From Deltaproteobacteria bacterium (GTDB lineage: Bacteria > Lernaellota > Lernaellaia > JACKCT01), in contig JACKCT010000011.1 of the NCBI GenBank assembly GCA_020633895.1, forward strand, positions 3,607 to 67,606: a stretch of DNA of 64,000 nucleotides, given 5' to 3'. Below, piece after piece: positions 1 to 64,000 of this stretch. The notes beneath the pieces were generated by a model that did no database searches, was not told the origin of the DNA, and saw nothing but the letters and a program-made list of their open reading frames with translations. The position numbers and the translations under genes are program-made. How positions within the stretch are numbered: the first letter of the stretch is position 1; each line of letters starts with the position of its first letter.

Positions 1-2
1 AT

Positions 3-926
3 ATGTCGGCCAGCAAGCACGAGCTGGAACAGATCCACGAGGAAAACATCGACGTGGGAACGCTGCTCACGCCGGTGCGGGCCGTGGTGGACGACAAGGG
101 CAAGATGAAGGGCGTCATCGTGCGCCGCAACCTGCTCGACCCCAATTCCAAGCCGGGCGAGAAGCCGCGCATCATCCCTGTCGAGGGCAGTGAGTACGAG
201 GTTCCGTGCCGGACGCTGATCTACGCCATCGGCCAGGACAAGATGCTTGAAGTCTTGCCCGAAGGCGTCGAGATCACCGGCAAGCACACGACCAGCAACG
301 CGCGCCTTTACGTCGCCGGCGACTTCGCCTACGGCAGCCAGGACGTCATCACGGCGGTGGCCCACGGCAAGGAAGTCGCCGAAGTCATTGACCAGGACCT
401 GATGAGCGAGAAGCGCCGCGCCCGGGACGTGTACATCAAGCTGGCCAAGGACCAGGCGCTGGGCACCGCGCGCGTGCGGGACATGGACCTGGTCTTCCCG
501 CCCCGCATGGCCACGACGCCGATCTTCGACCGCTTCAATAATGATGAGGTGGACCTGGGCTTTACCGACGAGCAGACGCAGGTCCACGCCGACCGCTGCT
601 ATCTGTGCGACTACAAATACGAGATCAACCAGGACAAATGCATCCACTGCGACTGGTGCATCAAGGTCATGCCCCGCAACTGCATCCACCACGTGTCGTT
701 CATCTTCCACAAGGAAGACGGCATGGTGAAAGACTACGTGGATACGGTGAAGCCCAAGGACGCGACCTACATCTACATCGACTCCGACGAATGCATCCGC
801 TGCGGCAAGTGCCTGCGCGTCTGCCCCACCAAGGCGATCAACCTACGCCGTACGCGGTTGGACGAATATACGCCGGTGGAGTTCGTCTCCTCCAAACCGG
901 CCGCCGCCCAGCCGACCAAGGACTGA
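3..926 (+). CDS. C-terminal part of an FAD/NAD(P)-binding pyridine-nucleotide oxidoreductase (GltD-like) with a C-terminal 2x[4Fe-4S] ferredoxin domain; 5' end lies outside the window
   Basis: ORF open to the window edge. YVAGDFAYGSQDVITAVAHG looks like the C-terminal FAD-binding motif. Two CxxCxxCxxxCP motifs: CIHCDWCIKVMPRNC and CIRCGKCLRVCP. Confidence 0.55.
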   Translation: MSASKHELEQIHEENIDVGTLLTPVRAVVDDKGKMKGVIVRRNLLDPNSKPGEKPRIIPVEGSEYEVPCRTLIYAIGQDKMLEVLPEGVEITGKHTTSNARLYVAGDFAYGSQDVITAVAHGKEVAEVIDQDLMSEKRRARDVYIKLAKDQALGTARVRDMDLVFPPRMATTPIFDRFNNDEVDLGFTDEQTQVHADRCYLCDYKYEINQDKCIHCDWCIKVMPRNCIHHVSFIFHKEDGMVKDYVDTVKPKDATYIYIDSDECIRCGKCLRVCPTKAINLRRTRLDEYTPVEFVSSKPAAAQPTKD

Positions 927-994
927 CCGCTCTCACAACTCGCGATACGACGACGGCGGCCCGCAGGGCCGCCGTTGCTATGTTGAGAGCTCGT

Positions 995-3382
995 CTATGG
1001 AATCGGAGCTTGGGCTTCCAAGTGCACGGCTCCTGCTTGAAAGTTATAGGCGATATGATGATGTCCTTGGCTGTCGATCGCGGCACTGGGAGGAGTGATA
1101 CCGTCGGAAATTTCCACATCGGCGAATTTCCACGTATCATCCGCCTCAAGCCGGGCATATCTTAGTTTTCGAAGGCTCCAGTTGGGATTTTCCGCAAAGT
1201 AGATACAGGGGCGCTCTTGATCGTCCAGGAACATCGAAAGGGCGCCGGCGCGGCCCCCGTTTCCTGGAACGGCGTAATTTACCCATTCGCCGGAACGATT
1301 GGTCGCGAACCGAAGATCATTTAAATCTTTAACATAACCGATGTAAACGTTGCCCGAAGAATCGACGGCCAACGAAGCGTGGGTTGGAGAAAAATCATCA
1401 TCGATGACTTTAAAAACCCAGTCGCCCCCAGCAGTTCTTTCGGCGTAACTGAGATTAAAAGTCCCGTAGAGAATTCGGATCGTCGATTCTTCATCAATGT
1501 CGATATCGCGAATACTCGTCCAATTAGGACCGACTGTTTCGACGCTCCATAAGCCGTTTTCTTTGAAGGCCAGTTTTCCGTTTCCATCCACGACTAAGAG
1601 GAGATATGGATTGCCTTCTGGACTAAAATCAAAAAATCCGATTCGACCGACATATTCTTCAAATTCCAGAGGAACGGTCTCGAAGTTCCATTCCCCATTT
1701 TGGCGTGAGCCGAAGTGGATAACCGCGTCATCTCCATCCTCGATATATAAAAGGTGAGCGATACCGGTGGGGTCGTACCGGAGCGCGTTTTCCGACAAAA
1801 TTAAATTCGACCCAGCGGCGATTTGGATAATCGATGGGATCCCATTCTCCACCACCGCTTCGCGAATTCCTTCATAATAATGATGGTAGACGATATGGGC
1901 TCGATCCTCGGGGTCTAGGGCCAGTGAGACGTTCCCAACCCCCTGGGGCTCATCCCAAGCCTCGATGTCCCATCCCGACTCCGAGGATTCGACATGGATC
2001 GGCGGCCCGGATGTCACCGTCCCAATATGCACGTTATCGTTGCCATCGATAGCGACGTCATACGCCAAAGGGAAATAGTCTGAAAGAAGAAAGGCATCGT
2101 CCAAGCTCCAGCCACCCGAGGCGCCAGAGGCATAACGGAACGTCTTAGGTAATCCAAAGTTTTTTTCATAAATCAGATGAGGATATCCCTCGCTGTCCAA
2201 GTCCAGTGCGGGCCAGTTGGAACCGTCCTCATCGACGACGGTTCCCGTCCAATTTTCTTTAGGCTTCTTTGACCAATATTCGATGCCGCCGCCGCCGATG
2301 TCGCCCACATGGACTTGGCCGTCGGCATCGATCTTTATTTCCGCACAATAGGTGTTTGTCCGCTCCCACTCGGTTTCCCATGCCCCGGATTCATTGGTCA
2401 GCAGATAAGTTTTAAAGAAAAAGCCGTTCGAGAGAATGCTGCTGGTGGTGATCCAGACATCACCATCGGGGCTCAACGCGATATCGTCACAGACACCCGC
2501 GTCATATTCCCGGAATTCGTCGTATTCCATATCCCAGGCGACTTCCGTCTCCCAGGAGCCGGATCGATTTGTGGTATAGAGCAATTGAAGCGTCGATTCG
2601 TTGCGATAAACAATGTGAGCGAATCCATCGTCGTCCACCACCAAGCCGGGCATGGCCCCGCCGTTATCGCGATCGAAGACGTTCACTTTCGACAACGACG
2701 GGGGGCCGTCGGCGCCGTCGTCCACCACTTCAATGTTCCATGCGCCACCGCTGTCATCGGCGTACATCAGATCGTGCGTCCAAAGATTCTGCCACACGAC
2801 GTGACGCACATCGTTCTGATCGACGACCAGCTTGGGTTGGTCGCCCATATAGTCGATGACGTCCTCGACCCACCCGGTTTTGGTGTAACTTTTCGGATAT
2901 TCCAGCGGGGTTGGTTCGTCAGGCGGCGGGGTATACACGACGATCTCCCGGCCTTTCGCCCCCAGGATGTTCGGCATGTTCTGTGAATCGACGTCGATGG
3001 CTATGCCGTAAAGCCCCGCCGCGCCGCCGTCGATCTGCGTAACGCATCCACCCTTGGAGGCTCCGTCGGGAATGGTATAGCCGCGGGGACAGGGAGCGTA
3101 GTAGGTCGTATCGTCATCGTCCGCCGTGTCGTCGTCATCATCGTCGCCGGTGTCGTCGTCATTGGCAGAATCGTCGTCGTCGAGGGTATCGTCATCTCCC
3201 GCATCGTCGTCGGAAGTATCGTCGTCAACAGCGTCATCATCCGACGACGATACGTTCGACGAATCGTCGTCACCGCCGCCGCCGCCGCCGCCGCCGCCGC
3301 ACGCGATGAAGCTCAGCACTCCCGTTGAAAAAATCGAGAGCATCAACAAGACCAGAGCTGTTCGAAAAATTGCCGATTTCAT
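995..3382 (-). CDS. Lipoprotein with Gly9 + poly-Asp tether and repeated beta-propeller-like TNxSGxW units
   Basis: Start corrected to the internal ATG (MKSAIFRTALVLL...SFIAC), since the signal peptide begins there. Lipobox Cys, then GGGGGGGGG, then (DDDx)n over about 60 aa. Repeats of about 50 aa of the type HIVY..L.YTTNRSGSWETE. Confidence 0.6.
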   Translation of the reverse strand: MKSAIFRTALVLLMLSIFSTGVLSFIACGGGGGGGGGDDDSSNVSSSDDDAVDDDTSDDDAGDDDTLDDDDSANDDDTGDDDDDDTADDDDTTYYAPCPRGYTIPDGASKGGCVTQIDGGAAGLYGIAIDVDSQNMPNILGAKGREIVVYTPPPDEPTPLEYPKSYTKTGWVEDVIDYMGDQPKLVVDQNDVRHVVWQNLWTHDLMYADDSGGAWNIEVVDDGADGPPSLSKVNVFDRDNGGAMPGLVVDDDGFAHIVYRNESTLQLLYTTNRSGSWETEVAWDMEYDEFREYDAGVCDDIALSPDGDVWITTSSILSNGFFFKTYLLTNESGAWETEWERTNTYCAEIKIDADGQVHVGDIGGGGIEYWSKKPKENWTGTVVDEDGSNWPALDLDSEGYPHLIYEKNFGLPKTFRYASGASGGWSLDDAFLLSDYFPLAYDVAIDGNDNVHIGTVTSGPPIHVESSESGWDIEAWDEPQGVGNVSLALDPEDRAHIVYHHYYEGIREAVVENGIPSIIQIAAGSNLILSENALRYDPTGIAHLLYIEDGDDAVIHFGSRQNGEWNFETVPLEFEEYVGRIGFFDFSPEGNPYLLLVVDGNGKLAFKENGLWSVETVGPNWTSIRDIDIDEESTIRILYGTFNLSYAERTAGGDWVFKVIDDDFSPTHASLAVDSSGNVYIGYVKDLNDLRFATNRSGEWVNYAVPGNGGRAGALSMFLDDQERPCIYFAENPNWSLRKLRYARLEADDTWKFADVEISDGITPPSAAIDSQGHHHIAYNFQAGAVHLEAQAPIP

Positions 3383-3585
3383 TTTGGTGATCCAAAGATA
3401 GTATTCTTTCCGGTGACCGATTATCGCACAACGCCACTTGCCGTGGGAAAAGGAAATCGACGGGGCATCGCGAATTTTCCTTCCTCTTGCGCCCGCCGCG
3501 CCAATCGCCCAAACTGCTTGTGTCTTCACGATCTTCGCCGTGAACGATGATTCAATCTCCCGGAAAACACCGACAGGACGCGCGC

Positions 3586-4539
3586 ATGCCCCACAGCTCC
3601 CGCAAGCGGGTCATCCTCACCGGCGCCTCGGGCGTCGTGGGCCGCCATCTGGTCGACGCGGTTTTGCGTCGCGGGTGGGAGGTCTCGGTGCTGACCGTCA
3701 GCGGCGCGAACGTGCTGCCTTCCGGCGTGCGCAAAATCAAATGGGATCCCAAGGCGGCCGCCGGCGGCGACTCGAAGGCGCTGGACACCATCGCCCGGGC
3801 CCTGGACGGCACCGACTGGCTGGTGAACCTCGCCGGGGAAACCCTGGGCAGCGGGCGGCTGGACGGCAAGCACAAAAAGCGCGTGATGCAGTCGCGCCTC
3901 GACGCGGGCAACGCGCTGCATTCGGCGCGGCTGGCGTGCTCGAATCCGCCCATGGTCTGGACGCAGGCCTCGGCCACCGGCTTTTACGGCGACACGGGCG
4001 AGGCGGATGTCTATGAAACGGCCCCGGCGGGAAAGCACTTCTTCCTGGCCGATGTGTGCAAGGCGTGGGAAGGCGCCGCGACGCAGGCCCTGGACGCCCC
4101 CAAGGCGCCGCGCGTGATCATCGCCCGGCTGGGGTTGGTGCTCGCCAAGGACGCCCCGGCGTGGGAAAAGATGTTGCTGCCCATCAAGATCGGCGCGGGC
4201 GGTCCGTTGGGTTCGGGCAAGCAATGGTACGCGTGGATCGACGCCGACGAGGCGGCCGAGGCGATGATCTACCTGTTCGAGAAAAGCGACGCGAGCGGCG
4301 TGTATAACTTCACCACGCCCGAGCCGATCCGCCAGATTGACATGACCAAACAAACCGCCGACGCCATCGGTCGGCCGTCGTACTTCCCGGCCCCGGCCTT
4401 CGCGCTGCGCCTGGCGGTGGGAGGCGTCGCCGACGCGCTGCTGCTGCCGTCCTGCCGCGCCCTCCCCGACCGCCTCGCCAAGGCGGGCTATCCCTTCAAG
4501 ACGACGGACTTCGAGGACGAGCTGCCGAAGCTGGTTTAG
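3586..4539 (+). CDS. TIGR01777/YfcH-like NAD-dependent epimerase family protein
   Basis: ILTGASGVVGRHL Rossmann motif at the N-terminus. Overall YfcH-like layout with a C-terminal DUF1731-like region. Second Met chosen as the start. Confidence 0.65.
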   Translation: MPHSSRKRVILTGASGVVGRHLVDAVLRRGWEVSVLTVSGANVLPSGVRKIKWDPKAAAGGDSKALDTIARALDGTDWLVNLAGETLGSGRLDGKHKKRVMQSRLDAGNALHSARLACSNPPMVWTQASATGFYGDTGEADVYETAPAGKHFFLADVCKAWEGAATQALDAPKAPRVIIARLGLVLAKDAPAWEKMLLPIKIGAGGPLGSGKQWYAWIDADEAAEAMIYLFEKSDASGVYNFTTPEPIRQIDMTKQTADAIGRPSYFPAPAFALRLAVGGVADALLLPSCRALPDRLAKAGYPFKTTDFEDELPKLV

Positions 4540-4556
4540 GTGGGCGCCATGCCCGT

Positions 4557-4789
4557 CCGAGCCGCGAGCCGTAGCGAGCGGGTGACGCGCACGTTGTCGG
4601 TAGCGAGCATGTCCTATCAGAGCCGCGACCGTCAGGGAGCGGGTTATTTCGACCCTGTATCCAAGGCACGGGAAGACGACGCTCCATGGCGGTTTGTGAC
4701 CAACCGCTCACTACGGTTCGCGGCTCTGTTTTGGCGGAATCGCATCAATCAACGAACGCTTCACCCGCTCGCTACGGCTCGCGGCTCGG
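4557..4789. repeat. MITE-like palindromic element with perfect 29-bp terminal inverted repeats
   Basis: TCCGAGCCGCGAGCCGTAGCGAGCGGGTGA at 4557-4585 is the exact reverse complement of 4761-4789. A nested imperfect inverted repeat CAGAGCCGCGACCGTCAGGGAGCGGGTT (4608-4635) / AACCGCTCACTACGGTTCGCGGCTCTG (4701-4727) sits inside. Located between convergent genes. Confidence 0.7.
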
Positions 4790-4817
4790 ACATCACATGC
4801 CCGCCGTGGTGCGTTCC

Positions 4818-6233
4818 TCAATAAAAATTGATCTTCGAATACCCATCCACAATCGCCTCGCCGAACGTCGGGCTGATGCACAGCATTTTTTCGTACGAGT
4901 AGCGCGGGTCGTCGTATTGCTCGGGCGTGATGATATAGCCGGTGTATTCCTGCGCGAGGCCGACGATGATCTGGGCGTCGCCGCCGAGGATGTCTCGGAT
5001 TTGGTTGCCGAAGACCGGCGTGATCTCCCCCGGCACCGTGCCCAGGCGGATCGGGCCGAGCGTCGCGGCGGTGAACGGCGCCGTGAACGAATCGCCCACC
5101 TTGGGCACCGGCAGGTCCAGGATGCCCACGTGGGATCCGAATCGATACAGCGAGTTGGTCATCGTCGCCGTCGCATGCCCGCTATGCACCCGTAGCGTCG
5201 CGTCGGGGGAAATCGGCGTCGTGTGATCCATCAGACCGATGACCTGATCGGCCAGCGCCGCGCCCATCGCGTCGGCGAACGCCAGCGGTCCCGCGTCGTA
5301 TCCGGGATTGCCTTCCCACTTGTGGTTCGGCTGGATGGACGCTCCGATGGCTCCGTTGACGAACATCGCCAGCCCCGGCGCCCGGCGGCGCATGGCCTTG
5401 TAAAATCCCCCGACCCAGTCGGCGGAAATGCGGTGGTTGCGCTGTCGTCCCGTCGTGGGATGGCAACCCCAGTTCGTCAGCGTCGCAATCACCTGGCCGT
5501 TTTTGTCCTCGATCTTGAGCAGCGTCAGTGTATCGTCCACAACCGCGTCCGGATCGACGTCCTCCTTTTCATTGCGATGCAGTTCGGACTGCGTCGCGAC
5601 GGTGTAGGACAGGCGGGCCGGCAGACGCGCGTTGAAAGCCTGAACCCCCGCCGCTGCCATCCGCGCCCGCATGAACGGAATGTACTCCCCGTTGCGTCCG
5701 GTGGTCGGCGGGATGATGCTGCCCCAAAGGCCGATGGTGTCCGGGCCGTGGTGCGTGTGGCTGGAGGCGATGACGATGTTTTGATAGGGCACGGGCACAC
5801 GCTCGGCGACGGCCTTGCGGATGAGGTTGATGTCGCTGCTGGTCAGGCCCACCAGGTCGGCGTGGATAAGCAGCAGGCGCTCGGGCCCGGTGCCCAGATA
5901 GAGGGCGGTGGCGTAGAGCGGATCATGCACACCCACCGACCAGCGGCAGGAGTTGTAGTCCAGGAAGCACACGCCGTAGCCGCCCATGATGACCGGCGCG
6001 CGGGGCGTGATCTCCAGCCGTGCCGCTCCGGCAACCTGCACGTTGGAATAGGTGAACTGGTCGTCGGCAAGGGTCGGCGCCTTGTCGGGTTTGGCGGGCA
6101 GGGACGTGGACGATTCGTCCAGGGAATAGGCGCCGGGAGCCGGCTCGGGGTGCTGGGCCGCGCAACCAAAGGACAACAAGACGACGAAAACCGCGATCCC
6201 CAGGCGCCAACGTCGCGCGAGCGAAAGTCGCAT
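4818..6233 (-). CDS. Neutral/alkaline ceramidase-like hydrolase, lipoprotein
   Basis: SSHTHHGPDT resembles the Zn-binding HTHSGP motif of neutral ceramidases. QEYTGYIITPEQYD resembles the ceramidase GY-rich motif. Start moved to MRLSLARRWRLGIAVFVVLLSFGC (lipobox). Confidence 0.5.
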   Translation of the reverse strand: MRLSLARRWRLGIAVFVVLLSFGCAAQHPEPAPGAYSLDESSTSLPAKPDKAPTLADDQFTYSNVQVAGAARLEITPRAPVIMGGYGVCFLDYNSCRWSVGVHDPLYATALYLGTGPERLLLIHADLVGLTSSDINLIRKAVAERVPVPYQNIVIASSHTHHGPDTIGLWGSIIPPTTGRNGEYIPFMRARMAAAGVQAFNARLPARLSYTVATQSELHRNEKEDVDPDAVVDDTLTLLKIEDKNGQVIATLTNWGCHPTTGRQRNHRISADWVGGFYKAMRRRAPGLAMFVNGAIGASIQPNHKWEGNPGYDAGPLAFADAMGAALADQVIGLMDHTTPISPDATLRVHSGHATATMTNSLYRFGSHVGILDLPVPKVGDSFTAPFTAATLGPIRLGTVPGEITPVFGNQIRDILGGDAQIIVGLAQEYTGYIITPEQYDDPRYSYEKMLCISPTFGEAIVDGYSKINFY

Positions 6234-6337
6234 CAACTTTTCTCCCCGATTCAAAGATATCGCGATGAATTTGTTCCGCCAATGTAGCACAGGCGGGCGC
6301 ACGGGCAATGGGGGGCGAACCAATGGGGTCAAACGAA

Positions 6338-6625
6338 CTATGAGATCCCGACAAGTTCCGCGAGGATTTCTTTCTTCATGCGCGGTTTCAGCATTCGCAT
6401 TGTCGCTAAGTCGACGTTACGGCTTAATAAACCTTCCAAATCGAACTTGAGGCCCATATAGCCGTCAAACGTAGCGCGTCCTTCGAATTCCACCAGCATA
6501 TCCACGTCGCTGTCCGGGCGTTCCTCGCCCCGGGCGACCGAGCCGAAGACGGCCAGTCGGCGCACGCCGTATTTCTTCGTCAATTCCGGAGCGTGTTCCT
6601 TGAGCGTTTCGATGATGGTCGACAT
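6338..6625 (-). CDS. MNT-type minimal nucleotidyltransferase (antitoxin-like), orphan
   Basis: GSVARGEERPDSDVDMLVEF is the GS...DxD nucleotidyltransferase motif (PF01909-like). Start set at MSTIIETL. No HEPN/HepT partner fits in the flanks. Confidence 0.6.
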   Translation of the reverse strand: MSTIIETLKEHAPELTKKYGVRRLAVFGSVARGEERPDSDVDMLVEFEGRATFDGYMGLKFDLEGLLSRNVDLATMRMLKPRMKKEILAELVGIS

Positions 6626-6744
6626 GATTCGACGCCACTCCTCGCGACGCATTATACGCAAAAACCGTCCATGAAGGGGCAACGGGATTTTCGTGGACGC
6701 TCGGCCCTCCCGGCGGCCGCCGCTTTGGGCTAAGCTGGCGCACT

Positions 6745-7794
6745 GTGACGACAAACCGCGCCAAGAAAATCGCGTTCGCCGCGTTGGCGGTGGCGGCGGC
6801 CCTCGTCGGCGCGGAGCTGATCCTGCGCGCCGTGACGCCCCCGATCGACCAAAATTACAGCCTCAAAGTTTATGACGGTTTCCTCGAAGGCCACACCGGC
6901 CACCAAGCCGACCACGATCTGTTCTGGCGCCTGACGCCGGGCTTTCGCGGCGTCTGGGACAGCACCGAAATCCGCGTCAACCAACTCGGCCTGCGCGGCG
7001 AGGACTTCCCCGCCTATCGGGTCTCCGGCGAGTTTCGCCTCCTCTCCCTGGGCGAGTCGGGCACCTTCGGCGTCCGCACCCCCGAGGAACAAACCTACAA
7101 CGCCCAACTCGAAGCGCTGCTCAACGCCCGAGGCGACGGCGTGCGCTACCGCGTCATGAACGCGGGCGTGGCGTCGTACACATCGTTTCAAGGCCGCAAA
7201 TATTTCGAGATGGAGGGACGCAAGCTCGAGCCGAACGTGGTGCTCGTCTACTTCGGCCAGAACGACAATCTGCCCACCTACTTCGAGGATAAGCTGACAA
7301 TCACCAACGCCTTCGGCCTGCCCACCTACGGCCGGGGCATGACCGACGCGGAGATCTGGCGGGCGCGGCACCGGGCCGGGGATGTGCGTCGCGGGTTAAT
7401 GAAATCGGCGCTGTATCGCAATTGGGCGGCGTTTGTGCTGTGGATCGAACACGGCGTGCGCGGACGCCCCGTCGAGCCCACGCCCCGCGTTCCGCCGGAG
7501 GATCGGCGCGAGAATTACCAGGCCATCGACCGCTTGGCGAAAGGCATCGGCGCGCGCGTGCTCTACTTGATCACGCCCTATTTCGACCAGCCCGTCCCAC
7601 TGCCCGATGGATTCGGTCCCGGCTCGACGCACCACGTCTGCGACCTTTGGACCGGCATCCGCCGTGAGGGCCAGGACTATCGCGAGCTGTTCTCGGACGA
7701 TGTGCATCCCACGTCGCTCGGCCATCGTCTGATCGCCGAGACCATCGCCGAATGCCTGGCCGATCAGGGGCTGCTGCCGACAACCCGCGAATAG
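6745..7794 (+). CDS. SGNH/GDSL family hydrolase
   Basis: LSLGESGTFG is a GDS(L) block I with the catalytic Ser. DDVHPTSLGH is the DxxH block V. N-terminal TM/signal anchor. Confidence 0.7.
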   Translation: MTTNRAKKIAFAALAVAAALVGAELILRAVTPPIDQNYSLKVYDGFLEGHTGHQADHDLFWRLTPGFRGVWDSTEIRVNQLGLRGEDFPAYRVSGEFRLLSLGESGTFGVRTPEEQTYNAQLEALLNARGDGVRYRVMNAGVASYTSFQGRKYFEMEGRKLEPNVVLVYFGQNDNLPTYFEDKLTITNAFGLPTYGRGMTDAEIWRARHRAGDVRRGLMKSALYRNWAAFVLWIEHGVRGRPVEPTPRVPPEDRRENYQAIDRLAKGIGARVLYLITPYFDQPVPLPDGFGPGSTHHVCDLWTGIRREGQDYRELFSDDVHPTSLGHRLIAETIAECLADQGLLPTTRE

Positions 7795-9467
7795 AGATAC
7801 GTCGCCTCCGGCCCCAGGTCGAAGGAATAACGGCGCACGAACGCGGGGTAAGTGAACGCTTTGTCCTCGGCGAATCGGCGCGACAGAGGGCGTTTGGCGA
7901 GGGCGGCTTCGTAGGCGTCGCGCGTCGCCTCGTCCATGGCGATGTAGTCCGTGTCGGCGTCGTTCAGGTCCGCCGCGAATCCGTGCATCACGCGTGTGTC
8001 GTCGATATCAGGCGGTACGGGGATCTCCCGCCCTTCCAAATACCCCACGGACACCGGCGCATCGTCGGGGGCCAACGTGCGGACAAAGGCGTTGAGACGT
8101 TCGCGCGGGTCCGTCTCGAAGGCGACGATCAAAGCCGCCGTCCGCGCCGCCATCGACAGCACCACTAGCGCCGCCAACACGCGCCCGGCCAAACGCCAAC
8201 GTCGCGGGGATTCCAGCGCCAACCAACGCACCCCCACCGCCAACACCGGCAACAGCAGAAGCGTGGGCAGCACCAGGTCGTATCGCTCGATGCGCCGCCA
8301 GAAAAACGGAAACCAACTCACATAGGTCAGCAGATACGCCCCCGCCGCCGCCGCGAACGCCCCCGCGAATTTCAACGACGGATCGGCGCGACGAGGCGCG
8401 GCCGGGTCGCGAAACCATCGCCGCCGGATCGATGCGACGAAAACGCCGAGAATGATCAGAGCCGGCAACCCACCCAGGTTGTCGCGGATTTGGTCCAACC
8501 CGGCCGCCAGATTGGTCGCCACGCCGACCGCGATCTCCCCCGGTCCCAGGCGTCGGTTCTGCATGGCCAGCTCGCTCTGGTACTTGGGATTGATGTTCTC
8601 CGCGTGCAGGTAGTGATCGATGTGAGAGCGATTGAAGGGCCGGTCGATGCTTAAGGTCCCCGCGATCGTGACGATAAACGCCGCCGCCCCCACCCCAACG
8701 CACGCCCACCAACGCCGCCTCCATCGCGACGTGCGCCAGGTCATCGAAAGGCCCGCGCGCGCCGGAACCGCGATCGCCACCAACGCGGGCGCCAGACCCA
8801 AATGGTTTTCCTTCACCGCCGCCGCCACGCCGCCGCATGCCGCCAAAAGCGCGATGTCCGCCATTCGTTCGGTGAACAGGTAGCGGCAGAAGAACGTCGC
8901 CGCCAGCAGACTCCAAATGAGCGTCAACGGGATGATCGACTCGGTGTGATTCCAGAAAACGTACGTCGCGTCGACGGCGATGAACGCCAACGCAATCAGC
9001 ACGACTCCCGGCGGAATGTGCCGACGAAGCAAAAGCCCCATCAGGCCGACGGCCAGCGCGCCCAGAACGGCGTTGGTCCAGCGGATCGCGGGGAAAAGGC
9101 GGGCGTTGGTATGCCAGTAACGGTTGGGATTGTCCGCGTCGGACGGGGATTGCGACGGCACGCCGAAGCGGGCGATCAACGCGGCGGCCGGGCGGTAATG
9201 CAAAAACCCGACGGCCGAATACTCGCGCGGACCCTCCATCCCGTCCGTGTTCAAAAATGTCGCGAGCTGCGTGGAGAAGGGAAGGTAGCCCTCGTAATCG
9301 GGCGCTCCCAGGTCGTTGCCCCAAACATTGGCCACGAACGACGCCAGCACCAGCAACGCCAGCATGCAAAAATGCCGTGGCCGCCAAGGGCCGGATACGT
9401 CGCCGACGTGGGGTGCGTCGGGCCGATTATCGGAGTCGCGATTTTCCAAATCGCCCGAGTTTACCAA
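7764..9467 (-). CDS. Polytopic membrane protein, putative GT-C fold glycosyltransferase (PMT/ArnT-like)
   Basis: More than 10 predicted TM helices with large periplasmic loops and a C-terminal soluble domain. Overlaps the 3' end of the GDSL gene by about 30 bp (convergent). Start may instead be Met35 at 9365. Confidence 0.4.
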   Translation of the reverse strand: MVNSGDLENRDSDNRPDAPHVGDVSGPWRPRHFCMLALLVLASFVANVWGNDLGAPDYEGYLPFSTQLATFLNTDGMEGPREYSAVGFLHYRPAAALIARFGVPSQSPSDADNPNRYWHTNARLFPAIRWTNAVLGALAVGLMGLLLRRHIPPGVVLIALAFIAVDATYVFWNHTESIIPLTLIWSLLAATFFCRYLFTERMADIALLAACGGVAAAVKENHLGLAPALVAIAVPARAGLSMTWRTSRWRRRWWACVGVGAAAFIVTIAGTLSIDRPFNRSHIDHYLHAENINPKYQSELAMQNRRLGPGEIAVGVATNLAAGLDQIRDNLGGLPALIILGVFVASIRRRWFRDPAAPRRADPSLKFAGAFAAAAGAYLLTYVSWFPFFWRRIERYDLVLPTLLLLPVLAVGVRWLALESPRRWRLAGRVLAALVVLSMAARTAALIVAFETDPRERLNAFVRTLAPDDAPVSVGYLEGREIPVPPDIDDTRVMHGFAADLNDADTDYIAMDEATRDAYEAALAKRPLSRRFAEDKAFTYPAFVRRYSFDLGPEATYLYSRVVGSSP

Positions 9468-9746
9468 ACGCGCCGCCTCGGCGGAACGCGCCCCATGAGC
9501 CCGCTTCGCCGGTTCCGTTCGCGGTCGAAAACCAGTGAACGGCGGTCAAACCCGACCTGGATCAAATGACCTTTGGTCAAGCAGAAAAATCTGAATCGTC
9601 ATTCAATTAAGGGGTTGGAATTGTGCCGACCCCTACAGTATTATGGCGTCGATGTCGGTAAATCCCTGATTCGTCAGATCGGGGACTCTCCGATGAATGA
9701 CTAAGGGTCAGCGAGGAAACCGCGCCTCGCTTGTAATAGATCGGGG

Positions 9747-11396
9747 GTGATGATGTTTGGGTCCGAATTCTCCCGTTTTCGGGAAACGTTAAGTCTTTTT
9801 CTGGTTTTGCTTCTTTTTTCGTTCGTCTTGGGTTGCGGCGGAGAAGAGACGACCGAATCGGTCAGAACCGGCAACGACACGGGCGACACCTACCACGGTC
9901 AGGGAGACCCTGACGACTCCGAAACCGACGACGACGTCGCGGCGGATGACGATGTCGCCTCCGATGACGACGCGGCGGACGACGATGTCGCTCCCGAAGA
10001 CTTCCGGATCGAGGTGCTGCCCATCAGCGCCGGCAATCCCCTGAGCCGCTCGATCGTTGTCACCACGGCGGAGCCCATGTCCCTGTCCGCCCGGGCGACG
10101 ACCGCCGGAGAGCCGGGCTACGCGCCGTCGTTCCCCTCGGCGAGCGAATGGGGCACGCGCCACGAGTTCCTGCTGGCCGGGTTGATCGCCGAAAAAACCT
10201 TCGAGGTGGAGATCCTCGACGCCGACGACCCGTCGCGCGTCCTGGCCACCACCGAATTCGAAACGTCGGCCCTGCCCGAGCACGCCCCGATCATGACGGT
10301 CGAGACCTACGACAAAGGCGCCGCTCGCCCCGACCGTTGGGCGTTGCAGTCGCTGTTTGAATTGGGTGGTAAGCTGCCCGTGGGCGTGAACGGATTCATC
10401 ACCCTGTACGACCGCCTGGGCCGGCTGCGTTACTACCATGAGGTCAACGTCGACGACACGCAGCCCGGCATGGTCGTCTTCGGCGTCACGCCCATGAGCG
10501 ACGGCAGCTTCGTGTATTCCTGCGACAACAAGTTGTATCGGGTCGACCGCGCCGGCGGAAACAGCGTCTATATCGATCCCCAACTCGGCGACGAGATCCT
10601 CGAGGAAATCCACCACCAGTTCTACGTCGACGAGGCCTCCGGCCAAGCCGCGATCCTCTATAACGAACGCGGCCCCGCCTACGAATGCGACCAAACCACG
10701 CTGACGCAGGAAGCGGTCGGCGACGGCATCGCCCGTGTGAACATGAGCGGCGACGTGCTCTGGGATTGGAGCGCTTTTGACCACCAGGACGTGCTCTCTC
10801 CGGTCGTGCCCGACGTGGCGATGTGCGTTCTTCAGCGCAGCTCGTTCGGCGACGGCGTCGTGGACTGGACGCACGCCAACTCGGTCTACCCCACCGACGA
10901 CAACACGGCGCTGATCGTGTCCATCAAGAACCTCAGCGAGGTCGTGAAGATCAACGCCTTCACCGGCGAGATCATCTGGCAACTGGGCGCCGGCGGCGAC
11001 TTCACATGGCAGGGCAGCGAGCCGGTGCTGGAGCGCTGGTTCTGGCATCAGCACGACGCCAAAATCCTGCCCAACGGCAACGTGCTCCTGTTCGACAACG
11101 GTAACTGCCGCTCGGGCACATGCCCGTGGGGGCCGTGGTCGCGGGCGCTGGAACTGGCGATCGACGAAGAGAATATGACGGTGCGTGTCGTCTACGAGCA
11201 TCGGGTGAAGATGGCCCTGGCGATGGGCAACGCGGACCGGCTGGAGGACGGCAACACCTGGATCGGCTCGGGCGCGTCCAAGCTGTCGGTCGAAGCCACG
11301 CCCGCCGGTGACGAGGTCTGGTCCGCGGCGATCGACGCGGGTTATCAGTCCCGCTCGCTGGCCTACCCGGCGCTGTGGGTCTATCCCGAGGAATAA
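9747..11396 (+). CDS. Arylsulfotransferase (ASST)-like beta-propeller lipoprotein with N-terminal poly-Asp tether
   Basis: Signal peptide and lipobox FVLGCGG, then a D-rich tract (DDDVAADDDVASDDDAADDDVAPED). DWTHANSV and WHQHDAKILPNGNVLLFDNGN resemble ASST family signatures. Confidence 0.5.
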   Translation: MMMFGSEFSRFRETLSLFLVLLLFSFVLGCGGEETTESVRTGNDTGDTYHGQGDPDDSETDDDVAADDDVASDDDAADDDVAPEDFRIEVLPISAGNPLSRSIVVTTAEPMSLSARATTAGEPGYAPSFPSASEWGTRHEFLLAGLIAEKTFEVEILDADDPSRVLATTEFETSALPEHAPIMTVETYDKGAARPDRWALQSLFELGGKLPVGVNGFITLYDRLGRLRYYHEVNVDDTQPGMVVFGVTPMSDGSFVYSCDNKLYRVDRAGGNSVYIDPQLGDEILEEIHHQFYVDEASGQAAILYNERGPAYECDQTTLTQEAVGDGIARVNMSGDVLWDWSAFDHQDVLSPVVPDVAMCVLQRSSFGDGVVDWTHANSVYPTDDNTALIVSIKNLSEVVKINAFTGEIIWQLGAGGDFTWQGSEPVLERWFWHQHDAKILPNGNVLLFDNGNCRSGTCPWGPWSRALELAIDEENMTVRVVYEHRVKMALAMGNADRLEDGNTWIGSGASKLSVEATPAGDEVWSAAIDAGYQSRSLAYPALWVYPEE

Positions 11397-11469
11397 TTCG
11401 ACGGCCGTCAGCCGACCATCGAGCAAACGTTCTCCTCTCCTCACGAGCAGAACTTGCCCTCTAACACCG

Positions 11470-11505
11470 AAGGGGCGCCGCAAGGCGCCCCTTCTTCTTT
11501 GGTTT
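11470..11505 (+). terminator. Rho-independent terminator
   Basis: AAGGGGCGCC-GCAA-GGCGCCCCTT hairpin followed by CTTCTTTGGTTTG. Confidence 0.6.
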
Positions 11506-11525
11506 GCGCACCAAAACCGAGGCAG

Positions 11526-13022
11526 CTAACAGCCGCACCCCGCGTCGGTGTCATCGTCATTGAGGTCGGCATCGTTGTCGCTATCTGTGTCGTCGTCGTC
11601 ATCGTCCGGCACTTCGGGTAATTCACCGATGCGCCAGTTGACGAGGTATTGCTCGCCGCCGATCAACGCCGTTGCCAGCAGCGACGATTCGTTTTCAAAA
11701 ACGTAAGAGTCGATTCCCAGCTTTTTTATGCCGTCGGCGAGCGGTAGTTCTTCGCAACTCGCCGCGTCATGGTCGAAAATCGAATGGCAGAGACGAAGAA
11801 ATATTCTGGTTCCGACTCCGGAATATTCCCCCGAATAGAAGAACGACGTACCGGAAATGAACGGCGGGCCGACTCGATAGTATTCGTCAACGGCATCGGC
11901 TCGGAAGGCGTCGCTCCATATCGAATCGTCGTCGATTCCCGCTGCACCCGCGCCGGCGACCCGCGTCAGCGCTTTATCATTGGTGGCGATATTCGTTGAC
12001 GTCCACGCCAGCATCTCTTTGCGCTCGCCATCCAGCTCTTGAAAAGTCGCGGTGACGTAACGCGTATTGTAATGGACCGGCGAATCGCGGATTTCACCGT
12101 CGGGCGTGACGATGACATCGTTCAATCGTCCCTCCCATCCCGTGCTCGACATGTCGACGGTGTAGCCGACGTAAATTTCTTGTCGAGAGTTGTGCGTCAG
12201 ATATCGCGGAACAACAAAGTTGATGTCTTCCGCTTCGCCGATCTCCAACGGGACTTCGATGGTCTTCAAGACTTCGCCGCTGAAGCTCATTTGAACGACT
12301 CGGCCGTCCGAATATTCCGGCAGGCCATTCTGGCTATACGCGATGAGCAACGACGGCTCACCGCCGTCCATTCCGCTGAGGATGTCATAAGCGGCGCCGC
12401 GAATATCCTCCCCGAATTCGATCGTCGATTCATCGAGCAACGATCCGTAAAAGTCGAAGGTCGCCAGACGCAGGGACTCGTCGGACGGCCGGTCCACCAA
12501 GACGAGAAGGTCGCTGTCGATTCCGCCGCGCACGGCGAAGGCCACGGGATCGTCGAACTCCAAATCGTAGCGTTCGGCGGCGACCTCATTACCGCCCAGA
12601 TCGTAGCGGATCATGACGAAGCGCCACTTGTCGTCGTCGCTCCACGAGCGGCCCCAGACGAACAGCGCCGGGTCGGAAGGATGCGTCGCGTAGCCGCCGA
12701 GGGAGCCTTGGAGCACGCCGATCTGTTCGTCTTCGTCGAGGCCGGGGGCTTGGTAGAGGTTCAGCTTTTCACGCTCGCCGGTGAGGGTGTCGAAAACGGC
12801 CAAACCAATCTTCGGCGGACGATCGCCGCCCGCCCGTGGCGTGATCCCCGCGTACAATCGCGGCTCGTCGGGATGGACCGCGAAGGGGACATAAGCGATG
12901 TTCGGTGCGTCGTCGCTCGTGATCTGCCGGCTATAGAATAGGGTGACGTCATCGTCCGCTTCCGCGACGCCGAGCCGTCCAAGGCCCAACACCAAAACCA
13001 ACGCGAATTTTCGCGTCCACAT
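11526..13022 (-). CDS. SPI-secreted hypothetical protein with C-terminal poly-Asp tail ending AGCGC
   Basis: N-terminal signal MWTRKFALVLVLGLGRLGVAEA. C-terminus VPDDDDDDTDSDNDADLNDDDTDAGCGC-stop. No recognisable catalytic motif. Confidence 0.55.
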   Translation of the reverse strand: MWTRKFALVLVLGLGRLGVAEADDDVTLFYSRQITSDDAPNIAYVPFAVHPDEPRLYAGITPRAGGDRPPKIGLAVFDTLTGEREKLNLYQAPGLDEDEQIGVLQGSLGGYATHPSDPALFVWGRSWSDDDKWRFVMIRYDLGGNEVAAERYDLEFDDPVAFAVRGGIDSDLLVLVDRPSDESLRLATFDFYGSLLDESTIEFGEDIRGAAYDILSGMDGGEPSLLIAYSQNGLPEYSDGRVVQMSFSGEVLKTIEVPLEIGEAEDINFVVPRYLTHNSRQEIYVGYTVDMSSTGWEGRLNDVIVTPDGEIRDSPVHYNTRYVTATFQELDGERKEMLAWTSTNIATNDKALTRVAGAGAAGIDDDSIWSDAFRADAVDEYYRVGPPFISGTSFFYSGEYSGVGTRIFLRLCHSIFDHDAASCEELPLADGIKKLGIDSYVFENESSLLATALIGGEQYLVNWRIGELPEVPDDDDDDTDSDNDADLNDDDTDAGCGC

Positions 13023-13162
13023 TTTCTTCCCTCCGAATGCCCGCTAATTCCTGCAAAAAAATTCACGTCGTCATCTTACGACAAACTGCGCCCAACACTC
13101 GAAGAAAAACGCGGAAGCCGAGAGGCTTCCGCGCGTGGTTGGTGGAGATATATCGGGAGGGG

Positions 13163-15322
13163 TTAGGAGCCGCAACCCGAGTTGTCGTCGTCGTCATCGT
13201 CGCCCGTATCGTCGTCGGCCGAATCGTCGTCGCCGAAGTCGTCATCCGAATCATCGTCCCCGGTGTCATCGTCCCCGGTATCGTCGTCGCCCGTGTCATC
13301 GTCGTCGTCATCGCCGACGGGGCCGTCCGTCAATCCGGTCAACACCAGCGAAAACGCCTGGGGGCCGTCGGGCACGTCCGAGCCGGTCACGACCACCGTC
13401 ACCGTCTCGCCGATGCGGGGTTCGCCGTCGAACTGCACCTGCTCCACCGGATCCCGATGGTTCTCGCCCTTGGTCGCGTCGTCCGCGGGGTGGGCCGGAT
13501 CCAGAATCCAAGGCAACTCGTCGCCGTCTTTCGTGACGATCTTCAAATCCAGGTCATTAACCAACGATTTACTGGTCAGTACCGGGCCGGGCTTGTCCGT
13601 CCAGACCAACGTCGCCTTCACTTCACCGCCGTCGACCGTGAATTCCTGTTCCCAGACGTCGCCCTGGTCCAACGCCTCGTCCAGAACCAGAATTCCGTCG
13701 TCCATCGCCAGCACGGACCCGGGAATGTTGAGCACGCCGTAGCCCATGCGATAGCTCGGCCCGTCCTGCTCTTCCACCTTCTTCGCGCCGTGCACCACCA
13801 ACGCCTTGAACGTCGAGTGGGCCGCCAACGGCTCGCCTTTCGTGTCCTTCCAGCGCTGCATCAGCAGGGAAACGCCGCCGGTGACGACCGGTCCGGCCAT
13901 GCTCGTGCCGCAAAAGGAGATGTATTCGTTCTTGCGACCCGTGGCGACAATGCCCGGCGGGCAGGCCTCGTCGTGATTTTCGCCGCAGACCGCCGGCGTC
14001 GCGCGCCCGGTCGAGCACCCCGGCGCCGACACATCCGGACGCAGTCGCCCGTCGTCGGTGGGCCCCCAACTGGAGAAGAACGAGACCGAGTCGTCCTCCT
14101 TGTTCGACGAGCCCACGCCGATGGAGTTCTTCGCCGTGGCCGGCGGCGCGATGGTCTCGTAGGTGCCGCATCCGGGGGAATAGCCCCGTTCGTTGCCGAT
14201 GGACCACACGATGGAGATCGGGCCGTAGGCGCCGCCGACGATGGTGTCGATTTGCTGGGCGGTCAGATTGTAGTCGCCCTCAAACTCGCAGTAGCCGTTC
14301 TGGTCGTTGGCCAATTCGGCCAGGTTGGATCCGATGGAATTGTTGGCCACGTTCGCGCCGTACTCGTTGATGGCCGTGTCGTAGGCGGTGTCCATGTTGC
14401 CGTAGTTGTAATACATGGGCGGCAGCAAGCCGTCGAAGCCGGGAATGAAGCTGGCGGAGATGACGCCCACTTCCGGCGCCATGCCTTCGATGAACCCGTC
14501 CGAATTGGTCCCGTCACCGGCGATGATGCCGACCACGTGGTGGGGGTGGCCGACCACGTCGGGAACCGGCAATCCGAAGCGCTCGACGCGCCCGGCCCAG
14601 TCGTCGTTGCCGTCGAGCTTGACGACGCCGCCGTCCAGCACAAACGCCTTGACGCCCTTGCCGGTCAGGCCCCAGGTCTCCTTGGCCACGTCCGCGCCGG
14701 TGGCGGGCTTGGCCTGATACATATTCTCTTCGAGCTGCATCGACGTCTCGTCGACCCACATCACCGCGTCGTTCGCCGCGATGGCTCCGAAGTCCCGCTC
14801 CCCGGCGGCAACCTGGAACAGGCGGATCGACGGGGCCTCGTCCAGAATCGCAAGGCCCATCCCCTCGAGCATCGCCCGACCCTGGGCCATGGTCACGTCG
14901 GGATGCATCTGAACGTCGAGGACGCGGCGGCCGTCGGCCAACTTGCTATGGGCATGCAGCATGCCGTCGCGCAGGCCGCGCGAGATCTTGTCTTCGGCCG
15001 GCAGTTCGCCCGCCCAACGCACCCGCCGCGCGGCGGCGTCGGTCACATGGTCCAGGCGAGCGACCCAGGCCCCGTTGCCCAGCGGCGTCAGCAAATGCAA
15101 TCCCTCACGCGCCAGTTCGCGACGCTCGGCGGCCGTCGGTTTATGGTCCATCCGGACCAGGGCGTGCGTGCCGTCCATGGACGCCGGACTCGACCCGACC
15201 GATTTTTCCAAGGTCGGATCGATGGTTCGGTTTTTCAAATGAATGGCATCGTCGGCCAGGCCCGGACGGGCGGTCCAACTCAAGGCAACGGCCGCCATCG
15301 CGACCAGCGACAAAAAACGCAT
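13163..15322 (-). CDS. Subtilisin-like serine peptidase (S8) with C-terminal poly-Asp tail ending GCGS
   Basis: Signal peptide MRFLSLVAMAAVALSWTARPGLA. Catalytic Ser motif GTSMAGPVVTGG, His region HPHHVVGIIAG, Asp region FVLDGG. C-terminus GDDDDDDTGDDDTGDDDTGDDDSDDDFGDDDSADDDTGDDDDDDNSGCGS-stop. Confidence 0.8.
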   Translation of the reverse strand: MRFLSLVAMAAVALSWTARPGLADDAIHLKNRTIDPTLEKSVGSSPASMDGTHALVRMDHKPTAAERRELAREGLHLLTPLGNGAWVARLDHVTDAAARRVRWAGELPAEDKISRGLRDGMLHAHSKLADGRRVLDVQMHPDVTMAQGRAMLEGMGLAILDEAPSIRLFQVAAGERDFGAIAANDAVMWVDETSMQLEENMYQAKPATGADVAKETWGLTGKGVKAFVLDGGVVKLDGNDDWAGRVERFGLPVPDVVGHPHHVVGIIAGDGTNSDGFIEGMAPEVGVISASFIPGFDGLLPPMYYNYGNMDTAYDTAINEYGANVANNSIGSNLAELANDQNGYCEFEGDYNLTAQQIDTIVGGAYGPISIVWSIGNERGYSPGCGTYETIAPPATAKNSIGVGSSNKEDDSVSFFSSWGPTDDGRLRPDVSAPGCSTGRATPAVCGENHDEACPPGIVATGRKNEYISFCGTSMAGPVVTGGVSLLMQRWKDTKGEPLAAHSTFKALVVHGAKKVEEQDGPSYRMGYGVLNIPGSVLAMDDGILVLDEALDQGDVWEQEFTVDGGEVKATLVWTDKPGPVLTSKSLVNDLDLKIVTKDGDELPWILDPAHPADDATKGENHRDPVEQVQFDGEPRIGETVTVVVTGSDVPDGPQAFSLVLTGLTDGPVGDDDDDDTGDDDTGDDDTGDDDSDDDFGDDDSADDDTGDDDDDDNSGCGS

Positions 15323-15506
15323 TGTTCCTCCGGGGAGCGCTCGTCATCACGGCGAGGCAAAGGGCCGCGTCGCGGCCCCTCAAGCAAACGTTCAATTCGG
15401 CGCCTCTTTTATAGCACGTCGCGTGGTGAGGATGTAAGTCGCGTTCCCGGAATGCCGATACCGCCGGGGGACGCACCCGGGTTGTTCGCCGCGGACGCGA
15501 TGGCCT

Positions 15507-15737
15507 ATGATCGTGCGGTTCGATATCGAGGTGCGCGTGGCGTATATCAGATGCCCGGAATGCGGCGAGCAGGTTTCCAGCAAGGCCTACAACTGCCCCC
15601 ACTGCGGGTGCCCCATGCCCCTGTTCGGCGGCGGCAAGGCCAAGGCGAAAAAGCACGCCGTCCTGGCCGGAGTGGGGTGCCTGGGTTTGATCGCGGTCAT
15701 CGCAGCCGCCTACCTGCTTGTCACGCGCGTGCTCTAG
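15507..15737 (+). CDS. Small zinc-ribbon plus single-TM protein
   Basis: CPECGE...CPHCGC (four-Cys zinc ribbon), then a K-rich linker and a C-terminal TM helix. Confidence 0.4.
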   Translation: MIVRFDIEVRVAYIRCPECGEQVSSKAYNCPHCGCPMPLFGGGKAKAKKHAVLAGVGCLGLIAVIAAAYLLVTRVL

Positions 15738-15770
15738 CGACGCCTGATCCATCCAAACTCTCGTCGCCAC

Positions 15771-15815
15771 AAAAAAACGCCGGGGCCATGCGACCCCGGC
15801 GTCTTTCGTTCGTGC
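15771..15815. terminator. Bidirectional rho-independent terminator
   Basis: AAAAAAA, then ACGCCGGGG-CCATGCGA-CCCCGGCGT hairpin, then CTTTCGTTCGTGCGTTTTT. Lies between convergent genes. Confidence 0.65.
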
Positions 15816-15830
15816 GTTTTTCGGGCGCGC

Positions 15831-17048
15831 TTAGAACACCACCTCGGTGTTGAGCGTGATGAACTGGTCGGCCTGCTTGGTGACGTCGTCGCCGTTGTCG
15901 TCGACGATCTCCGCGGTGTAGGAGGTAGCGCGGTAGTTCAGGTTGAACTTAATTTCCTTCAGCGGGTAGTACCAAATGCCCGCCAGGATCGTACTCTCCT
16001 CATCTTGGTAGCCCACGCCCGTGCCCTCGTCGTTCTCCGTATTGGGATCGAAGTCATCGTAATAGACGAGCAGACCCCACTGTTTGCAGAACTGGAACTC
16101 AAGCCAAGCCGCCAGCACGGTCGAATCGACCGGATCCACGCCGTCGAGTTCCTCTTCCACGGTGCGCATGCCGTACTCGCCGTAGAGCGCCAAGCTCATC
16201 GAATCGGAGAACGGATAGGCATAGTTGAGAATACCGCCGTAGTAGGTATCGACCACATCCGGGTGGTTAGTCTCGACTTTCCCGTACCCGGCCATGCCCA
16301 TGATATTCAGTTCCCCGGCGTCCTTCACTCCAGCCAGCGCGTTCACGTACGCAGCGGCCTGGGCATGCTTTCCCGAGTTGGCCTCCTGGCGGCCGACACC
16401 TTCGCCGTTGAACACACCGGCTTTCCAACCACCGAAGCCCTTGGGGAAGGAACCGTGAACCGCCACACCCGTGTCCGACGGGCCGGTGCGCACCATACCG
16501 TGCTCGAACATCGCCTCGTTCCTGATGTAGCGGTGCTTCCACAGCTTATAGACTGTGGCGTGGGACGACGGCTGAAGACCGAAGGTGCCGCCGATTTCCG
16601 GAATCGGCTGGTAGGTCAGATACGCGAATTTCACGAACACCTCGGGGCGGTCGGTGCGAGACGAGGTCGCTCCGCTGATCACTTCGGTGCCCTCGTCATT
16701 CGCGTCCACAGTGCCGTCACCATTGGTATCCGTCGTGGCCGGCAAGGTCGTAGTCGTGTAGGACACCGTCTCGCCGGGCCGAGAGTCGAAGGTGACACGC
16801 GCCGACCAGTCGTCCGAGAGTTTGGCTTTCAGACCCAGATAGGTACGCGTGACGTTAAAGCTGTTGGTGTCATTGTCGTCGAATCGGGGATCGTAATCCT
16901 CGTACCCCGAAATATTGTACGTGTAATCCAGGAACAGGCGCATCTCCGGCGTGACCTTCGGACCGTCGCCGTCCGCACGGGCCGCCGAGACTCCCACCGT
17001 CGCCGTCAGCACCAACGCCGCCAGCGCCAAGAACCCTACGCGTTTCAT
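15831..17048 (-). CDS. Outer-membrane beta-barrel protein (porin-like)
   Basis: Start set at MKRVGFLALAALVLTATVGVSAARA (SPI signal). Alternating amphipathic beta-strand pattern. C-terminal residue is Phe (ends ...VVF), typical of OMPs. Confidence 0.55.
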   Translation of the reverse strand: MKRVGFLALAALVLTATVGVSAARADGDGPKVTPEMRLFLDYTYNISGYEDYDPRFDDNDTNSFNVTRTYLGLKAKLSDDWSARVTFDSRPGETVSYTTTTLPATTDTNGDGTVDANDEGTEVISGATSSRTDRPEVFVKFAYLTYQPIPEIGGTFGLQPSSHATVYKLWKHRYIRNEAMFEHGMVRTGPSDTGVAVHGSFPKGFGGWKAGVFNGEGVGRQEANSGKHAQAAAYVNALAGVKDAGELNIMGMAGYGKVETNHPDVVDTYYGGILNYAYPFSDSMSLALYGEYGMRTVEEELDGVDPVDSTVLAAWLEFQFCKQWGLLVYYDDFDPNTENDEGTGVGYQDEESTILAGIWYYPLKEIKFNLNYRATSYTAEIVDDNGDDVTKQADQFITLNTEVVF

Positions 17049-17310
17049 CTCTCCTCCTTGTGGTGATGCGAGCCGCCGCGCACATTCACCGCGACCGCCG
17101 TGCATCATCAATTGCGATTCATCCACGGACACAACACACAGTCCATTTCCAAGAATGAGCGAAAATCTAGCATAAACGCTGCAAAAGGCAAGAGGTATTT
17201 TCGTCCCGGGATCGGAAGGATCAAAAAACCCGACGGCGAACGAACGCTACGTTCCCGTCCAGTCCGAACGCCGCATCGGACATATCAATATCCGCTGAAT
17301 AATCATAAGG

Positions 17311-18573
17311 ATGCGCGTTCGCCTTGACAGTCGGTTCGGTCGGCGTATTGTGTCGTCCCAAGCCAAAGGGGGCGCCGGCTTGGACCTGAAACAGTACGAA
17401 TCCCGCACCAGTCGACCGATTCAAGCCAAAGTTCCCGATTTTCAGCGCCACGAGCGCCTCAAACACGTCCTGTTCTCTCAGCAATTCAACACCGGACTGC
17501 TCAACCACCTGGCCCGCGTGGCGACCAACATCCGCGCCCTGGCCAAGAGCCGCGACGGCCACATCTGGCTGTCCCAACTGCTGCCGCACAAGCGGGCGAT
17601 GCTCTACTTCACGCAGGCCTCCACGCGCACCTTCCTGTCGTTTACCGCCGCCTGCCAGATCCTGGGCATCACCTGCAACGAGATCCGCGACCCCAAGGTC
17701 AGCAGCGAATACAAGGGCGAAAACCCGCTGGATTCGGTTCGCATGTTCTCCAGCTACTTCGACTTGATCATCATGCGCAGCGTCATCGCCAACTTCGCCG
17801 AATGCTGCGCCTATCTGATGAACGACCTGGAACGATCCGACCAACGCAGCGTCCCGATCATCTCCGGCGGCGCGGGCACCGATCAGCACCCCACGCAGGC
17901 GCTGCTGGATATGTACACGATCCTGCGAACCTTCGAGTTCACCTCGCCCCAGGACTCCAGCCTGCGCACCCGCTTCGCCGAGTTGCAGTCCCGCTACCCG
18001 TCGCTGACCAAGGGCCCCGCGGACAAGACCTACTGCTTCTGCGGCGACATCGGCCGAGGCCGGACGGTGCGTTCGCTGTCGGTGCTGCTGTCGCTGTACG
18101 AGAACGTCACGATGATTTTCGTCGCGCCGGATCACGACAAGCTGCGCCTGTCCGGCGACCTGAAGCAGTTCCTGATTTCCCGCAAGGTGAAGGTGATCGA
18201 AACCGAGGATCTGCGCGAGGTGATCGGCGAGGCGGACTGCCTGTACATGACGCGCATCCAGCACGAGCACGATAAGCCCGAGGACAAGACGTTCTTCGAC
18301 GAGCTGGACATGTCGCGCTATACCCTGACGCCCGAGATGGTCGGACGCATGCGCGACTACACCCCGATCATGCATCCCTTTCCGCGCAACGAGGAGATCC
18401 CCTTCGAGATCGACAAGGATCCCCGCGCCATGTACTTCCGCCAGGCCCGCAACGGCATGTGGATCCGCGCCGCCCTGATCGCCTACCTGTTCGACATGGA
18501 CGGACGCATCATGAGCAAGCACGCCGAGATGTTTTCCGATTATCAGTCGTACAACGAAGGCGTCCTGGCGTAG
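17311..18573 (+). CDS. pyrB: Aspartate carbamoyltransferase catalytic-chain-like protein (PyrB family), atypical
   Basis: STRTFLSF (where STRTRxSF is expected), HPTQALLD, CFCGDIGRGRTVRSL, YMTRIQHE and HPFPRNEEI match ATCase blocks in order. The N-terminal ~25 aa are probably not translated; a TTG at 17380 after AAAGGGGG is an alternative start. Confidence 0.55.
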   Translation: MRVRLDSRFGRRIVSSQAKGGAGLDLKQYESRTSRPIQAKVPDFQRHERLKHVLFSQQFNTGLLNHLARVATNIRALAKSRDGHIWLSQLLPHKRAMLYFTQASTRTFLSFTAACQILGITCNEIRDPKVSSEYKGENPLDSVRMFSSYFDLIIMRSVIANFAECCAYLMNDLERSDQRSVPIISGGAGTDQHPTQALLDMYTILRTFEFTSPQDSSLRTRFAELQSRYPSLTKGPADKTYCFCGDIGRGRTVRSLSVLLSLYENVTMIFVAPDHDKLRLSGDLKQFLISRKVKVIETEDLREVIGEADCLYMTRIQHEHDKPEDKTFFDELDMSRYTLTPEMVGRMRDYTPIMHPFPRNEEIPFEIDKDPRAMYFRQARNGMWIRAALIAYLFDMDGRIMSKHAEMFSDYQSYNEGVLA

Positions 18574-18670
18574 TCATCCTCGGGATGCGCGATTCCGGGT
18601 GCCGCATTTTCGCGAGGACGCAAGTCCGAGAGAAGATGTGAATCTTTACCGGAACCAATTCACACCCTTG

Positions 18671-18702
18671 CCCGACTTCGTCGGTCGAAGAGTGTGGCAC
18701 CC
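18671..18702 (+). repeat. 32-nt interspersed element: small hairpin plus AGTGTGGCACCC (copy 1 of 5)
   Basis: CCCGACTTCGTCGGTCGAAGAGTGTGGCACCC. Other copies at 30791-30822 (+), 49248-49279 (-), 58831-58852 (-) and 58910-58941 (+). Confidence 0.7.
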
Positions 18703-18713
18703 TCGACGACACA

Positions 18714-19244
18714 TCAATCTCCGTCGTCCCCCGGCATGAACCCCAACACCACCGCCGGCAATCCATGCGCGAAAAACGACGCGATCCACCACGCGATCCA
18801 CGACCGGCCCGTGCGGTGGGCATAGAGCGCCGTCAGGCCCATGGTGACAAGCGTCAGCGCCCCGTCCGCGACCAGGTTCGCGCCCAACGGCGAGAGCACG
18901 TACCCCACCGGCAGGGCGTAGTACGTCACCAGACCAAGATGCGCGACACCGACCGCCAAACACACCCGACGCAGTCCCCCGGCCCTTTCGGCCGGCCGCG
19001 CGCGGCTGCTCCATGCCGTCCCGACCCACACCGCGGTCAACGCCGCCGACGCGGCCATCAAAAAACGGGCGGCCTCTTCCATTTCGCCGGGCAGGTGCCG
19101 GGAATAGATCAACACCTCGATCGCCCGCGCCGCCCACAACGGGGCCCACGCCGCCGCCAGATAGGGCCATCGACGGTGCGGCCCCACCAGCAGCGCCACC
19201 GTCGCCAGCGCGGCGAAATAAGCGGCCAAAACGTATTGAAACAT
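18714..19244 (-). CDS. Hypothetical integral membrane protein
   Basis: 5-6 hydrophobic helices and no recognisable motif. Confidence 0.4.
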   Translation of the reverse strand: MFQYVLAAYFAALATVALLVGPHRRWPYLAAAWAPLWAARAIEVLIYSRHLPGEMEEAARFLMAASAALTAVWVGTAWSSRARPAERAGGLRRVCLAVGVAHLGLVTYYALPVGYVLSPLGANLVADGALTLVTMGLTALYAHRTGRSWIAWWIASFFAHGLPAVVLGFMPGDDGD

Positions 19245-19363
19245 GCCTGAACCCGCGATCGGTGAAGGAAGCCGGATCTTAGACCCGCCCGACGCGATTG
19301 CAAATCGGCCTCAACTTGCTAACATCGCTTGCCCTTTCACCTCCCATCGAAAAAGGCCCATTC

Positions 19364-20410
19364 ATGAGCGCCGCCGTCCAAGAAGCCACGCCCAAGGAGA
19401 TCGCCGCCGCCCTGCACGAGCAGTTCCCGGTCGCCGATCTGCATATCGATACCCTGCTGTCCCACGAGTTGCTGGGCTACGACATGCTGCGTCGCCACCA
19501 GAACAAGGTGCCGTTCGCCCCGCTGCTCTTCCACGCCGACCTGCCCCGCGCGCGGGAGGCCGGCCTGAATATCTGGGGCCTGGGTCTGGTCACGTGGCCC
19601 ATGGGCGATCCGATCCGCCTGTTCAAACACATCGAGCGCGAGCTGCTCTACATGAACCGGGTCTGCGCCCAGTACCCGGAGGAAATTTACGTCATCACGG
19701 ACAAGGCCTCCCTGGCCGACGGTGTCGCGAAAAATCGCGTCGGCTGCTTCGCGGGCATCGAGGGCGCCCACGCCATCTCCGGCAACCTGGACCGGCTGCG
19801 TCGTTCCTATGACCTGGGGATGCGCTATTTCACCATGGCCCATTTCTCCTGCAACGAGGCGTGCGCCTGCGCCAAGGGCTGGGGCGCCAAGACCCGCACC
19901 AACGAAGGGCTCACTCCCTTCGGACGCACCCTCCTGGACACGCTGCACAAGATGAGCATCGTGGTGGACCTGTCCCACATCAACAAAAAGGGCTTCATGG
20001 AGTGCTGCGAGCGCTCCGACCGCCCGGTGATGGTCAGCCACACGGGCCTGTCCGGCGTCTTCCCCTCCTGGCGCAACATCGACGACGAGCAGGTCGAAGC
20101 CGTCGCGAAAAACGGCGGCGTCATCGGCGTGATCTTCGGCCCCCAATTTCTCAACGGCGCTTTGTTCAACTGCACGATCGACGATCTGGTCGACCATATG
20201 CTCCACGTCATCCGCATCGCCGGCGCCGACCACGTGGCCTACGGCTCGGACACGGACGGCTGGCTGGCCACCATGCCCAAGGGCTTTCGCGGCATCGAAG
20301 ACCTGCCCCTGATCACGCAGCGGCTGCTCGAGCGCGGCGTGGCGGTCGACGACGTCAAAAAGATCATGGGCGGCAACGTGGAGCGCCTGCTCAACGAGAT
20401 TCTGGCGTAG
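19364..20410 (+). CDS. Membrane dipeptidase (peptidase family M19)
   Basis: DLHIDTL resembles the M19 (renal dipeptidase family) H-x-D metal-binding block. The later HTGLSG block and overall length also fit. Start set at MSAAVQEATPKE. Confidence 0.65.
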   Translation: MSAAVQEATPKEIAAALHEQFPVADLHIDTLLSHELLGYDMLRRHQNKVPFAPLLFHADLPRAREAGLNIWGLGLVTWPMGDPIRLFKHIERELLYMNRVCAQYPEEIYVITDKASLADGVAKNRVGCFAGIEGAHAISGNLDRLRRSYDLGMRYFTMAHFSCNEACACAKGWGAKTRTNEGLTPFGRTLLDTLHKMSIVVDLSHINKKGFMECCERSDRPVMVSHTGLSGVFPSWRNIDDEQVEAVAKNGGVIGVIFGPQFLNGALFNCTIDDLVDHMLHVIRIAGADHVAYGSDTDGWLATMPKGFRGIEDLPLITQRLLERGVAVDDVKKIMGGNVERLLNEILA

Positions 20411-20422
20411 CAACCCGGCTCT

Positions 20423-21181
20423 CTAAAACGGATCTTCCTCTTCTTTTTCCCGCGAGGGCGGCGGCGGCATCGGTACGTCGCTGCTCATCCCCAGACTTCG
20501 CCCTTCGTGCCGACGCATCGGCAGCGTGACGATGCCTTCGCCCGTCGTTTTGCCGTCCATGGTTCTTTCGCGAGAGGCGGTCTGCCCGCTGACCGATGAT
20601 CGAATTTCGTTAATTTTTTCCCGCGCGTGAGAATTTTCCGACGTGACTGCGTCTTCCGCCTCGCGAAGGGCGAGTAGGAGCAATTCACCATAGCGCTCCA
20701 CCCGAGCGTGACCAAATCCGCGAACTGCATGGAGTTCGCCGACCCGACTCGGACTGCGTTGGATGATCTCGACAAGCTGTCTGTTTGTGGCGACGACATA
20801 GGCCGGTGACGATTCGCGTTTTGCTTGGCGCAATCGCCATGCCGAAAGTCGATCGAAAATATCGCGCTGGCGCGCGTCCAATTCTTCGCGAAGGTCGCGG
20901 GTGCGGGTCGTCGCCGTTGTCGCCTCGGGGATCGTCGGTTTTTCGCCGCCGGTCGATCCATGCGAACCGGATGCGTCCCGCGCGGTCGGCGCCTCGCCCA
21001 GGTACGACGCCACGACCGTCAGATACGGCCGCCCGTGGTGGATGAAGAAATGGTCCGAGAACCGACGCAGGTCGCGGCCCTTCAGAAACGCCTGCAACTC
21101 CCGATCGTCGAAGTTTCGCTTCTCGTCGTCGAACTCGAGCGTGAAAATCTTGAGCCGCACCGGCCCGCCGGTCCCCGACAT
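20423..21181 (-). CDS. Stand-alone HRDC-domain protein
   Basis: IFDRLSAWRLRQAKRESSPAYVVATNRQLVEIIQRSP matches the HRDC consensus (RecQ/RNase D C-terminal domain). No helicase or nuclease domain. Start set at MSGTGGPV. Confidence 0.5.
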   Translation of the reverse strand: MSGTGGPVRLKIFTLEFDDEKRNFDDRELQAFLKGRDLRRFSDHFFIHHGRPYLTVVASYLGEAPTARDASGSHGSTGGEKPTIPEATTATTRTRDLREELDARQRDIFDRLSAWRLRQAKRESSPAYVVATNRQLVEIIQRSPSRVGELHAVRGFGHARVERYGELLLLALREAEDAVTSENSHAREKINEIRSSVSGQTASRERTMDGKTTGEGIVTLPMRRHEGRSLGMSSDVPMPPPPSREKEEEDPF

Positions 21182-21534
21182 CCTAACGCACTCCTCGTCG
21201 ACCCGCGGCCCCATCGCCGCGCCGATCGCCCCAAGGCAAAACCAAAACCCATGCCAAACACGCCACGGCGTCTCAAACCCTGAATTGACGCAGGTTTTCA
21301 CGAACCGGAAAGGGAAATCGCGAAGGAGCCGAAAGGCGGAGTGTTCGATTATCGGTCAGCGACTATTCGAAAATCGGAGACGATACCGATCTTCGAATAG
21401 TGACACCCTTTCGACACGCGCTGTCACGAATTTTTCCTTGTCCCATGCGGCGCGCGATGCCAATAATAGCTGGACTCTCGAAAATCACGGCGGCATTCGG
21501 GGCGCCGCCGGTCGACAGCAAAAGGATGCGAACG

Positions 21535-23862
21535 ATGCACCGCTTCGCCAAGGCCCTTGTGCCCCTAATAGCCCTCATCTTCTGCTTACCCTTGCTTGCG
21601 GCCGATGGCTGCGGGGGCGATGACGACGATTCCTCGGACGATGACGTGACGGACGATGATGCCGTTGATGATGATGCGTCCGACGATGACGCCATGGATG
21701 ACGATGTCGGCGACGACGATTCGTCGGATGACGACGACACAACGGACGACGATACCGGCGACGGCAATCGCTTTGATATCTGCGAAAAGGGGTACAACTC
21801 GGGCGACGGCTTTTGTTACGCGCATCTGGCCGATCCTGTGGCGGGTGAGGAAGGACTCGGAATGGTCGTCGACTCCACGGGGACAGCTCATGTCGTCGCA
21901 ACTCGCGGCCGCGATCTCCTGCACTATAGCCGTGACCTCTCCGCCAAGAACGACGGGTGGACCGAGGAGACAATTCGGCAAAATGCCGGCGGGTGGACAG
22001 TGGGTGTCGATGCCGACGATGCCTTGCATATTGCATTCAATGACGACCTTAGCCATCGACTGATTTATGCAATACGGCCTGCGGGCAACGAATGGCAGTT
22101 CGAGACCGTCGAAGACAACGGCAAAGACAAAGAGTGGATCAAGATCGCTGTGGAACCCGACGGCACGCCACATATCAGTTTCACGGACGAGGACTATCAA
22201 AGTGCCAAGTACGCCACGAACGAGTCCGGTGAATGGGCGGTTCAGGAACTCTTCACGATAGGAAGTAGCGGCATCCAGAACCGCATCGCTGTTACCTCGG
22301 CCGGGGTCGTTCATATCCTTCACCACGGACGTTATCGCGGCTCTAACGGCGACTGGGAAACAGATCGCAAGGTCCTGCATCACACGAACGCGTCCGGCGA
22401 TTGGAAGACTTGGTGGAGTCGTTTTCCGGTTTCTTGGGAGCAATTGGCGGTCGACGAAAACGACACCGTTCATTGGATTTTCGGCGACGGAACGGCATAC
22501 GCGCCCTGGCAACACGGCGTCTACCAAAGTAACGGCGAGTGGGACATCGTCGAAAAATCTCCGGAGAGCCCCAACGCGCTGTGGCCCAGCGACGTCATTG
22601 TTCGCGAAGGGCGTGTCTTAATCGCCGCGGAGAACGGATACTACGGCGACCATTTCATTTCCCTGTCGTCATTCGAATTCGGCGAGGATCCGGTTCGCGA
22701 ACATCTGTTTTACTTAGGCGATAGCCGCCACGAGGCGGAGGCAATTGCCGCGGCATGGAGCGATGGAATGCGCATCGCGTATTTCGACAAAGCCGACGAC
22801 CATATCGGCTTCGTACAGCCGGACGGCGCCGGTGGATGGTCCCGGGAATACGTGGCGCCGCCGATCGAACGTCCGCGACATGTGCAGATCGTGCGCGACA
22901 ATATTGCGAACCGGACTGATCTGCTCGTCACCTACAACAACAGCGACGACGACCAGACGGGAAACGACCGACTTCTCCTCGGCCGATATTCAGACGGAAC
23001 AATCGACTTCGAGGAACTGCCGCTTGGCCGGGAGATTTACGCGTACAGTACTCCGCGCTTGCACGTTCGAGACGGCGTCGTCTTTATCTATGCCGCCGAC
23101 AACCGTGAGCGCTCGTTTTTTATCACTAACCGAGACGGCTCCTGGGTGGAACAACGGCTTCGTTTTGAAGGGATCGAAAATATTCGTCTCAGCGCGATCG
23201 CCCTTGGACGGGATAAGGCCGTTCATTTTTTGGTGGGAGACGGCCTCTCGCCGAATGGAAAGAATGACCCTCTCTATTACCTACGTTGGGACGCGGACGG
23301 GCAATGGCACAAAGAGTTGATCTACCAAGATCCCGACAGCAAACCGCCTTCCGTCTATGCCTTTGCCTTGGATCACAGCGACAAGTTTCACCTTCTAACA
23401 AGCGGACATGACGGCAAGTTGGCTTATTGGACAAATCGTTCAGGAAATTGGATGAGCGAAGCCATTGATCTAAGCTGGTATGTCGATGAAGCCCACATGG
23501 TCATTGACGCTGACGGCAGGGTTCATGCCGTCGTGAAAATCAATGAACCGAATCCGGATAACGACGGCCTGTTTTACCTGACGTTGAAGGGCGCCGCTGT
23601 CGAAGAGGCAAAGAAATTTTCGTTTAACGCTCGCGACGCACACCTCTCCGTAACCGACGCAGACGACGTCGTGATGACGATGGAGCTATTTGACGCCATC
23701 GTCCTTGCCGAAGATCTTTCAGGGAAGACTAAGCTGACGACGATTGACGATCTGGGAGAGGTCGGAAACCCGACCGGCTACTGTTCCACCTCGCGGGATT
23801 GCGTGTTGGCCTATTACGCCGGCGGCGACTGGGCGATGGCGACCTGGAATCCAGCGCATTAA
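21535..23862 (+). CDS. Lipoprotein with poly-Asp tether and beta-propeller-like TNxSGxW repeats (paralogous in architecture to 995-3382)
   Basis: AAAGGA, 8 nt, then ATG. MHRFAKALVPLIALIFCLPLLAADGCGG, then DDDDSSDDDVTDDDAVDDDASDDDAMDDDVGDDDSSDDDDTTDDDTGDG. Repeats HIAF..L.YA.., ATNESGEW, HTNASGDW, WTNRSGNW, ITNRDGSW. Confidence 0.6.
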   Translation: MHRFAKALVPLIALIFCLPLLAADGCGGDDDDSSDDDVTDDDAVDDDASDDDAMDDDVGDDDSSDDDDTTDDDTGDGNRFDICEKGYNSGDGFCYAHLADPVAGEEGLGMVVDSTGTAHVVATRGRDLLHYSRDLSAKNDGWTEETIRQNAGGWTVGVDADDALHIAFNDDLSHRLIYAIRPAGNEWQFETVEDNGKDKEWIKIAVEPDGTPHISFTDEDYQSAKYATNESGEWAVQELFTIGSSGIQNRIAVTSAGVVHILHHGRYRGSNGDWETDRKVLHHTNASGDWKTWWSRFPVSWEQLAVDENDTVHWIFGDGTAYAPWQHGVYQSNGEWDIVEKSPESPNALWPSDVIVREGRVLIAAENGYYGDHFISLSSFEFGEDPVREHLFYLGDSRHEAEAIAAAWSDGMRIAYFDKADDHIGFVQPDGAGGWSREYVAPPIERPRHVQIVRDNIANRTDLLVTYNNSDDDQTGNDRLLLGRYSDGTIDFEELPLGREIYAYSTPRLHVRDGVVFIYAADNRERSFFITNRDGSWVEQRLRFEGIENIRLSAIALGRDKAVHFLVGDGLSPNGKNDPLYYLRWDADGQWHKELIYQDPDSKPPSVYAFALDHSDKFHLLTSGHDGKLAYWTNRSGNWMSEAIDLSWYVDEAHMVIDADGRVHAVVKINEPNPDNDGLFYLTLKGAAVEEAKKFSFNARDAHLSVTDADDVVMTMELFDAIVLAEDLSGKTKLTTIDDLGEVGNPTGYCSTSRDCVLAYYAGGDWAMATWNPAH

Positions 23863-23879
23863 CGACACCGCCTCACAAT

Positions 23880-23916
23880 CAAAACCGCGCCCCGAATCGG
23901 GGCGCGGTTCGCATTT
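23880..23916. terminator. Bidirectional rho-independent terminator
   Basis: AAAA, then ACCGCGCCCCG-AAT-CGGGGCGCGGT, then TCGCATTT. Lies between convergent genes. Confidence 0.6.
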
Positions 23917-23937
23917 GAGGAGAGTGGTCGGAGTCGA

Positions 23938-26112
23938 TCAATCCGGGTCGCAGGGCCCGTCGCAGAACTGGTCGACTTCGCCGTCTTCGATGAGCGTGAT
24001 GATCTGGTCGGCGACGTTGTCCAGCAGATTCATATTGTAATGCACCCCGTTCTCCGAAGACGGCGGCACATTCTCCTCGGGCGGATATTTGCCGTCGGCG
24101 ATGGGCAGCGCGTACTGCGTGTAGACCGTTTCGGTCGTCGGGGCGAACGTCGCGTCCAGGCCCCAGACCCGCTCCACCGCCGGGACAAGCTGCTTGGCCC
24201 CCACCGAACGCGCCAGCATGCGCGTGACCATATTCGGCACTTGGGAATCTCCGATCGCCTCCTGGAAGATGAAGATCCGGTCCGTCGGCGAATCGTCATA
24301 GGGATACTCGAGGATGAGCTGCCCCAGGTTGATCGGGTCGGAGAAATCGAACAGCGACTGGGCGCCGGAGATGAAGATCTGCTGGGCGAGGGGATCGCGA
24401 TATTTCACGTCCAGCACCAGCTTGATCGGCGTATACACAATGGAACGCACCAGCATATTCGACCAGGACGCCCCCGGCACCGCCAGCACGCCGCGCGTGA
24501 TGTCCCGCGAAATGGACACCAGGGAACTGCCCTGAATGCCGCCCAGGCTCACGCCGTAATAGTAGACGTCCTCGCCGTTGAACATCGGCGCGCCGTCATG
24601 CACGCGAATCTGATCGTCCTGCAAAATGCCCTGCTTGCCCAATTCGATGAGCGTCAGGTTGTTGACCAGGGATTGGGCCAGGCGGTCGGTGACGATATGG
24701 ATGTTGTTCAGGTCCGGGACGATCCCGTCGATGATCGCATCCAGGTCGCCGCCGGACAGGCCGATCCAGTCGGTCGCGAAAAGAATCACGCCCGCTTCCT
24801 GGGCAAACTCGTGAATGACTCGCGTCGTGGAACCGCCGTGATGAAGGTAGCCGCTGCCGGTGCCGAAGATGCCGTGGCCGAAGATGGCCATGGGCAACGA
24901 ATCGCCCTGCTCGGCGACCTTGGGGATCACGATTGTGAAGGGATACTCGCCGTCTTCGCTCCGGCGAAGGGGGTTGTGGTCCGCGTCCCAGACCAGCTCG
25001 TTGTCCGAGTTCAGGAAATGGGGCACGTAAAAGCGGCCCTCGACGATGCGCGCCACATTTTCGTTCGGGTTGTCCTCGACCTCGTCGATGACGTACGTGA
25101 ACCCGCCGCCGGTGTCGGCCTGATCGAAGACCTCCTGGCGCATCTGAGAGATGGGGCCGAGCACGTATTGGACGCTGGCGACCTGAATATCGAAGGCCAG
25201 CAGCAGGTCATCGCGCGCGAAACCGGCCTTTTCCTCCAAGGTATCGAACATCTCTTCATAACGATCGCGCAGGCCTTCCAACTCGGGCGAGGTGGTGACG
25301 ATGCCGTCGCGCAGATAGTCGAAGCCCTGGGAGCGCGGCAGGGGATCGCGCTTGTCGTCCTTGACCTCGTTGGTCAGCACCACCGCGTAGCGTCCCCCCA
25401 TTTTCAGCGGCACCATCGGGCGGATGATGAGGGCATAGCGACCGAATTTGAGGGATTTTCGGTTGGCGTCCATCTCGATCATGATCGGATGCCGCTCGCC
25501 GGTCATCAGGTCGATGACGGCGATGGGGAAGTCACTCTCCAGGGATTTTTCGAACTCGTCCTGGCCCAGCAGCCAGCGGCGCTGAATGTCCTTGCCGAAG
25601 TGAATCAGGATCGGCGAGGACGGCGGCGTGCCGTCGGCGTAATTCAGCGGCGTCATGTCGAAGGCCGGGTTGTTGCCCGTATCGACAAACGAACTCTCCA
25701 GATGCAGCCGCAAACCGGTGGGCGTGGTCTCGTCCTCGACCATGTAATAAGTGTTGGGGTAGGGAAGCTGGCAGTCCTCGGAGGTCGCCAGGGGATTGCA
25801 TCCCTCGGGAACTTCGAAGGCGACCGGCGGGATCGTCGTTGTGGTGGTCGTGGTCGTGGTGGTGACGACGGTCGTGGTCGTGGTTGACGTATCGTCGTCG
25901 TCATCGTCGTCCATGGTGTCGTCGTCGGCCGTGTCATCGTCGACGGTGTCGTCATCCGACGTGTCGTCGTCCGCGGCGACGTCATCGTCCGAGGAATCGT
26001 CGTCGTCATCGTCCCCGCCGCAGGCCACGGCCGCGGACAGGATCAGCGCCAAGGCGAGCGCCAAAAGCACAAATCGCAGTCCAAATGGAAGGTGTCGGGT
26101 GGAAGAGTGCAT
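23938..26112 (-). CDS. Secreted alpha/beta-hydrolase-fold lipoprotein with poly-Asp and poly-Thr linkers
   Basis: Signal and lipobox SAAVACGG, D-rich about 50 aa, then TSTTTTTVVTTTTTTTTTTIPP. Nucleophile elbow YYYGVSLGGIQG (GxSxG). Paralog of 39008-41113 with shared blocks CNPLATSEDCQLPYP, ILIHFGKD, GRYAVVLTNEV and a C-terminal CDGPCDPD. Confidence 0.6.
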   Translation of the reverse strand: MHSSTRHLPFGLRFVLLALALALILSAAVACGGDDDDDDSSDDDVAADDDTSDDDTVDDDTADDDTMDDDDDDDTSTTTTTVVTTTTTTTTTTIPPVAFEVPEGCNPLATSEDCQLPYPNTYYMVEDETTPTGLRLHLESSFVDTGNNPAFDMTPLNYADGTPPSSPILIHFGKDIQRRWLLGQDEFEKSLESDFPIAVIDLMTGERHPIMIEMDANRKSLKFGRYALIIRPMVPLKMGGRYAVVLTNEVKDDKRDPLPRSQGFDYLRDGIVTTSPELEGLRDRYEEMFDTLEEKAGFARDDLLLAFDIQVASVQYVLGPISQMRQEVFDQADTGGGFTYVIDEVEDNPNENVARIVEGRFYVPHFLNSDNELVWDADHNPLRRSEDGEYPFTIVIPKVAEQGDSLPMAIFGHGIFGTGSGYLHHGGSTTRVIHEFAQEAGVILFATDWIGLSGGDLDAIIDGIVPDLNNIHIVTDRLAQSLVNNLTLIELGKQGILQDDQIRVHDGAPMFNGEDVYYYGVSLGGIQGSSLVSISRDITRGVLAVPGASWSNMLVRSIVYTPIKLVLDVKYRDPLAQQIFISGAQSLFDFSDPINLGQLILEYPYDDSPTDRIFIFQEAIGDSQVPNMVTRMLARSVGAKQLVPAVERVWGLDATFAPTTETVYTQYALPIADGKYPPEENVPPSSENGVHYNMNLLDNVADQIITLIEDGEVDQFCDGPCDPD

Positions 26113-26352
26113 GGGTCAGGGCATCCTTTCGTTCGATGCGAGGTGGAAAAATGCAAAAATCCCTTGGAAATCCAGGAATCAAAGTCACAACAAAGTGTGT
26201 CGCCGAACCTCGCACAGGCCGACGCGCACATATGCCCACTTCATCAATATCGAAAGGCCGACGAAACCGCTCGTCGGCGGACGCGACGCATTTAAGCGTG
26301 CTGATCGGAAGTTTTTAGCACAAACGATTAATCAAGAAAAAGGGAAATGTGA

Positions 26353-26943
26353 TTAACGAATGAATTCCACGTAGACTTTGCCTTCGACGCGCACTTCCAC
26401 CTTCAGGTCGGCGGCGACCTCGGCCAGGTCGCCGTCGGCGACTTCCGGCACCAGGGCGCAGAAGGCGAAGGTCGTGTCCGGCTCCTCGATGAACGACTCC
26501 AGCCGTTCCAACATTCCGGGCGAAAGATGAAGCTGCGTCCATGTCGTCACCGTCTCGCCGGGCTCGAGCGTATCGATCCAGCCCACCAGGTCGGCGTCCT
26601 TCACATCCTCGACAATCAGATCGTCGGACAGGTACAGCTCCAGGCTGATCGGCTGCGTCGAGTGGTTTTCGGTGATGCGATAGCTGATGCCGCTGAGTTT
26701 CACGTCCGTGATGTAATCCTCGGCCTCTTCCCACCAATCCACGCCGTCCATGATCTGGCTAAAGCTCGTCGTCGAAGCGGTGCACTGCCCCAGACCCTGC
26801 ACGGACAGTCCCTCCACTTCCTGATCGAAGGGCTGTTCGCTGGTGTTGGCTTCTTCAAAAGCTTTTTCGTATTCGCTGCATCCGGAGAGGACGAGCAGAA
26901 ATCCGGCGACCATCGCGCATAACATCAGACGCATGGAAAACAT
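26353..26943 (-). CDS. Hypothetical lipoprotein
   Basis: MFSMRLMLCAMVAGFLLVLSGC lipobox. Acidic mature protein with no motif. Confidence 0.45.
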   Translation of the reverse strand: MFSMRLMLCAMVAGFLLVLSGCSEYEKAFEEANTSEQPFDQEVEGLSVQGLGQCTASTTSFSQIMDGVDWWEEAEDYITDVKLSGISYRITENHSTQPISLELYLSDDLIVEDVKDADLVGWIDTLEPGETVTTWTQLHLSPGMLERLESFIEEPDTTFAFCALVPEVADGDLAEVAADLKVEVRVEGKVYVEFIR

Positions 26944-27026
26944 CCCCCGCCCCAGGGAAAGACCTCAATCAGGCCCGGCAAAGCAAGATCTATAAACACG
27001 ACCACCGGTCGGCAACGTCAGCGTTC

Positions 27027-28880
27027 CTACGAGTCGGACGCTTCGTCGGTCGGTTCGGTGGATTCCGTTTGGACCGGCTCGGCCATGCGGCTCACCATCT
27101 TCTCGGCGTAGTCCAGCATGCCGTCGATGGACTTGTCCGGGCTTTGCGCCAGGTGCCGGGCGAAGACCAGCAGCCAGTCGCCCTTTTCCGGGTAGTCCTC
27201 GTCGTCCACGGTCTCGCCGGTTTTCAAATAATGCTGACGCAGTTTTTCCGCCTCGACGGCGAACCGGGACTGCTGCTCGACGACCGCTTCGCTGGTCAGG
27301 TGCCCCTGCAGCGCCGATTCGGAATACAGGGCCAGGATCTTCTCGTCGTCTTCGGGTAGGCGGATGCGCAGGTCGGGCACAATGCCCTCGGCCTGAATGG
27401 ACCGGCCTGAAGGCGTGTAATACAACGCCGTCGTCAGACGCAGGGCCGAGCCGCCGGACAGGCGGAAGATGGACTGCACGCTGCCCTTGCCGAAACTGCG
27501 CGTGCCCACGATCAGCGCCCGCTTGTGGTCCTGCAACGCGCCGGCGACGATTTCCGAGCCGCTGGCCGATCCGCTGTTGATCAGCACAATCAAGGGGACG
27601 TCCGCGCGGGTGCCTCGGGCGCTGGCGAACTTCTCCTGCTCCTGTAGTCGGCCGCGACCGATGGTGTTGACGATCATGCCGCTGGTCAGGAAATAGTCGG
27701 CCACGTTCACGGCCTGGTCGAGCAACCCGCCCGGGTTGTTGCGCAAATCCAGAATGATGACCTTGGGCGTCTTTCCCGCCACCTCGTAGTTTTCGATCGC
27801 CTCGCGCAGGTCCTTGGCCGTGTTGACGTTGAACGAATAGACGCGGATCCACGCCACGCCGCCTTCGGACAGCTCGGTCTTGATGGTGTGCACCGGGATC
27901 GTGTCGCGCACGAGGGTGACGTCGAAATCGTCCGTTCCCGCCCGGCGGATCGTCAGCACCACGCTGGTGCCGATCTCGCCGCGGATCAACTCCACCGCGT
28001 CAAGCAAGCGCATGCCGATCGTCGATGTGTGGTCCACCGCCACGATGCGATCCAACGGATGCAGTTTCGCCCCGGCGGCGGGCGTGCCTTCGATGGGCGC
28101 GATGATCGTCAGCAGGTCGCCGCGCATGCCCACTTCGATGCCCACGCCGCCGAATTTGCCCGACGTCTCCGCCTTCAAATTGCCGTAATGCTCGGGAGGC
28201 AGGAAGTTGGAGTGGGGATCCAGGTTGTAGGCCATGTACGACAGGCTGTCGTAGAGCATGCGCTTTTCCGGATCGCCGCCGGACTGGGATTTGACGAACT
28301 CGTAGCCCTTGAGCAGGGACAAGGCGGCGGTCTGGCGCTCCTTGGGAACGGCGACGACGGTATTCTGGCCGTTGATCGTCAGCCGCACCATGTCGTTGTC
28401 CAACGCCTCGACGGTCAACGGGCTCTTGAGGTTCTCCATGCCGTCATACGGCGAAATCTGCACCGGTTCGTCGGATTCGAGCAGGTCGTGGAGGCTCGCC
28501 TCGTCATCCTTGTCAGTGTCGCTTTCGTCCGGGGCCGGAGTCCCGGCGGCCGGTTTATCGTCTTTGCCGTCTTTGTCGTCTTTATCGTCGGATTTCGCGG
28601 CGGCATCGGCCTCGGGGGCTGCTTCGGTGTCGTCCCCGGCTTCGGCGACGGTCTTCTGGTGTTCCTGATAGGCCAGGGACTGGGCCATGCCTTTGAAGGC
28701 GTCGACGACCAGCACATGGTTGTCGGGCTGCGTCAGGTAGTATTCGTCCACCAGACCGAACACATCCAACACCAGCTCCCGGTCCGGATCGGACGAGCAC
28801 GCCGTGGGCAACAACGTCCAAATAACGGCCGCCGTGAAGGCGATCAGGAGCGCGCGGATTTTTGCATGGCGATATGTCAT
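27027..28880 (-). CDS. ctpA: Carboxyl-terminal processing protease (S41, Ctp), lipoprotein
   Basis: Start moved to MTYRHAKIRALLIAFTAAVIWTLLPTAC, since the upstream part of the track ORF is Arg/Asp-rich junk. PDZ GIEVGM, LRNNPGG, catalytic SGSASGSE and SFGKGSVQ. D/K-rich insertion KSDDKDDKDGKDDK. Confidence 0.75.
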   Translation of the reverse strand: MTYRHAKIRALLIAFTAAVIWTLLPTACSSDPDRELVLDVFGLVDEYYLTQPDNHVLVVDAFKGMAQSLAYQEHQKTVAEAGDDTEAAPEADAAAKSDDKDDKDGKDDKPAAGTPAPDESDTDKDDEASLHDLLESDEPVQISPYDGMENLKSPLTVEALDNDMVRLTINGQNTVVAVPKERQTAALSLLKGYEFVKSQSGGDPEKRMLYDSLSYMAYNLDPHSNFLPPEHYGNLKAETSGKFGGVGIEVGMRGDLLTIIAPIEGTPAAGAKLHPLDRIVAVDHTSTIGMRLLDAVELIRGEIGTSVVLTIRRAGTDDFDVTLVRDTIPVHTIKTELSEGGVAWIRVYSFNVNTAKDLREAIENYEVAGKTPKVIILDLRNNPGGLLDQAVNVADYFLTSGMIVNTIGRGRLQEQEKFASARGTRADVPLIVLINSGSASGSEIVAGALQDHKRALIVGTRSFGKGSVQSIFRLSGGSALRLTTALYYTPSGRSIQAEGIVPDLRIRLPEDDEKILALYSESALQGHLTSEAVVEQQSRFAVEAEKLRQHYLKTGETVDDEDYPEKGDWLLVFARHLAQSPDKSIDGMLDYAEKMVSRMAEPVQTESTEPTDEASDS

Positions 28881-29126
28881 GGGCCTCGTCTCGGTGGGCG
28901 GCTTCCCCGATGCCGCCGAACCGAACGCACACCTTAAAGCAACGCCGGAAAATTTGAAGGGGGACACCTTTGAGGAACGCTGTAAGCGCTCCGATCTCCC
29001 TGAACGGCGGTCGGCGACGGCCCGACCCTCGGCGCGTCCCGGTGAAAAACGCGCGCTCCCCGATTCCCCGTTTCCCCGCCCGGCGACCTGGACTAAAATC
29101 GCCTTCTTTGCCCATGCCTTAGCCCG

Positions 29127-29777
29127 ATGGATGCGATGGAATACGCTCTGTTTTTGCTCAAATGCGCGACGGGGATCTTCGTGATCATCAATCCCTTCGG
29201 GATTCTGGGGATCGTCCTGTCGCTGATCGCCCATGTGGAACCCGACGATCGGGCTCGCACGCTGAGCACCGCGTCGACGGCGTCGTTTTTGCTGTTGGTC
29301 GTCTTCGCCCTGGGCGGGCAGGTCATCATGCAGATCTTTCAGATCTCGCTGGGGGCGTTGCGCATCGCGGCGGGGCTTTTTCTGTTTTCGATGTCCATCT
29401 CCATGCTCTACGGAACGCAGCCCCGGGCCGAACTCAACGACGCCGACCGCCGGGAGGCCGACGAGAAGGACGACATCGCCATCACGCCCCTGGGCATCCC
29501 GATTATCACCGGACCGGGGTGCATCGCGACGGTGATGAGCCTGAACGCCTCGGCTCCGGACATCGCCTCGCGGGTGCTGGTCTTCGTCGCGATTCTCATC
29601 GCCGTCACGGCCAGTCACCTGGTGCTGCGTTCGGGGCAGAATATCCTGAAGTTCATGGGTCGCAACGGCCTGCGGGTCATGACGCGCCTGATGGGCCTGC
29701 TGGTCGCCGTGATGGCGTCGCAGATGGTCATTAATGGGCTGTATGACGCGTTTCCGGGGCTGGCGGGGACGGGGTGA
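29127..29777 (+). CDS. MarC family integral membrane protein (UPF0056)
   Basis: Six TM helices, GIPIITGPG motif, about 216 aa. Confidence 0.65.
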   Translation: MDAMEYALFLLKCATGIFVIINPFGILGIVLSLIAHVEPDDRARTLSTASTASFLLLVVFALGGQVIMQIFQISLGALRIAAGLFLFSMSISMLYGTQPRAELNDADRREADEKDDIAITPLGIPIITGPGCIATVMSLNASAPDIASRVLVFVAILIAVTASHLVLRSGQNILKFMGRNGLRVMTRLMGLLVAVMASQMVINGLYDAFPGLAGTG

Positions 29778-30544
29778 ATGTGGCTGATCTTCGCTCGTTG
29801 GTTATCAAAGAATTCTCCAGCCCAAGCGCCCAGCGACGATTTCGCGAGATGGCGGACCAGGGACTTTGGGACTCCGAAATGCACTTCGTCGAAAAGTATT
29901 TTACGAACTCCCGCGCCCGGGTGCTGGATCTAGGTTGCGGCACGGGACGCACGACTATTCCGCTGGTTCAAAGGAATTTTGATGTCATCGGCGTGGACCT
30001 GACGCCGGCCATGATCGAAACCGCCGTCGAAATCGCCGCCGAAAAAGATCTGACGATCAAATACGAGGTCGGGGATGCAACGAGGCTGCATTACCCGGAT
30101 GGCTTTTTCGACTACGTCCTTTTTTCCAACCAGGGCTGGACACAAATCCCCGGTAGGAAAAACCGGTTGGCGGCCCTTGGCGAGATTCGGCGTGTACTGA
30201 AGTCCGGGGGCATCTTCATTTTTACGACGCATCAACGCGCCGGAGTACGCCGTTGGACGCCATTTTGGATTAAACAAGCGTTTCGCTTCTATGTCCTCAA
30301 ACGCTTGGGATTCGCCATTCCGGAAATGGATTTTGGGGATCGTTTCTTCAACCGCGACTCCACGGACGACCGTCGTACGTACGCCAACCGGCAATACATT
30401 CATATTCCGACCTTGCACGAAGTGAAATCCGTGTTGGAGAAGGCTGGTTTTGCGTTGCTGGAAGTCAACGGTTCAATGCAAATTTCGCGGGACGATGTCC
30501 GCAAATATCCGCCTGTGTTTTTTGTTTGCGAGAAATCGGCGTAA
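29774..30544 (+). CDS. Class I SAM-dependent methyltransferase
   Basis: VLDLGCGTGR motif I. GTG start overlaps the upstream stop (GTGA), so translationally coupled to marC. Confidence 0.7.
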   Translation: MNVADLRSLVIKEFSSPSAQRRFREMADQGLWDSEMHFVEKYFTNSRARVLDLGCGTGRTTIPLVQRNFDVIGVDLTPAMIETAVEIAAEKDLTIKYEVGDATRLHYPDGFFDYVLFSNQGWTQIPGRKNRLAALGEIRRVLKSGGIFIFTTHQRAGVRRWTPFWIKQAFRFYVLKRLGFAIPEMDFGDRFFNRDSTDDRRTYANRQYIHIPTLHEVKSVLEKAGFALLEVNGSMQISRDDVRKYPPVFFVCEKSA

Positions 30545-30790
30545 TTTCGTTGCATATCAAAAACGGATACGAAGCCGATAACGCCCTCGACCAAACAGAG
30601 CCGCGAACCGTAGTGAGCGGTTGGGCGCGCGATACGAAACAACGGTCGGGGCGTGCCGGGACGGACCAGACCCCTCCCTACAGGTCGGGGCTCTGACGGG
30701 CGCGTACGCGATTCTTCAATAACGAAAGCGGGTCGCCGAATCCCGGCAACCCGCCCTCGATAAGAATCATCTCAGTTTTCACACCTTCTC

Positions 30791-30822
30791 TCGACCTTCG
30801 GTCTCGCGAAAGTGTGGCACCC
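30791..30822 (+). repeat. 32-nt hairpin plus AGTGTGGCACCC element (copy 2)
   Basis: TCGACCTTCGGTCTCGCGAAAGTGTGGCACCC. Confidence 0.7.
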
Positions 30823-30848
30823 CCACTCACTTGGCACCCGCCTGTCGC

Positions 30849-33116
30849 TTATGCGCTCGGCTGCTCCGCCGCCTCTTCCTTGGGCGTTTCCTCGGCGACC
30901 TTGGCGGCCGGTTGGGAGAGGTGGTCGGCGACGATTTCCAGCACATCCTTGACCTTAACCTTATCGTCGACCTGCTTGTCCTTGGACGAGTCGGTGAGCA
31001 TGGTTAGGCAGAAGGGGCAGGACACGCCCACCGTCGCCGGTTGATCGCACGACTCCATGATCTCGTCGAAGCGGGTGTGGTTGACGCGAGGCGCGTGCTC
31101 CTCGACCCACATGCGACCGCCGCCGGCGCCGCAGCAATAGGACTGCTTCTTGTTCAGGCTCGGCTCCACCACCTCGGCGCCCACCGCCCGCAACAGGTCC
31201 CGCTGCTGCTCGAACACGCCGTTATAGCGGCCCAGGAAGCAGGGATCGTGATAGCCCACGCGGCCGATGTCCTTGGACCGGTCCAGCTTGATGCGTCCGC
31301 TCATGAGCAGATCGTGGGCCAACTCGTTGGCGTGGATGACCTCGAAACCGGCCGAGCCCTTGTAGGCGTCGGTGATCTCCGGCGTCTCCATCTGCGTGAT
31401 GGCGTCCTCGATGAAGTCGGGGTATTCGTTCTTGATGGTGTTGAAGCAGTGGGGGCAGTTGGTGATGACCTTCTTCACGCCGTAGGTCATGAACGTCTGG
31501 ATGTTCGTGACGGCCATGATCTGCCCCACGTACTCGTTGCCAAGCCGCCGGGCCGTCTCGCCGTTGCAGCCTTCCTCGATGCCGAGCACGGCGTACTTGA
31601 TGCCCGCCGCGTCCAAAATTTTGCACACCGAGTGGGTGATCTTTTGGGAACGGTCATCGTAGGAGCCCATGCATCCCACGTAGTAGAGGTACTCGACCTC
31701 GGCCAATTCCTCCGGCGAAAGCTCGGCGAACTGGCGGACCTTGACGCCCTCGCCGGCCTTGGCGATCCAGTCGGCGCGCTTGTCCGGGCCCAGGCCCCAG
31801 GGGTTCGAGTTGCGCTCGATGTTTTTGTAGTAGTTGGTGATCTCGGCGGGAATGTCGCCCGCGATCATGGACAGGTATTGGCGCATCTGGACGATGCGAG
31901 GCACCTGCTCGATGAAGACGGGGCAGCGATCCTCGCAGTCGCCGCACAGGGTGCACGACCAGATCGTCTCGGTCCACACGGCGCCGTCGTTGCCGTCGAT
32001 GAGCATGCCGTTGCCCAGGGCCGTAATCGCGTCCTTGCCCTCGGCGGCGCCTTTGGCCTGGGCCGCCGCGACCAGTTCCTCGTCGCCGGCGTACTTTTGG
32101 CCGAATTTGAAGGGCGGCATCTCCAGCGGATACTTGTGGTAGGCCGCCGCCTTGATGGACTTGTTCACGCCCCGGTGGGACAGGGGCTTGTCCGTGGAAA
32201 ACGCCGGGCAGTAGGGCGCGCAGCGACCGCATTCGGTGCATGAGTATACGTCCAGGATCTGCTTCCAGCTAACATCCTCGACCTTGGCGATGCCGATGGA
32301 CAAATCCGGGTTGGTTTCGAGTTGCTCGAACTTCTCCTCGATGTTGCGGATCGGCTCGATGCGTCCCTTGGGTCCCAGGCGGGAAAAGAAGACGTTGGGC
32401 AGGGCGGTGATGACATGAAAATGCTTGCCGAAAGGCAGGTAGTTGAGGAACAGCAGCACCATCACCGAATGGCCGACGACCGCCGCCTTCCACATGGTCG
32501 CGCCCGACTCGGCGTTGAACATGCCCTGCGTGAGCAGTCCCAGGCCGAAATGGGCCTCCCGGCCGTTGGCCACGGCGACGGCGTTGTAGCCGCCCTCGTG
32601 GAGCATGTCGAAGATCATCAGGCCGCAGATCCAGCACAGAATCGCCACCGGCTCCCAGTGGTGCATGCCCTGCATGCGCTTGGGCAGGGAAACCAGGCGT
32701 CGCCACATAAACCCGATGCATCCCGTGATCACCAGAATGACCACGATGTCCTTGACGAAGGAGTAGACCGGGCCGATCACGCCGCCCACCACCGGAATAT
32801 GGTGCAGGCTGGCCTCGTACCCGCCGAAGCCCATGACGAACAGTTCCAGCGTGCGCACCGAGAGGATCATGAATCCGGCGAAGATGAAAATGTGCAGCAG
32901 GCCGGGCACCAGTTCGTCGGGCATGCGCCCCTGACCCAGGCCGTATTGCAGCAGGCGGCCGACGCGGTCCTTGATGCGGTCGAACCGGTTTTCCTTCGGG
33001 CCGACCATCATCAGGCGGATGCGGTGGTACATCACCGCGCCGTGCGTGGCCAGAAGGCCCGCGATCACGACGGCGAACAGCACCTTCAGGGCGCCGGATA
33101 AGGCGAGAGCTTCCAT
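30849..33116 (-). CDS. Membrane-anchored Fe-S oxidoreductase with 2x[4Fe-4S] and CCG domains (EtfAB:menaquinone oxidoreductase-like, DUF224/HdrD-like)
   Basis: Start set at MEALALSG, preceded by GGAGGGG 5 nt upstream. N-terminal about 6 TM helices. CTECGRCAPYCP and CTLCGDCEDRCP. Two Cys-rich CCG-like regions (YYVGCMGSY..., YHDPCFLGRY..., CCGAGGG). Immediately downstream of etfBA. Confidence 0.65.
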   Translation of the reverse strand: MEALALSGALKVLFAVVIAGLLATHGAVMYHRIRLMMVGPKENRFDRIKDRVGRLLQYGLGQGRMPDELVPGLLHIFIFAGFMILSVRTLELFVMGFGGYEASLHHIPVVGGVIGPVYSFVKDIVVILVITGCIGFMWRRLVSLPKRMQGMHHWEPVAILCWICGLMIFDMLHEGGYNAVAVANGREAHFGLGLLTQGMFNAESGATMWKAAVVGHSVMVLLFLNYLPFGKHFHVITALPNVFFSRLGPKGRIEPIRNIEEKFEQLETNPDLSIGIAKVEDVSWKQILDVYSCTECGRCAPYCPAFSTDKPLSHRGVNKSIKAAAYHKYPLEMPPFKFGQKYAGDEELVAAAQAKGAAEGKDAITALGNGMLIDGNDGAVWTETIWSCTLCGDCEDRCPVFIEQVPRIVQMRQYLSMIAGDIPAEITNYYKNIERNSNPWGLGPDKRADWIAKAGEGVKVRQFAELSPEELAEVEYLYYVGCMGSYDDRSQKITHSVCKILDAAGIKYAVLGIEEGCNGETARRLGNEYVGQIMAVTNIQTFMTYGVKKVITNCPHCFNTIKNEYPDFIEDAITQMETPEITDAYKGSAGFEVIHANELAHDLLMSGRIKLDRSKDIGRVGYHDPCFLGRYNGVFEQQRDLLRAVGAEVVEPSLNKKQSYCCGAGGGRMWVEEHAPRVNHTRFDEIMESCDQPATVGVSCPFCLTMLTDSSKDKQVDDKVKVKDVLEIVADHLSQPAAKVAEETPKEEAAEQPSA

Positions 33117-33367
33117 GGTTTCCCCTCCGTCTCTCAAAGGACTTGTGGATGGAGATGGATGCGAGCTTGAGGATCCCCGCCGCGCGCATAGCCCAAGCCC
33201 GGCGATAGGGTCAAAAGCGTCAACTTGTCAAATTGGCCCCAAAGCGAGGGACCTTTCTATCGTAATCAAATAAAAGGCGACCGGGAAGGGTCCCGGTCGC
33301 CCGTCAGGTCGGAAAAATCGCGGAATTGCCCGGACACGCGCGAAAAAAGCGCGATCGGCGAATCCCT

Positions 33368-34342
33368 TTAGTCGGACGCCAGGAGCTTCTTGAACTCTTC
33401 TTCCATCTTGGGCACCGCCTCGAACAGGTCGGCGACCAGACCGTAATCGGCCTTCTGGAAGATGGGAGCTTCCGGGTCCTTGTTGATGGCCACGATGACC
33501 TTGGAGGTCCGCATACCGGCCAGATGCTGAATGGCGCCGGAGATGCCGCACGCGATGTACAGGGACGGGTTGACCGTTTTTCCGGTCTGTCCGACCTGCA
33601 TCGAGTGGGGGGCGAATCCCGAATCCACCGCCGCGCGCGAAGCGCCGACCGTCGCGCCGATCACGTCCGCCAACGATTCCAAGATGGCGAAATTCTCGGA
33701 GTTTTTCATGGCCCGGCCGCCGGAGACGATGCGCTCGGCCTCGGTCAGGTCGGCCTTGGCGGACGTGGACTCCTGCATCTCGACCAGCTTGACCTTGGTC
33801 TCGCCGAAGTCCGCGGAGACGGCCACGGTCTCGGCCGAACCGCCCGGGGCGTCCGCGGGGACGGCGAACGAGTTGGGCCGAATCGAGAAGACGCACTTAT
33901 CGGCGTCCAGGGTCACGGTGCGAAACGCCTTGCCGGAAAAGACCGGGCGCTTGGCCTGGATTTTTCCGCCTTCGAGCTGCACATCCACGCAGTCCGCGGC
34001 AAAAGCCGCGTCCAGACGGGCGGCCAGACGGGGCGCCAGATCCTTACCGGCGGAGGTGGCGCCGAACAGCACCACGGCGGCCCCGGCCTGCTCGGCGACC
34101 TCGTTGATGATCTTGGTATAGCCTTCCGAGTTGTACTCGGCGGCGCCGTCGGCCACGTAGACCTTCTTGGCGCCGTATTCGCCCAGCTTGCCCTCGGCGC
34201 CGGCCACGCCGGACCCGATCACGACCGCGGACAGCTCTCCGCCCAGACCCCCGGCAATCTCCGCGCCTTTGGTCAAAAGCTCGAGGGCGATCTTCTTGGG
34301 TTCGTTGCCTTTGGTTTCCGCAACAACCAGAACATTAGCCAT
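33368..34342 (-). CDS. etfA: Electron transfer flavoprotein alpha subunit
   Basis: MANVLVVAETKGNEPKKIALELL, FAD-binding C-terminal PEAPIFQKADYGLVADLFE. Confidence 0.85.
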   Translation of the reverse strand: MANVLVVAETKGNEPKKIALELLTKGAEIAGGLGGELSAVVIGSGVAGAEGKLGEYGAKKVYVADGAAEYNSEGYTKIINEVAEQAGAAVVLFGATSAGKDLAPRLAARLDAAFAADCVDVQLEGGKIQAKRPVFSGKAFRTVTLDADKCVFSIRPNSFAVPADAPGGSAETVAVSADFGETKVKLVEMQESTSAKADLTEAERIVSGGRAMKNSENFAILESLADVIGATVGASRAAVDSGFAPHSMQVGQTGKTVNPSLYIACGISGAIQHLAGMRTSKVIVAINKDPEAPIFQKADYGLVADLFEAVPKMEEEFKKLLASD

Positions 34343-34372
34343 GGTGATATCTCCTATGCCCTCTTCGGCGGA

Positions 34373-35125
34373 TTAGATGACTTTCGCTTCTTCGCGCAGC
34401 AGACGGACGACCTCGGCGACGTGCTCCACGCCCTCGAAGACCTTGCCGGCCTTGCGTTCCTCGGGCAGGGACACGCTGGTGCCCTTGGCCTTGTTCTGCG
34501 TCGCCCCGGCTTCCTTGACGTCCACGGGCTTGCGCTTGGCCTTCATGATGCCCGGCAGGCTGGCGTAGCGCGGCTCGTTGAGGCCCTTGGTGGCGGTCAC
34601 GACGGCCGGCAGCGCGGCTTCCATGACCTGCTTGGCGCCGCCCTCGATTTCCCGGTGAGCGGTGACTTTGCCGTCGCCGACCTCGATCTTGCCGCAGACG
34701 TTGATCTGGGGAACGCCCAGAAGCTCGGCCACCATGCTGGGAACGGCGAACATATCGTCGTCGATGGCGCGGCAACCGGCCAGCAGCAGGTCGCAGTCCA
34801 GCTCCTTGATGGCCGCGGCCAGGTCCTTGGCGGTGGCCAGGCTGTCGATGTAGCCCTCGGCGGTCTTCACATGCACCGCCGCGTCGGCGCCCATGGCCAA
34901 CGCCGTGCGCAACGCCTCCACGATGCGGTCCGGGCCCAGGCCCACGACCGTCACTTTCTCCGCCTGACCGGCCTCTTTCTTGACCAGGGCCTCTTCGACG
35001 GCGAACTCGTCATAGGGATTGAGGATCCACTTGATCCCTTCCATATCGAAGTCGGTCCCGTCGCCGGAAAGCTTGATGCGGCTTTCGGTGTCCGGAACCT
35101 GTTTGCACAGTACGACAATATTCAC
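34373..35125 (-). CDS. etfB: Electron transfer flavoprotein beta subunit
   Basis: MNIVVLCKQVPDTESRIKL, typical length. Confidence 0.85.
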   Translation of the reverse strand: MNIVVLCKQVPDTESRIKLSGDGTDFDMEGIKWILNPYDEFAVEEALVKKEAGQAEKVTVVGLGPDRIVEALRTALAMGADAAVHVKTAEGYIDSLATAKDLAAAIKELDCDLLLAGCRAIDDDMFAVPSMVAELLGVPQINVCGKIEVGDGKVTAHREIEGGAKQVMEAALPAVVTATKGLNEPRYASLPGIMKAKRKPVDVKEAGATQNKAKGTSVSLPEERKAGKVFEGVEHVAEVVRLLREEAKVI

Positions 35126-35135
35126 GACAAACCTC

Positions 35136-35765
35136 CTATTGTCCGGAAGACGGATGCTTTTTGAGCCCCTCTAGGAAGAACTCGGCCAAAGCGTCGGCAA
35201 TTTCCTCGGCATCGTATTTGGGGTGGGGATCCAGGACCATGTACAGCACCATCTCATCCAGCGCCCCGAAGATCGAACGCTTGATGATGCCCGGCGGCAC
35301 ACTTGTCCGAAAAACCCCCTGGTCCTTGCAATCCCGAATCAGGTTGGAAACCAGATTCAGGAACTCGCCGAATTTGATCGGCACGTATTCCTTCATAAAT
35401 TTGTTGGACTGACGAAGCTCCACCGAGATGACCTCGGCCAGCTCCTTGTTCTCGTCCATGTAGAGCACGTAGTTGCGGATGAACGCCCGAAACCGCTGCT
35501 CCGGCGCGTCGATCCCGTCGAGTAGCTCCTTGAGGCGGTCGATGGCCTCGGTGAGCTTCTCTTCAAACAAGGAGATGAGCACATCGTCCTTGTTTTTGAA
35601 GTACAGATAGATCGTCCCGTCGGCGACGCCCGCCTCCTTGGCGATCTGGCTGATCTTCGAATTATGAAACCCGTGCCGGGCGAAGATCTTCACCGCGGCC
35701 TTGAGAATGCGGTCGTGTTTTTCCTGGGCCCCCGCGCGGCGGGGAGCCGCCTTTTCGGCTTTCAT
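35136..35765 (-). CDS. TetR/AcrR family transcriptional regulator
   Basis: N-terminal HTH ILKAAVKIFARHGFHNSKISQIAKEAGVADGTIYLYFKNKDD. Confidence 0.75.
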   Translation of the reverse strand: MKAEKAAPRRAGAQEKHDRILKAAVKIFARHGFHNSKISQIAKEAGVADGTIYLYFKNKDDVLISLFEEKLTEAIDRLKELLDGIDAPEQRFRAFIRNYVLYMDENKELAEVISVELRQSNKFMKEYVPIKFGEFLNLVSNLIRDCKDQGVFRTSVPPGIIKRSIFGALDEMVLYMVLDPHPKYDAEEIADALAEFFLEGLKKHPSSGQ

Positions 35766-36056
35766 CGATGCAACCTGCGGGAATTTCCCGGAATTTCACT
35801 CCCCTACGCGGTGGGGAGTCGAATAAGCGTCGCTTATGTGCGCGCGGCCCCGCGCATCGTTCGAGGCGCCCGAATCCGTCCCGGCGCCGACCCTCGTTCC
35901 GTCCGAAGACAATAATGAATGAGGGCTCACTCAAATCCGTAAACTAGAGGCCCGAGCGGGGAATGTCAAGTGCCTTGTGCGCCGGACCAGCCCCTCGGTT
36001 CGAGGGAAAAGTCCCGATAAATCAATTCGATATGGAAGACCCGCGGAAGGGGCCGG

Positions 36057-37484
36057 TTACAAAAGCGGCGCCATCAACCGGGCGATATCCTCAACGATTT
36101 CCAGGGCCAGGCTCTCGCGCTCGGGACGCCGGTCGTCCACCGCCTCGGACCCGTCCATGTACATTTGGATCGTCGCCTCCACCTGCTGCGCCACGCCGCG
36201 CGAATAGACCAACGCCCCCGCCTCGAAATTGAAGAACAGGCTGCGGATGTCCATATTCGCCGACCCGATCACGCACACCGCCTCGTCGATGAGCATCAGC
36301 TTGCTGTGCAGCATCCCGCCCGTGTACGTGAACAGGCGCACCTTGGACCCGCGAAGCTGGCGAAAATAGGAGTTGCGGGCCATGTCCGGGATGCGGTGGT
36401 TGGAGACCTTGGGCACCACGACGCGCACGTCCCGGCCCATCTCGGCCAGCAAACGGATCTGGCGCATCATCGGCTCGCTGGGCACGAAGTAGGGGGTGGC
36501 GATCCAGACACGACGCCGAGCGACGCGCATCGCCGAGACGAGCATATCGTGCAGAGGCAGGAACTCGGCGTCCGGCCCACCGGCCAGGACCTGCACCGCG
36601 TCCTCCCCGCCGGTCGCGGGAGCGGGAACGGTCTCGAACTCGATATCCTCCTTGGTGGCGAAGCGCCAATCCGCGTCAAAAATGCGCAGAAAATCCCGCA
36701 CCGCCGGGCCCCGGACGGCCGCCATGGCGTCGTACCATTCGCTGGCCACGTGGTCGGGCCCCATGTACTCGTGGGCCAGGTTCATGCCGCCGACCATCGC
36801 CTCCCGCTCGTCGACCACGATGATCTTCCGGTGATTGCGCATATGCATGTGGCGGGTGCGACCCGGACGGGGCGGCCAGATCGGGCTGAAGGTGCCCACC
36901 TTCCCCCCGGCCTTTCGCAGCGGTTTGGAGAACCGGTACTGAGAAAACAGCGCCCCCAGCCCGTCGAGCAGCAGACGCACCCGCACGCCGTCCTTCGCCT
37001 GGGCCGCCAACTCGTCGACGATCGCCTGCCCCACGTTGTCTCGGCCCAGGATGAACATCTCCACGTAGATCGACCGCTTCGCCCCCCGGATCATCTCCAC
37101 CAGACGGCCGAAGGCCTCGTCCCCCCTCGCCACCAGTTCGACCTTGTTGCCTCCGGTGGGCAGGGGCAGTCCCGCCGCGTGGAGTTGGTCGGTCAGATCG
37201 CGCAAACGGTCGTCATCGGCGACGACACCCGGCAGCTCGCGGGTCGTCAGATGGGGGTGGTCGTACAGGCGCGGCTTTCGGTGACGATCCCGGCGAAAGC
37301 GATAGCCGCCGATGATGAGGTAAAGGGGAATGCCCACATAGGGCAGCAGGATGATCGCCAGGATCCACACCATCGTGGAGGACGGGGGGCGGTGCTCCCG
37401 CAGAATCAGCACGGCCAGGAAGATCACCACCGCCGGCAGGAAGACGGCGATCGCGCCGATCAGGATTTGTTCGAGCGTACCCAT
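36057..37484 (-). CDS. cls: Cardiolipin synthase (phospholipase D family)
   Basis: Two N-terminal TM helices. Two HKD motifs: HRKIIVVDEREAMVGGMNL and HSKLMLIDEAVCVIGSANMD. Confidence 0.75.
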   Translation of the reverse strand: MGTLEQILIGAIAVFLPAVVIFLAVLILREHRPPSSTMVWILAIILLPYVGIPLYLIIGGYRFRRDRHRKPRLYDHPHLTTRELPGVVADDDRLRDLTDQLHAAGLPLPTGGNKVELVARGDEAFGRLVEMIRGAKRSIYVEMFILGRDNVGQAIVDELAAQAKDGVRVRLLLDGLGALFSQYRFSKPLRKAGGKVGTFSPIWPPRPGRTRHMHMRNHRKIIVVDEREAMVGGMNLAHEYMGPDHVASEWYDAMAAVRGPAVRDFLRIFDADWRFATKEDIEFETVPAPATGGEDAVQVLAGGPDAEFLPLHDMLVSAMRVARRRVWIATPYFVPSEPMMRQIRLLAEMGRDVRVVVPKVSNHRIPDMARNSYFRQLRGSKVRLFTYTGGMLHSKLMLIDEAVCVIGSANMDIRSLFFNFEAGALVYSRGVAQQVEATIQMYMDGSEAVDDRRPERESLALEIVEDIARLMAPLL

Positions 37485-37493
37485 CCCGAGGGG

Positions 37494-38318
37494 CTAGCCC
37501 CTTTTTTTGGCGAAGCTGCGCAATTGGCGATCCAGCTCGAAACGCACCACGCCCGGCACCAGGCGCTGGGCCAGCCAGGCAAATCGGCCTTGGGCGCCGG
37601 GGACGATCATGAATCGGCCGGTCTTCACGCCGTCGAGCATGGCTCGGGCGACCTGTTCGGCCGACAGCAACCCGCCGCCCTCCGACAACGCGATGCATTC
37701 GGGGGGTTTGGTTTCGTTTTCGGCACGCAGGCCTGGCGTGTCCGTATCGGGCGGACACAGCACATGCACACTCACCCCGTGGCGCTTCATCTCCATGCGC
37801 AGCGCCTCGGAGAATCCCATCACGGCGAATTTCGACGCCGAGTAGTGCGTGAAGCCGATGATGCCCAGGAAACCGGCCACCGACGAGACATTCACGATCG
37901 CCGATCCCGCCCGGCTTTTCAGGTGGGGCGCCAGGGCCTGCGTGACCGACCAGGTGCCGTAGAGGTTCACGCGCATGACCTGATCAAGCATGTCCAGGGT
38001 CACGTCCTCGAAATAGGCGGGGTTGGACACACCGGCGCAGTTGATGAGCAGGTCCGGCGCACCGAGTTCGGTGACGACGGCGTTCATCGTCGCGGTGGCG
38101 GCTTCGTGATCGGCCACGTCCAGGCGGCGGGTTTCGACCTGCTGCGTCGCGTTCTTGCGCGCGGCGCGGATCTCGTTCGCGGCCTTGGCCAGAGCGTCCT
38201 CGTTGCGCGCGAAGAGAACGACATGCGCCCCCTCGCCCGCCAGAATCTTCGCCGCCGCCAGCCCGATGCCCATCGACCCGCCGGGAATGTACGCCCGCTT
38301 GCCTTCGAAGGATTTCAT
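37494..38318 (-). CDS. SDR family oxidoreductase
   Basis: GGSMGIGLA Rossmann motif. YSASK is the catalytic YxxxK. Confidence 0.7.
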   Translation of the reverse strand: MKSFEGKRAYIPGGSMGIGLAAAKILAGEGAHVVLFARNEDALAKAANEIRAARKNATQQVETRRLDVADHEAATATMNAVVTELGAPDLLINCAGVSNPAYFEDVTLDMLDQVMRVNLYGTWSVTQALAPHLKSRAGSAIVNVSSVAGFLGIIGFTHYSASKFAVMGFSEALRMEMKRHGVSVHVLCPPDTDTPGLRAENETKPPECIALSEGGGLLSAEQVARAMLDGVKTGRFMIVPGAQGRFAWLAQRLVPGVVRFELDRQLRSFAKKRG

Positions 38319-38481
38319 CTCCAGGCTCCAATGCAGTTATTCAAACCTAGCGCGCCATCGTCGGAAAAACCGTCGGATCACGCAATGGGAAGACTTTCCA
38401 CGGCAATCCCGAGCGTAGATGCGGTGAGTGCGATTTCGCCTTAAGATAGCGGTTGTAAAATTTTCCAATCGCCGTGGGAGC

Positions 38482-38871
38482 ATGGGGAAAGAACTATTGA
38501 CCGGCGCCGCTTGCGAATATTGCGGAATCCAAGTCGAACTCGGCATTTCGAAGTGCCCGAATTGCGGGGCTCCCCTGCCACCGACTCCAAAACGCCGAGC
38601 CCGTCCCAACCCACATCTTTTGCCGCGCTTAAAGATTCCCATGAACTTCGACTATCTACGTCATACGCGCAGCAATACCGATGAGGAAATCAACGCCTTG
38701 CCGACTTGGCTGGTTCTTTTGATGTTCGTGTTTTGCCCCCCAGCGGGCTTGGTCGGCATCTGGTTGCAGCCACGAGGTTTTTTCGCCAAAACACCTCGAG
38801 TTCGTGGTTGGGCGACATTTATTTTCATCGTCGCTGTGACCCTCTTTTATATGTTCACTCCCTACAAATAG
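38482..38871 (+). CDS. Small zinc-ribbon plus TM protein
   Basis: CEYCG...CPNCG zinc ribbon, then two hydrophobic helices. The ORF is open from 38428; Met at 38482 chosen. Confidence 0.4.
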   Translation: MGKELLTGAACEYCGIQVELGISKCPNCGAPLPPTPKRRARPNPHLLPRLKIPMNFDYLRHTRSNTDEEINALPTWLVLLMFVFCPPAGLVGIWLQPRGFFAKTPRVRGWATFIFIVAVTLFYMFTPYK

Positions 38872-39007
38872 GTTGCCCCTTGGCGAATGAAATTCTTGGT
38901 CGCCTTCCTGTCGCCAGACCGGGCAATTGAGATCCCCGCCGCCTTTGCGCTAGAATCCCCGCTTAGATTTTTCTTTTTGACTTGGGGCGAGCACGGAGGG
39001 CGTGTCG

Positions 39008-41113
39008 ATGCGTCGTGATGCGGTGCGTTGGTGGTGGGTGTTGGTGTTGGTCGTGGTGTTGGGCGCTCTGTTTGCGGCGTCGACGGCTTGCGGCGGCGAT
39101 GATGACGACGACGACACGGCTTCGGACACGGACGACGACGACGTCAGCGCCGATGACGACGATGATGATGATGACGACCTGGACGGCGACGACGACTGCA
39201 AGGCCCCGTTCGATTGCGGCGCCGACGATGACGACAACGCCATCACCCTCGATCTGGTCGACGGATGCAATATGTTCGCGACAAGCTCCGAGTGCGTCTT
39301 TCCGTTCCCGTCGTCGAATTTCGAAATCCCTGCCGACACGCCCACCGGTGTGAAACTCGACTACCCGGATGACTCGGTCCAAGTCGCCGAAGGCACCCCG
39401 CCCATCGACATGGAGCGCATCAACGCCGGTGACGGCCACTCCCCGGTCACGCCCATCCTGGTGCATTTCGGGCGGGACGTGCATCCCGACTTTTTGTTCA
39501 CCGAAGACTTCGTCGAGCGCTCCCTGGCCGACAACGCTCCCATCGCCCTGGTCAACGCCGACACCGGCGAGCGCGTGCGCGTCATGGCCGAGATGGACGC
39601 CAACCGGGTCGAGGACCTGGAAGGCCGCTACGCGCTCATCATCCGCCCGATGCAGCCCCTGGAATTCGGCGGGCGATACATTGTGGTCCTGACCAACGCG
39701 CTGACCGACAGCGAGGGCGCGTCCTTCGATTCGCCCCCGGCCTTCGCGGCGCTGAGGGATGACGTCCCGACCACCAACACCCCCGTCGAGGCGATTCGCG
39801 ATCGCTACGAAGACAACTTCGACGTTCTGGCCTTGACGGGCTACAACCGGGACGACCTCCTCCTGGCGTGGGATTTCACCGTGGCGAGCAAGGATTTCGT
39901 CTTCGGCCCGGTGCTGTCCATGCGTGAAGAGGCGATCGACGAATACGAAAAGGCGCCCATCGCCTACAAAATCGACAAGGTCTTCGACAACCCGGAACCC
40001 AATCTGGCCCGGCGCGTGGAGGGTGTGTTCACCGTCCCGAATTACCTCAACAAAGACGAGCAGTTCGAGCTGGACGCCGACGGCCTGCCCACGCTTCTGG
40101 GCGAGGACAAGAAGGTGCCCTTCACCATGATCATCCCCAAGCGGGCGCTCACCGAAGGCAAGCCGCTGCCGCTGATGATCTTCGGCCACCCGCTCTATTC
40201 CACCGGGCGCCTGTTCCTGCGCAGCTTCACGTACCTGCATGACATCGCCGAGAAGCAAGGCTTCATCGTGGTCGCCACCGACTGGCGCGGCCTGGGCACC
40301 GCCGACTTTTTGCCTCTGTTCACCAAGGTGCTCTCCGACCTCAACCAGATCGGCCGTGTCACCGAGCAGATGCAGCAGTCGATGATCAACACCATGGTCC
40401 TCACCGAACTGGCGCGCACGCGCTTCGGCTCCGACCCGGACATGAAAGTCGCCGCCAACGACCTGATCGACGACGGCCCGATCTATTATTACGGCGTCAG
40501 CTTCGGCGCCATCATGGGATCGGCGTTCATGGGCATGTCGCCCCATGTGCAGCGCGCGGCCCTCTCCCTGCCCGGCGGCGGGTGGGCCCACATCATCCCC
40601 CGGTCCATCCTCTGGGCGCCCCTGCGGTCCGTGATGCAGAAGAACTACCCCGATCCGTTGGCCCAACAACTCGGCTTCGGGTTCATCCAGCAGCGCTTCG
40701 ACCCCGCGGACTCGGCCAACTGGGCTACGCGCATCTACAACGACCCCCTGCCCGACGCGCCCAAGAACGTCGAGGTGCTCATGCAGGAGGCGATCGGCGA
40801 TTGCTATGTGCCGAATATGGGCACGGAGATCCTGGTGCGAGGCGCGGGGATGAACCAGCTCACCCCGGCGGTGGAGGTCATCGACGGTTTGACGCCGGTC
40901 ACGGCCCCGGTTTCCAAACCGGCCGTGACGCAGTTCTACATCGTCGACGAGGTCGAGGCGAATCCGCCGCCGGAAAACAACGCCGCCAAGCTCTCGTGCA
41001 ACGCGGTGCATGTCACGTCGCTGGGCCTGCCCAATCTGCAGGAACAGATCGAGCACTTCCTGGCCGACGGCGAGGTCATCCACCCCTGCGACGGTATTTG
41101 CGACCCGGATTAA
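39008..41113 (+). CDS. Secreted alpha/beta-hydrolase-fold lipoprotein with poly-Asp tether (paralog of 23938-26112)
   Basis: ACGGAGGG, 7 nt, then ATG. LGALFAASTACGG, then about 60 aa D-rich. GxSxG as YYYGVSFGAIMG. C-terminal CDGICDPD. Confidence 0.6.
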   Translation: MRRDAVRWWWVLVLVVVLGALFAASTACGGDDDDDDTASDTDDDDVSADDDDDDDDDLDGDDDCKAPFDCGADDDDNAITLDLVDGCNMFATSSECVFPFPSSNFEIPADTPTGVKLDYPDDSVQVAEGTPPIDMERINAGDGHSPVTPILVHFGRDVHPDFLFTEDFVERSLADNAPIALVNADTGERVRVMAEMDANRVEDLEGRYALIIRPMQPLEFGGRYIVVLTNALTDSEGASFDSPPAFAALRDDVPTTNTPVEAIRDRYEDNFDVLALTGYNRDDLLLAWDFTVASKDFVFGPVLSMREEAIDEYEKAPIAYKIDKVFDNPEPNLARRVEGVFTVPNYLNKDEQFELDADGLPTLLGEDKKVPFTMIIPKRALTEGKPLPLMIFGHPLYSTGRLFLRSFTYLHDIAEKQGFIVVATDWRGLGTADFLPLFTKVLSDLNQIGRVTEQMQQSMINTMVLTELARTRFGSDPDMKVAANDLIDDGPIYYYGVSFGAIMGSAFMGMSPHVQRAALSLPGGGWAHIIPRSILWAPLRSVMQKNYPDPLAQQLGFGFIQQRFDPADSANWATRIYNDPLPDAPKNVEVLMQEAIGDCYVPNMGTEILVRGAGMNQLTPAVEVIDGLTPVTAPVSKPAVTQFYIVDEVEANPPPENNAAKLSCNAVHVTSLGLPNLQEQIEHFLADGEVIHPCDGICDPD

Positions 41114-41163
41114 GGGCCGTCGACCGTCAAGGCAGGGGATTGTACGACCTGCCGGAAATCGCT

Positions 41164-41314
41164 GTCATCCCGAGCAACGCGAGGGATCTCTCGTCCGTCG
41201 TTCATCAGAGGCCGAACCGCTCGACGACCCCGCGCTAACGCCTGGGGCTCTGATGGGGCGCAGTCGTCTCCAACGACGCACGAGAGGTCCCTCACTGCGT
41301 TCGGGATGGCAACG
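41164..41314. repeat. Composite palindromic element: two inverted 30-nt GTCATCCCGAG...GAGGGATCTCTCG units flanking about 90 bp
   Basis: 41164-41193 GTCATCCCGAGCAACGCGAGGGATCTCTCG. 41281-41314 CGAGAGGTCCCTCACTGCGTTCGGGATGGCAACG in inverted orientation. Related single units at 44536-44569 (-) and 55589-55619 (+). Confidence 0.65.
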
Positions 41315-41442
41315 ATATTACTTGGTCGGACAAGCGACGACCCCGCGTTCTGAATCTTCCTTCAAATTCCGCCTGGACAACTCCCGGCCCAAACCGCTAC
41401 AAATACGGTCTTGTCATTCCCGACTGATGAGGGAGGGCCCTC

Positions 41443-43260
41443 GTGCCTGGGTGCATTGTTTCTCGATGGAAAAACGCGGCGATCGTCCTGGCGATCCTGA
41501 CGGCGCTTTTGACGGCGGCCAGTCCGGCTCAGGCCGACAAATACGCCGTGTCCATGTTCCATTTCAACGTTCAATACGTCGCCGGCGGCCTGCGCGGCTT
41601 CGCCATCGAGGCCTGGGATCAGACCGACGAGGAAAACCAGGATATGATCATCGAGGAGAGCTTCGAGCCCGTCCTCGACCTGTTCCTGGCCCACCCCGGC
41701 TGGGGCGTCGACCTGGAGATGCAGGGCCTGATGGTCGAGGTCATGGCCGAGCGGCACCCGACGGTGCTCAATAAGCTGCGCACGTTGGCCAAAAACGGCC
41801 AGGCGTCGGTCATCAGCTTCCACTACTCGGACCAACTCTTCACCGGTTTTCCCTACGAGGCCTGGGAGGACTCCGTCCGCCGAACGCAGCAGGTCTTCGA
41901 GGACAACGACATCCCCCTGTCCAAAACCGTCTTCTGCCAGGAAGGCCAGGCGGCCATGGGCATGGCTCAAGCCATGGAAGATTGGGGCTACGAAACCCTG
42001 GTGTGGCCCAAGAACCTGTGGCGCAGCCAGCACGGCGAATTTCCGCCCGACGGCCCGGACCCGTACTACACCTTCGGCAACCTGGATCTGGTCGTCGGCT
42101 CCCAGGGGCTGAACTACAACTCGGGCGAGCTGGAACTGACCTGGACCTTCTTCAACGACGGCGAACTGCTGGCCACCGGCGATTGGGACCCCTACTTCCC
42201 CACTTTCTTCAAATACAAGGAAGAAGCCGTGGAGGAATACGAGGCCAAGCTGCAAAACCTGGAAGACAACGGCTGGAAGATCGCCACCGTCGCCGAATAC
42301 GTGGAGGCCGCCAAGGAATCGTCCCACACGCCCTCCGATCCGCCGGATCTGTTTGACGGCACCTGGCAGCCCGAGTCCACCAACGGCGTCTTCCGCTGGC
42401 TGGGCGGGCCGGGGGCGATCTGGTTCAACCAGGAGCGCGACAACGCCGTGCGCACCCTGAACGCCATCGCCTATCGCGAGCTATTGGCGGCGCGGGTGGC
42501 GGCCGACGAGGCCGACCTGGACGTGGACGACGAGTTGGACGAGGCCTGGCGCCTTTTGACGTTGGGCATGGTCACGGACGCCACGGGCATCAACCCCTAC
42601 AAGGGCGAAGTGCTCTACGGCATCTCCCACGCCGGCGAGGCGGCGCGCATGGCCCGCAACATCATCGACCAAGCCAAGGCGGAATTAGCCTTGGACAAAG
42701 CGGCCATCGACGTGGCCGCCGAATCCATGGAAGAGGCCGATCCCCAAACGTCCCCGGCCGAAACGACCGCGCCGATCACCCTGGAAATCGTCGCCGACGG
42801 CCGCACGGTCAACGAAACCTGGTATGAAATTACAACCGGCGATCCGAAAATCCGGATGGTGGAGCTGGAATTCTCCGCCGGCGACAGCCGCGAGATTTCC
42901 GTCACCTTCCCCGGCAACACCGACGACATCGTCTTCACCTCCGCGCTGGTGGACGACGTACCGGTGACGTACGACCGCGCCGATTTCAACTTCTCCACCG
43001 ACGGCATCCTGGACGGCTGGCCCATGGCCCTGACCAACGGGATGATCAACATCGACGACGACCTGTTCGTCATCAAGGACCAGGGCCTGGTGCATCTGGC
43101 GGCGATCATCCGGCAGGTCGACCAGGACGTGACCTTCATGGACGGCACGGCCACGCGCGGCTCGACGGTCACGTGGCGATTCTGGCTGGTGGAAGGCACC
43201 GCCTCCCAAGCCCTCGACCTGGCCGACGAAATCAATGTCAAACCCGTGCTGATTCGCTGA
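41443..43260 (+). CDS. Secreted hypothetical protein, possible carbohydrate-active enzyme
   Basis: SPI signal ...TAASPAQADKY. The N-terminal YAVSMFHFNVQYVAGG loosely resembles GH57/GH38 signatures. No firm catalytic motif. Confidence 0.3.
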   Translation: MPGCIVSRWKNAAIVLAILTALLTAASPAQADKYAVSMFHFNVQYVAGGLRGFAIEAWDQTDEENQDMIIEESFEPVLDLFLAHPGWGVDLEMQGLMVEVMAERHPTVLNKLRTLAKNGQASVISFHYSDQLFTGFPYEAWEDSVRRTQQVFEDNDIPLSKTVFCQEGQAAMGMAQAMEDWGYETLVWPKNLWRSQHGEFPPDGPDPYYTFGNLDLVVGSQGLNYNSGELELTWTFFNDGELLATGDWDPYFPTFFKYKEEAVEEYEAKLQNLEDNGWKIATVAEYVEAAKESSHTPSDPPDLFDGTWQPESTNGVFRWLGGPGAIWFNQERDNAVRTLNAIAYRELLAARVAADEADLDVDDELDEAWRLLTLGMVTDATGINPYKGEVLYGISHAGEAARMARNIIDQAKAELALDKAAIDVAAESMEEADPQTSPAETTAPITLEIVADGRTVNETWYEITTGDPKIRMVELEFSAGDSREISVTFPGNTDDIVFTSALVDDVPVTYDRADFNFSTDGILDGWPMALTNGMINIDDDLFVIKDQGLVHLAAIIRQVDQDVTFMDGTATRGSTVTWRFWLVEGTASQALDLADEINVKPVLIR

Positions 43261-43292
43261 TGTTTTTGCGGAATTTAAGGGAGCCGACGACG

Positions 43293-43922
43293 ATGGCTTG
43301 GACGACGAAAACCTGGATCTTGACCTTGGCCCTGTTGCTGGCCCTTGGCGCCCTGAGCCTGGGATGCAAAAGCGGCGACGACGATGACGACGATTCGGTG
43401 GCCGATGACGACACCGCCGATGACGACACGACCGACGATGACACCGCGGACGACGACACATCCGATGACGACACTTCCGACGATGACACGACGGACGACG
43501 ACACCGGTGACGACGACACGGTAGAAACGGTGACGTACGACTTCCCGCTCATCCTCGAGTTTCGCAACACGGCCCAGCTTCATCTGGAAGTCACCGGCGA
43601 CGCCATCGAGGGCTCCTTCACCGCCGCCGAGGGCTACGGAAACGAGTTCATCCCCGCGAACACCGAACTTTCCGGCGAAGGCAAGCTCATGACCTTCGAA
43701 GAGGCCAAATACGAGATGTTCACGTTGGAGTTTTCCGGCGGACCGGTGACGGACGGGCCGTGCGGCGCCGAGACGGTGAACTACGCGCTGACGCTCAACC
43801 ACCAGATCGGTCAGACCGAACTGAACGGCGGCATCACCTGCCGATGCGGCGACGACCTGCGTTACAAGGGAATGCTGCGCATCCAGACCGGTGTGTATGA
43901 AGGCGGCGACGACGACGAATAG
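43293..43922 (+). CDS. Small lipoprotein with poly-Asp tether
   Basis: AAGGGA RBS then ATG. MAWTTKTWILTLALLLALGALSLGCKSG, then DDDDDDSVADDDTADDDTTDDDTADDDTSDDDTSDDDTTDDDTGDDDT. About 130-aa C-terminal domain. Confidence 0.55.
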   Translation: MAWTTKTWILTLALLLALGALSLGCKSGDDDDDDSVADDDTADDDTTDDDTADDDTSDDDTSDDDTTDDDTGDDDTVETVTYDFPLILEFRNTAQLHLEVTGDAIEGSFTAAEGYGNEFIPANTELSGEGKLMTFEEAKYEMFTLEFSGGPVTDGPCGAETVNYALTLNHQIGQTELNGGITCRCGDDLRYKGMLRIQTGVYEGGDDDE

Positions 43923-44283
43923 ACGAACGCGGACCAAGCGTCGCGGGGTCTTGGTCCTCGCGGCGTCGGCGCTTGTGACCGCCCTGGTTCTCGCGTTGAC
44001 CGGCGCGTCCTCCGGGTCGAAAAAAATCGGCGCCCAATGCACCTACGGCGGCAAATTCCTGGCCGGAAAAGTCGCCGTCGCCTCGGCTTTCCCCGATTTC
44101 GACGTGCAAATCGTCGACAGCTTCCCCGATCTGAAAGTCAAAACCGTCGACGCCTTCCCCGACTCCTGCGGCGAATGGAAATTCGTCAAAACCTCTGAAT
44201 TCCCCGATTTCACCATCCGCTACGTCAGCGCCCACCCCGACTTCAAAATCAAATACGTCCGCAGCTTCCCCGGCCTGCCCTAG
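43891..44283 (+). CDS. Small secreted protein with tandem FPDF-type short repeats
   Basis: Hydrophobic N-terminal segment. Repeats AFPDFDVQIVD, SFPDLKVKTVD, AFPDSCGEWKFVKT, EFPDFTIRYVS, HPDFKIKYVRS, FPGLP. Start uncertain; it overlaps the upstream gene by about 30 bp. Confidence 0.35.
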   Translation: MCMKAATTTNRRTRTKRRGVLVLAASALVTALVLALTGASSGSKKIGAQCTYGGKFLAGKVAVASAFPDFDVQIVDSFPDLKVKTVDAFPDSCGEWKFVKTSEFPDFTIRYVSAHPDFKIKYVRSFPGLP

Positions 44284-44712
44284 GTGGCGTAGTCGCCACG
44301 GACTGACGGATGCCAAGGCATCCTGCACGCTGTCGCGTGGGTTGAAGGCACCTTGGTGGACGTCGCTTCGCTCTAGCATTGATGATGTCCGGTCGGGCGC
44401 CGCATATTCACGACGATGCAATTTTCCGAGCTGTGCGCGGCTCTGATCCGGCGGATTCCTTTCCAACAACGTTCGACTTTGGCCGCTCCCTACCGTTCAC
44501 GGCTCTGAGCGGGCGCGAACGTCTCGAACAACGAACGAGAGATCCCTCACTTCGTTCGGGATGACAGCGAATACCGATGGGTTGGAGCGAAGCGACTTCC
44601 ACCAAAGCCCCCTCAACCTACGCGCCAGCGTCCAGGATCGCTCGCGATCCGCCAGTCCGTGCCGACTACGGCACCCTGGACTTGGGGACGTCGTGCGGTA
44701 TGATCGGCGGCG

Positions 44713-47097
44713 ATGAAACGCGCGCTTTGCCACCACGATTCCGTCCAATGCGTGTCCCGGCTGATCCGCCGTGTCGGCGTGGTCGTCGCGGTCGGCGTGC
44801 TGGCGTTCGCGTTGAGCGCGTGCGAGTTGTTGGAGGCGTCCGCGCCGCCGTCGGACGAGCTTCTCGTTCTGAACGAAACCCTCCACCGCCGGGCCGAGGC
44901 CGGCGACGTGGACGGCATCCGCGAGTTCCTGGCCGTCGCGCCCATCCCCGAAAGCGAGCAGCGCAAGGACCCCATTCGCGCCAAGGAGCTGGCCGAAGAG
45001 GCCGAACGCACCCGCCGTCAGGCCTTGCGCGCCGAGGCGTACGACGCGGTACGCACCCGCGACTACGAGCGCCTGGGCGCGTTGGTGAAGGCGGGCGTGG
45101 AGATGCGCGACGTGCTGTGGCGCGACCGGTCGCTGATGACCTACGCGCCGGACGTGGAGATGGCCGAATTTCTGGCGCAGGCGGGCCTCAGCGTTAATGG
45201 ACAGGGCCTGCCCGCCTCGCCGCTGCATGGGGTGCGCTCAAAGGATGTGGCGCTGTGGCTGATGGACAAGGGCGTGGACGTCAACACCCGCGCGCCGAGC
45301 GACGGCCAGACGCCCCTGCACCAGGCCGTCAACTGGCAGATCGCCGGTACCCTCATGAAAGCCGGGGCGGACATCCACGCCAAGGACAAGCTCGGACGCA
45401 CCCCGCTGCATGTGACGGAGTCGAGTCTGATCGCCCGGGAATTGCTCAAGGCCGGGGCCGAGTTGGAGGCCAAGGACTCGCGGGGTCGCACGCCCTTGCT
45501 GACCGCGAGGAATAACGTCGTCGCCTCGTTCCTCATCGGCCGCGGCGCGGATGTGTCGGCGACCGACAATGAAGGCCGAACCGCGCTGCACACCGCTCGC
45601 GGCGCGGACATCGTGCATGACCTGGTCAAGGCCGGGGTGCCGGTGGACGCGCGGGACAAAAAAGATCGCACGGCCCTGCATACGGCGCGAGACGGTTTCG
45701 TCGCCGAGGCCCTCATCGACGAAGGCGCGGACGTCAACGCCAAGGACGCCGTCGGCGCCACCCCCATGCACCATGCCCTGTCCACGCACGTTGCCAACGT
45801 GCTCTACCTGGCCGACGCGTCCGTGACCGCCAAGGACAACGCGGGCAAGACACCCCTGCACGAAGCCGAGTCCGTCGCCGTCGCCAAGTTCCTGATCCGG
45901 CGCGGCGCGAAGATTAACGAAGCCGACAACGAGGGGCAGACGCCGCTGGCCGACGCCATCCGACGGCGCAAGGAGGACTTGGCGGCGTATCTGCTCTCCC
46001 AGGGCGCGGACATCGCCCTGGCCGACAAGGGCGGCGAAAACCTGGTCACGCGTTCGTTCAAATGGCACTGCCACGGCGACGACCGCTTCGACAACGCCGA
46101 CTATTGGACCACCGGCGAGCCCATGCACCCCGCCCGCAAGCCTTCGGGCGAACCCACGGCCTGCACCCGCATCCTGAAGTTCCTGCTCACACGCGGCGCC
46201 TCGGTGGAGGCGGGCCTGGATCACGGCATGACGCTGCTGCATTACTTTGCCGCCATCGGCGACGAGGACATGGCCAAGACCATGATCGGCCACGACGCCC
46301 CGGTGGATGCCCGGGACCAGCGGGCCGAGACGCCCCTGTTCCTGGCCGTGGAGGCCGACGACCTGCCGACCGTGGAACTGCTGGTCGCCAACGGCGCCGA
46401 CGTGAACATCCAAAATTCGGCCGGGATGACGCCCCTGCACATGGCCGCCGACGGCGGCTCCGCCGCCATGACCAAACGCCTGCTCGAAATGGGCGCCCGG
46501 GTCAACGCCCGCGCCTCCGGCGATCGCACGCCCCTGCATCTGGCGGCGGGGGGACGGCATGCCAAGGCGGCCGAGGCGCTGGTGGCGGCCGAAGCCGAGA
46601 TCGCCGCCCTTGACGCCAAGCATCGCACTCCCCTGCACTGGGCGGCGGCGGCCGGGGCGACGGATGTGGCCAAGTTGCTGATCGCCAAGGGCGCCGACAC
46701 TAATGTTCAGGACGACGACGGCGCCACTCCCCTCCATGCCGCGGCTTCGGGCGGGCACCGGGCCCTGGCGCGGTTGCTGCTCGACTCCGGCGCCCACCCG
46801 GATATCCGGGACGACGCGGGGGCCACGGCGCTGCACAAACTGGTTGCCGGCGGCTACGATTGGCTCGGTGAGCTTTTGAGTTCCGGCGCCAACCCCAATC
46901 TGGCCGATAAATCAGGACAAACGCCCTTGCACGTCGCCGTCGCCAGGCAGGATCGCGGAGCCGTGCGGGCGTTGCTGGAGTTCGGCGCGGACGTGCATCT
47001 GCGCGATAATATTGACCGAACGCCCCTCGCCTTGGCCGAATCCCTGGGCGCCTCGGGCATCGCCGAAGACCTGAAAAAGGCCGGCGCCCGGGCCTGA
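44713..47097 (+). CDS. Ankyrin-repeat lipoprotein (about 20 ANK repeats)
   Basis: Signal and lipobox VLAFALSAC. Repeated G.TPLH.A.......V..LL..GA..N motifs throughout its 794 aa. Confidence 0.75.
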   Translation: MKRALCHHDSVQCVSRLIRRVGVVVAVGVLAFALSACELLEASAPPSDELLVLNETLHRRAEAGDVDGIREFLAVAPIPESEQRKDPIRAKELAEEAERTRRQALRAEAYDAVRTRDYERLGALVKAGVEMRDVLWRDRSLMTYAPDVEMAEFLAQAGLSVNGQGLPASPLHGVRSKDVALWLMDKGVDVNTRAPSDGQTPLHQAVNWQIAGTLMKAGADIHAKDKLGRTPLHVTESSLIARELLKAGAELEAKDSRGRTPLLTARNNVVASFLIGRGADVSATDNEGRTALHTARGADIVHDLVKAGVPVDARDKKDRTALHTARDGFVAEALIDEGADVNAKDAVGATPMHHALSTHVANVLYLADASVTAKDNAGKTPLHEAESVAVAKFLIRRGAKINEADNEGQTPLADAIRRRKEDLAAYLLSQGADIALADKGGENLVTRSFKWHCHGDDRFDNADYWTTGEPMHPARKPSGEPTACTRILKFLLTRGASVEAGLDHGMTLLHYFAAIGDEDMAKTMIGHDAPVDARDQRAETPLFLAVEADDLPTVELLVANGADVNIQNSAGMTPLHMAADGGSAAMTKRLLEMGARVNARASGDRTPLHLAAGGRHAKAAEALVAAEAEIAALDAKHRTPLHWAAAAGATDVAKLLIAKGADTNVQDDDGATPLHAAASGGHRALARLLLDSGAHPDIRDDAGATALHKLVAGGYDWLGELLSSGANPNLADKSGQTPLHVAVARQDRGAVRALLEFGADVHLRDNIDRTPLALAESLGASGIAEDLKKAGARA

Positions 47098-47257
47098 CCC
47101 TCATCTTTTTTTCAGATTTTTTGAATTTTTGCCGAAAAAGTGACAGATTAGTTTTCGTTAGAATCAATACGTGTCCACCGGTCAGCGTTGCCCTTCAGGC
47201 TGTACTGAAATACCAAAACGGTCAGTTGGGAGACCGGGGGACAATCGAGGTTAGGAG

Positions 47258-49132
47258 ATGCGTCAACACCGCTTGCGTCAGCGGGTCTGTCTGGTCTGGT
47301 GCCTGTTTCTAATATTTGGATTTGTCGGATGCGGAGGCAGCGACGACGGCGACGATGTCAGCCGTTCGGGCGCCGACGCCAACGACGGCCTGGCATGCGT
47401 TGATTGCTCGGGAACGCCGGGCGACGACGATGACGGCCCGATCATCGACGATGACGATGACGACGTGATCGACGACGACGTTTCGGACGACGATTTGTCC
47501 GATGACGATACGGTCGCCGATGACGACGACACCGACGACGACGATGACGATGACGATGACCTCCCGTCGACGACCACCACGACCATCCCCGCCGGAACCA
47601 CCACCACGGTGCCGGCCACCACGACCACCACAACCAAAAAGCCGACGACGACCACGACGGTTAAGCCCACAACCACGTCCACGACCACCACGACGCTCCC
47701 GCCGGGGCAGGACGCCACGCCGTCCATGAAATTCGGGACGGTGCATTTCAACTACTATTACGGCTTCCCCGGTCAGTATAAGGGCAACACCTTCTACAAG
47801 GACCACGACTGGATGGCCGACACCATCGAGCTGGCGATCATCGGCTACGGTGATCCTGGCATGGATATGTCCTGGGACTACCTGCGTCAGCAGGATAAGG
47901 TGGGCAACTGGCTGCCCTGGCGTCTGGCTCAGATTTTCCCGACCAACGATACGGCCGGATCCTGCGGCAGTCCGTCCGTCGGCAACGAAGATCCGCGCTT
48001 CGATGACTGGATCGACGAGTTCGACGACTTCCTGTCCGACTATCCCGAGTACGGCGACGGCGAAACCTGCTTCCTGCACGCTAAATACGACGGCGACATC
48101 ACCGCCCTGTGGCACGTGCGCGGCTGCGAGGTGGACGTGCCGCAGAAGGGCTACCTGGACTCGGCCCGCAATATGTACCAGGCCCGCATCAAGACACTCG
48201 TGTGGGACGAGTACGGCTGGCTGATCGACCTGCAGTCCGACTGCGGCAAGGACTACACCGCCTGGGTGGGCGAACAGTCGATCCTCGACGGCTACGGCGG
48301 TATCGGCTTCGACAACATCGGCGGCCCGGCCGAAGGCGGCTATTACCTGCCCGAGGACACCAGCGAAGTGGATATCGCCGAGATCGCCAACTCCGTCGAA
48401 TTCAACGCCTCCAAGCTCGACGACTGGTGGATCGAGACCCGCGACGAGGTCCTCAAATACACGCAGAACCACATGCGCACCATCGACTCCAACGCCAAGA
48501 TGGTGGTCAATGCGGGATCGTACTGTTCCTGGGAGCCCGGGTTCTACTCGATCCTGGGCAGCGATGCGCCGGGTCTGGGCATCTGGTGCGAATTCGCGCT
48601 GCATCACCCCTCGTGGGGCACGCTGACGACCGAGGACCGCCTCGAGGCGCTGATCAAAATCTCCGACGAACTGGCTGACCAGGACCGCTTCCAGGCGGTG
48701 GAGTATTACTACGACCGGGCCGGCGCCGCGGTGGGCACCGAAGAGGTGCTTTATTACCTGGCCGCCTATTACGTCTACAAGCAAAAAGACGACGTGTTCA
48801 TCCTGCGCCCCTATAGCTGGGAGCCCTACAAGGCCTTCAAGGACACGATCTGGTTCGACGTCCTGGGCCGGGATCTGGGCGAGCCCGACGGTCTGGGCAA
48901 GAAGCTCAACAACGGCATCTTCGAACGCACTTTCGAGAACGACCAGGGCGTCAAGGCGCGGGTGCTGGTGCGTGTCGACGGCAATGCATCGTCCAAGAGC
49001 TTCAACCTGGGCGGCGACTACTGCCGGGTGGAGATCGACAACTCGCTCACGCCCGTAAGCGGCTGGATCACCTTCAACAGCGGCGACGGCCACATCCTCC
49101 TGGAAAAAGGCCCCGGCGGCATCGACTGCTAG
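47258..49132 (+). CDS. Lipoprotein with poly-Asp and poly-Thr mucin-like linkers plus a C-terminal domain of unknown function
   Basis: LIFGFVGCGG. D-rich tract DDDDDVIDDDVSDDDLSDDDTVADDDDTDDDDDDDDD. TTTTTIPAGTTTTVPATTTTTTKKPTTTTTVKPTTTSTTTTTLPP. About 450-aa globular domain. Confidence 0.6.
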   Translation: MRQHRLRQRVCLVWCLFLIFGFVGCGGSDDGDDVSRSGADANDGLACVDCSGTPGDDDDGPIIDDDDDDVIDDDVSDDDLSDDDTVADDDDTDDDDDDDDDLPSTTTTTIPAGTTTTVPATTTTTTKKPTTTTTVKPTTTSTTTTTLPPGQDATPSMKFGTVHFNYYYGFPGQYKGNTFYKDHDWMADTIELAIIGYGDPGMDMSWDYLRQQDKVGNWLPWRLAQIFPTNDTAGSCGSPSVGNEDPRFDDWIDEFDDFLSDYPEYGDGETCFLHAKYDGDITALWHVRGCEVDVPQKGYLDSARNMYQARIKTLVWDEYGWLIDLQSDCGKDYTAWVGEQSILDGYGGIGFDNIGGPAEGGYYLPEDTSEVDIAEIANSVEFNASKLDDWWIETRDEVLKYTQNHMRTIDSNAKMVVNAGSYCSWEPGFYSILGSDAPGLGIWCEFALHHPSWGTLTTEDRLEALIKISDELADQDRFQAVEYYYDRAGAAVGTEEVLYYLAAYYVYKQKDDVFILRPYSWEPYKAFKDTIWFDVLGRDLGEPDGLGKKLNNGIFERTFENDQGVKARVLVRVDGNASSKSFNLGGDYCRVEIDNSLTPVSGWITFNSGDGHILLEKGPGGIDC

Positions 49133-49247
49133 CCGGGTAGTCCCGGCGGACTAGGAGATGCTTTGCATCTCTGACGCCGGCGCGTCGTTGGATGATCCAT
49201 GGAAGGGCGTGGCTTCGCTCCAGCCGCTTCAGAGCCGCAACCAACGG

Positions 49248-49279
49248 GGGTGCCACACTTTTACGAGAACCAAGTTCGA
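49248..49279 (-). repeat. 32-nt hairpin plus AGTGTGGCACCC element (copy 3, inverted)
   Basis: The reverse complement reads TCGAACTTGGTTCTCGTAAAAGTGTGGCACCC. Confidence 0.7.
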
Positions 49280-49384
49280 GGAAAGGTGTGAATTTTCAGA
49301 ATCGCGACTAACCAATCAGAGCCGCGAACGGCTTGCCTTCGCCAGGGCTACGGCGAGGCAAGCAACTCGCGGCTCGGGCGGACC

Positions 49385-50623
49385 CTACGAGCCCCCCGGC
49401 CCTCCGCGTCGAACGTCGGCGATCACCAATCCCAAAAACACGAACTGGGCGAAAACGAATCGATCGTAGAAAACGAAACCGCCCACCGAGGCGTAGCCTT
49501 GCGTCGGGTCGTGCCAGGGAAAAAACAGGATCGCCACAAATACCGCCAGGGCGATCAACCGGCCCCGCGACCATGAACCCGAGGCGGCGTCCATCGCCCA
49601 AAACGCCGCGACCGGCACGGCCCAGATGAACTGCTGCACCCACCAATACTTCGCTCCCAGCGGATAGGCCGCCGCAAAGACGGCCAGCAGCGCCATCGGA
49701 CCCGACCGGCCCCGCCGCCCCATCCACCGGGCCAGACCGATACCCAGCCCCACCATGGCCAAGGTCAATCCCGGCCCGATCGCGCGAATGAACGACGGAG
49801 CGTCGGCGAGCAGCGGATGCCGCCCGAGGCGCCCGTCAAACAGGCGCAGCAACGCGGCATGCACCGATTGGTTGACGATGTAGGGATTGCCCATCTCGCT
49901 TTTGTAGGCCACCACCCGTGACCACGACGTCCACCACTCGGACGGCAGAAACGCCAGCCCCGCCAGCCCGCCGATCGCCGCCAGACCCACGCCCCAGGCG
50001 ACGGCCTTGCCGTAGCGCCGATGATCCAGCGCCAGCGCGAAGGGGACGAGAAACGCCGGATAGATCTTCCACCAGATCGCGAAGGCGAGCGCCGCCCCGG
50101 CCGCGATGGGCGTCTTGTCGTGTCGAAAGACGAAGACCAGCGCCAGCGCCATCACGAACAGATCCGCCTGCCCGACGGCCAGGTGGTGGATCACCGGCGC
50201 GCTGACCATCCACGGCGCGAACGCGAGGGCGAGCGTCCACGGCGCGCGGGCCGCGCCGGGGTGCGTCCGGGCTAGGAGGATGAAGAGGAGGACCATCGTG
50301 ATCTGGGACAGCAGCGTCCAGGCAATCAGCGCGATTTGGATGGATGTCCACGCCAGCGGCCGCGTCCAGACCAGGCTGATGGGGGAGTAGAGAAATCGCG
50401 TCATGTGGGGATAAAGGTCTTCGGATTCGGCGGGTTCGGATTTCAAGTAGGGGTCCGCTCCGGCCGCCACGCGCTGGGCTCCGTAGTAGTAGGCGCTGAA
50501 ATCCACGCCGAACGGATAGGCCCGCATGAATCCCAATAGCATCAAGCCGGTCAGGCCGACGAACGCGGCCAGGCCCGCCGCCGCGACGAACCATCGGGGC
50601 GTCGATGCGTCCGAAGGGGTCAT
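49385..50623 (-). CDS. GT-C glycosyltransferase, DUF2029/GT87-like (PimE-like mannosyltransferase family)
   Basis: About 10 TM helices. N-terminal periplasmic loop DFSAYYYGAQRVAAGADPY is typical of DUF2029. Confidence 0.5.
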   Translation of the reverse strand: MTPSDASTPRWFVAAAGLAAFVGLTGLMLLGFMRAYPFGVDFSAYYYGAQRVAAGADPYLKSEPAESEDLYPHMTRFLYSPISLVWTRPLAWTSIQIALIAWTLLSQITMVLLFILLARTHPGAARAPWTLALAFAPWMVSAPVIHHLAVGQADLFVMALALVFVFRHDKTPIAAGAALAFAIWWKIYPAFLVPFALALDHRRYGKAVAWGVGLAAIGGLAGLAFLPSEWWTSWSRVVAYKSEMGNPYIVNQSVHAALLRLFDGRLGRHPLLADAPSFIRAIGPGLTLAMVGLGIGLARWMGRRGRSGPMALLAVFAAAYPLGAKYWWVQQFIWAVPVAAFWAMDAASGSWSRGRLIALAVFVAILFFPWHDPTQGYASVGGFVFYDRFVFAQFVFLGLVIADVRRGGPGGS

Positions 50624-50716
50624 GAAAAATCCGATCCGAAAAGGAATGCCGATCCGGTGACGATATCACGCCCCTTTTCGACGCGCCACGCCCCGAAGCG
50701 GCGACCGACGCGGGCG

Positions 50717-52426
50717 ATGATGAACGCACGGAATCTGTGCTATGTTTCGCCGGACTTTCCATTCGAGAACTCGCGGCGCCCGCCCGTCGGGCCCATCCGC
50801 TTAGGGGACGACGACTTGGACGCGGCCTCCAGCTCCCGCCGGTGGATCCTCGCCGCCCTGTTGGTGACGGGGGTCGTTCTGCGGTTTTGGTGTTTTTCCG
50901 GCCTGGTGGGTTCGGACGACCTGAGCTACGCCCACAATGCCCACGCCCTGCTGGAAGGCGCCTATCAACCGATCGCGTCTCCCCTATCCAACCGCATCGG
51001 CCACATCGGGCTCATCGCGTTTTTCTTCGGCGTGCTCGGCGTCAGCGAGTACGCGCTGATTGCCTCGCCTCTCCTGTTCTCGATGCTGCAAATCGTTCTG
51101 GCCTATGCCTTCCTCCATCGCATCGGACGACCGCGAGCGGCGCTGATCGCCGCGGGATATCTGGCCGTGGCGCCCTGGGACGTGGTGTTCGCGACGCGCG
51201 GCTACCCGGACCTGCCGTCCGCGGCGCTGTTTGCCGCGTTCGTCACGCTCCTGCTCGTTGCGGCCACGGCGCGGGGCCGCTCACGCACGGCGATCGCCTT
51301 CGGGGCCGGTCTGTGCCTGGGAGCGGCGTATCTGGTCAAGGAAATGGTCATCCTCCAGATGCTCTATTGGGCGCCGGCGCTGCTGTGGGTCGCATGGCGT
51401 GAAAAACAACTGCGAATTCGCGATCTGGCGGCGGCCGGCATCGGCGCGGTGTGCGTCGTTTTGGGCGAGGGAATCGGGTACTACGCGGCCACCGGCGATT
51501 TCCTTTTTCGGTTTCACGGCGTGGACACGGGCTACAACCAAACGGTCTGGTCCGGCACGGCGCTCTATCAAAACCTCGTCCAACGGGTCTTCGTGATCGG
51601 GCCCCGGTCGCTGCTGTTCGACAACGTCTACCTGATGGGCTTCGCGCTCGGACCGATCCTCTACCTCGGCACGTCGTGGAAAGACCGGCCGATGCGCCTG
51701 ATCCTCGGCTGGCTCCTCTTCGACATCGCCTACTTCGTCGCCGGGTCGTCGTCCCTGACCGCGTACAACCCCCTGCCCCTGTTTCGCCGGTACATGCTGA
51801 TGATGGCGTTCCCGGCGGCGCTGCTGATCGGCGTGGGCCTGGATCGGTGGTGGGCTGACCGGCGCGACCCGGCGCGGGCCAAGGCGTTCGGGACAATGTT
51901 GGCGGCGGCGGCCGTCGTCATTGCGCTGGGAGCGGTCGTCAACCGGCAGCTCCTCATCGGCGCGGCGGCGGGGTGCGTCTTCGCGGCGGCGATCGTCGCC
52001 TTCGTTCGGCGTCCGACCGTCTCGGTCGCGCTCGCGGCGGCGGGGTCGGTGCTCCTGCTGGGCGCGGGGCTCAAGGAAGCCTACCCCACGCGCTACCACA
52101 GCGCCTGGGCCGAACACCAACTGCACGCCGCCCTGACCGACAGCACCCGCCCCGTCTTCGCCGACGGACGCACGATTGAAATCCTCCGATTCTTCAACGG
52201 CTATCGGGACATGGATCGCTACCGGGACTTGTTCCGCGCGACGCGGGACGACGTGCGCAACGCCCTGGTCGTCGTCAACGAGCCGCGCGTGGCGTTCGCC
52301 CAGGAACACTACGGCGACAAGCTGCCCGAGTGGATTCGCGGCGGGCCGCCGCCAGGATTTCGTCTGGTGTCCCAAGTCGGCGGCGACAAGCCCGGCGAGG
52401 CGATTTTCCTTTTCTACGCTCCCTGA
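50717..52426 (+). CDS. GT-C glycosyltransferase, PMT/ArnT-like (GT39/GT83 family)
   Basis: Polytopic membrane protein. First periplasmic loop SDDLSYAHNAHALLEG carries a DD/DE-type motif. C-terminal soluble domain. Transcribed divergently from the GT87-like gene. Start could be 50657. Confidence 0.5.
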   Translation: MMNARNLCYVSPDFPFENSRRPPVGPIRLGDDDLDAASSSRRWILAALLVTGVVLRFWCFSGLVGSDDLSYAHNAHALLEGAYQPIASPLSNRIGHIGLIAFFFGVLGVSEYALIASPLLFSMLQIVLAYAFLHRIGRPRAALIAAGYLAVAPWDVVFATRGYPDLPSAALFAAFVTLLLVAATARGRSRTAIAFGAGLCLGAAYLVKEMVILQMLYWAPALLWVAWREKQLRIRDLAAAGIGAVCVVLGEGIGYYAATGDFLFRFHGVDTGYNQTVWSGTALYQNLVQRVFVIGPRSLLFDNVYLMGFALGPILYLGTSWKDRPMRLILGWLLFDIAYFVAGSSSLTAYNPLPLFRRYMLMMAFPAALLIGVGLDRWWADRRDPARAKAFGTMLAAAAVVIALGAVVNRQLLIGAAAGCVFAAAIVAFVRRPTVSVALAAAGSVLLLGAGLKEAYPTRYHSAWAEHQLHAALTDSTRPVFADGRTIEILRFFNGYRDMDRYRDLFRATRDDVRNALVVVNEPRVAFAQEHYGDKLPEWIRGGPPPGFRLVSQVGGDKPGEAIFLFYAP

Positions 52427-52562
52427 CGGGATCATTCGCCGCGAGACGCGCAACCGGTCGGGGCGACATCTCTTGACGGCCCCGGCGCGGGGCCGTTAGC
52501 GTGCCCCAGGCCGACCGCGCGTCGGCCCATGCAATCGGGGCCGAACTTAGGGGGACGAATCG

Positions 52563-53108
52563 ATGAGCCTGGTCGACGATCTGGCGGACGCGACGTTGCA
52601 GGACCGCAAGGGCAATCCGGTGCGCCTGGGGGACAACTGGGCCGACAAACCCGCGGTCGCCGTCTGGGTCCGACACTTCGGATGCATGTTCTGTCGCGAG
52701 CAGGCGCGAGAACTACACCAACACCAAGGCGAAATCGAAAAGCTCGGCGGCCGCCTGGTCATCATCGGTTGCGGCAAGCCCGAGCACGCCGACTGGTTCG
52801 CCGAGGACGTCCAATACGACGGGCCTATCCTGGTTGACATGAAGCGCCAAACCTACAAAACGGCCGAGATGAAAAACTCTATCGGCGCCACATTTTCCCT
52901 GCACACGGTAAAAAACGCCGCACGAGCCCTCAAATCCGGCGCACGCCAACACAAGACCATGGGCGACCCCTGGCAACAGGGCGGGGCGATGGTCATCGGA
53001 CCGGGCAATACGCTGCATTACAAGCAGATCAGTGATCAGGCCGGCGACCATGCCCCCGTCGGGGAATTGCTCGACGCCTTGAAAAAAGCCGCCGCCGCGA
53101 CCGCCTGA
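52563..53108 (+). CDS. Peroxiredoxin-like thioredoxin-fold protein (AhpC/TSA_2 family)
   Basis: VWVRHFGCMFCREQ carries the FGCxxC redox motif typical of PF13911. Confidence 0.6.
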   Translation: MSLVDDLADATLQDRKGNPVRLGDNWADKPAVAVWVRHFGCMFCREQARELHQHQGEIEKLGGRLVIIGCGKPEHADWFAEDVQYDGPILVDMKRQTYKTAEMKNSIGATFSLHTVKNAARALKSGARQHKTMGDPWQQGGAMVIGPGNTLHYKQISDQAGDHAPVGELLDALKKAAAATA

Positions 53109-53114
53109 GGAACC

Positions 53115-53936
53115 ATGACGCAACGCAAAGTCAAAACCAGTTATCCCCATCCGGACACGGCCGCCCCGTCGGGCGACCGGCCCGTGGCCCTCGTCACCGG
53201 CGCGTCGTCGGGCATCGGCAAGGCGTTGTGCTTGGTCCTGGGACGGCACGGTTACGAAGTGGCGATGATCGCCCGGGGGCAGGCGGCGTTGGAAAACGCG
53301 GCCGAGGAGGTGGAGGCGGCCGGCGGCGTGCCGATGGTCGTCCCCGCGGACGTGACCAATCGCAACGCCCACGAGGCGGCGCTGGATACCATCCTGGCCC
53401 GGACCGGGCGCGTGGACGTGGCGGTGGCGGCGGCCGGGCTCGGCTATGCCACTCCCGCCGAGAGCCTGGATCTGGAACGCCTGCAACGCATGATCGACGT
53501 GAACGTGACCGGGTTCGTGAACACCATCGGCCTGGTGCTGCCCCACATGGTCGAGCGGGACACGGGGCACATCGTGGGCTTGTCGAGCCTGTCGGGCTAT
53601 CGGGGTCTGCCGGGCAACGGCATGTACTGCGGCACCAAGGTCTTCAATCGCGTGTTTATGCAGAGCCTGCGCATGGATCTGGCCAACACGGGCGTCAAGA
53701 CGCTGTGCGTGTGCCCCGGTTGGGTCGCCACGCCCATGACCCGAGGCAACAAAGCCAAGATGCAGTTCGTACTGGACCCGGACAAACTGGCGACGAAAGT
53801 CTACAAGGCCATGGTCGCGGGCAAATCGCTGTTGGCCGTGCCTCACGGACTGGCGGAAATGACGCGCTTCGGCCTGCCCATGCCCGACACGCTCTACGAT
53901 CTGTTCGTCGGCCGCCGACGCATGCCCTTCGCCTAA
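53115..53936 (+). CDS. SDR family oxidoreductase
   Basis: TGASSGIGKA, then YCGTK (YxxxK). Confidence 0.7.
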   Translation: MTQRKVKTSYPHPDTAAPSGDRPVALVTGASSGIGKALCLVLGRHGYEVAMIARGQAALENAAEEVEAAGGVPMVVPADVTNRNAHEAALDTILARTGRVDVAVAAAGLGYATPAESLDLERLQRMIDVNVTGFVNTIGLVLPHMVERDTGHIVGLSSLSGYRGLPGNGMYCGTKVFNRVFMQSLRMDLANTGVKTLCVCPGWVATPMTRGNKAKMQFVLDPDKLATKVYKAMVAGKSLLAVPHGLAEMTRFGLPMPDTLYDLFVGRRRMPFA

Positions 53937-53963
53937 AACCGACGCATCATTAAGGAAGCTTCC

Positions 53964-54785
53964 GTGTCCGACGAGACCACGACAAAACCCGACGAGGCCG
54001 CTCAGGCGCCCGCCCCGTCGTCGATGAAGATGCCGCCCCACCCCAAGGCGGTGGCGATGATCACCGGCGCGTCCTCGGGCATCGGCAAGGCGCTGGCGCT
54101 CAAATTCGGCCGGGAAGGCTACGATGTGGCGATGCTCGCCCGGCGGCCGGGGCCGCTTGCCGACGCGGCGGCCCAGGTGCGCGACTACGGGGCCGAGGTG
54201 TGGGAATTTCCCGTGGACATCACCGATCGGGACGCCTTCGCCAAGGTCTTCGACGACCTGCTGGCCAAGACCGGCGGGCGGCTGGATGTGTTCGTGGCCA
54301 ACGCGGGCATCGGCCCGGCGACCCCGGCCAAGGCCTTCGACCTGGAGGCGGCCCAACAGACCATCGATCTGAACTGTTCGGCCTTCGTGCAGGGCATCGC
54401 CATGGCCATGCGGCCGCTACGCAAAATCGGGCGCGGGCATCTGGTGGCGATCTCGAGTCTGGCGGCGTTTCGGGGCATCCGCAAAAGCGCGGTGTATTGC
54501 GCCAGCAAGGCGTTGGAGAGCGCGTTCATGGAAAGCCTGCGCCTGGACCTGCGCGGCACGGACATTCATTGCCTGACGGTGCATCCGGGGTATGTGGACA
54601 CGCCGATTCACGACGAGAAAACCAAGAAGAAGCTGCCCCACCTGGTCCCCGCCGCGACGGCCGCCGACCTGATCTACAAGGGCATCGAGACGCGCGCCAA
54701 CGAGGTCAACTTCCCCGCCCCCCTGGTGGCGATGGCCCGCCTGGGACAGATGCTGCCCAACGCGCTGTTCGATCGTTTTTCCTAG
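53964..54785 (+). CDS. SDR family oxidoreductase (tandem paralog)
   Basis: TGASSGIGKA, then YCASK. Confidence 0.7.
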   Translation: MSDETTTKPDEAAQAPAPSSMKMPPHPKAVAMITGASSGIGKALALKFGREGYDVAMLARRPGPLADAAAQVRDYGAEVWEFPVDITDRDAFAKVFDDLLAKTGGRLDVFVANAGIGPATPAKAFDLEAAQQTIDLNCSAFVQGIAMAMRPLRKIGRGHLVAISSLAAFRGIRKSAVYCASKALESAFMESLRLDLRGTDIHCLTVHPGYVDTPIHDEKTKKKLPHLVPAATAADLIYKGIETRANEVNFPAPLVAMARLGQMLPNALFDRFS

Positions 54786-54817
54786 AAAATCTTCGCGACT
54801 TGCGCAGGCCGGAGATG

Positions 54818-54901
54818 TGCGAGAGGGGGGACTTGAACCCCCACAACCTTACGGTCACAAGATCCTAAGTCTTGCGTGTCTGCCAATTCCACCACTCTCG
54901 C
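54818..54901 (-). tRNA. tRNA-Leu (anticodon TAG), type II with long variable arm
   Basis: Reverse complement GCGAGAGTGGTGGAATTGGCAGACACGCAAGACTTAGGATCTTGTGACCGTAAGGTTGTGGGGGTTCAAGTCCCCCCTCTCGCA. Acceptor stem GCGAGAG/CTCTCGC. Anticodon loop CTTAGGA. T-arm GGGGGTTCAAGTCCCCC. CCA not encoded. Confidence 0.85.
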
Positions 54902-54989
54902 GTATCGATCGGAGTGCGTTGCGTCCAAACGACAACGTGGAGGCGCGGATCTCGCCGCGAACCTCCACGTCGATCGATGCGAATCGCGC

Positions 54990-55457
54990 TTACTCGGCGG
55001 GCTTGTCGTCTTCGTCGACGGGAGCCACACCCGGCGGGGCGTCCTGGGGAGCCGGTTCCTCGGCGGCGGCTTCGGCCGGGGCGTCACCCGTGTCGGCCAC
55101 GCCCGGCGGAGCCTCCTGGGGCGCCTCTTCGGCGGCCTTGGCTTCGGCGGCGGCGGCTTCCTCGGCGGCCTTGGCTTCAGCGGCGGCTTTGGCTTCTTCC
55201 GCGGCCTTGGCCTCGGCGGCAGCCTTCTCCTCGGCGGCCTTCTTGGCGGCTTCAGCGGCTTCCTTGGCCTTGGCCTCGCGCTCGGCGATGGCGGCGGCGG
55301 TGCCGGCGGCATCGGCGTTCACGCGGGTGCGATGCTTGAGCAGGTGCAGCCGGCGACGCAGCTTCTGAGCCTCTTTGGTGTTCCCGGCCTTCTGCGCCTC
55401 TTTTTTCTTGGCGCGCAGATCCTTCATGCTCTGTTTGAGTGCGGTGTTGTCCGCCAT
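54990..55457 (-). CDS. Hypothetical Ala/Glu/Lys-rich protein (histone H1/AlgP-like low complexity)
   Basis: Start set at MADNTALKQSMKDLRAKKKEAQK. Basic N-terminus, then repeats AEAKAAEEAKAAAEAKAAEE, then a P/A/E acidic tail. Confidence 0.4.
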   Translation of the reverse strand: MADNTALKQSMKDLRAKKKEAQKAGNTKEAQKLRRRLHLLKHRTRVNADAAGTAAAIAEREAKAKEAAEAAKKAAEEKAAAEAKAAEEAKAAAEAKAAEEAAAAEAKAAEEAPQEAPPGVADTGDAPAEAAAEEPAPQDAPPGVAPVDEDDKPAE

Positions 55458-55588
55458 GGCGTCCCCCATTGCTGGTCGATGATGGTCTCGGCCCGGCGGC
55501 ACCCCGGACCCGGTTACGTCAAAATATCCGCGAGAACATAGGCAGTTAGGCGGATCTCGTCAAGCGGGGAGCGAACTATTCCCTGGAT

Positions 55589-55619
55589 TGTCATCCCGAG
55601 TGTACCGAGGGATCTCTCG
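55589..55619 (+). repeat. GTCATCCCGAG...GAGGGATCTCTCG unit (single copy)
   Basis: GTCATCCCGAGTGTACCGAGGGATCTCTCGG. About 45 bp later comes GGTCGCGGCTCTGAAGG, which belongs to the CAGAGCCGCGA family. Confidence 0.6.
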
Positions 55620-55715
55620 GACGTTGATCGTTGGGGTTCCGAATGACGAGAATTTACGCCAAGTCGTACCAACCCGCTTCCTTACGGTCGCGGCTCTGAA
55701 GGGTTCGTACCAGCA

Positions 55716-58655
<2,940 letters not shown>

Positions 58656-58830
58656 GGGGTGCGTGCCCTTTGGTTGAAGCGCGCCCGCATTCGTACCCGG
58701 CGCGAAAGGGCAGGTAGTTTAACACAGAATTGCGACAGGGCGCGCAAGTTTGGGGACCGGCCGGTCCGCTTTGGGAAATTGCGGCGATTTTGTAGGGGAG
58801 ACGGGGGATTTCGCGGGGTGGAAACAGAAG

Positions 58831-58941
58831 GGTGCCACACTCTTAGGTCGACGCTAGTCGGACAAGGGTGTGCCTTTGTTGTTCCGAAATCGCCGACGCA
58901 CACCTTCCCTCGAACTTCGTTCTCGTGAAAGTGTGGCACCC
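58831..58941. repeat. Inverted pair of AGTGTGGCACCC elements (copies 4 and 5) between the pdxA stop and the uvrA start
   Basis: 58831-58852 GGGTGCCACACTCTTAGGTCGA (inverted). 58910-58941 TCGAACTTCGTTCTCGTGAAAGTGTGGCACCC. About 57 bp between them, so a long hairpin could form. Confidence 0.65.
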
Positions 58942-58948
58942 GTGCGCA

Positions 58949-59923
58949 TCACACGGTCAACCCCGCCGCCCGGGCCATCTGCATCGCCATGCGCACGGCG
59001 GCGATCATGCTGGTCGGGGAAGCGACGCCCTGTCCGGCGATGTCCGGCGCGGTGCCGTGGTCGGGGGAGGTGCGGATGATCGGCAGGCCGAGCGTCACGT
59101 TCACCCCCTCGTCGAAATGCAGCAGCTTGAGCGGGATGAGCGCCTGGTCGTGCGTGGGGGCGACGACGACGTCAAAATCGCCGGCTACCGCCCGCACGAA
59201 GATCGTATCCGCCGGATAGGGCCCGGTAATCTCGATGCCCTCCTTGCGCAGGGACGCGACGCACGGCGCCAGCACGTCGATCTCTTCGGTTCCGAACATG
59301 CCGCCCTCCCCCGCGTGGGGGTTCAGGCCCGTCAGCGCGATGCGCGGCGTCTCCAACCCGAAGTAGCGGCGCAGATCCCGGTCGAGGATGCGGATTCGCG
59401 TCTCGACCAGGGCGCGCGTCAGGACGTCGGGCACGTCGCGCAGGGCCATGTGGATAGTCAGCGGCACCACGCGCAACTTCGGCCCGGCGAGCATCATCAC
59501 CGGCGTGGGGATGCCGCAAAGGTCGGCGATCATCTCGGTATGGCCGGGAAAGTCGATGCCCGCCGCGTCGAGCGCCTCCTTGGTGATCGGTCCCGTCACC
59601 ACCGCGTCCACCTTGCGGTCCATCGCCATCGCCACCGCCGCCCGGATGAACGCGGTCTGCAGGCGGCCCCGCGTCGCCAGGTCGAAGGCCGGCGCCGGGT
59701 CCGTCTCGACAGCCGGGTCGACCACCCCCGAGGGCATGACGACCTCCACGCGCCGCGCGGGATCGTCCTCGCGCAGTTTGGCATAGCGGTTGATCGATTC
59801 GTTGAACAGGCCGGGCAGGCCCACCAGGACGGGTTCGCATTCGGTGACGATCAGCGGCAGGGCCTTGGCGATGACCTCGGGCCCGATGCCCGCCGGGTCG
59901 CCCATCGTCAGCGCCACGCGCAC
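58949..59923 (-). CDS. pdxA: 4-hydroxythreonine-4-phosphate dehydrogenase
   Basis: RVALTMGDPAGIGPEVI matches RVVITPGEPAGIGPDLV of PdxA. GHTEMIA and RTSPDHGTAPDIAG motifs. GTG start. Confidence 0.8.
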   Translation of the reverse strand: MRVALTMGDPAGIGPEVIAKALPLIVTECEPVLVGLPGLFNESINRYAKLREDDPARRVEVVMPSGVVDPAVETDPAPAFDLATRGRLQTAFIRAAVAMAMDRKVDAVVTGPITKEALDAAGIDFPGHTEMIADLCGIPTPVMMLAGPKLRVVPLTIHMALRDVPDVLTRALVETRIRILDRDLRRYFGLETPRIALTGLNPHAGEGGMFGTEEIDVLAPCVASLRKEGIEITGPYPADTIFVRAVAGDFDVVVAPTHDQALIPLKLLHFDEGVNVTLGLPIIRTSPDHGTAPDIAGQGVASPTSMIAAVRMAMQMARAAGLTV

Positions 59924-59960
59924 CGGTCGCGGCGATGGTTGTCGGTCGTCGGAGGTGTTC

Positions 59961-60977
59961 TCAGAGGGTGGGCTCAGCGCAAAAATCCTCGACTTTGATA
60001 TCCACGAAGCTCTTTTTGTACAACTCGGCCTTGAGCTTGCGCATCTCCCGTTCGCTATAGTCGCGACGCAGTTCCATGCCGATCTGATCGCGCACGTCCT
60101 CGAAAGCCTTGGTGCCTTCCGCGCTGCGATCCTCGACTTTCAGGATGAAAAATCCCGCCGTGTCGCGAAACACCGTCGAAATCTGCCCCGGCGCCAGATC
60201 GGCCACCGCCCGGCGGTAATCGCGCTTGAGTTCCGAGTCCAGCAGGAATGTGCCCAGATATCCGCCCTTGATCGCCGAGCTGCCGTTGGAAACGGAGCGG
60301 GCCGTCTGCTCGAAATCGGCCCCGGCCAGCAGGGATTCGTACGTGGCCGCCGCCTTGTCGAAGATCGCCTTGGTCTCGGCGTCGGTGGCCAGGGCCGGAA
60401 CGTTGAAGCGGATCTCCCGCAGGCTCACGCGGGTGTCGGCGACGTACTGGTCCTGGTGCTGCTGGTAATAGGCCCGGGCGTCCTCCTCGGTGACGTCCAC
60501 CTTCTCGCGCAGGCGGAAGCGGACGTATTGCTCGGTGAGGATCTGCTTGCGGATCTGATCCCGGAACTCGTCCATGGTTTTGCCTTCCCGGGCCAGTTGG
60601 CGCGACAAGTCGTCCCGGGACATGTTGTTGAGCGACAGGATCTTCTCCAGGCGGGCGTCCACGTCCTGGTCCTCGATGGGAATGCCCAGGCGGGCGACTT
60701 CCCGCTCCAGCAGCTTCTGCTCGATGATCGCGCGCATCGCCTCGCTCTTGAGATTGCAGATGCGCTTCTTTTTGACATCCTCCGCGTCGTCCGAATTGAG
60801 AACGGCGCGAATGGACCCGGCGGCGGCGGCCTCCACCTCGAAGGTGGTGATGACTTCTTCGTCCACCACCGCGGCGATGCGGTTGATGATCTCCGCGCGC
60901 GCCGTGCCCGCCGGCGTCAATATCAGCGCCAACGTCAGCGCAATCGCGACGATCGATGCTACAACGGCCTTGTTCAC
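59961..60977 (-). CDS. surA: SurA-like periplasmic chaperone / peptidyl-prolyl isomerase (PpiC type)
   Basis: SPI signal, SurA N-terminal domain, and a single parvulin domain (SAIKGGYLGTF...GFFILKV). Confidence 0.65.
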   Translation of the reverse strand: MNKAVVASIVAIALTLALILTPAGTARAEIINRIAAVVDEEVITTFEVEAAAAGSIRAVLNSDDAEDVKKKRICNLKSEAMRAIIEQKLLEREVARLGIPIEDQDVDARLEKILSLNNMSRDDLSRQLAREGKTMDEFRDQIRKQILTEQYVRFRLREKVDVTEEDARAYYQQHQDQYVADTRVSLREIRFNVPALATDAETKAIFDKAAATYESLLAGADFEQTARSVSNGSSAIKGGYLGTFLLDSELKRDYRRAVADLAPGQISTVFRDTAGFFILKVEDRSAEGTKAFEDVRDQIGMELRRDYSEREMRKLKAELYKKSFVDIKVEDFCAEPTL

Positions 60978-62005
60978 GACAGACGCACCTCCGCCAGAAG
61001 ATCCTCGTTATAACGCACATCCGCCGTCACGCGGATCTTCTCCATGTAGTCCTCGAACGCGGCCTTGGCCTTGCGCTCGCGGATTTCGTCGACCAGCTCG
61101 CCGCGCACCTTTTCCAGCTCGAGCCGATGGGCCTCGTGCCGATCGGTGACGCGCAGGATATGAAATCCATACTCGGAACGCAAAATCCCCGAGGTCTGCC
61201 CCACGGTCAGGGTGAAGGCGTTTTTCGCGATCACCTCGGGCATCTCCCCGGCGGCGAAAAATCCCAGGTCGCCGCCCAGGCGCGCCTCCGGGGCCTTGGA
61301 AAAACGCCGGGCCAGATCGGCGAAATCAGCGCCGCCGTAGAGTTCGACCAGGATCTTCTCCGCGTCGGCCTCGTTGGTCACGAGGATCTGGTTGGCCCGC
61401 ACCTTTTCCGGCACCTGAAAGCGGTCGGCCTGCAGGCGATACTCGGCGAAGACCTCCGAATCGTCGACCCGCACACCCGGCAGCACCGCCTTTTGGATCA
61501 CCCGATCGATCAGAAGCTGACGGGCAATCTGCCCCTCCAGTTTCGTCCGGGAAAACTGCTCCCGACGCAGCATCGCCTCGAACTCGCCGTCCGGATAGGC
61601 CTTGGCCATTTCGTCCATCCCGGCGGCCACGTCCTCGGGCGTCACGGTCACGCCCAGGGCGACGGCCTGCTGCTTGAGCAGGATTGTCTCCACCATCTCG
61701 GACAGGAAAACGGCCTTGATCTGCAACTGCGTCATGGGGTCTTCGGGGATCGCGGTGATCTTGCCCGTACGCGCCTCGGAAAAGGCCTGCTCAAACTGCT
61801 CCACGCTGATCGTCTCGCCGTTGACCGAAGCCAACACATCGCCGCCCAGGCCCGACGTCGCCGGTTTCGACGCCTTCTGACACCCCGAAACCGACAATGT
61901 CGCCACGATCAACGCCGCCGCCAACCATCCCGACACCCGCCGCGCGACACGGCCGGGCACGCGGATCTCGAAAAATCGTGGGCGGGAAGGCGTTTGGTGG
62001 TGCAT
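60974..62005 (-). CDS. PpiC-type peptidyl-prolyl isomerase (PrsA/SurA-like) lipoprotein
   Basis: LSVSGC lipobox. Parvulin domain ARLGGDLGFFAAGEMP...GFHILRV. Overlaps surA by 4 bp. Confidence 0.6.
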   Translation of the reverse strand: MHHQTPSRPRFFEIRVPGRVARRVSGWLAAALIVATLSVSGCQKASKPATSGLGGDVLASVNGETISVEQFEQAFSEARTGKITAIPEDPMTQLQIKAVFLSEMVETILLKQQAVALGVTVTPEDVAAGMDEMAKAYPDGEFEAMLRREQFSRTKLEGQIARQLLIDRVIQKAVLPGVRVDDSEVFAEYRLQADRFQVPEKVRANQILVTNEADAEKILVELYGGADFADLARRFSKAPEARLGGDLGFFAAGEMPEVIAKNAFTLTVGQTSGILRSEYGFHILRVTDRHEAHRLELEKVRGELVDEIRERKAKAAFEDYMEKIRVTADVRYNEDLLAEVRLS

Positions 62006-62134
62006 GGCTTTGCGTCTCGGTTGCCCGCGCCGGTCGTTGTGAACCGTTCGCGGCGCATAAACATAGCGGCGGACGATAACCGTCCGCCGCCGTGTGCTCT
62101 TGGATAATTGTGGGGCGCACGGCCCGCCGGATCG

Positions 62135-63142
62135 TTACTCGCCGTCTTTATCCGGGCCGCTTTTCAGCATGGACGGCATGCCGGGCATGGACGGCTCGTC
62201 CGGAGCGCCCGCGTCCGGATCGTCGGACAGCAGATCTTCCTTGACGGTCACGGGGAAGCGCTTGCGCAGATTGTCGGTGAACCCGTCGATGCTGGCGCGC
62301 TGGGCCTCCTGCTGGAGCTTGCGTTCGATCTGTTTTTCCACGGTCTCAAACGGCTTGGGCGCCGCGGCTTCCTTGCTGATGAACTGGACGATGTTCCAGC
62401 CCCGGCGATCCTTGAACGGCTCGGAGACCTCGCCTTCCTTGGTCATGGCGAAGGCGACCGCGTCGAACTCGCCGGACTTGAGGCCCTTGCGGATCGGAGG
62501 CAGCTTGCCGCCCTTCTTGGAGGAGCCCCGGTCCTCCGAGTATTCCTCGGCGGCCTTCTCGAAGGTGATCTTGCCCGACTTGATGTCGTTGGAGATGCTC
62601 TTGGCCTTGGCCTCGACTTCGGCGGCCTTGTCGTCCGCGTCACCCTTGCGCACGCGCAGCAGGATGTGGCGAACCTCCACCTTCTCGGGCGTCTCGTACT
62701 CTTCCTTGTGCTCTTCGTAGTACTTCTTCACCTCGTCCGCGGAGATTTCGGGACGATTTTCCATCATCTCTTTTTTCACCCGGCCGGCCAGGATCGACTT
62801 CTTGATCTGGTTGAGCTGGTCCTGGATTTCCGGATCGTCGGCGTACCCCTTGGACAGGGCCTCCTGATAATAGAGTTCTTCCTGCACCAGGCGGTCCAGG
62901 TACTCCATCTTGCCCTTCTTGGTGGCCACGCGCTTGCGGTAGAAGGGGGGAATCTTGTCCAGCTTGGACTGGAAATCTTCCAGCGTGATGGTCTCGTCCC
63001 CCACCTTGGCCAAGGTGGTGCCGCTCTTCTTGGCCGAGCCGCCCGAGGCGCTCGAACCGGACCCGCCGCCCTGCTGGCAGGCCGCCGCCGACAAGGCCAG
63101 CATCATGGAAAGGGCCAACGCCCAAAGCATCGTCTTTTTCAT
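62135..63142 (-). CDS. PpiC-type peptidyl-prolyl isomerase lipoprotein (third tandem PPIase)
   Basis: MKKTMLWALALSMMLALSAAAC lipobox. Parvulin domain VRHILLRV...SKKGGKLPPIRKG...GWNIVQF. Confidence 0.6.
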   Translation of the reverse strand: MKKTMLWALALSMMLALSAAACQQGGGSGSSASGGSAKKSGTTLAKVGDETITLEDFQSKLDKIPPFYRKRVATKKGKMEYLDRLVQEELYYQEALSKGYADDPEIQDQLNQIKKSILAGRVKKEMMENRPEISADEVKKYYEEHKEEYETPEKVEVRHILLRVRKGDADDKAAEVEAKAKSISNDIKSGKITFEKAAEEYSEDRGSSKKGGKLPPIRKGLKSGEFDAVAFAMTKEGEVSEPFKDRRGWNIVQFISKEAAAPKPFETVEKQIERKLQQEAQRASIDGFTDNLRKRFPVTVKEDLLSDDPDAGAPDEPSMPGMPSMLKSGPDKDGE

Positions 63143-63199
63143 CGTCCTCATACTCCTTGACGATATTCGGCGCACGCCGATCGGCGTTCACCTGTCACA

Positions 63200-64000
63200 T
63201 TAAATCTCAACTTCGGATCCCGACGCGTTGCCCAAGTTGTCGGAGGAACGGCGGTTTCTAACACACATCGAAAGCGCGTTCAAGCCCGACTGAACAGCGT
63301 CCGGCACCGATTCGGGCCGAAGTCGTCCCACCTTTTCCATGAGCCGACCGTCCGGCAAAAGACGGAAGCGGGACGCGTCGGCCGTCACCATCGCCACCAG
63401 CGCCGAGGCCGTCACCGGGGTCGATTCGTGGAAGGCGAACACCAGGTTCTCTCCCGAATAGTCGATCCCGGTCACGCGTAGGGGCTGGGCGGTGATTTTG
63501 ATGCGCATCACCGTCAAAAGGTTCCCGACTTCGAGAGGAATTTCTCCGAACCGGTCCAAAAGTTCGTCCCGGATCGCTCCCAGGGCGTCCGGATCGCCCG
63601 CGTCGGCGATGCGTTTGTAGGTCGCCAGGCGCACCGACGCCTCGGGAACGTAATCCTCGGGGATGAAGGCCGGCAGGGGCAGATTGATCTCCGTGTCGAT
63701 CTTTTCCTCGACCACCTCGCCCTTCAGGCGCGCGATCTCGTCGTCGAGCAGCTCCCGATAAAGCTCGTAGCCGATCATGGCGATCTGCCCGGACTGTTCG
63801 GCCCCCAAAAGGTTGCCCGCGCCGCGAATCTCCATGTCCTTGGCCGCGATCTTGTAGCCGCTGCCCAGGTCCGTGAAGGTCTTGATGGCCGCCAGGCGCT
63901 TGCGGGCGTCCTGGCTGACGTTGGCGCCCTCGGGGATGACCAGATAGCAGTACGCCCGCACCTTCGAGCGCCCGACGCGGCCGCGAAGCTGATAGAGCTG
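63200..64000 (-). CDS. mfd: Transcription-repair coupling factor, C-terminal part (gene continues beyond the window)
   Basis: Frame open to the window edge (QLYQLRGRVGRSKVRAYCYLVIPEG). TRCF C-terminal domain IPEDYVPEASVRLATYKRIA. Confidence 0.8.
   Translation of the reverse strand, partial: QLYQLRGRVGRSKVRAYCYLVIPEGANVSQDARKRLAAIKTFTDLGSGYKIAAKDMEIRGAGNLLGAEQSGQIAMIGYELYRELLDDEIARLKGEVVEEKIDTEINLPLPAFIPEDYVPEASVRLATYKRIADAGDPDALGAIRDELLDRFGEIPLEVGNLLTVMRIKITAQPLRVTGIDYSGENLVFAFHESTPVTASALVAMVTADASRFRLLPDGRLMEKVGRLRPESVPDAVQSGLNALSMCVRNRRSSDNLGNASGSEVEI

What the first reader, a model, noticed from the sequence alone, without database searches (positions are those of the whole stretch)
995..49132. 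Recurrent exported-protein module: lipobox Cys-Gly-Gly followed by a long (DDDx)n poly-aspartate tether on seven unrelated proteins
Seven CDS in one 64-kb window begin with the same module: a signal peptide ending in a lipobox Cys, then GG, then 30-70 residues of near-pure Asp in DDDx periodicity. The seven are 995-3382 (where Gly9 replaces GG), 9747-11396, 21535-23862, 23938-26112, 39008-41113, 43293-43922 and 47258-49132. After the module come unrelated globular domains: beta-propeller repeats, an ASST-like propeller, alpha/beta hydrolases and unknown domains. The module therefore behaves like a portable targeting or tether cassette, not a family trait. I know of no described sorting signal of this form. 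It recalls the Bacteroidota lipoprotein export signal (acidic residues right after the lipidated Cys), but it is far longer and sits in a high-GC, proteobacteria-like genome. It could act as a surface-exposure signal, a Ca2+ or mineral-binding tether, or a disordered spacer that holds hydrolases away from the membrane.
Basis: seen in the sequence. Interest (0 to 1): 0.85.

Follow-up and report, generated by a model that had tools for sequence, protein, structure and literature searches.

The report
Poly-aspartate tethers beside lipoprotein anchor cysteines
In this uncultured bacterium, secreted enzymes are joined to their predicted membrane-anchoring cysteine, at either end of the protein, by a long floppy stretch made almost only of aspartate; this is an unusual lineage-specific version of the known lipoprotein tether, not a new kind of targeting cassette.

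Summary
Seven exported proteins carry a signal peptide, a Cys, and then a (DDDxx)n Asp tract. The details need correcting. The repeat is a pentapeptide. Two tracts start about 30 residues after the Cys. One lipobox is non-canonical. The seven passengers fall into five families.

The tract is a fast-evolving, Asp-only linker (D:E = 935:4) that is predicted to be disordered. Orthologues carry tracts of 12-134 residues, other kinds of linker, or almost none. A short lipobox-CGG-D5-8 start is common in several phyla and resembles the Bacteroides LES (C-SDDDD). Long tracts appeared in only 4 of 115 sampled loci, all from "bacterium" or FEN-1099-labelled MAGs, so the lineage is probably Lernaellota-like.

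I also found the same tract at C-termini, where it is followed by a conserved G-C-G-C or C-C-G stop. That is the MYXO-CTERM signature without its transmembrane helix. Two genes in the window have it, about 20 subtilase homologues have it, and so do several unrelated proteins in relatives.

Best reading: a polyanionic spacer next to a Cys that is known or presumed to be lipidated, holding hydrolases off the membrane. A role in surface sorting is possible. I rate it a new variant of a known kind, of moderate interest.

The parts
995..3382 (-). p1: 795-aa lipoprotein. Signal peptide 3302-3382, lipobox Cys28 3299-3301, Gly9 3272-3298, D-tract aa 38-91 = 3110-3271 (54 aa, 32 Asp). Passenger is repeat-rich and possibly a beta-propeller.
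   Evidence: Pfam BNR_4 and NCBIfam PDIAV_lipo hits are below threshold. Distantly related to p3. GC3 is only 0.61.
9747..11396 (+). p2: 549-aa lipoprotein, arylsulfotransferase (ASST) family. Cys30 9834-9836. A mixed acidic linker is followed by a short D-tract, aa 61-80 = 9927-9986 (20 aa, 12 Asp).
   Evidence: (PF05935, E = 1.5e-40).
21535..23862 (+). p3: 775-aa exported protein. Cys26 21610-21612 sits in a non-canonical lipobox, A-A-D-G-C. D-tract aa 29-73 = 21619-21753 (45 aa, 29 Asp).
   Evidence: (fails the PS51257-like pattern). Shares a 26-nt word with the p4 module.
23938..26112 (-). p4: 724-aa lipoprotein esterase with an alpha/beta-hydrolase fold. Signal peptide 26023-26112, Cys31 26020-26022, D-tract aa 34-74 = 25891-26013 (41 aa, 28 Asp), poly-Thr aa 75-96 = 25825-25890.
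   Evidence: AlphaFold: residues 31-90 have pLDDT of about 45 and no secondary structure, and residues 100-724 exceed 90. Foldseek top hits are CE7 acetyl xylan esterases. Invariant GxS522xG, D622 and H691.
39008..41113 (+). p5: 701-aa lipoprotein, paralogue of p4. Cys28 39089-39091. D-tract aa 31-76 = 39098-39235 (46 aa, 29 Asp), containing a small C-K-A-P-F-D-C loop.
   Evidence: (41% identity to p4). Matches P0060.
43293..43922 (+). p6: 209-aa lipoprotein with an unknown small domain. Cys25 43365-43367 followed by K-S-G. D-tract aa 29-75 = 43377-43517 (47 aa, 30 Asp). This is the most regular 15-nt repeat.
   Evidence: (period 15/30/45, score up to 165).
47258..49132 (+). p7: 624-aa lipoprotein with an unknown domain. 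Cys25 47330-47332. A 30-aa Cys-containing linker is followed by the D-tract, aa 56-101 = 47423-47560 (46 aa, 32 Asp), and then a poly-Thr/Pro region, aa 114-149 = 47597-47704.
11526..13022 (-). c1 (not in the finding): 498-aa protein with an ordinary Sec signal peptide. C-terminal acidic tract aa 473-494 = 11541-11606, then G-C-G-C (11529-11540) and a TAG stop.
   Evidence: terminator-like hairpin after the stop; no TM helix downstream in any frame; orphan protein.
13163..15322 (-). c2 (not in the finding): 719-aa S8 subtilase with a Sec signal peptide. C-terminal D-tract aa 671-713 = 13184-13312 (43 aa, 30 Asp), then N-S-G-C-G-S (13166-13183) and a TAA stop.
   Evidence: PF00082, E = 1.3e-34; about 20 homologues end in an acidic tract plus GCGC or CCG.

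Best explanation
The (DDDxx)n tract is an intrinsically disordered, strongly polyanionic tether. An uncultured lineage, probably FEN-1099 / Ca. Lernaellota-like, places it between a terminal membrane-anchor cysteine and the folded domain of exported enzymes.

N-terminal form. Sec export comes first, then Lgt/LspA processing at the lipobox. That step is inferred from a canonical lipobox in six of the seven. The result is a lipidated Cys followed by Gly-Gly and 20-54 residues (up to about 130 in relatives) of Asp-only repeat carrying a net charge of -12 to -32.

C-terminal form. Proteins with an ordinary signal peptide end in the same tract followed by G-C-G-C or C-C-G. This is the signature motif of MYXO-CTERM, whose Cys is proposed in the literature to be lipidated. 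Here the transmembrane helix is missing.

Function (inferred, not shown). The tract acts as an extended, membrane-repelled, soluble spacer that holds esterases, proteases, sulfotransferases and similar enzymes away from the membrane surface. The acidic residues directly after the Cys may also bias sorting toward the outer membrane or cell surface, as acidic LES motifs do in Bacteroidota.
For: Position. All 9 tracts in the window abut a terminal Cys motif. In relatives' loci, excluding the genes used as queries, 8 tracts follow a lipobox Cys, 4 precede a C-terminal Cys tag, 1 is C-terminal without a Cys and a few are internal. All 10 real ORFs ending in C-x-C-type tails across 294 kb have at least 15 acidic residues in the preceding 35.

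Linker behaviour. Within the p4 orthologue family the globular part is 25-51% identical, while the segment from the Cys to the first conserved motif varies from 12 to 134 aa with an Asp fraction of 0 to 0.57. Some orthologues carry G/A/T/P-type linkers instead.

Disorder. In the p4 AlphaFold model, residues 31-90 have pLDDT of about 45 and no secondary structure, beside a domain with pLDDT above 90.

Selection, not slippage alone. D:E is 935:4 and K+R is 1 in 34 tracts, compared with roughly 1:1 for unforced D:E in other phyla's linkers. Asp codons are a GAC/GAT mix at about the genome ratio.

Subset specificity. Four other lipobox proteins in the window lack the tract: two SurA/PrsA-like PPIases, an ankyrin protein and a small protein. 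The tract-bearing passengers are hydrolase-type enzymes and are themselves acidic.

Precedent. Half of E. coli outer-membrane lipoproteins have disordered linkers longer than 22 aa, and it is length and disorder, not sequence, that matter for Lol trafficking. The GCGC motif and the proposed Cys lipidation of MYXO-CTERM are described in the literature.
Against: There is no experimental evidence for lipidation, localisation or spacer function. Disorder was modelled for p4 only. The strict use of Asp rather than Glu, and the DDDxx periodicity, go beyond what a generic spacer needs and hint at an extra function such as cation binding, protease resistance or recognition. p3 lacks a canonical lipobox. 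One C-terminal tract in a relative has no Cys (L239 6315-6482), and some tracts are internal (L118). How a C-terminal GCGC without a TM helix could be anchored is unknown, so treating both ends as the same thing is an inference. The census of relatives is small, and some of those loci were chosen through D-tract proteins.
Confidence: 0.6

Rival explanations
1. The acidic stretch right after the lipidated Cys is a sorting signal, like the Bacteroidota lipoprotein export signal (LES). It directs the lipoprotein across the outer membrane to the cell surface or into vesicles, and the remainder of the tract is an extension of that signal.
For: The B. fragilis LES consensus is C-S-D-D-D-D. Negative charge is required, and Asp works better than Glu. 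p3, p4 and p5 start C-G-G-D-D-D-D. The tract marks hydrolase-type lipoproteins and is absent from periplasmic PPIase lipoproteins in the same window. The strict preference for Asp over Glu parallels the LES.
Against: In Bacteroidota the LES position is critical, at +3 to +5. Here the first Asp is at +4 in three proteins, +5 in two, +11 in p1 and about +31 for the p2 and p7 tracts. A signal needs only 3-5 residues, not 20-130. Orthologues lack it. The same tract occurs at C-termini, where an N-terminal LES cannot operate. The lineage is not Bacteroidota, and no export machinery was identified.
Confidence: 0.3
2. The tract is a divalent-cation or mineral-binding module (Ca2+, Mg2+, Fe or a mineral surface). 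It would dock the enzymes to cation-bridged LPS, exopolymer or particles, or buffer cations at the envelope.
For: The composition is Asp-only, with small residues in between and no Glu, Lys or Arg. This resembles the poly-Asp Ca-binding and biomineralisation proteins reviewed in the literature retrieved (my own knowledge: Asprich, aspein, calsequestrin). Relatives carry Cys/Asp-rich MopE-like metal-binding motifs (PF11617) next to the tract.
Against: There is no direct evidence. The tract shows no fixed length or register conservation, as a defined binding site would. Its position is tied to anchor cysteines and not to any particular passenger.
Confidence: 0.2
3. The tracts are selectively neutral low-complexity expansions. 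Replication slippage of a GAC-rich 15-nt repeat is tolerated in linkers that are already disordered, and the tract has no function of its own.
For: TRF detects 15/30/45-nt tandem repeats in the tracts. Length differs greatly between orthologues. A short D5-8 seed after CGG is widespread and could be the substrate for expansion.
Against: Repeat copies match only 62-92%, and synonymous GAC/GAT usage is mixed, so the tracts are old. Glu, one third-position change away, is almost absent (4 versus 935), which indicates purifying selection for Asp. The tracts are confined to anchor-adjacent positions in exported proteins.
Confidence: 0.1
4. Gene-calling artefact: the start sites are wrong, so the Cys is not at a signal-peptidase II site and the tracts are internal or non-coding.
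For: p3 has a non-canonical lipobox. NCBI calls a shorter start for p4: P0001 is 710 aa against 724 aa.
Against: Both p4 starts retain the h-region and lipobox. Six of the seven pass a PS51257-like pattern with a basic n-region and a hydrophobic h-region. GC3 supports these frames. Dozens of homologues have the same layout.
Confidence: 0.02

Closest known systems
Intrinsically disordered N-terminal linkers of Gram-negative outer-membrane lipoproteins (El Rayes et al., bioRxiv 10.1101/2021.01.05.425367)
   Same: The linker lies directly after the lipidated Cys and its sorting residues, is longer than 22 residues, is predicted to be disordered, and varies in length and sequence between orthologues. 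It occurs on functionally unrelated lipoproteins.
   Different: The composition here is extreme and constrained: about 65% Asp, almost no Glu, Lys or Arg, and a DDDxx period. Lengths reach about 130 aa. It is restricted to one uncultured lineage, and it also occurs at C-termini. A role in Lol trafficking was not tested here.
Bacteroidota lipoprotein export signal (LES), e.g. B. fragilis C-S-D-D-D-D and C. canimorsus C-x-K-(D/E)2 (PMC5080379; also PMC6222051, PMC10319031)
   Same: A small or polar residue and then several Asp right after the +1 Cys. It is found on surface hydrolases but not on periplasmic lipoproteins, and Asp is preferred over Glu.
   Different: The LES is 4-5 residues at a fixed position. 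Here the tract is 20-130 residues with a variable offset. The phylum is different, the export machinery is unknown, and surface exposure was not tested.
MYXO-CTERM sorting signal (TIGR03901) processed by myxosortase MrtX (PMC11980579; bioRxiv 10.1101/2023.06.07.544157)
   Same: A C-terminal signature with an invariant Cys, often G-C-G-C, on Sec-exported proteins, including proteases with Cys-rich MopE-like repeats. One subtilase homologue (P0100) has the full layout of Cys motif, TM helix and basic tail.
   Different: The window proteins and about 20 homologues stop right after the Cys motif, with no TM helix and no Arg cluster. There is no HMM match. An Asp tract precedes the motif. The lineage lies outside Myxococcota and Bradymonadales, to which MYXO-CTERM is reported to be restricted.
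Short 'lipobox-CGG-D5-8' starts of mature lipoproteins in Chloroflexota, Actinomycetota, Myxococcota and Achromobacter (found here)
   Same: The same first 8-11 residues of the mature protein, on many unrelated substrate-binding proteins and enzymes.
   Different: In those phyla the Asp run is short and is followed by T/A/P/E/Q/G-rich linkers, with D:E near 1:1 outside the forced run. Only 4 of 115 loci have long DDDxx tracts.
Acidic linkers before archaeal PGF-CTERM anchors (locus L182, seen here) and spirochaete lipoprotein tethers (my own knowledge: Zueckert laboratory work on Borrelia)
   Same: A low-complexity, disordered segment placed next to a lipid-anchoring terminal signal.
   Different: Different domains of life or phyla, and different anchor chemistry. 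This is only a compositional and positional analogy.

Membership tests
Bacterial lipoprotein signal peptide (SPase II type; PROSITE PS51257) | A basic n-region and an uncharged hydrophobic h-region in the first 15-40 residues or so | tested here: met
   All seven have K or R in the n-region, and the maximum 12-residue hydropathy is 2.3-3.4.
Bacterial lipoprotein signal peptide (SPase II type; PROSITE PS51257) | Lipobox [LIVMFWSTAG]2-[LIVMFYSTAGCQ]-[AGS]-C with no charged residue in the preceding six positions | tested here: met
   Met by p1, p2, p4, p5, p6 and p7. Not met by p3 (A-A-D-G-C, Asp at -2).
Bacterial lipoprotein signal peptide (SPase II type; PROSITE PS51257) | Diacylglyceryl modification of the Cys by Lgt and cleavage by LspA | not testable with these tools
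   This needs biochemistry. The lgt and lspA genes are not in the window, and the whole genome could not be scanned.
Disordered lipoprotein N-terminal linker (El Rayes et al. 2021) | An unstructured segment from the +1 Cys to the first secondary-structure element of the globular domain, longer than 22 residues | tested here: met
   p4: residues 31-90 have pLDDT of about 45 and no DSSP elements. Cys-to-domain distances of roughly 50-130 aa in all seven are judged from sequence. Only p4 was modelled.
Disordered lipoprotein N-terminal linker (El Rayes et al. 2021) | Length and disorder, not sequence, are required for efficient Lol-dependent outer-membrane targeting | not testable with these tools
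   This requires membrane fractionation of linker mutants.
Bacteroidota lipoprotein export signal (LES) | Two or more acidic residues at about +3 to +6 after the Cys, preceded by a polar or basic residue | tested here: inconclusive
   p3, p4 and p5 have Asp from +4, after G-G. p2 has E-E at +4 and +5. p6 is K-S-G-D from +2. p7 has Asp at +5 and +6. p1 has its first Asp at +11.
Bacteroidota lipoprotein export signal (LES) | Occurs in Bacteroidota and confers surface exposure | tested here: not met
   The lineage is labelled Deltaproteobacteria or bacterium, with FEN-1099 / Lernaellota relatives. Surface exposure itself cannot be tested here.
MYXO-CTERM (TIGR03901) | C-terminal signature motif with an invariant Cys, frequently G-C-G-C | tested here: met
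   c1 ends GCGC and c2 ends GCGS. About 20 c2 homologues end GCGC, CCG or GCGCxx. More examples occur on other proteins in L176 and L240.
MYXO-CTERM (TIGR03901) | A transmembrane helix immediately after the signature motif | tested here: not met
   The stop codon follows the motif directly. No hydrophobic segment belonging to the gene lies downstream in any frame, for any of the 10 examples. Only P0100 has a TM tail.
MYXO-CTERM (TIGR03901) | An Arg-rich cytoplasmic cluster at the extreme C-terminus, and a match to the curated HMM | tested here: not met
   There is no Arg cluster. NCBIfam hmmscan at E up to 1 gives no sorting-signal hit for c1, c2, P0100 or P0101. Short models may be lost to HMMER's filters.
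MYXO-CTERM (TIGR03901) | A cognate CPBP-family myxosortase (MrtX, NF040914) encoded in the genome | not testable with these tools
   The window encodes none. The rest of the genome could not be searched.
Any curated protein domain covering the D-tract | A significant Pfam or NCBIfam match over the tract | tested here: not met
   Only sub-threshold, compositionally driven hits were found, such as Mucin and EbpS.

The most novel reading that the evidence does not exclude
The Asp tract plus a terminal Cys motif forms a two-ended anchoring and sorting system specific to this lineage. Under this reading, a free C-terminal G-C-G-C or C-C-G tail with no transmembrane helix is modified directly, by lipidation or cross-linking. 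It would act as a 'pre-cleaved' MYXO-CTERM, formally similar to eukaryotic CXC/CC prenylation tails. The poly-Asp tract would be the element recognised for outer-membrane or surface display at both the N- and C-terminal anchors. That would be a C-terminal anchoring mechanism not yet described in bacteria, and it would bear directly on the open question of how the MYXO-CTERM cysteine is modified.
Probability: 0.2. Interest if true: 0.85.

Novelty: new variant of a known kind. Interest (0 to 1): 0.55.

Why it matters
Lipoprotein tethers and acidic export signals are known to influence where envelope proteins end up. The known rules come from a few cultured phyla. This finding shows an uncultured lineage that has pushed the tether to an extreme: Asp only, up to about 130 residues, applied selectively to degradative enzymes.

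The same tether also sits before a conserved C-terminal GCGC or CCG tail that lacks the transmembrane helix every described Cys-type C-terminal sorting signal has. If that tail is an anchor, it gives a natural test of whether Cys modification in MYXO-CTERM-like systems needs membrane insertion.

In practical terms, the motif pair (lipobox-Cys-GG-(DDDxx)n, and (DDDxx)n-GCGC-stop) is a simple marker for predicting the exposed 'exo-proteome' of these organisms from metagenomes. Poly-Asp tethers could also be useful as soluble, non-sticky display linkers.

Tried and rejected
(1) The metagenome scan for (DDDxx)3DDD used a badly chosen pattern. Its N positions also match GAY, so most of the 120 loci were pure poly-Asp microsatellites from low-GC, largely eukaryote-like contigs. 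It could not serve as an unbiased context census.

(2) The exact-sequence lookup of p4 failed because NCBI uses a different start.

(3) tblastn of the window's proteins against the four long-tract genome loci found no shared genes, so that test could not link their lineage to the window.

(4) The UvrA search gave only unnamed close relatives at 75-76% identity, then many phyla at 65-69%. It could not name the phylum. The lineage assignment rests on the FEN-1099-labelled assembly and the Ca. Alcyoniella homologue.

(5) The exhaustive HMMER search with c1 found no family, because c1 is an orphan. Conservation of the C-terminal tag is therefore shown at family level only for the subtilase.

(6) I rejected the idea of a globally acidic, halophile-like proteome. 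The other window proteins have (D+E)/(K+R) = 1.13.

(7) I rejected hidden TM tails reached by read-through or frameshift.

(8) I rejected a single DNA cassette spreading by recombination.

(9) The paper describing Lernaellota (PMC9324843) does not mention lipoproteins or Asp-rich linkers. Literature searches found no description of poly-Asp lipoprotein tethers and none of a TM-less GCGC tag. The searchable library is incomplete, so this is not proof that no such description exists.

Full report
**1. What is in the sequence**

The window is 56-66% GC and holds ordinary chromosomal genes: ETF, an OTCase-like enzyme, an M19 dipeptidase, cardiolipin synthase, UvrA, PdxA, three SurA-like chaperones and a porin-like protein. 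The organism is therefore a diderm.

Translating the seven claimed CDS confirms the core observation. Each begins with a basic n-region, a hydrophobic h-region, a Cys, small residues and an Asp-rich tract. An unbiased six-frame scan for windows of 20 residues with at least 9 Asp finds exactly nine tracts in 64 kb. The other two sit at the C-terminal ends of the adjacent genes 11526-13022(-) (c1) and 13163-15322(-) (c2, an S8 subtilase). Both have ordinary Sec signal peptides and end '...DDDTDAGCGC*' and '...DDDDDDNSGCGS*'. All nine tract starts lie in anchor-adjacent zones that make up 4.1% of the window's coding residues. A crude uniform-placement null gives p of about 3e-13.

**2. Corrections to the description**

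- The repeat is a pentapeptide, D-D-D-[T/V/A/S]-[G/S/A/T/V], and TRF reports 15/30/45-nt periods.
- Tracts are 20-54 residues and 60-70% Asp, with no Glu and essentially no Lys or Arg.
- In p2 and p7 the tract begins 30 residues after the Cys.
- Six of the seven pass a PROSITE-PS51257-like lipobox pattern. p3 (A-A-D-G-C) does not.
- The passengers form five families, not seven. p4 and p5 are paralogues (41% identity) and p1 and p3 are distant relatives.
- p2 is an ASST-family protein.
- p4 is modelled with confidence (mean pLDDT 89.8) as an alpha/beta hydrolase. Its best structural matches are CE7 acetyl xylan esterases, and it has an invariant GxSxG Ser, Asp and His.

**3. The tract behaves as a linker, not as a conserved signal or a DNA cassette**

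The p4 family has 79 homologues. Their globular parts are 25-51% identical and nearly all have a lipobox Cys. The segment between that Cys and the first conserved motif (C-N-P) ranges from 12 to 134 residues, with an Asp fraction from 0 to 0.57. About 21 members have DDDxx tracts. Equally close members have G/A/T/P/D-mixed, D-G-D or G-G-D linkers, or almost none.

In the p4 model, residues 31-90 (the Cys, the D-tract and a poly-Thr run) have pLDDT of about 45 and no secondary structure. They sit next to a domain with pLDDT above 90.

At the DNA level the modules are not copies of one another. Only the convergent neighbours p3 and p4 share a 26-nt identical word. That occurs in 0.5% of synonymous re-draws, which is weak evidence across 28 pairs. 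All other pairs are at chance.

The tract is also not a neutral microsatellite. Asp codons are a GAC/GAT mix at about the genome-wide ratio. In 34 tracts from lineage homologues, D:E is 935:4 with one Lys and no Arg. Glu is a single third-position change away from Asp, so this implies selection for Asp specifically. The proteome as a whole is not acidic: other window proteins have (D+E)/(K+R) = 1.13, although the passenger domains are acidic at 2.15.

**4. Distribution**

I scanned species-representative genomes for the DNA encoding C-G-G-D5. About 100 of them sit right behind a hydrophobic, lipobox-terminated signal peptide. They come from Chloroflexota (many Dehalococcoidia), Actinomycetota, Myxococcota, Achromobacter, Massilia, Sphingomonas and even Prevotella. 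A short acidic start to the mature lipoprotein is therefore common across unrelated phyla. In those phyla the Asp run is 5-12 residues long and is followed by other low-complexity linkers.

Long DDDxx tracts of 45 aa or more occurred in only four loci. All four are labelled 'bacterium' or 'Deltaproteobacteria bacterium', and one carries the isolate name FR-FEN-1099-1.

The window's own proteins are annotated in NCBI as 'MAG: Deltaproteobacteria bacterium' (H6684_ tags). A close homologue of c2 lies on the same FEN-1099-labelled assembly. A more distant homologue belongs to Ca. Alcyoniella australis, phylum Ca. Lernaellota. UvrA shows only four close relatives at 75-76% identity. One lies on the contig that carries a D-tract orthologue of p4, and another lies in a locus syntenic with the window. 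The lineage is therefore sparsely sampled. It is probably Lernaellota-like, but I could not prove that.

**5. The C-terminal counterpart**

Among subtilase homologues only 36-47% identical to c2, about 20 end in an acidic tract followed by G-C-G-C, C-C-G or G-C-G-C-x-x and then stop. The tract itself varies freely.

In relatives' loci, unrelated proteins end '...GGCCGC*', '...GGCCSC*', '...EEGCCG*' and '...NDNGCGC*' after acidic tracts. Across 294 kb of lineage DNA, all ten real ORFs with C-x-C-type tails have at least 15 acidic residues in the preceding 35. Four shadow-frame ORFs with similar tails have 2 or fewer. No TM helix or Arg cluster follows in any frame, all three stop codons are used, and terminator-like hairpins follow several of them.

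The literature describes G-C-G-C as the generic signature of MYXO-CTERM. That signal is tripartite: signature, TM helix and Arg cluster. Its Cys is proposed to be lipidated, possibly by Lgt, before the CPBP protease myxosortase removes the helix and the T2SS delivers the protein to the surface. It is reported only from Myxococcota and Bradymonadales. One homologue here, P0100, has such a full tail after its Asp run. The rest have only the signature. NCBIfam recognises none of them. I found no description of a TM-less version.

Some N-terminal modules in relatives also carry double Cys: L-S-C-G-C-G-G-D, T-A-C-G-G-C-G-G-D and A-G-C-S-C-G-D. These mirror the C-terminal G-C-G-C.

**6. Census in relatives**

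Leaving out the genes used as queries, D-tracts in relatives' loci follow a lipobox Cys eight times and precede a C-terminal Cys tail four times. One is C-terminal without a Cys, and a few are internal in Cys/Asp-rich regions. Two loci fetched through UvrA, which makes them unbiased with respect to D-tracts, contain no tract and one tract. The one is a GH31 lipoprotein.

In the window, four other lipobox proteins lack the tract: two SurA/PrsA-like PPIases, an ankyrin-repeat protein and a small protein. The tract therefore marks a subset of lipoproteins, and those are enzymes likely to act on external polymers.

**7. Mechanism**

Shown: the position next to terminal Cys motifs, predicted disorder, hypervariable length, Asp-specific composition and restriction to a subset of exported proteins.

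Inferred from established knowledge: Lgt/LspA lipidation at the lipobox. In E. coli, disordered linkers longer than 22 residues promote Lol-dependent outer-membrane targeting regardless of their sequence. Acidic residues right after the Cys drive surface export in Bacteroidota, where the B. fragilis consensus is C-S-D-D-D-D and Asp works better than Glu.

My best reading, at about 0.6, is a polyanionic entropic spacer next to a lipid-anchoring Cys at either terminus. It keeps hydrolases soluble, extended and away from the anionic membrane surface. An LES-like sorting role (about 0.3) and cation or mineral binding (about 0.2) are compatible add-ons and could explain the strict use of Asp. Neutral slippage (about 0.1) and a gene-calling artefact (about 0.02) are unlikely.

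**8. Novelty and verdict**

The N-terminal module is an extreme, lineage-specific variant of two known things: the disordered lipoprotein tether and the acidic post-Cys motif. It is not a new class of signal and not a mobile cassette.

It is the conserved C-terminal tail of Asp tract plus GCGC or CCG, without a TM helix. It does not meet the definition of MYXO-CTERM, and its anchoring chemistry, if any, is unknown.

Overall I rate this a new variant of a known kind, with interest about 0.55.

Noticed in passing
window 11526-13022(-) and 13163-15322(-); L176 1234-5323(+); L240 (three ORFs ending near 14082, 16309 and 20953); P0081-P0101, P0136: A conserved C-terminal tail: an acidic tract followed by G-C-G-C, C-C-G or C-C-x-C and then a stop, on Sec-exported proteins. 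This is the MYXO-CTERM signature motif without the TM helix or Arg cluster. One homologue, P0100, has the full TM-containing tail.
   Followed up: yes
window 25825-25890 (p4) and 47597-47704 (p7); neighbouring genes 49385-50623(-) GT87 and 50657-52426(+) PMT_2: Poly-Thr and Thr/Pro runs directly follow the Asp tracts in p4 and p7. Two membrane glycosyltransferase genes (GT87 and PMT_2-type) lie just downstream of p7. This suggests possible O-glycosylation of the tethers.
   Followed up: no
L239 18429-18647, L012 2671-2991, L244 21767-21958; P0028, P0045: Some N-terminal modules carry a second Cys right after the lipobox Cys (C-G-C-G-G-D, C-G-G-C-G-G-D, C-S-C-G-D). These mirror the C-terminal G-C-G-C tag.
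   Followed up: partly
window 39170-39235 (p5 tract); P0003, P0011 (L118 10103-10330): Small Cys-x5-7-Cys loops are embedded in the Asp tracts of p4-family members: D-D-D-C-K-A-P-F-D-C-G-A-D-D-D-D in p5 and D-S-C-D-A-P-A-D-C-D in relatives. This may be a mini disulfide knot within the tether.
   Followed up: no
window 995-3382(-) and 21535-23862(+): The genes for p1 and p3, the two related repeat proteins, have clearly lower GC3 (0.61 and 0.66) than their neighbours (about 0.85), and local GC falls to about 0.56. The cause could be horizontal acquisition or different constraints.
   Followed up: partly
window 44713-47097(+): A 794-aa predicted lipoprotein (lipobox Cys37, no Asp tract) made of about 13 ankyrin repeats. 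This is an unusual architecture for a bacterial envelope protein.
   Followed up: no
window 54990-55502(-), tandem repeats 55024-55310; tRNA-Leu 54817-54901(-): A small ORF encodes an Ala/Glu/Lys-rich repeat protein (A-K-A-A-E-E-type units from 18/33/72-nt tandem repeats). It lies next to the only tRNA gene in the window.
   Followed up: no
window 59961-63175(-): Three consecutive SurA/PrsA-like PPIase genes. Two of them are predicted lipoproteins with Gly/Ser/Lys-rich linkers and not Asp-rich ones. The arrangement is syntenic in relative L243.
   Followed up: partly
L182 8883-8936 (metagenome contig LFFM01000546.1, GC 0.69): A D-D-D-A-I-D-D-D-A-A-D-D-D-A-I-D-D-D tract lies immediately before a tail that looks like PGF-CTERM (P-G-F-G-V-V-P-A-L-V-A-A-L-A-A-A-L-L-A-T-R-R-R-D). 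It appears to be an independent archaeal-type case of an Asp-rich linker next to a lipid-anchoring sorting signal.
   Followed up: no
P0095, P0100, P0101, P0136; L240 15590-15676: Cys/Asp-rich MopE-like putative metal-binding repeats (PF11617) are inserted between the protease domain and the Asp tract in more distant subtilase homologues. This recalls the Cys-rich repeats found upstream of MYXO-CTERM in myxobacterial surface proteins.
   Followed up: no
window 23938-26112(-) and 39008-41113(+): The p4/p5 esterase family ends in a conserved C-D-G-x-C-D-P-D motif and has a weak NCBIfam match to VolA/Pla-1 phospholipases (E = 8e-6, below threshold). VolA is a surface lipoprotein lipase in Vibrio.
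   Followed up: partly

What the first reader, a model, noticed from the sequence alone, without database searches (positions are those of the whole stretch)
11526..15322. Mirror-image C-terminal variant: (DDDx)n followed by G-C-G-[C/S] at the C-terminus of two adjacent SPI-secreted proteins, including an S8 subtilase
The subtilase (13163-15322) and its neighbour (11526-13022) both have ordinary SPI signal peptides. Both end with a 30-60-residue poly-Asp tract followed by ...NSGCGS-stop or ...DAGCGC-stop. This is the N-terminal C-G-G-(DDDx)n module reversed and placed at the C-terminus. There is no hydrophobic segment, so it is not a PEP-CTERM, LPXTG or GlyGly-CTERM type. A C-terminal Cys next to a poly-anionic tract suggests either a novel C-terminal anchoring or modification signal, or metal or mineral binding.
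Basis: seen in the sequence. Interest (0 to 1): 0.8.

Follow-up and report, generated by a model that had tools for sequence, protein, structure and literature searches.

The report
Tail-less Cys-ended protein sorting tag
Two neighbouring secreted proteins end in a poly-aspartate stretch followed by Gly-Cys-Gly-Cys/Ser. This turns out to be a reusable C-terminal tag carried by over a hundred unrelated secreted proteins in the little-known Lernaellota lineage, and it looks like the known MYXO-CTERM surface-sorting signal with its membrane-spanning tail missing.

Summary
The S8 subtilase (13163-15322, minus strand) ends ...D-rich(43 aa)-NSGCGS-stop. Its orphan neighbour (11526-13022, minus strand) ends ...D-rich(21 aa)-AGCGC-stop. 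Both stops are followed by terminator hairpins.

It is not a chance pairing. Subtilase orthologues at 37-47% identity almost all end in polyD + GCGC, GCCG or GCGGC. A genome-collection scan found 107 polyD-GCGC-stop ORFs, concentrated in eight related MAGs that include a FEN-1099 (Lernaellota) genome. That is at least 24 per genome, in at least 36 unrelated families of signal-peptide-bearing hydrolases and propeller or adhesin-like proteins.

GCGC is the published signature of MYXO-CTERM, which is a signature followed by a TM helix and an Arg cluster, cut by myxosortase after the last Cys. Here the protein stops where that cut is predicted.

Orthologues show the full range of tails: 0 residues, 1-3 residues, or a full TM+Arg tail. 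One contig carries both a tail-less tag and a polyD-GCGC-TM tail that scores above the MYXO-CTERM cutoff.

My best reading is a pre-trimmed, Cys-based surface-anchoring tag with polyD as spacer. The chemistry is unproven. I found no description of it in the literature, Pfam or NCBIfam.

The parts
13163..15322 (-). S8 subtilase gene, 719 aa, carrying the tag (variant ending GCGS)
   Evidence: ORF. Pfam PF00082 at E 1.3e-34. A 100% identical protein, P0001, is in NCBI MAG GCA_020633875.1.
15254..15322 (-). Signal peptide of the subtilase (aa 1-23, ...GLA|DD). It is type I, with no lipobox Cys.
   Evidence: Read directly from the sequence. No signal-peptide predictor was available.
13736..14563 (-). 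Peptidase_S8 catalytic domain (aa 254-529 by Pfam). The catalytic Asp motif lies upstream, near aa 230.
13184..13312 (-). Poly-Asp linker of the subtilase (aa 671-713, 30 of 43 residues Asp, DDDx periodicity)
13166..13183 (-). Terminal N-S-G-C-G-S. This is the Cys signature, one base away from the consensus GCGC. The TAA stop is at 13163-13165.
   Evidence: Orthologues end in GCGC, GCCG or GCGGC.
13109..13134 (-). Terminator-like hairpin plus T run just after the subtilase stop
11526..13022 (-). Orphan secreted protein, 498 aa, carrying the consensus tag (ending GCGC). It may be a divergent beta-propeller.
   Evidence: ORF. The only homologue is a 99% identical partial protein. Weak SBBP-repeat relatives at E 3e-4. 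No Pfam or PDB match.
12957..13022 (-). Signal peptide of the neighbour (aa 1-22, ...AEA|DDD), type I
   Evidence: Read directly from the sequence.
11544..11606 (-). Acidic linker of the neighbour (aa 473-493, 14 of 21 residues Asp)
11529..11543 (-). Terminal A-G-C-G-C. The TAG stop is at 11526-11528.
11469..11494 (.). GC-rich hairpin between the convergent neighbour gene and the arylsulfotransferase gene. It looks like a bidirectional terminator.

Best explanation
Both proteins carry a modular C-terminal tag: a disordered poly-Asp spacer that ends in Gly-Cys-Gly-Cys-COOH. Variants include GCCG, GCGGC and GCGS, and 1-3 extra residues can follow.

The tag is a tail-less relative of the MYXO-CTERM sorting signal. 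It keeps the Cys signature and the preceding disordered linker. It lacks the transmembrane helix and Arg cluster that myxosortase normally removes. The gene therefore encodes directly the C-terminus that myxosortase cleavage is predicted to produce.

Proposed mechanism:
1. Sec export and signal peptidase I cleavage. This is inferred from the N-termini.
2. Covalent modification of the terminal Cys thiol(s). By analogy with the MYXO-CTERM model this is most likely S-lipidation. This step is inferred and unproven, even for MYXO-CTERM.
3. Retention of the enzyme or adhesin on the cell surface. The polyD tract would act as an extended, charged spacer, as it does after the lipidated Cys of this lineage's N-terminal lipoproteins. 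This step is inferred.
4. No intramembrane cleavage is needed for the zero-tail form. The 1-3-residue and full-tail forms would be trimmed by a CPBP-type protease.
For: 1. Conservation:
- 25 of 26 subtilase orthologues (37-47% identity) end with a Cys 0-2 residues from the C-terminus after an acidic tract. The linkers vary freely.

2. Modularity:
- 107 polyD-GCGC-stop ORFs were found; in a separate scan, 76 full-length tagged ORFs with SPI-like leaders fall into at least 36 unrelated families.
- Cargo includes S8, C25, M14, C1 and M28 peptidases, GH43, NAGidase, FG-GAP, PKD and Kelch proteins. This is the typical cargo of surface-sorting tags.
- The strict pattern alone gives at least 24 hits per MAG.

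3. Link to MYXO-CTERM:
- Orthologue P0021 has polyD-GGCGGC + TM + RNRPR and scores TIGR03901 E 0.004. It is 44-45% identical to tail-less P0022, P0057 and P0124, and 42-45% to P0125-P0127.
- A metagenome scan for DDDDGCGC gave 39 stops, 7 tails of 1-3 aa and about 10 TM+RRRR tails.
- Contig L169 carries a polyD-GCGC-TM tail scoring 23.0 bits against the TIGR03901 cutoff of 20. The same contig also carries a polyD-GCGC-stop gene. That gene is 48-49% identical to tagged proteins of the census MAGs, and the adjacent polyD lipoprotein has a 60% identical counterpart in the census MAG DAIPLW, likewise upstream of a tagged gene.
- L079 and L144 also combine both forms.

4. Real stops:
- Stop codons are TGA 70, TAA 23 and TAG 14. 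No hidden TM segment appears on read-through (2 of 106).

5. One anchor module per protein:
- 31 N-terminal lipobox-polyD proteins and 101 C-tagged proteins were counted, with none carrying both.
Against: - There is no experimental or direct computational evidence for any modification of the Cys.
- The lipidation step is itself only hypothesised for MYXO-CTERM.
- In that model the TM helix holds the substrate at the membrane for lipidation. A soluble, strongly anionic tail may be a poor substrate for a membrane enzyme.
- No myxosortase/CPBP gene, extra Lgt or other conserved partner was seen in about 1.7 Mb of sampled DNA. Whole genomes could not be searched.
- T2SS genes adjoin only the tripartite orthologue P0021. 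They do not adjoin the six tail-less orthologues whose neighbourhoods were examined.
- The window's subtilase has only one Cys (GCGS).
- Extreme polyD plus thiols would also suit cation or metal binding.
Confidence: 0.5

Rival explanations
1. The tail is a cation, metal or mineral-binding appendage. PolyD chelates Ca2+, Mg2+ or Fe, and the terminal thiols bind chalcophile metals or metal-sulfide surfaces. This would tether exoenzymes to particles or to a cation-bridged outer membrane without any covalent modification.
For: - The composition fits: up to 30-60 Asp plus one or two terminal Cys.
- The organisms come from anoxic habitats, where free thiols persist (Lernaellota ecology).
- Some orthologues carry MopE-like Cys/Asp-rich modules (PF11617) just upstream of the tag.
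Against: - It does not explain why the Cys motif must sit at the extreme C-terminus.
- It does not explain why the motif equals the MYXO-CTERM signature.
- It does not explain why orthologues and same-contig genes carry the same polyD-GCGC followed by a cleavable TM+Arg tail.
- It does not explain why the tag is never combined with an N-terminal lipid anchor.
- The only metal-related HMM similarity was noise (ZrgA, E 1-5).
Confidence: 0.15
2. The tail is a recognition signal for crossing the outer membrane (T2SS or another exporter), or it marks a released, non-anchored version of MYXO-CTERM cargo. The Cys residues would be recognition determinants and not attachment sites.
For: - MYXO-CTERM cargo needs the T2SS.
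- The tripartite orthologue P0021 lies directly after PilN-like and T2SS-M genes.
- P0014 follows a giant pseudopilin-like gene.
- Lack of a TM tether could mean the protein is not lipidated.
Against: - T2SS substrates are generally recognised as folded proteins and not through terminal peptides (my own knowledge).
- No T2SS linkage was seen for six tail-less orthologues.
- The mutual exclusion with N-terminal lipid anchors fits an anchor better than an export signal.
Confidence: 0.15
3. The terminal CGC forms disulfides. It could make an intermolecular tether to a surface or outer-membrane partner, drive oligomerisation, or act as a redox-active CXC unit.
For: - Two closely spaced Cys occur at the terminus in most copies.
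- CXC peptides are known redox-active PDI mimics (my own knowledge, not checked here).
Against: - Single-Cys variants exist (GCGS here, GGCF in P0016).
- In MYXO-CTERM only one Cys is invariant.
- The lineage is inferred to be anaerobic.
- It does not explain the TM-tailed homologues.
Confidence: 0.1
4. It is a chance low-complexity ending, a frameshift or an assembly artefact.
For: PolyD tracts are repetitive and error-prone, and only two cases occur in the window itself.
Against: - An identical protein is present in an independent NCBI record.
- Terminators follow the stops.
- More than 100 further cases use all three stop codons.
- The motif is conserved across orthologues from many samples.
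Confidence: 0.01

Closest known systems
MYXO-CTERM sorting signal (NCBIfam TIGR03901) with myxosortase MrtX/MrtC/MrtP (CPBP family), Myxococcota and Bradymonadales
   Same: - It sits at the extreme C-terminus of Sec-exported proteins.
- The signature has an invariant Cys, commonly GCGC or CC.
- A disordered linker precedes it.
- Dozens of unrelated cargo proteins per genome carry it, mostly hydrolases and adhesins.
- The tail-less proteins end where myxosortase is predicted to cut.
- True TM-tailed versions occur in orthologues and on the same contig.
   Different: - It has no transmembrane helix and no Arg cluster, which are two of the three defining parts.
- It does not match the HMM.
- It would not need the protease.
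- It is found in Lernaellota/FEN-1099-like MAGs, outside the taxa to which MYXO-CTERM was reported to be restricted.
- The linker is an extreme poly-Asp tract.
Eukaryotic C-terminal Cys lipidation motifs: CaaX (prenylation, then Rce1, a CPBP protease) and Rab-type -CXC/-CC (double geranylgeranylation with no proteolysis)
   Same: - -CGC-COOH and -CCG resemble Rab -CXC/-CCX.
- Tails such as -C-MIA, -C-QV and -C-MM resemble CaaX-like short tails.
- The pairing 'long or short tail trimmed by a CPBP protease versus zero tail needing none' parallels CaaX versus Rab. This comparison rests on my own knowledge plus Haft's discussion.
   Different: - The compartments differ: periplasm or cell surface versus cytosol.
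- No prenyltransferase link was shown.
- The resemblance is in sequence pattern only.
Bacterial N-terminal lipoproteins (lipobox, Lgt/Lsp) with acidic linkers, abundant in this same window
   Same: - A Cys flanked by Gly lies next to a (DDDx)n spacer at a chain end (C-G-G-Dn versus Dn-G-C-G-C).
- The two modules are mutually exclusive within a protein.
   Different: - The polarity is opposite.
- There is no lipobox and no signal-peptide context for Lgt.
- The chemistry at a C-terminal Cys is unknown.
Other tripartite C-terminal tags (PEP-CTERM, GlyGly-CTERM, LPXTG, JDVT-, Synerg- and CGP-CTERM) and the T9SS C-terminal domain
   Same: - They occupy the same position and serve as a cargo-sorting appendage.
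- More distant homologues of this subtilase carry T9SS or FlgD-Ig tails or dockerin-like tails in that position.
   Different: None of their signatures, TM segments or domains is present.

Membership tests
MYXO-CTERM (TIGR03901) | Located at the extreme C-terminus of a protein with an N-terminal Sec signal peptide | tested here: met
   for the two window proteins. for 60+ census proteins (heuristic reading of the N-termini).
MYXO-CTERM (TIGR03901) | Short signature motif with an invariant Cys, frequently GCGC or two nearby Cys | tested here: met
   GCGC and GCGS in the window. GCGC is dominant in 107 census ORFs and in the orthologues.
MYXO-CTERM (TIGR03901) | Hydrophobic transmembrane helix immediately after the signature | tested here: not met
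   A stop codon follows the last Cys or Ser. No TM segment appears on read-through (2 of 106).
MYXO-CTERM (TIGR03901) | Arg-rich cluster at the very C-terminus | tested here: not met
MYXO-CTERM (TIGR03901) | Scores above the curated cutoff of the TIGR03901.2 HMM | tested here: not met
   The tail-less tails give no hit even at E<=10. By contrast the TM-tailed L169 tail scores 23.0 against the cutoff of 20, and P0021 scores 17.4.
MYXO-CTERM (TIGR03901) | Many cargo proteins per genome, from unrelated families | tested here: met
   At least 24 strict-pattern hits in each of two MAGs. At least 36 families. Cargo types.
MYXO-CTERM (TIGR03901) | Cognate myxosortase (CPBP core, NF040914) encoded in the same genome | not testable with these tools
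   Whole genomes could not be searched. Motif scans of about 1.7 Mb of sampled loci found no CPBP-like ORF. That is uninformative for a single-copy gene.
MYXO-CTERM (TIGR03901) | Cys-dependent C-terminal cleavage, putative lipidation and T2SS-dependent surface display | not testable with these tools
   These are experimental properties. The only hint is that tripartite orthologue P0021 sits beside PilN-like and T2SS-M genes.
N-terminal bacterial lipoprotein (Lgt/Lsp pathway) | Lipobox [LVI][ASTVI][GAS]C at the end of the signal peptide | tested here: not met
   Neither leader contains a Cys. None of 101 tagged ORFs also has a lipobox-polyD N-terminus.
PEP-CTERM / GlyGly-CTERM / LPXTG / T9SS C-terminal domain | Respective signature plus TM helix, or the Por_Secre_tail domain | tested here: not met
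   Pfam and NCBIfam scans. No hydrophobic segment is present.
Peptidase S8 (subtilase), for the cargo at 13163-15322 | Pfam PF00082 match with Asp/His/Ser catalytic motifs | tested here: met
   E 1.3e-34. Motifs at residues 230, 261 and 472.

The most novel reading that the evidence does not exclude
Lernaellota-type bacteria anchor dozens of exoenzymes and adhesins through a genetically pre-trimmed C-terminal Cys tag, polyD-GCGC-COOH. The tag would be covalently lipidated, or otherwise modified, without a membrane-spanning tail and without an intramembrane protease. That would make it a bacterial counterpart of Rab-type -CXC lipidation. It would be the first prokaryotic C-terminal sorting signal lacking the tripartite architecture. 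It would also be a natural substrate that separates the still-unknown Cys-modifying step of the MYXO-CTERM class from the cleavage step.
Probability: 0.35. Interest if true: 0.85.

Novelty: new variant of a known kind. Interest (0 to 1): 0.75.

Why it matters
All described prokaryotic C-terminal sorting signals share three parts: a signature, a TM helix and a basic cluster. A widely used tag that keeps only the signature would show that the Cys motif has a function of its own, independent of cleavage.

- The enzyme that modifies the MYXO-CTERM Cys is still unidentified. This tag gives a clean handle on it through phylogenetic profiling of tail-less-tag genomes and mass spectrometry of a substrate that needs no protease.
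- The L169 contig, together with its homology and local synteny to the census MAGs, suggests that MYXO-CTERM-type biology extends beyond Myxococcota and Bradymonadales.
- The tag would let annotators flag hundreds of currently unrecognised surface proteins in Lernaellota-like MAGs.
- It explains the striking poly-Asp ends of this lineage's secretome as spacers next to terminal Cys anchor points, at either end of the chain.

Tried and rejected
- Frameshift, read-through or selenocysteine explanations were rejected. Terminators follow the stops, all three stop codons are used, and there is no downstream TM segment.
- Homologues of the 498-aa neighbour: only a 99% identical partial protein and two weak SBBP-propeller hits. 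There is no PDB match. The single-sequence AlphaFold model is unusable (pLDDT 41), so no fold search was run.
- Pfam and NCBIfam scans of the tails gave no model for the tail-less tag.
- Search for a linked processing enzyme:
  - Clustering of 695 neighbouring ORFs gave only syntenic housekeeping genes: histidine kinases, B12-radical-SAM paralogues, a CDP-alcohol phosphatidyltransferase, SLT and OMPs.
  - A recurrent neighbour family turned out to be VolA/Pla-1-like phospholipase lipoproteins. I take these to be an abundant paralogous family, not a partner.
- Regex scans for the CPBP motif over all loci found nothing.
- T2SS linkage was seen only for P0021. It was not seen for P0008, P0009, P0011, P0124, P0126 or P0127.
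- My first strict scan found no tripartite tags in the census loci. A more lenient scan then found one (L079), and the metagenome loci added L144 and L169. I therefore dropped the idea that this lineage lacks tripartite tags entirely.
- Literature searches (MYXO-CTERM, Lernaellota/FEN-1099, 'GCGC motif', poly-Asp with C-terminal cysteine) found no description of a tail-less form.

Full report
**1. Observation**

The 719-aa protein encoded at 13163-15322 (minus strand) is an S8 subtilase.
- Pfam PF00082 matches at E 1.3e-34, and Asp/His/Ser motifs are present.
- Its leader is a type-I-looking signal peptide, ...GLA|DD, with no Cys.
- An acidic tract of 43 residues (30 Asp, DDDx periodicity) is followed by N-S-G-C-G-S and TAA.

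The 498-aa protein encoded at 11526-13022 (minus strand) has a similar leader, ...AEA|DDD.
- Its acidic tract is shorter, 21 residues with 14 Asp.
- It ends A-G-C-G-C and TAG.

Each stop is followed by a GC-rich hairpin, with a T run after the subtilase one. An identical subtilase is present in an independent NCBI record, GCA_020633875.1. The C-termini are therefore genuine.

The window also holds at least seven ORFs with a lipobox Cys followed by G-G-(DDDx)n. The 'mirror image' description is accurate.

**2. Is it more than chance?**

Yes, by three lines of evidence.

Conservation in orthologues. Orthologues of the subtilase at 37-47% identity come from many metagenomes.
- They have freely varying acidic linkers.
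- They almost invariably end in GCGC. The rest end in GCCG, GCGGC plus two residues, GCGCMM/AM or GGCF.
- The window's GCGS is one base away from GCGC.

Genome-collection census. I scanned one genome per GTDB species for DNA encoding DDD-x-GCGC-stop.
- 107 hits are long ORFs with polyD tracts, and they lie in eight MAGs.
- One MAG is labelled FR-FEN-1099-1.
- One subtilase orthologue, P0057, is from Candidatus Alcyoniella australis, phylum Lernaellota.
- Ten hits in unrelated taxa are short ORFs without polyD. That is about the number I estimate by chance from the pattern's information content.
- Two MAGs have at least 24 strict-pattern hits each.

Modularity.
- 76 full-length tagged ORFs have SPI-type leaders and fall into at least 36 unrelated families.
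- Cargo includes S8, C25, M14, C1 and M28 peptidases, GH43, a NAGidase, and FG-GAP, PKD, Kelch and RCC1 propeller proteins.
- Stop codons are TGA 70, TAA 23 and TAG 14. Read-through would not expose a TM segment (2 of 106).

**3. What it resembles**

[quoted passage not shown] A TM helix and an Arg cluster follow the signature. [quoted passage not shown]

The proteins here stop exactly at that predicted cut. I found four pieces of evidence that this is more than a resemblance.

(a) Orthologue P0021 has polyD-GGCGGC followed by a TM helix and RNRPR.
- It scores TIGR03901 at E 0.004, 17.4 bits against a cutoff of 20.
- It is 44-45% identical to tail-less P0022, P0057 and P0124, and 42-45% to P0125-P0127. 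The last three end GCGGC-WI, GCGGC-GL and CGGC-GL.

(b) A metagenome scan for DDDDGCGC without requiring a stop returned a mixture:
- 39 polyD ORFs ending at the stop;
- 7 with 1-3 extra residues (QV, QA, G, MIA);
- about 10 with classic TM+RRRR tails.
The acidic-GCGC junction is therefore shared by bona fide tripartite tags.

(c) Contig L169 (11.8 kb) carries both forms.
- One gene ends polyD-GCGC-RAGGNTTALPLTAMMLLIGLAAFCFGLRKNQ. It scores above the MYXO-CTERM cutoff (23.0 bits).
- Two genes downstream, a polyD-GCGC-stop protein is 48-49% identical to tagged proteins of the census MAGs.
- A lipoprotein on the contig has a 60% identical counterpart in the census MAG DAIPLW, likewise upstream of a tagged gene.

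(d) L079, from a census MAG, and L144 likewise combine tail-less tags with a Cys-TM-basic tail.

So this lineage has both forms. In sampling centred on tail-less tags, about 100 tail-less tags were seen for each tripartite one.

**4. Membership**

The tag meets four MYXO-CTERM criteria: position, Cys signature, many cargo proteins per genome, and a preceding disordered linker. It fails three: TM helix, Arg cluster and HMM score. It is not a MYXO-CTERM domain in the strict sense. I file it as a new, truncated variant of that kind.

Whether the genomes encode a myxosortase could not be tested. No CPBP-like ORF occurs in the roughly 1.7 Mb I could read, which says little about a single-copy gene.

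**5. Mechanism**

Shown:
- The tag is a strongly conserved, modular, strictly terminal Cys motif on exported proteins.
- It is related to the MYXO-CTERM signature.
- It never co-occurs with an N-terminal lipobox-polyD module (31 versus 101, none with both).

Inferred:
- The terminal Cys is covalently modified, most plausibly S-lipidated as proposed for MYXO-CTERM.
- The modified Cys anchors the cargo at the cell surface.
- PolyD acts as an extended anionic spacer, as it does next to the lipidated Cys of this lineage's N-terminal lipoproteins (mature C-G-(G)-Dn).

The range of tail lengths (0, 1-3 or about 30 residues) fits trimming by a CPBP protease where a tail exists and no trimming where none exists. 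This parallels eukaryotic CaaX versus Rab -CXC motifs. That parallel is analogy only.

Because there is nothing to cleave in the zero-tail form, strong conservation of GCGC implies that the Cys motif has a function independent of cleavage.

Weak points:
- Lipidation is unproven even in Myxococcus.
- The TM tether assumed to present the Cys to a membrane enzyme is absent here.
- No partner enzyme was identified. Neighbourhoods hold only housekeeping genes.

**6. Rivals**

- Cation, metal or mineral binding fits the composition. It does not explain the strict terminal position, the identity with the MYXO-CTERM signature or the TM-tailed homologues.
- A pure export or release signal is possible. 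P0021 adjoins PilN-like and T2SS-M genes, but six tail-less orthologues show no such linkage.
- A disulfide tether is weakened by the single-Cys variants.
- An artefact is excluded.

**7. The neighbour protein**

It is an orphan. Only a 99% identical partial protein exists among 5.8 billion clustered proteins and 1.8 billion representatives. Faint similarity to SBBP beta-propeller repeat proteins is the only clue. The single-sequence structure prediction failed. Its only interpretable feature is the tag, which several SBBP-like census proteins also carry.

**8. Novelty and verdict**

The following gave no description of a tail-less form:
- NCBIfam release 20.0 of June 2026 and Pfam;
- the MYXO-CTERM papers;
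- the Lernaellota description;
- keyword searches.

The correction is that the tag is a truncated relative of a known signal.

I rate it a new variant of a known kind, with interest 0.75. I am near-certain that it is a real, lineage-wide tag. I put about 0.8 on its relation to MYXO-CTERM. For the report's headline explanation as a whole I give 0.5. For the strongest form of the mechanism (covalent Cys modification anchoring the protein with no TM tail and no protease) I give 0.35, as in the novel reading.

Noticed in passing
window 995-3610(-), 9747-11396(+), 21289-23862(+), 23938-26115(-), 38981-41113(+), 42828-43922(+), 47255-49132(+): At least seven predicted N-terminal lipoproteins have a mature N-terminus of Cys-Gly-(Gly)-(DDDx)n. 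Across the loci, 34 such modules were counted. Three begin C-x-C-G-Dn, an exact mirror of Dn-G-C-x-C.
   Followed up: partly
L169 5953-7587(+) and 9942-11657(+) (metagenome contig Ga0272444_10004827): A polyD-GCGC-TM-basic tail scores above the NCBIfam MYXO-CTERM cutoff. It lies on a contig whose other genes are 48-60% identical to genes of the census MAGs, with local gene order shared with one of them (DAIPLW). This suggests that MYXO-CTERM occurs outside Myxococcota and Bradymonadales, the only taxa reported to have it.
   Followed up: partly
L130, L138, L160, L172, L220, L228; P0014, P0015, P0125-P0127: Some tags carry 1-3 mostly hydrophobic residues after the last Cys: -QV, -QA, -MM, -AM, -WI, -GL, -MIA. 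These are CaaX-like short tails and may be trimmed by a CPBP-type protease. They seem to be specific to particular samples or organisms.
   Followed up: no
L117 3-999(+) upstream of P0021 (1016-3340), and 3345-4124(+): The only TM-tailed subtilase orthologue sits directly after PilN-like and T2SS-M genes and before a PMT-type (GT-C) glycosyltransferase. P0014 follows a 2183-aa protein with a prepilin N-methylation motif.
   Followed up: partly
window 27027-29615(-): An 862-aa S41/PDZ C-terminal-processing peptidase has as its best NCBIfam match the long 'MXAN_5808 family' Prc (TIGR03900, 339 bits, below its cutoff). PDZ domains read free C-termini. It lies 14 kb from the tagged genes, so no link is shown.
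   Followed up: no
window 23941-26112(-) and 39008-41110(+); L071, L072, L077, L079: A paralogous family of roughly 700-aa polyD lipoproteins has weak VolA/Pla-1 phospholipase (alpha/beta-hydrolase) similarity and a conserved C-terminal C-D-G-x-C-D-P-D ending. In census loci it is often next to tagged genes.
   Followed up: partly
L009 5132-5797(-), L081 3383-4081(+), L105 7258-7974(+): A family of small proteins (about 230 aa) has an SPI leader, a polyD tract immediately after the cleavage site, and a second polyD tract plus GCGC at the C-terminus.
   Followed up: no
window 44713-47094(+), 49385-50620(-), 50657-52423(+): A 794-aa ankyrin-repeat protein has a lipoprotein-like leader. Nearby is an adjacent pair of GT-C-type glycosyltransferases, GT87 and PMT_2.
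   Followed up: no
window 9747-11396(+): The gene convergent with the tagged neighbour is a polyD-linker lipoprotein of the arylsulfotransferase (ASST) family (PF05935, E 1.5e-40).
   Followed up: no
L119 12223-14082(+), 14198-16309(+), 19025-20953(+): In one metagenome contig the subtilase orthologue is followed by three more tagged genes. Their endings are variants: GGCCGC, GGCCSC and EEGCCG. Tagged genes cluster, as they do in the window.
   Followed up: no

What the first reader, a model, noticed from the sequence alone, without database searches (positions are those of the whole stretch)
47258..52426. Poly-Thr mucin-like linkers on the poly-Asp lipoproteins sit next to a divergent pair of GT-C glycosyltransferases (PMT/ArnT-like and GT87-like); a third GT-C lies next to another member
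47258-49132 and 23938-26112 carry long Thr runs (TTTTTIPAGTTTTVPATTTTTTKKPTTTTTVKPTTTSTTTTT; TSTTTTTVVTTTTTTTTTTIPP), which are classic O-glycosylation linker sequences. Directly downstream of 47258-49132 are two divergently transcribed polytopic GT-C enzymes (49385-50623 and 50717-52426), one of them PMT/ArnT-like. In Actinobacteria a GT39 Pmt O-mannosylates Thr-rich segments of exported lipoproteins during Sec translocation. A third GT-C-like membrane protein (7764-9467) abuts the ASST-like poly-Asp lipoprotein. Together this suggests a lineage-specific protein O-glycosylation system serving these tethered exoproteins.
Basis: inference. Interest (0 to 1): 0.6.

Follow-up and report, generated by a model that had tools for sequence, protein, structure and literature searches.

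The report
Paired membrane glycosyltransferases beside Thr-linker lipoprotein
An uncultured bacterium carries a conserved pair of membrane sugar-transferring enzymes (one ArnT-like, one PimE-like) next to a lipoprotein with a mucin-like threonine linker, but only this one neighbourhood links the enzymes to that protein, so protein glycosylation is plausible and not shown.

Summary
The sequence features are real. Genes 47258-49132 and 23938-26112 encode lipobox proteins with a poly-Asp tether followed by a poly-Thr tract. Gene 49385-50623 (-) is a solid GT87/PimE-like enzyme. Gene 50720-52426 (+) is a divergent PMT_2-type GT-C. The two are transcribed divergently, and the pair recurs in 3 independent genomes. 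A fourth genome has the PMT_2-like ortholog without it.

The functional reading is only partly supported. By profile, the PMT_2-like enzyme is closest to ArnT (GT83, E 9e-14). It shows no similarity to solved GT39 Pmt enzymes, no PMT or PMT_4TMC domains, and an ArnT-like C-terminal soluble domain. Adjacency to a Thr-linker gene occurs only in this genome, and the genes are convergent. It is about what chance gives (p~0.1), because poly-Asp proteins (9 of ~41 genes) and GT-C genes are both frequent here. The 'third GT-C' (7764-9467) is weakly supported.

Two known systems keep protein O-glycosylation possible (~0.25): actinobacterial Pmt plus GT87 PimE, and the streptococcal GT-C systems.

My best reading is a lineage-restricted, two-step periplasmic glycosylation module that uses polyprenyl-phosphate sugars on an unresolved envelope acceptor, more likely a lipid-linked glycan.

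Noticed in passing: exoproteins ending in poly-Asp plus a terminal Cys-Gly-Cys/Ser (GCGC, GCGS or RCGC).

The parts
47258..49132 (+). Lipoprotein of 624 aa. It has a signal peptide with lipobox FVGC (Cys25), a poly-Asp tether (nt 47420-47560), a mucin-like Thr/Pro linker (nt 47561-47707) and a 470-aa C-terminal domain of unknown family.
   Evidence: ORF and translation. The C-terminal domain has no Pfam, NCBIfam or PDB hit. AF2 failed. An NCBI assembly of the same species breaks its contig at window 47546, inside the poly-Asp tract.
49385..50623 (-). GT87 (PimE-like) polytopic GT-C glycosyltransferase, 412 aa. It is convergent with the Thr-linker gene and divergent from the PMT_2-like gene.
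   Evidence: PF09594 at 79 bits. The profile matches the PimE structure 9dm5 at E 4e-15 over nearly the whole length. Window residues D41, Y45, Y79, Q152, K186 and W328 correspond to the PimE essential residues D58, Y62, Y92, Q163, K195 and W319.
50624..50719 (.). 96-bp divergent intergenic region shared by the two GT-C genes. It is presumed to hold the promoters.
   Evidence: Gene coordinates. No sigma-70 consensus match was found. There is no sequence conservation with L001 or L003.
50720..52426 (+). Divergent PMT_2-type GT-C glycosyltransferase, 568 aa, ArnT-like. It has about 12-13 hydrophobic segments and a C-terminal soluble alpha/beta domain of about 115 aa. The first-loop motif is GSDDLSY.
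   Evidence: PF13231 at 34 bits. The start codon follows the NCBI protein P0001. The family profile matches ArnT 5ezm at E 9e-14. D66 is conserved in 97%, Y70 in 94% and D164 in 87% of 151 family members. Hydropathy.
52563..54785 (+). Same-strand downstream genes: an AhpC/TSA_2 redoxin-like protein (52563-53108) and two paralogous classical SDRs (53115-53936, 53964-54785). They may be co-transcribed with the PMT_2-like gene. This context is not conserved in other genomes.
   Evidence: Pfam. The two SDRs are 40% identical paralogs. A second assembly of the same species, L013, has the same arrangement. L001 and L003 have different genes here.
23938..26112 (-). Second lipoprotein with a poly-Asp tether (nt 25891-26019) and a poly-Thr tract (nt 25825-25890). 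It has a lipase-like C-terminal domain. It is a paralog of 39002-41113, which has poly-Asp but no poly-Thr.
   Evidence: The two paralogs are 41% identical over 631 aa. Weak VolA/Pla-1 and lipase hits.
7764..9467 (-). Polytopic membrane protein of 567 aa, a possible GT-C. It is divergent from the ASST-like poly-Asp lipoprotein 9747-11396.
   Evidence: No Pfam hit. hhalign against the PMT_2-like family gives probability 67%, E 5e-5, with the catalytic Asp/Tyr and KE motifs aligned. Weak WsfD hit at E 0.0055.

Best explanation
The core of the locus is a conserved, divergently transcribed pair of polytopic GT-C glycosyltransferases. One is an ArnT-like (PMT_2/GT83-like) enzyme and the other a PimE-like (GT87) enzyme.

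Both enzymes have their catalytic Asp in the first extracytoplasmic loop. Both are therefore expected to take a sugar from a polyprenyl-phosphate-sugar donor at the periplasmic face of the inner membrane and add it to an envelope acceptor. The pair most likely acts in two steps on the same product, with one enzyme starting and the other extending.

The pair is not a dedicated partner of the neighbouring Thr-linker lipoprotein. That adjacency is particular to this genome and is of the order expected by chance.

The acceptor is unresolved. I rate a lipid-anchored or lipid-linked envelope glycan (LPS lipid A/core, another glycolipid, or a surface polysaccharide) as more likely than protein Ser/Thr.

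Shown here: family assignments, catalytic residues, pair conservation, lack of conserved linkage to Thr linkers. Inferred: donor type, periplasmic site, sequential action, acceptor class.
For: - GT87 assignment: PF09594 at 79 bits. The profile matches the PimE structure 9dm5 at E 4e-15.
- All six residues whose mutation abolishes PimE activity are conserved.
- PimE's acceptor-contact residues D55, D160 and Y161 are not conserved, and H321/H322 are replaced by QQ. This points to a different acceptor.
- PMT_2-like assignment: PF13231 at 34 bits. The family profile matches ArnT 5ezm at E 9e-14 from the first TM helix into the start of the periplasmic domain. The next hit is AglB at 1e-4, and there is no Pmt1/Pmt2 hit.
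- The equivalents of ArnT's first-loop Asp and its D158 are conserved (D66/D67 and D164).
- The divergent pair is present in three independent genomes with 63, 48 and 52% GC.
- In L003 the PMT_2-like gene heads a same-strand run of a polyprenyl-phosphate glycosylphosphotransferase (Bac_transf), UDP-glucose dehydrogenase and two sugar-nucleotide epimerase/dehydratases. That is glycan-pathway context.
- All characterised GT83 enzymes I know of act on LPS (own knowledge).
- GT-C genes are frequent in this genome: four candidates, one of them only weakly supported, in ~73 kb. Poly-Asp proteins are frequent too, 9 of ~41 genes. Adjacency therefore carries little weight.
Against: - No acceptor evidence of any kind exists.
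- GT87 PimE also extends protein O-mannose in mycobacteria.
- GT-C enzymes of a family first known from teichoic-acid glycosylation (YfhO) proved to be protein O-glycosyltransferases for poly-Ser/Thr regions in streptococci. Similarity to a lipid-modifying enzyme therefore does not exclude a protein acceptor.
- GT-C units lie beside poly-Asp lipoproteins in 4 of 5 opportunities across the window, L001 and L005. This is a post-hoc count with p~0.05, and one of the four rests on the weakly supported candidate 7764-9467.
- The L003 polysaccharide context comes from a single genome.
- In L005 the PMT_2-like ortholog lacks the GT87 neighbour, so obligatory cooperation is not proven.
Confidence: 0.5

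Rival explanations
1. The pair is a protein O-glycosylation system. The ArnT-like enzyme puts the first sugar on Thr/Ser of exported tethers (the poly-Thr tracts, perhaps also the DDD-T/S units of the poly-Asp tethers) during or after Sec export. The GT87 enzyme then extends it, as Pmt and PimE do in Actinobacteria.
For: - Mucin-like Thr tracts follow the lipid-anchored poly-Asp tether in two proteins, and one of them lies next to the pair.
- The actinobacterial system is an initiating GT-C plus the GT87 PimE (PMC12757957).
- In streptococci, poly-Ser/Thr disordered regions, including that of the lipoprotein PrsA, are glycosylated by GT-C enzymes. The S. mutans Pgf cluster encodes two GT-C enzymes together with their Thr-rich substrates (PMC12041528).
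- The pair has been found only in genomes that also show poly-Asp-tethered proteins where enough sequence is available (window, L001; the ortholog locus L005 also).
- In the tethers, the residue after an Asp run is Thr or Ser in 48 of 85 cases.
Against: - The initiating enzyme fails the tested GT39 features and is closest to ArnT.
- Adjacency to a poly-Thr gene is seen in 1 of 3 independent genomes, the genes are convergent, and the chance expectation is about 0.1.
- The paralogs 23938 and 39002 differ in having poly-Thr, so the tract is an optional spacer.
- Several other GT-C genes in the same genome are equally good candidates.
- No donor synthase is nearby.
- Diderm bacteria usually O-glycosylate with PglL-type oligosaccharyltransferases (own knowledge).
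Confidence: 0.25
2. The PMT_2-like enzyme is a true ArnT, that is, a transferase putting 4-amino-arabinose or a related cationic sugar onto lipid A. On this reading the GT87 gene is an unrelated neighbour.
For: ArnT is the nearest solved relative. 8 of 79 family relatives weakly match the ArnT NCBIfam model.
Against: - The window protein itself matches no ArnT model.
- Similarity to ArnT is detectable only at the family-profile level; the single sequence and the 3-sequence ortholog profile find no PDB relative.
- There are no arnA-F genes in the window.
- The GT87 partner is conserved in three genomes, which argues for joint function.
- The tight ortholog group is tiny and separated from the rest of the family by a gap from E 1e-131 to 1e-55.
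Confidence: 0.05
3. The two enzymes serve different acceptors and are kept side by side only by shared regulation. For example, one acts on a glycolipid and the other on a protein or a polysaccharide.
For: In L005 the PMT_2-like ortholog stands alone, between LepA and a VTC-like gene. A distant GT87 relative (P0007) has no PMT_2 neighbour.
Against: The divergent arrangement with a short spacer is kept across genomes that differ by 15% in GC. Both proteins have diverged to a similar degree (48/43% and 51/39% identity), as expected for co-inherited partners.
Confidence: 0.1

Closest known systems
ArnT (CAZy GT83; Cupriavidus metallidurans structure 5EZM/5F15)
   Same: It is the best solved match of the PMT_2-like family profile (E 9e-14, about 425 aligned positions). 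The first-loop acidic motif followed by Tyr corresponds (SDDLSY against PDEGRY). The second Asp (D164 against ArnT D158) is conserved. Both have many TM helices followed by a C-terminal periplasmic domain.
   Different: Similarity appears only at the family-profile level. There is no match to the ArnT NCBIfam model and no arn operon. The enzyme is paired with a GT87 gene. The acceptor is unknown.
PimE (CAZy GT87; Mycobacterium abscessus structure 9DM5; PMC12041525)
   Same: Pfam GT87 is well above threshold. The profile match is E 4e-15 over nearly the whole length. The catalytic base and all residues essential for donor-phosphate binding are conserved.
   Different: The residues that contact the PIM acceptor are not conserved, and H321/H322 are replaced by Gln-Gln. 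The host is not an actinobacterium, and phosphatidylinositol mannosides are not expected there (own knowledge).
Actinobacterial protein O-mannosylation (GT39 Pmt + GT87 PimE + Ppm1; PMC12757957)
   Same: It has two periplasm-facing GT-C enzymes, one of them GT87. It acts on Thr/Ser-rich regions of Sec-exported proteins, including lipoproteins.
   Different: The first enzyme here fails the tested GT39 features. The two genes are adjacent here but not in mycobacteria (own knowledge). No Ppm1-type donor synthase was seen nearby. The host appears to be diderm (SurA-like and porin-like genes in the window).
Streptococcal GtrB/PgtC2 and Pgf (PgfS, PgfM1, PgfM2) glycosylation of poly-Ser/Thr disordered regions (PMC12041528)
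   Same: GT-C enzymes outside GT39 glycosylate poly-Ser/Thr tethers of membrane-associated proteins, including a lipoprotein. The Pgf cluster holds two GT-C genes next to Thr-rich substrate genes.
   Different: Those enzymes belong to the YfhO family, which is not matched here. They work with an adjacent GT-A Und-P-sugar synthase, which is absent from this window. The hosts are Gram-positive.
Rhizobium RgtA-D (GT83 galacturonosyltransferases acting on LPS core and lipid A); from own knowledge, not tested here
   Same: They are ArnT-family enzymes that use a polyprenyl-phosphate uronic-acid donor. The L003 locus places the PMT_2-like ortholog beside UDP-glucose dehydrogenase and epimerases, which could make such a donor.
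   Different: That gene context is seen in one genome only.

Membership tests
GT39 protein O-mannosyltransferase (Pmt) | Match to the Pfam PMT domain (PF02366) | tested here: not met
   Only PF13231 PMT_2 (34 bits) and a weak STT3 hit were found. 28 of 79 family relatives match PF02366 weakly, but the window protein does not.
GT39 protein O-mannosyltransferase (Pmt) | C-terminal four-TM module (PF16192 PMT_4TMC) | tested here: not met
   No hit. The C-terminus is a soluble alpha/beta domain of about 115 aa after the last hydrophobic segment near aa 450.
GT39 protein O-mannosyltransferase (Pmt) | Detectable similarity to solved Pmt1/Pmt2/Pmt4 structures | tested here: not met
   The 79-sequence family profile searched against all PDB chains finds ArnT, AglB and marginally TMEM260 (E 3.9). 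No Pmt appears at E<=10.
GT39 protein O-mannosyltransferase (Pmt) | Transfer of mannose from polyprenyl-P-mannose to Ser/Thr | not testable with these tools
   Needs biochemistry or glycoproteomics.
GT83 (ArnT-like) | Profile-level homology to ArnT across the TM core | tested here: met
   5ezm at E 9e-14, profile positions 20-444 against ArnT residues 33-498.
GT83 (ArnT-like) | Catalytic first-loop Asp and second Asp (ArnT D55 and D158 by published numbering, own knowledge) | tested here: met
   D66/D67 align to ArnT PDE and D164 to ArnT LD(M). D66 is conserved in 97% and D164 in 87% of 151 family members.
GT83 (ArnT-like) | Match to the ArnT equivalog model (NF009784/PRK13279), and arn operon context | tested here: not met
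   The window protein matches no NCBIfam family. There are no arnA-F-like genes in the window.
GT83 (ArnT-like) | Lipid A or LPS-core acceptor | not testable with these tools
   Needs lipid A/LPS mass spectrometry of mutants.
GT87 (PimE-like) | Pfam GT87 (PF09594) above the gathering score | tested here: met
   79.1 bits against a cut-off of 25, covering residues 77-319.
GT87 (PimE-like) | Homology to the solved PimE structure | tested here: met
   9dm5 at E 4.3e-15, profile positions 20-374 against PimE residues 33-368.
GT87 (PimE-like) | Residues essential for PimE activity (D58, Y62, Y92, Q163, K195, W319) | tested here: met
   They align to window D41, Y45, Y79, Q152, K186 and W328. All are invariant in the 5-sequence alignment. 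The residue list comes from PMC12041525.
GT87 (PimE-like) | PimE acceptor-contact residues (D55, D160, Y161) and H321/H322 | tested here: not met
   D55 falls in a gap. D160 and Y161 align to Ala and Val. H321/H322 align to Gln-Gln. This is consistent with a different acceptor.
Streptococcal PgtC2/Pgf-type GT-C protein O-glycosylation | YfhO-family GT-C enzyme with an adjacent GT-A Und-P-sugar synthase | tested here: not met
   There is no YfhO hit for any of the three proteins and no GT2 gene in the window. A distant relative in L006 does follow a gene that, read by eye from its translation without a Pfam scan, looks like a GT2; its end overlaps the GT-C gene's start.
Streptococcal PgtC2/Pgf-type GT-C protein O-glycosylation | Ser/Thr-rich substrate genes encoded beside the GT-C genes | tested here: inconclusive
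   True in the window. Not true in L001, L003 or L005.

The most novel reading that the evidence does not exclude
A diderm, non-actinobacterial lineage uses an ArnT-like GT-C as the initiating enzyme and a PimE-like GT87 as the extending enzyme. Together they O-glycosylate the Thr (and DDD-T/S) tethers of its many poly-Asp-anchored exoproteins. This would be a third, independently recruited kind of GT-C protein O-glycosylation, after GT39 Pmt and YfhO-type PgtC2/Pgf. It would belong to an unusual envelope-tethering system that also includes a C-terminal poly-Asp plus terminal Cys-Gly-Cys/Ser tag.
Probability: 0.25. Interest if true: 0.7.

Novelty: new member of a known kind. Interest (0 to 1): 0.4.

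Why it matters
If the pair does glycosylate the tethers, ArnT-like enzymes could no longer be assumed to modify lipids. It would also give a compact two-gene module for testing how GT-C enzymes choose protein or lipid acceptors.

Even without that, the locus defines a rare, lineage-restricted ArnT-like/PimE-like pair. It draws attention to a lineage whose exported proteins are tethered by long poly-Asp tracts at either end, which I did not find described in the literature searches I ran.

As it stands, the specific claim rests on one non-conserved neighbourhood.

Tried and rejected
- **Structure of the PMT_2-like protein.** The AF2 run could use only three sequences and gave pLDDT 47.8. That is too poor for a fold search, so none was run.
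- **Structure of the C-terminal domain of 47258.** The single-sequence AF2 run gave pLDDT 32.5. Pfam at E<=5, NCBIfam and PDB phmmer also found nothing, so its family stays unknown.
- **Third word-indexed protein search.** Run with the 79-sequence alignment, it returned the same three proteins. I could therefore not obtain a deeper alignment for AF2, nor gene contexts for orthologs P0008 and P0010.
- **Scans of public collections.** The first metagenome scan found nothing. The second found L005 and L006. The genome scan found only L004, which is 100% identical to L001 and so not independent.
- **PDB searches with few sequences.** Single-sequence searches for the three GT-C proteins, and a 3-sequence profile for the PMT_2-like protein, found nothing useful. 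Only the deeper profile worked.
- **Poly-Thr as a frameshifted (GAC)n poly-Asp repeat: rejected.** The Thr codons are mixed ACC/ACG.
- **The 47258 gene as an artefact of joined contigs: rejected.** One NCBI assembly starts a contig at window 47546, inside the poly-Asp tract. However, the window is 99.85% rather than 100% identical to that assembly, so it is an independent assembly. The partial NCBI gene itself begins DDDDDLPSTTTTT. Gene 23938, which by the contig offset maps wholly inside a single NCBI contig, has the same poly-Asp then poly-Thr order. The full 624-aa product is nevertheless not on record elsewhere.
- **Homology between 7764-9467 and the GT-C at L001 1616-3307.** None was found.
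- **Intergenic region of the pair.** No conserved motif and no promoter consensus were found.

Full report
**Source and setting.** The window has about 63% GC. It is an independent assembly of an uncultured bacterium that NCBI names 'Deltaproteobacteria bacterium'. It is 99.85% identical to contigs of GCA_020633875.1 and 99.4% identical to a contig of GCA_020440635.1. SurA-like chaperone genes and a porin-like gene suggest a diderm envelope.

**The observation.**
- Gene 47258-49132 (+) encodes 624 aa. It has a lipobox (FVGC, Cys25), a poly-Asp tract (aa 55-101, 32 of 47 residues Asp) and a Thr/Pro linker (aa 102-150, 28 of 49 residues Thr).
- Gene 23938-26112 (-) has the same order: lipobox AVAC, poly-Asp, then TSTTTTTVVTTTTTTTTTTIPP.
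- The Thr codons are a near-equal ACC/ACG mix, as in the rest of each gene. The tracts are therefore selected at the protein level and are not a DNA repeat or a frameshifted (GAC)n.
- Downstream of the first gene lie 49385-50623 (-) and 50720-52426 (+). They are divergent and 96 bp apart. The Thr-linker gene and the first of them are convergent, so they are not co-transcribed.
- Pfam gives GT87 (PF09594, 79 bits, cut-off 25) for the first and PMT_2 (PF13231, 34 bits, cut-off 26.1) for the second.

**The GT87 enzyme.**
- A five-sequence profile matches the solved PimE structure 9dm5 at E 4e-15 over nearly its whole length.
- The PimE paper lists D58, Y62, Y92, Q163, K195 and W319 as residues whose mutation abolishes activity (PMC12041525). 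They align to window D41, Y45, Y79, Q152, K186 and W328, and all are invariant in the alignment.
- Residues that contact the PIM acceptor (D55, D160, Y161) are not conserved, and H321/H322 are Gln-Gln.
- I conclude it is an active polyprenyl-phosphate-sugar-dependent GT87 with a different acceptor.

**The PMT_2-like enzyme.**
- Single-sequence and three-sequence searches of the PDB found nothing.
- An exhaustive profile search of 1.84 billion cluster representatives found a tight ortholog group of only five other representatives (E down to 1e-131). After a gap to E 1e-55 comes a broad family of about 2,400.
- A 79-sequence family profile hits ArnT (5ezm) at E 9e-14 from the first helix into the start of the periplasmic domain. 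Archaeal AglB follows at 1e-4 and TMEM260 at E 3.9. No Pmt1, Pmt2 or Pmt4 appears.
- The first-loop motif GSDDLSY (D66 97%, Y70 94% conserved) aligns to ArnT PDEGRY, and D164 aligns to ArnT's second catalytic Asp.
- The window protein has no PF02366 or PF16192 hit and ends in a soluble alpha/beta domain, as ArnT does.
- It matches no NCBIfam model. Its relatives scatter weakly over archaeal STT3, LA_3751, ArnT and Agl23 models.
- It is therefore an ArnT-like GT-C. It fails the tested GT39 features and is not ArnT proper. NCBI's label 'glycosyltransferase family 39 protein' probably reflects only the PMT_2 domain (my inference).

**The 'third GT-C'.** Gene 7764-9467 has no Pfam hit even at E<=5. 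hhalign against the PMT_2-like family gives 67% probability (E 5e-5) over the first 240 residues. It aligns PDYEGY to SDDLSY and VKE to VKE. It is probably a GT-C, on weak evidence.

**Comparative context.**
- The divergent GT87/PMT_2-like pair recurs in L001/L002 (48% GC) and L003 (52% GC). L004 is 100% identical to L001 and adds nothing.
- In L005 an ortholog (45% identity) sits between LepA and a VTC-like gene, without GT87.
- The neighbours of the pair differ in every genome.
  - In the window they are the Thr-linker lipoprotein on one side and an AhpC-like gene plus two SDRs on the other.
  - In L001 they are a 161-aa poly-Asp lipoprotein without poly-Thr and an unrelated 181-aa ORF.
  - In L003 there is a same-strand run of Bac_transf, UDP-glucose dehydrogenase and two epimerase/dehydratases.
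- No poly-Thr tract occurs in L001, L003, L005 or L009.

**Is the adjacency meaningful?**
- The window holds seven lipobox+poly-Asp proteins: 995-3529, 9747, 21400-23862, 23938, 39002, 43173 and 47258. Two further proteins have C-terminal poly-Asp. That is 9 among about 41 genes, and only two have poly-Thr.
- A fourth GT-C lies about 9 kb beyond the window end, without a poly-Asp neighbour.
- At these densities, a poly-Thr gene next to a given gene unit is expected about 10% of the time, and a poly-Asp protein about 30-40% of the time.
- Counting GT-C units beside poly-Asp lipoproteins across the window, L001 and L005 gives 4 of 5. This is suggestive (p~0.05) but post hoc, and one of the four rests on the weakly supported candidate 7764-9467.
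- The paralogs 23938 and 39002 (41% identity over 631 aa) differ in having poly-Thr, so the tract is an optional spacer.
- No GT2 donor synthase, flippase or sugar-nucleotide gene is in the window.

**Known systems.**
- In Actinobacteria, GT39 Pmt starts and GT87 PimE extends O-mannose on exported proteins (PMC12757957).
- In streptococci, poly-Ser/Thr disordered regions, including that of the lipoprotein PrsA, are glycosylated by YfhO-type GT-C enzymes with a GT-A partner. The S. mutans Pgf cluster encodes two GT-C enzymes together with their Thr-rich substrates (PMC12041528). That family was first known from teichoic-acid glycosylation, so closeness to a lipid-modifying enzyme does not exclude a protein acceptor.

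**Verdict.**
- The features are real, and the pair is a genuine, conserved, lineage-restricted two-enzyme module.
- That it serves the Thr-linker proteins is possible (about 0.25), but comparative evidence does not support it.
- I favour, at about 0.5, a two-step periplasmic glycosylation of an envelope glycan or glycolipid.
- The remaining probability is spread over ArnT-proper and independent-function readings.

**Failures and caveats.**
- Both AF2 runs gave unusable models, so no fold search was run.
- The third word-indexed protein search was unproductive.
- Several exact-sequence look-ups failed, probably because the window differs slightly from the deposited assemblies or because start codons were called differently.
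- One deposited assembly breaks its contig inside the poly-Asp tract of the 47258 gene. The join between the first 96 codons and the rest of the gene therefore rests on the window's own assembly.

Noticed in passing
window 13163-15322 (-), window 11526-13022 (-); L001 12543-14699 (+); L005 3435-7604 (+): Exoproteins with an ordinary signal peptide (no lipobox), seen directly for the two window proteins and the L001 protein, end in a long poly-Asp tract followed directly by a terminal G/R-C-G-C/S and the stop codon (...DDDDDDNSGCGS*...DDDTDAGCGC*...DDDDDDDQGCGC*...DDDDNGNGRCGC*). There is no hydrophobic helix after it. This occurs in three different organisms. It looks like a C-terminal mirror image of the N-terminal lipobox+poly-Asp tether and may be an undescribed anchoring or sorting tag. 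No NCBIfam model matches it.
   Followed up: partly
window 995-3529 (-), 21400-23862 (+), 9747-11396 (+), 39002-41113 (+), 43173-43922 (+); L001 4309-5886 (-), 8041-8526 (-); L005 16775-18409 (+): Lipobox Cys followed by 30-60 residues of poly-Asp, built largely of DDD-x-x units, is a lineage-wide tether. It is carried by unrelated enzymes (ASST-like, GH5 cellulase, lipase-like, beta-propeller-like). The residue after an Asp run is Thr or Ser in 48 of 85 cases.
   Followed up: partly
window 47546 and about 28500: The deposited assembly GCA_020633875.1 breaks contigs inside Asp-rich low-complexity coding tracts. Contig JACKCU010000009.1 starts at window 47546, inside the poly-Asp tract of the Thr-linker gene. 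Contig JACKCU010000025.1 is inferred from its length to end near window 28500, inside a D/K-rich insert of an S41 peptidase lipoprotein (27027-28871). The window is 99.85% identical to these contigs, so it is a separate assembly.
   Followed up: partly
L009 2885-4591 (about 9 kb beyond the window end): A fourth GT-C (PMT_2, weak PMT; 568 aa) lies between Maf and an FGE-sulfatase-like lipoprotein. Neither neighbour has poly-Asp. GT-C genes are frequent in this genome.
   Followed up: partly
window 44713-47097 (+): A 794-aa protein has a lipobox-like signal (LSAC) and many ankyrin repeats (Ank_2, 376 bits). An exported or tethered ankyrin-repeat protein is unusual for a free-living bacterium.
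   Followed up: no
L001 1616-3307 (-) and 3542-4297 (+): Another GT-C-like membrane protein (hhalign 95.6% to the PMT_2-like family) is divergent from a lipoprotein with a short Asp-rich stretch (SSGDDDTNEDE) after its lipobox. This echoes the 7764/9747 arrangement in the window, although the two GT-C proteins are not detectably homologous.
   Followed up: partly
L006 8883-9935 (+) and 9932-11644 (+): A distant relative of the PMT_2-like enzyme (32% identity in the N-terminal part) directly follows a gene whose translation looks like a GT2 (read by eye, not scanned against Pfam) and whose end overlaps the GT-C gene's start. This is the classical donor-synthase plus GT-C arrangement that is missing from the window.
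   Followed up: no
window 54817-54901 (-): A tRNA-Leu gene lies just after the two SDR genes. It marks the end of the plus-strand run that begins with the PMT_2-like gene.
   Followed up: no
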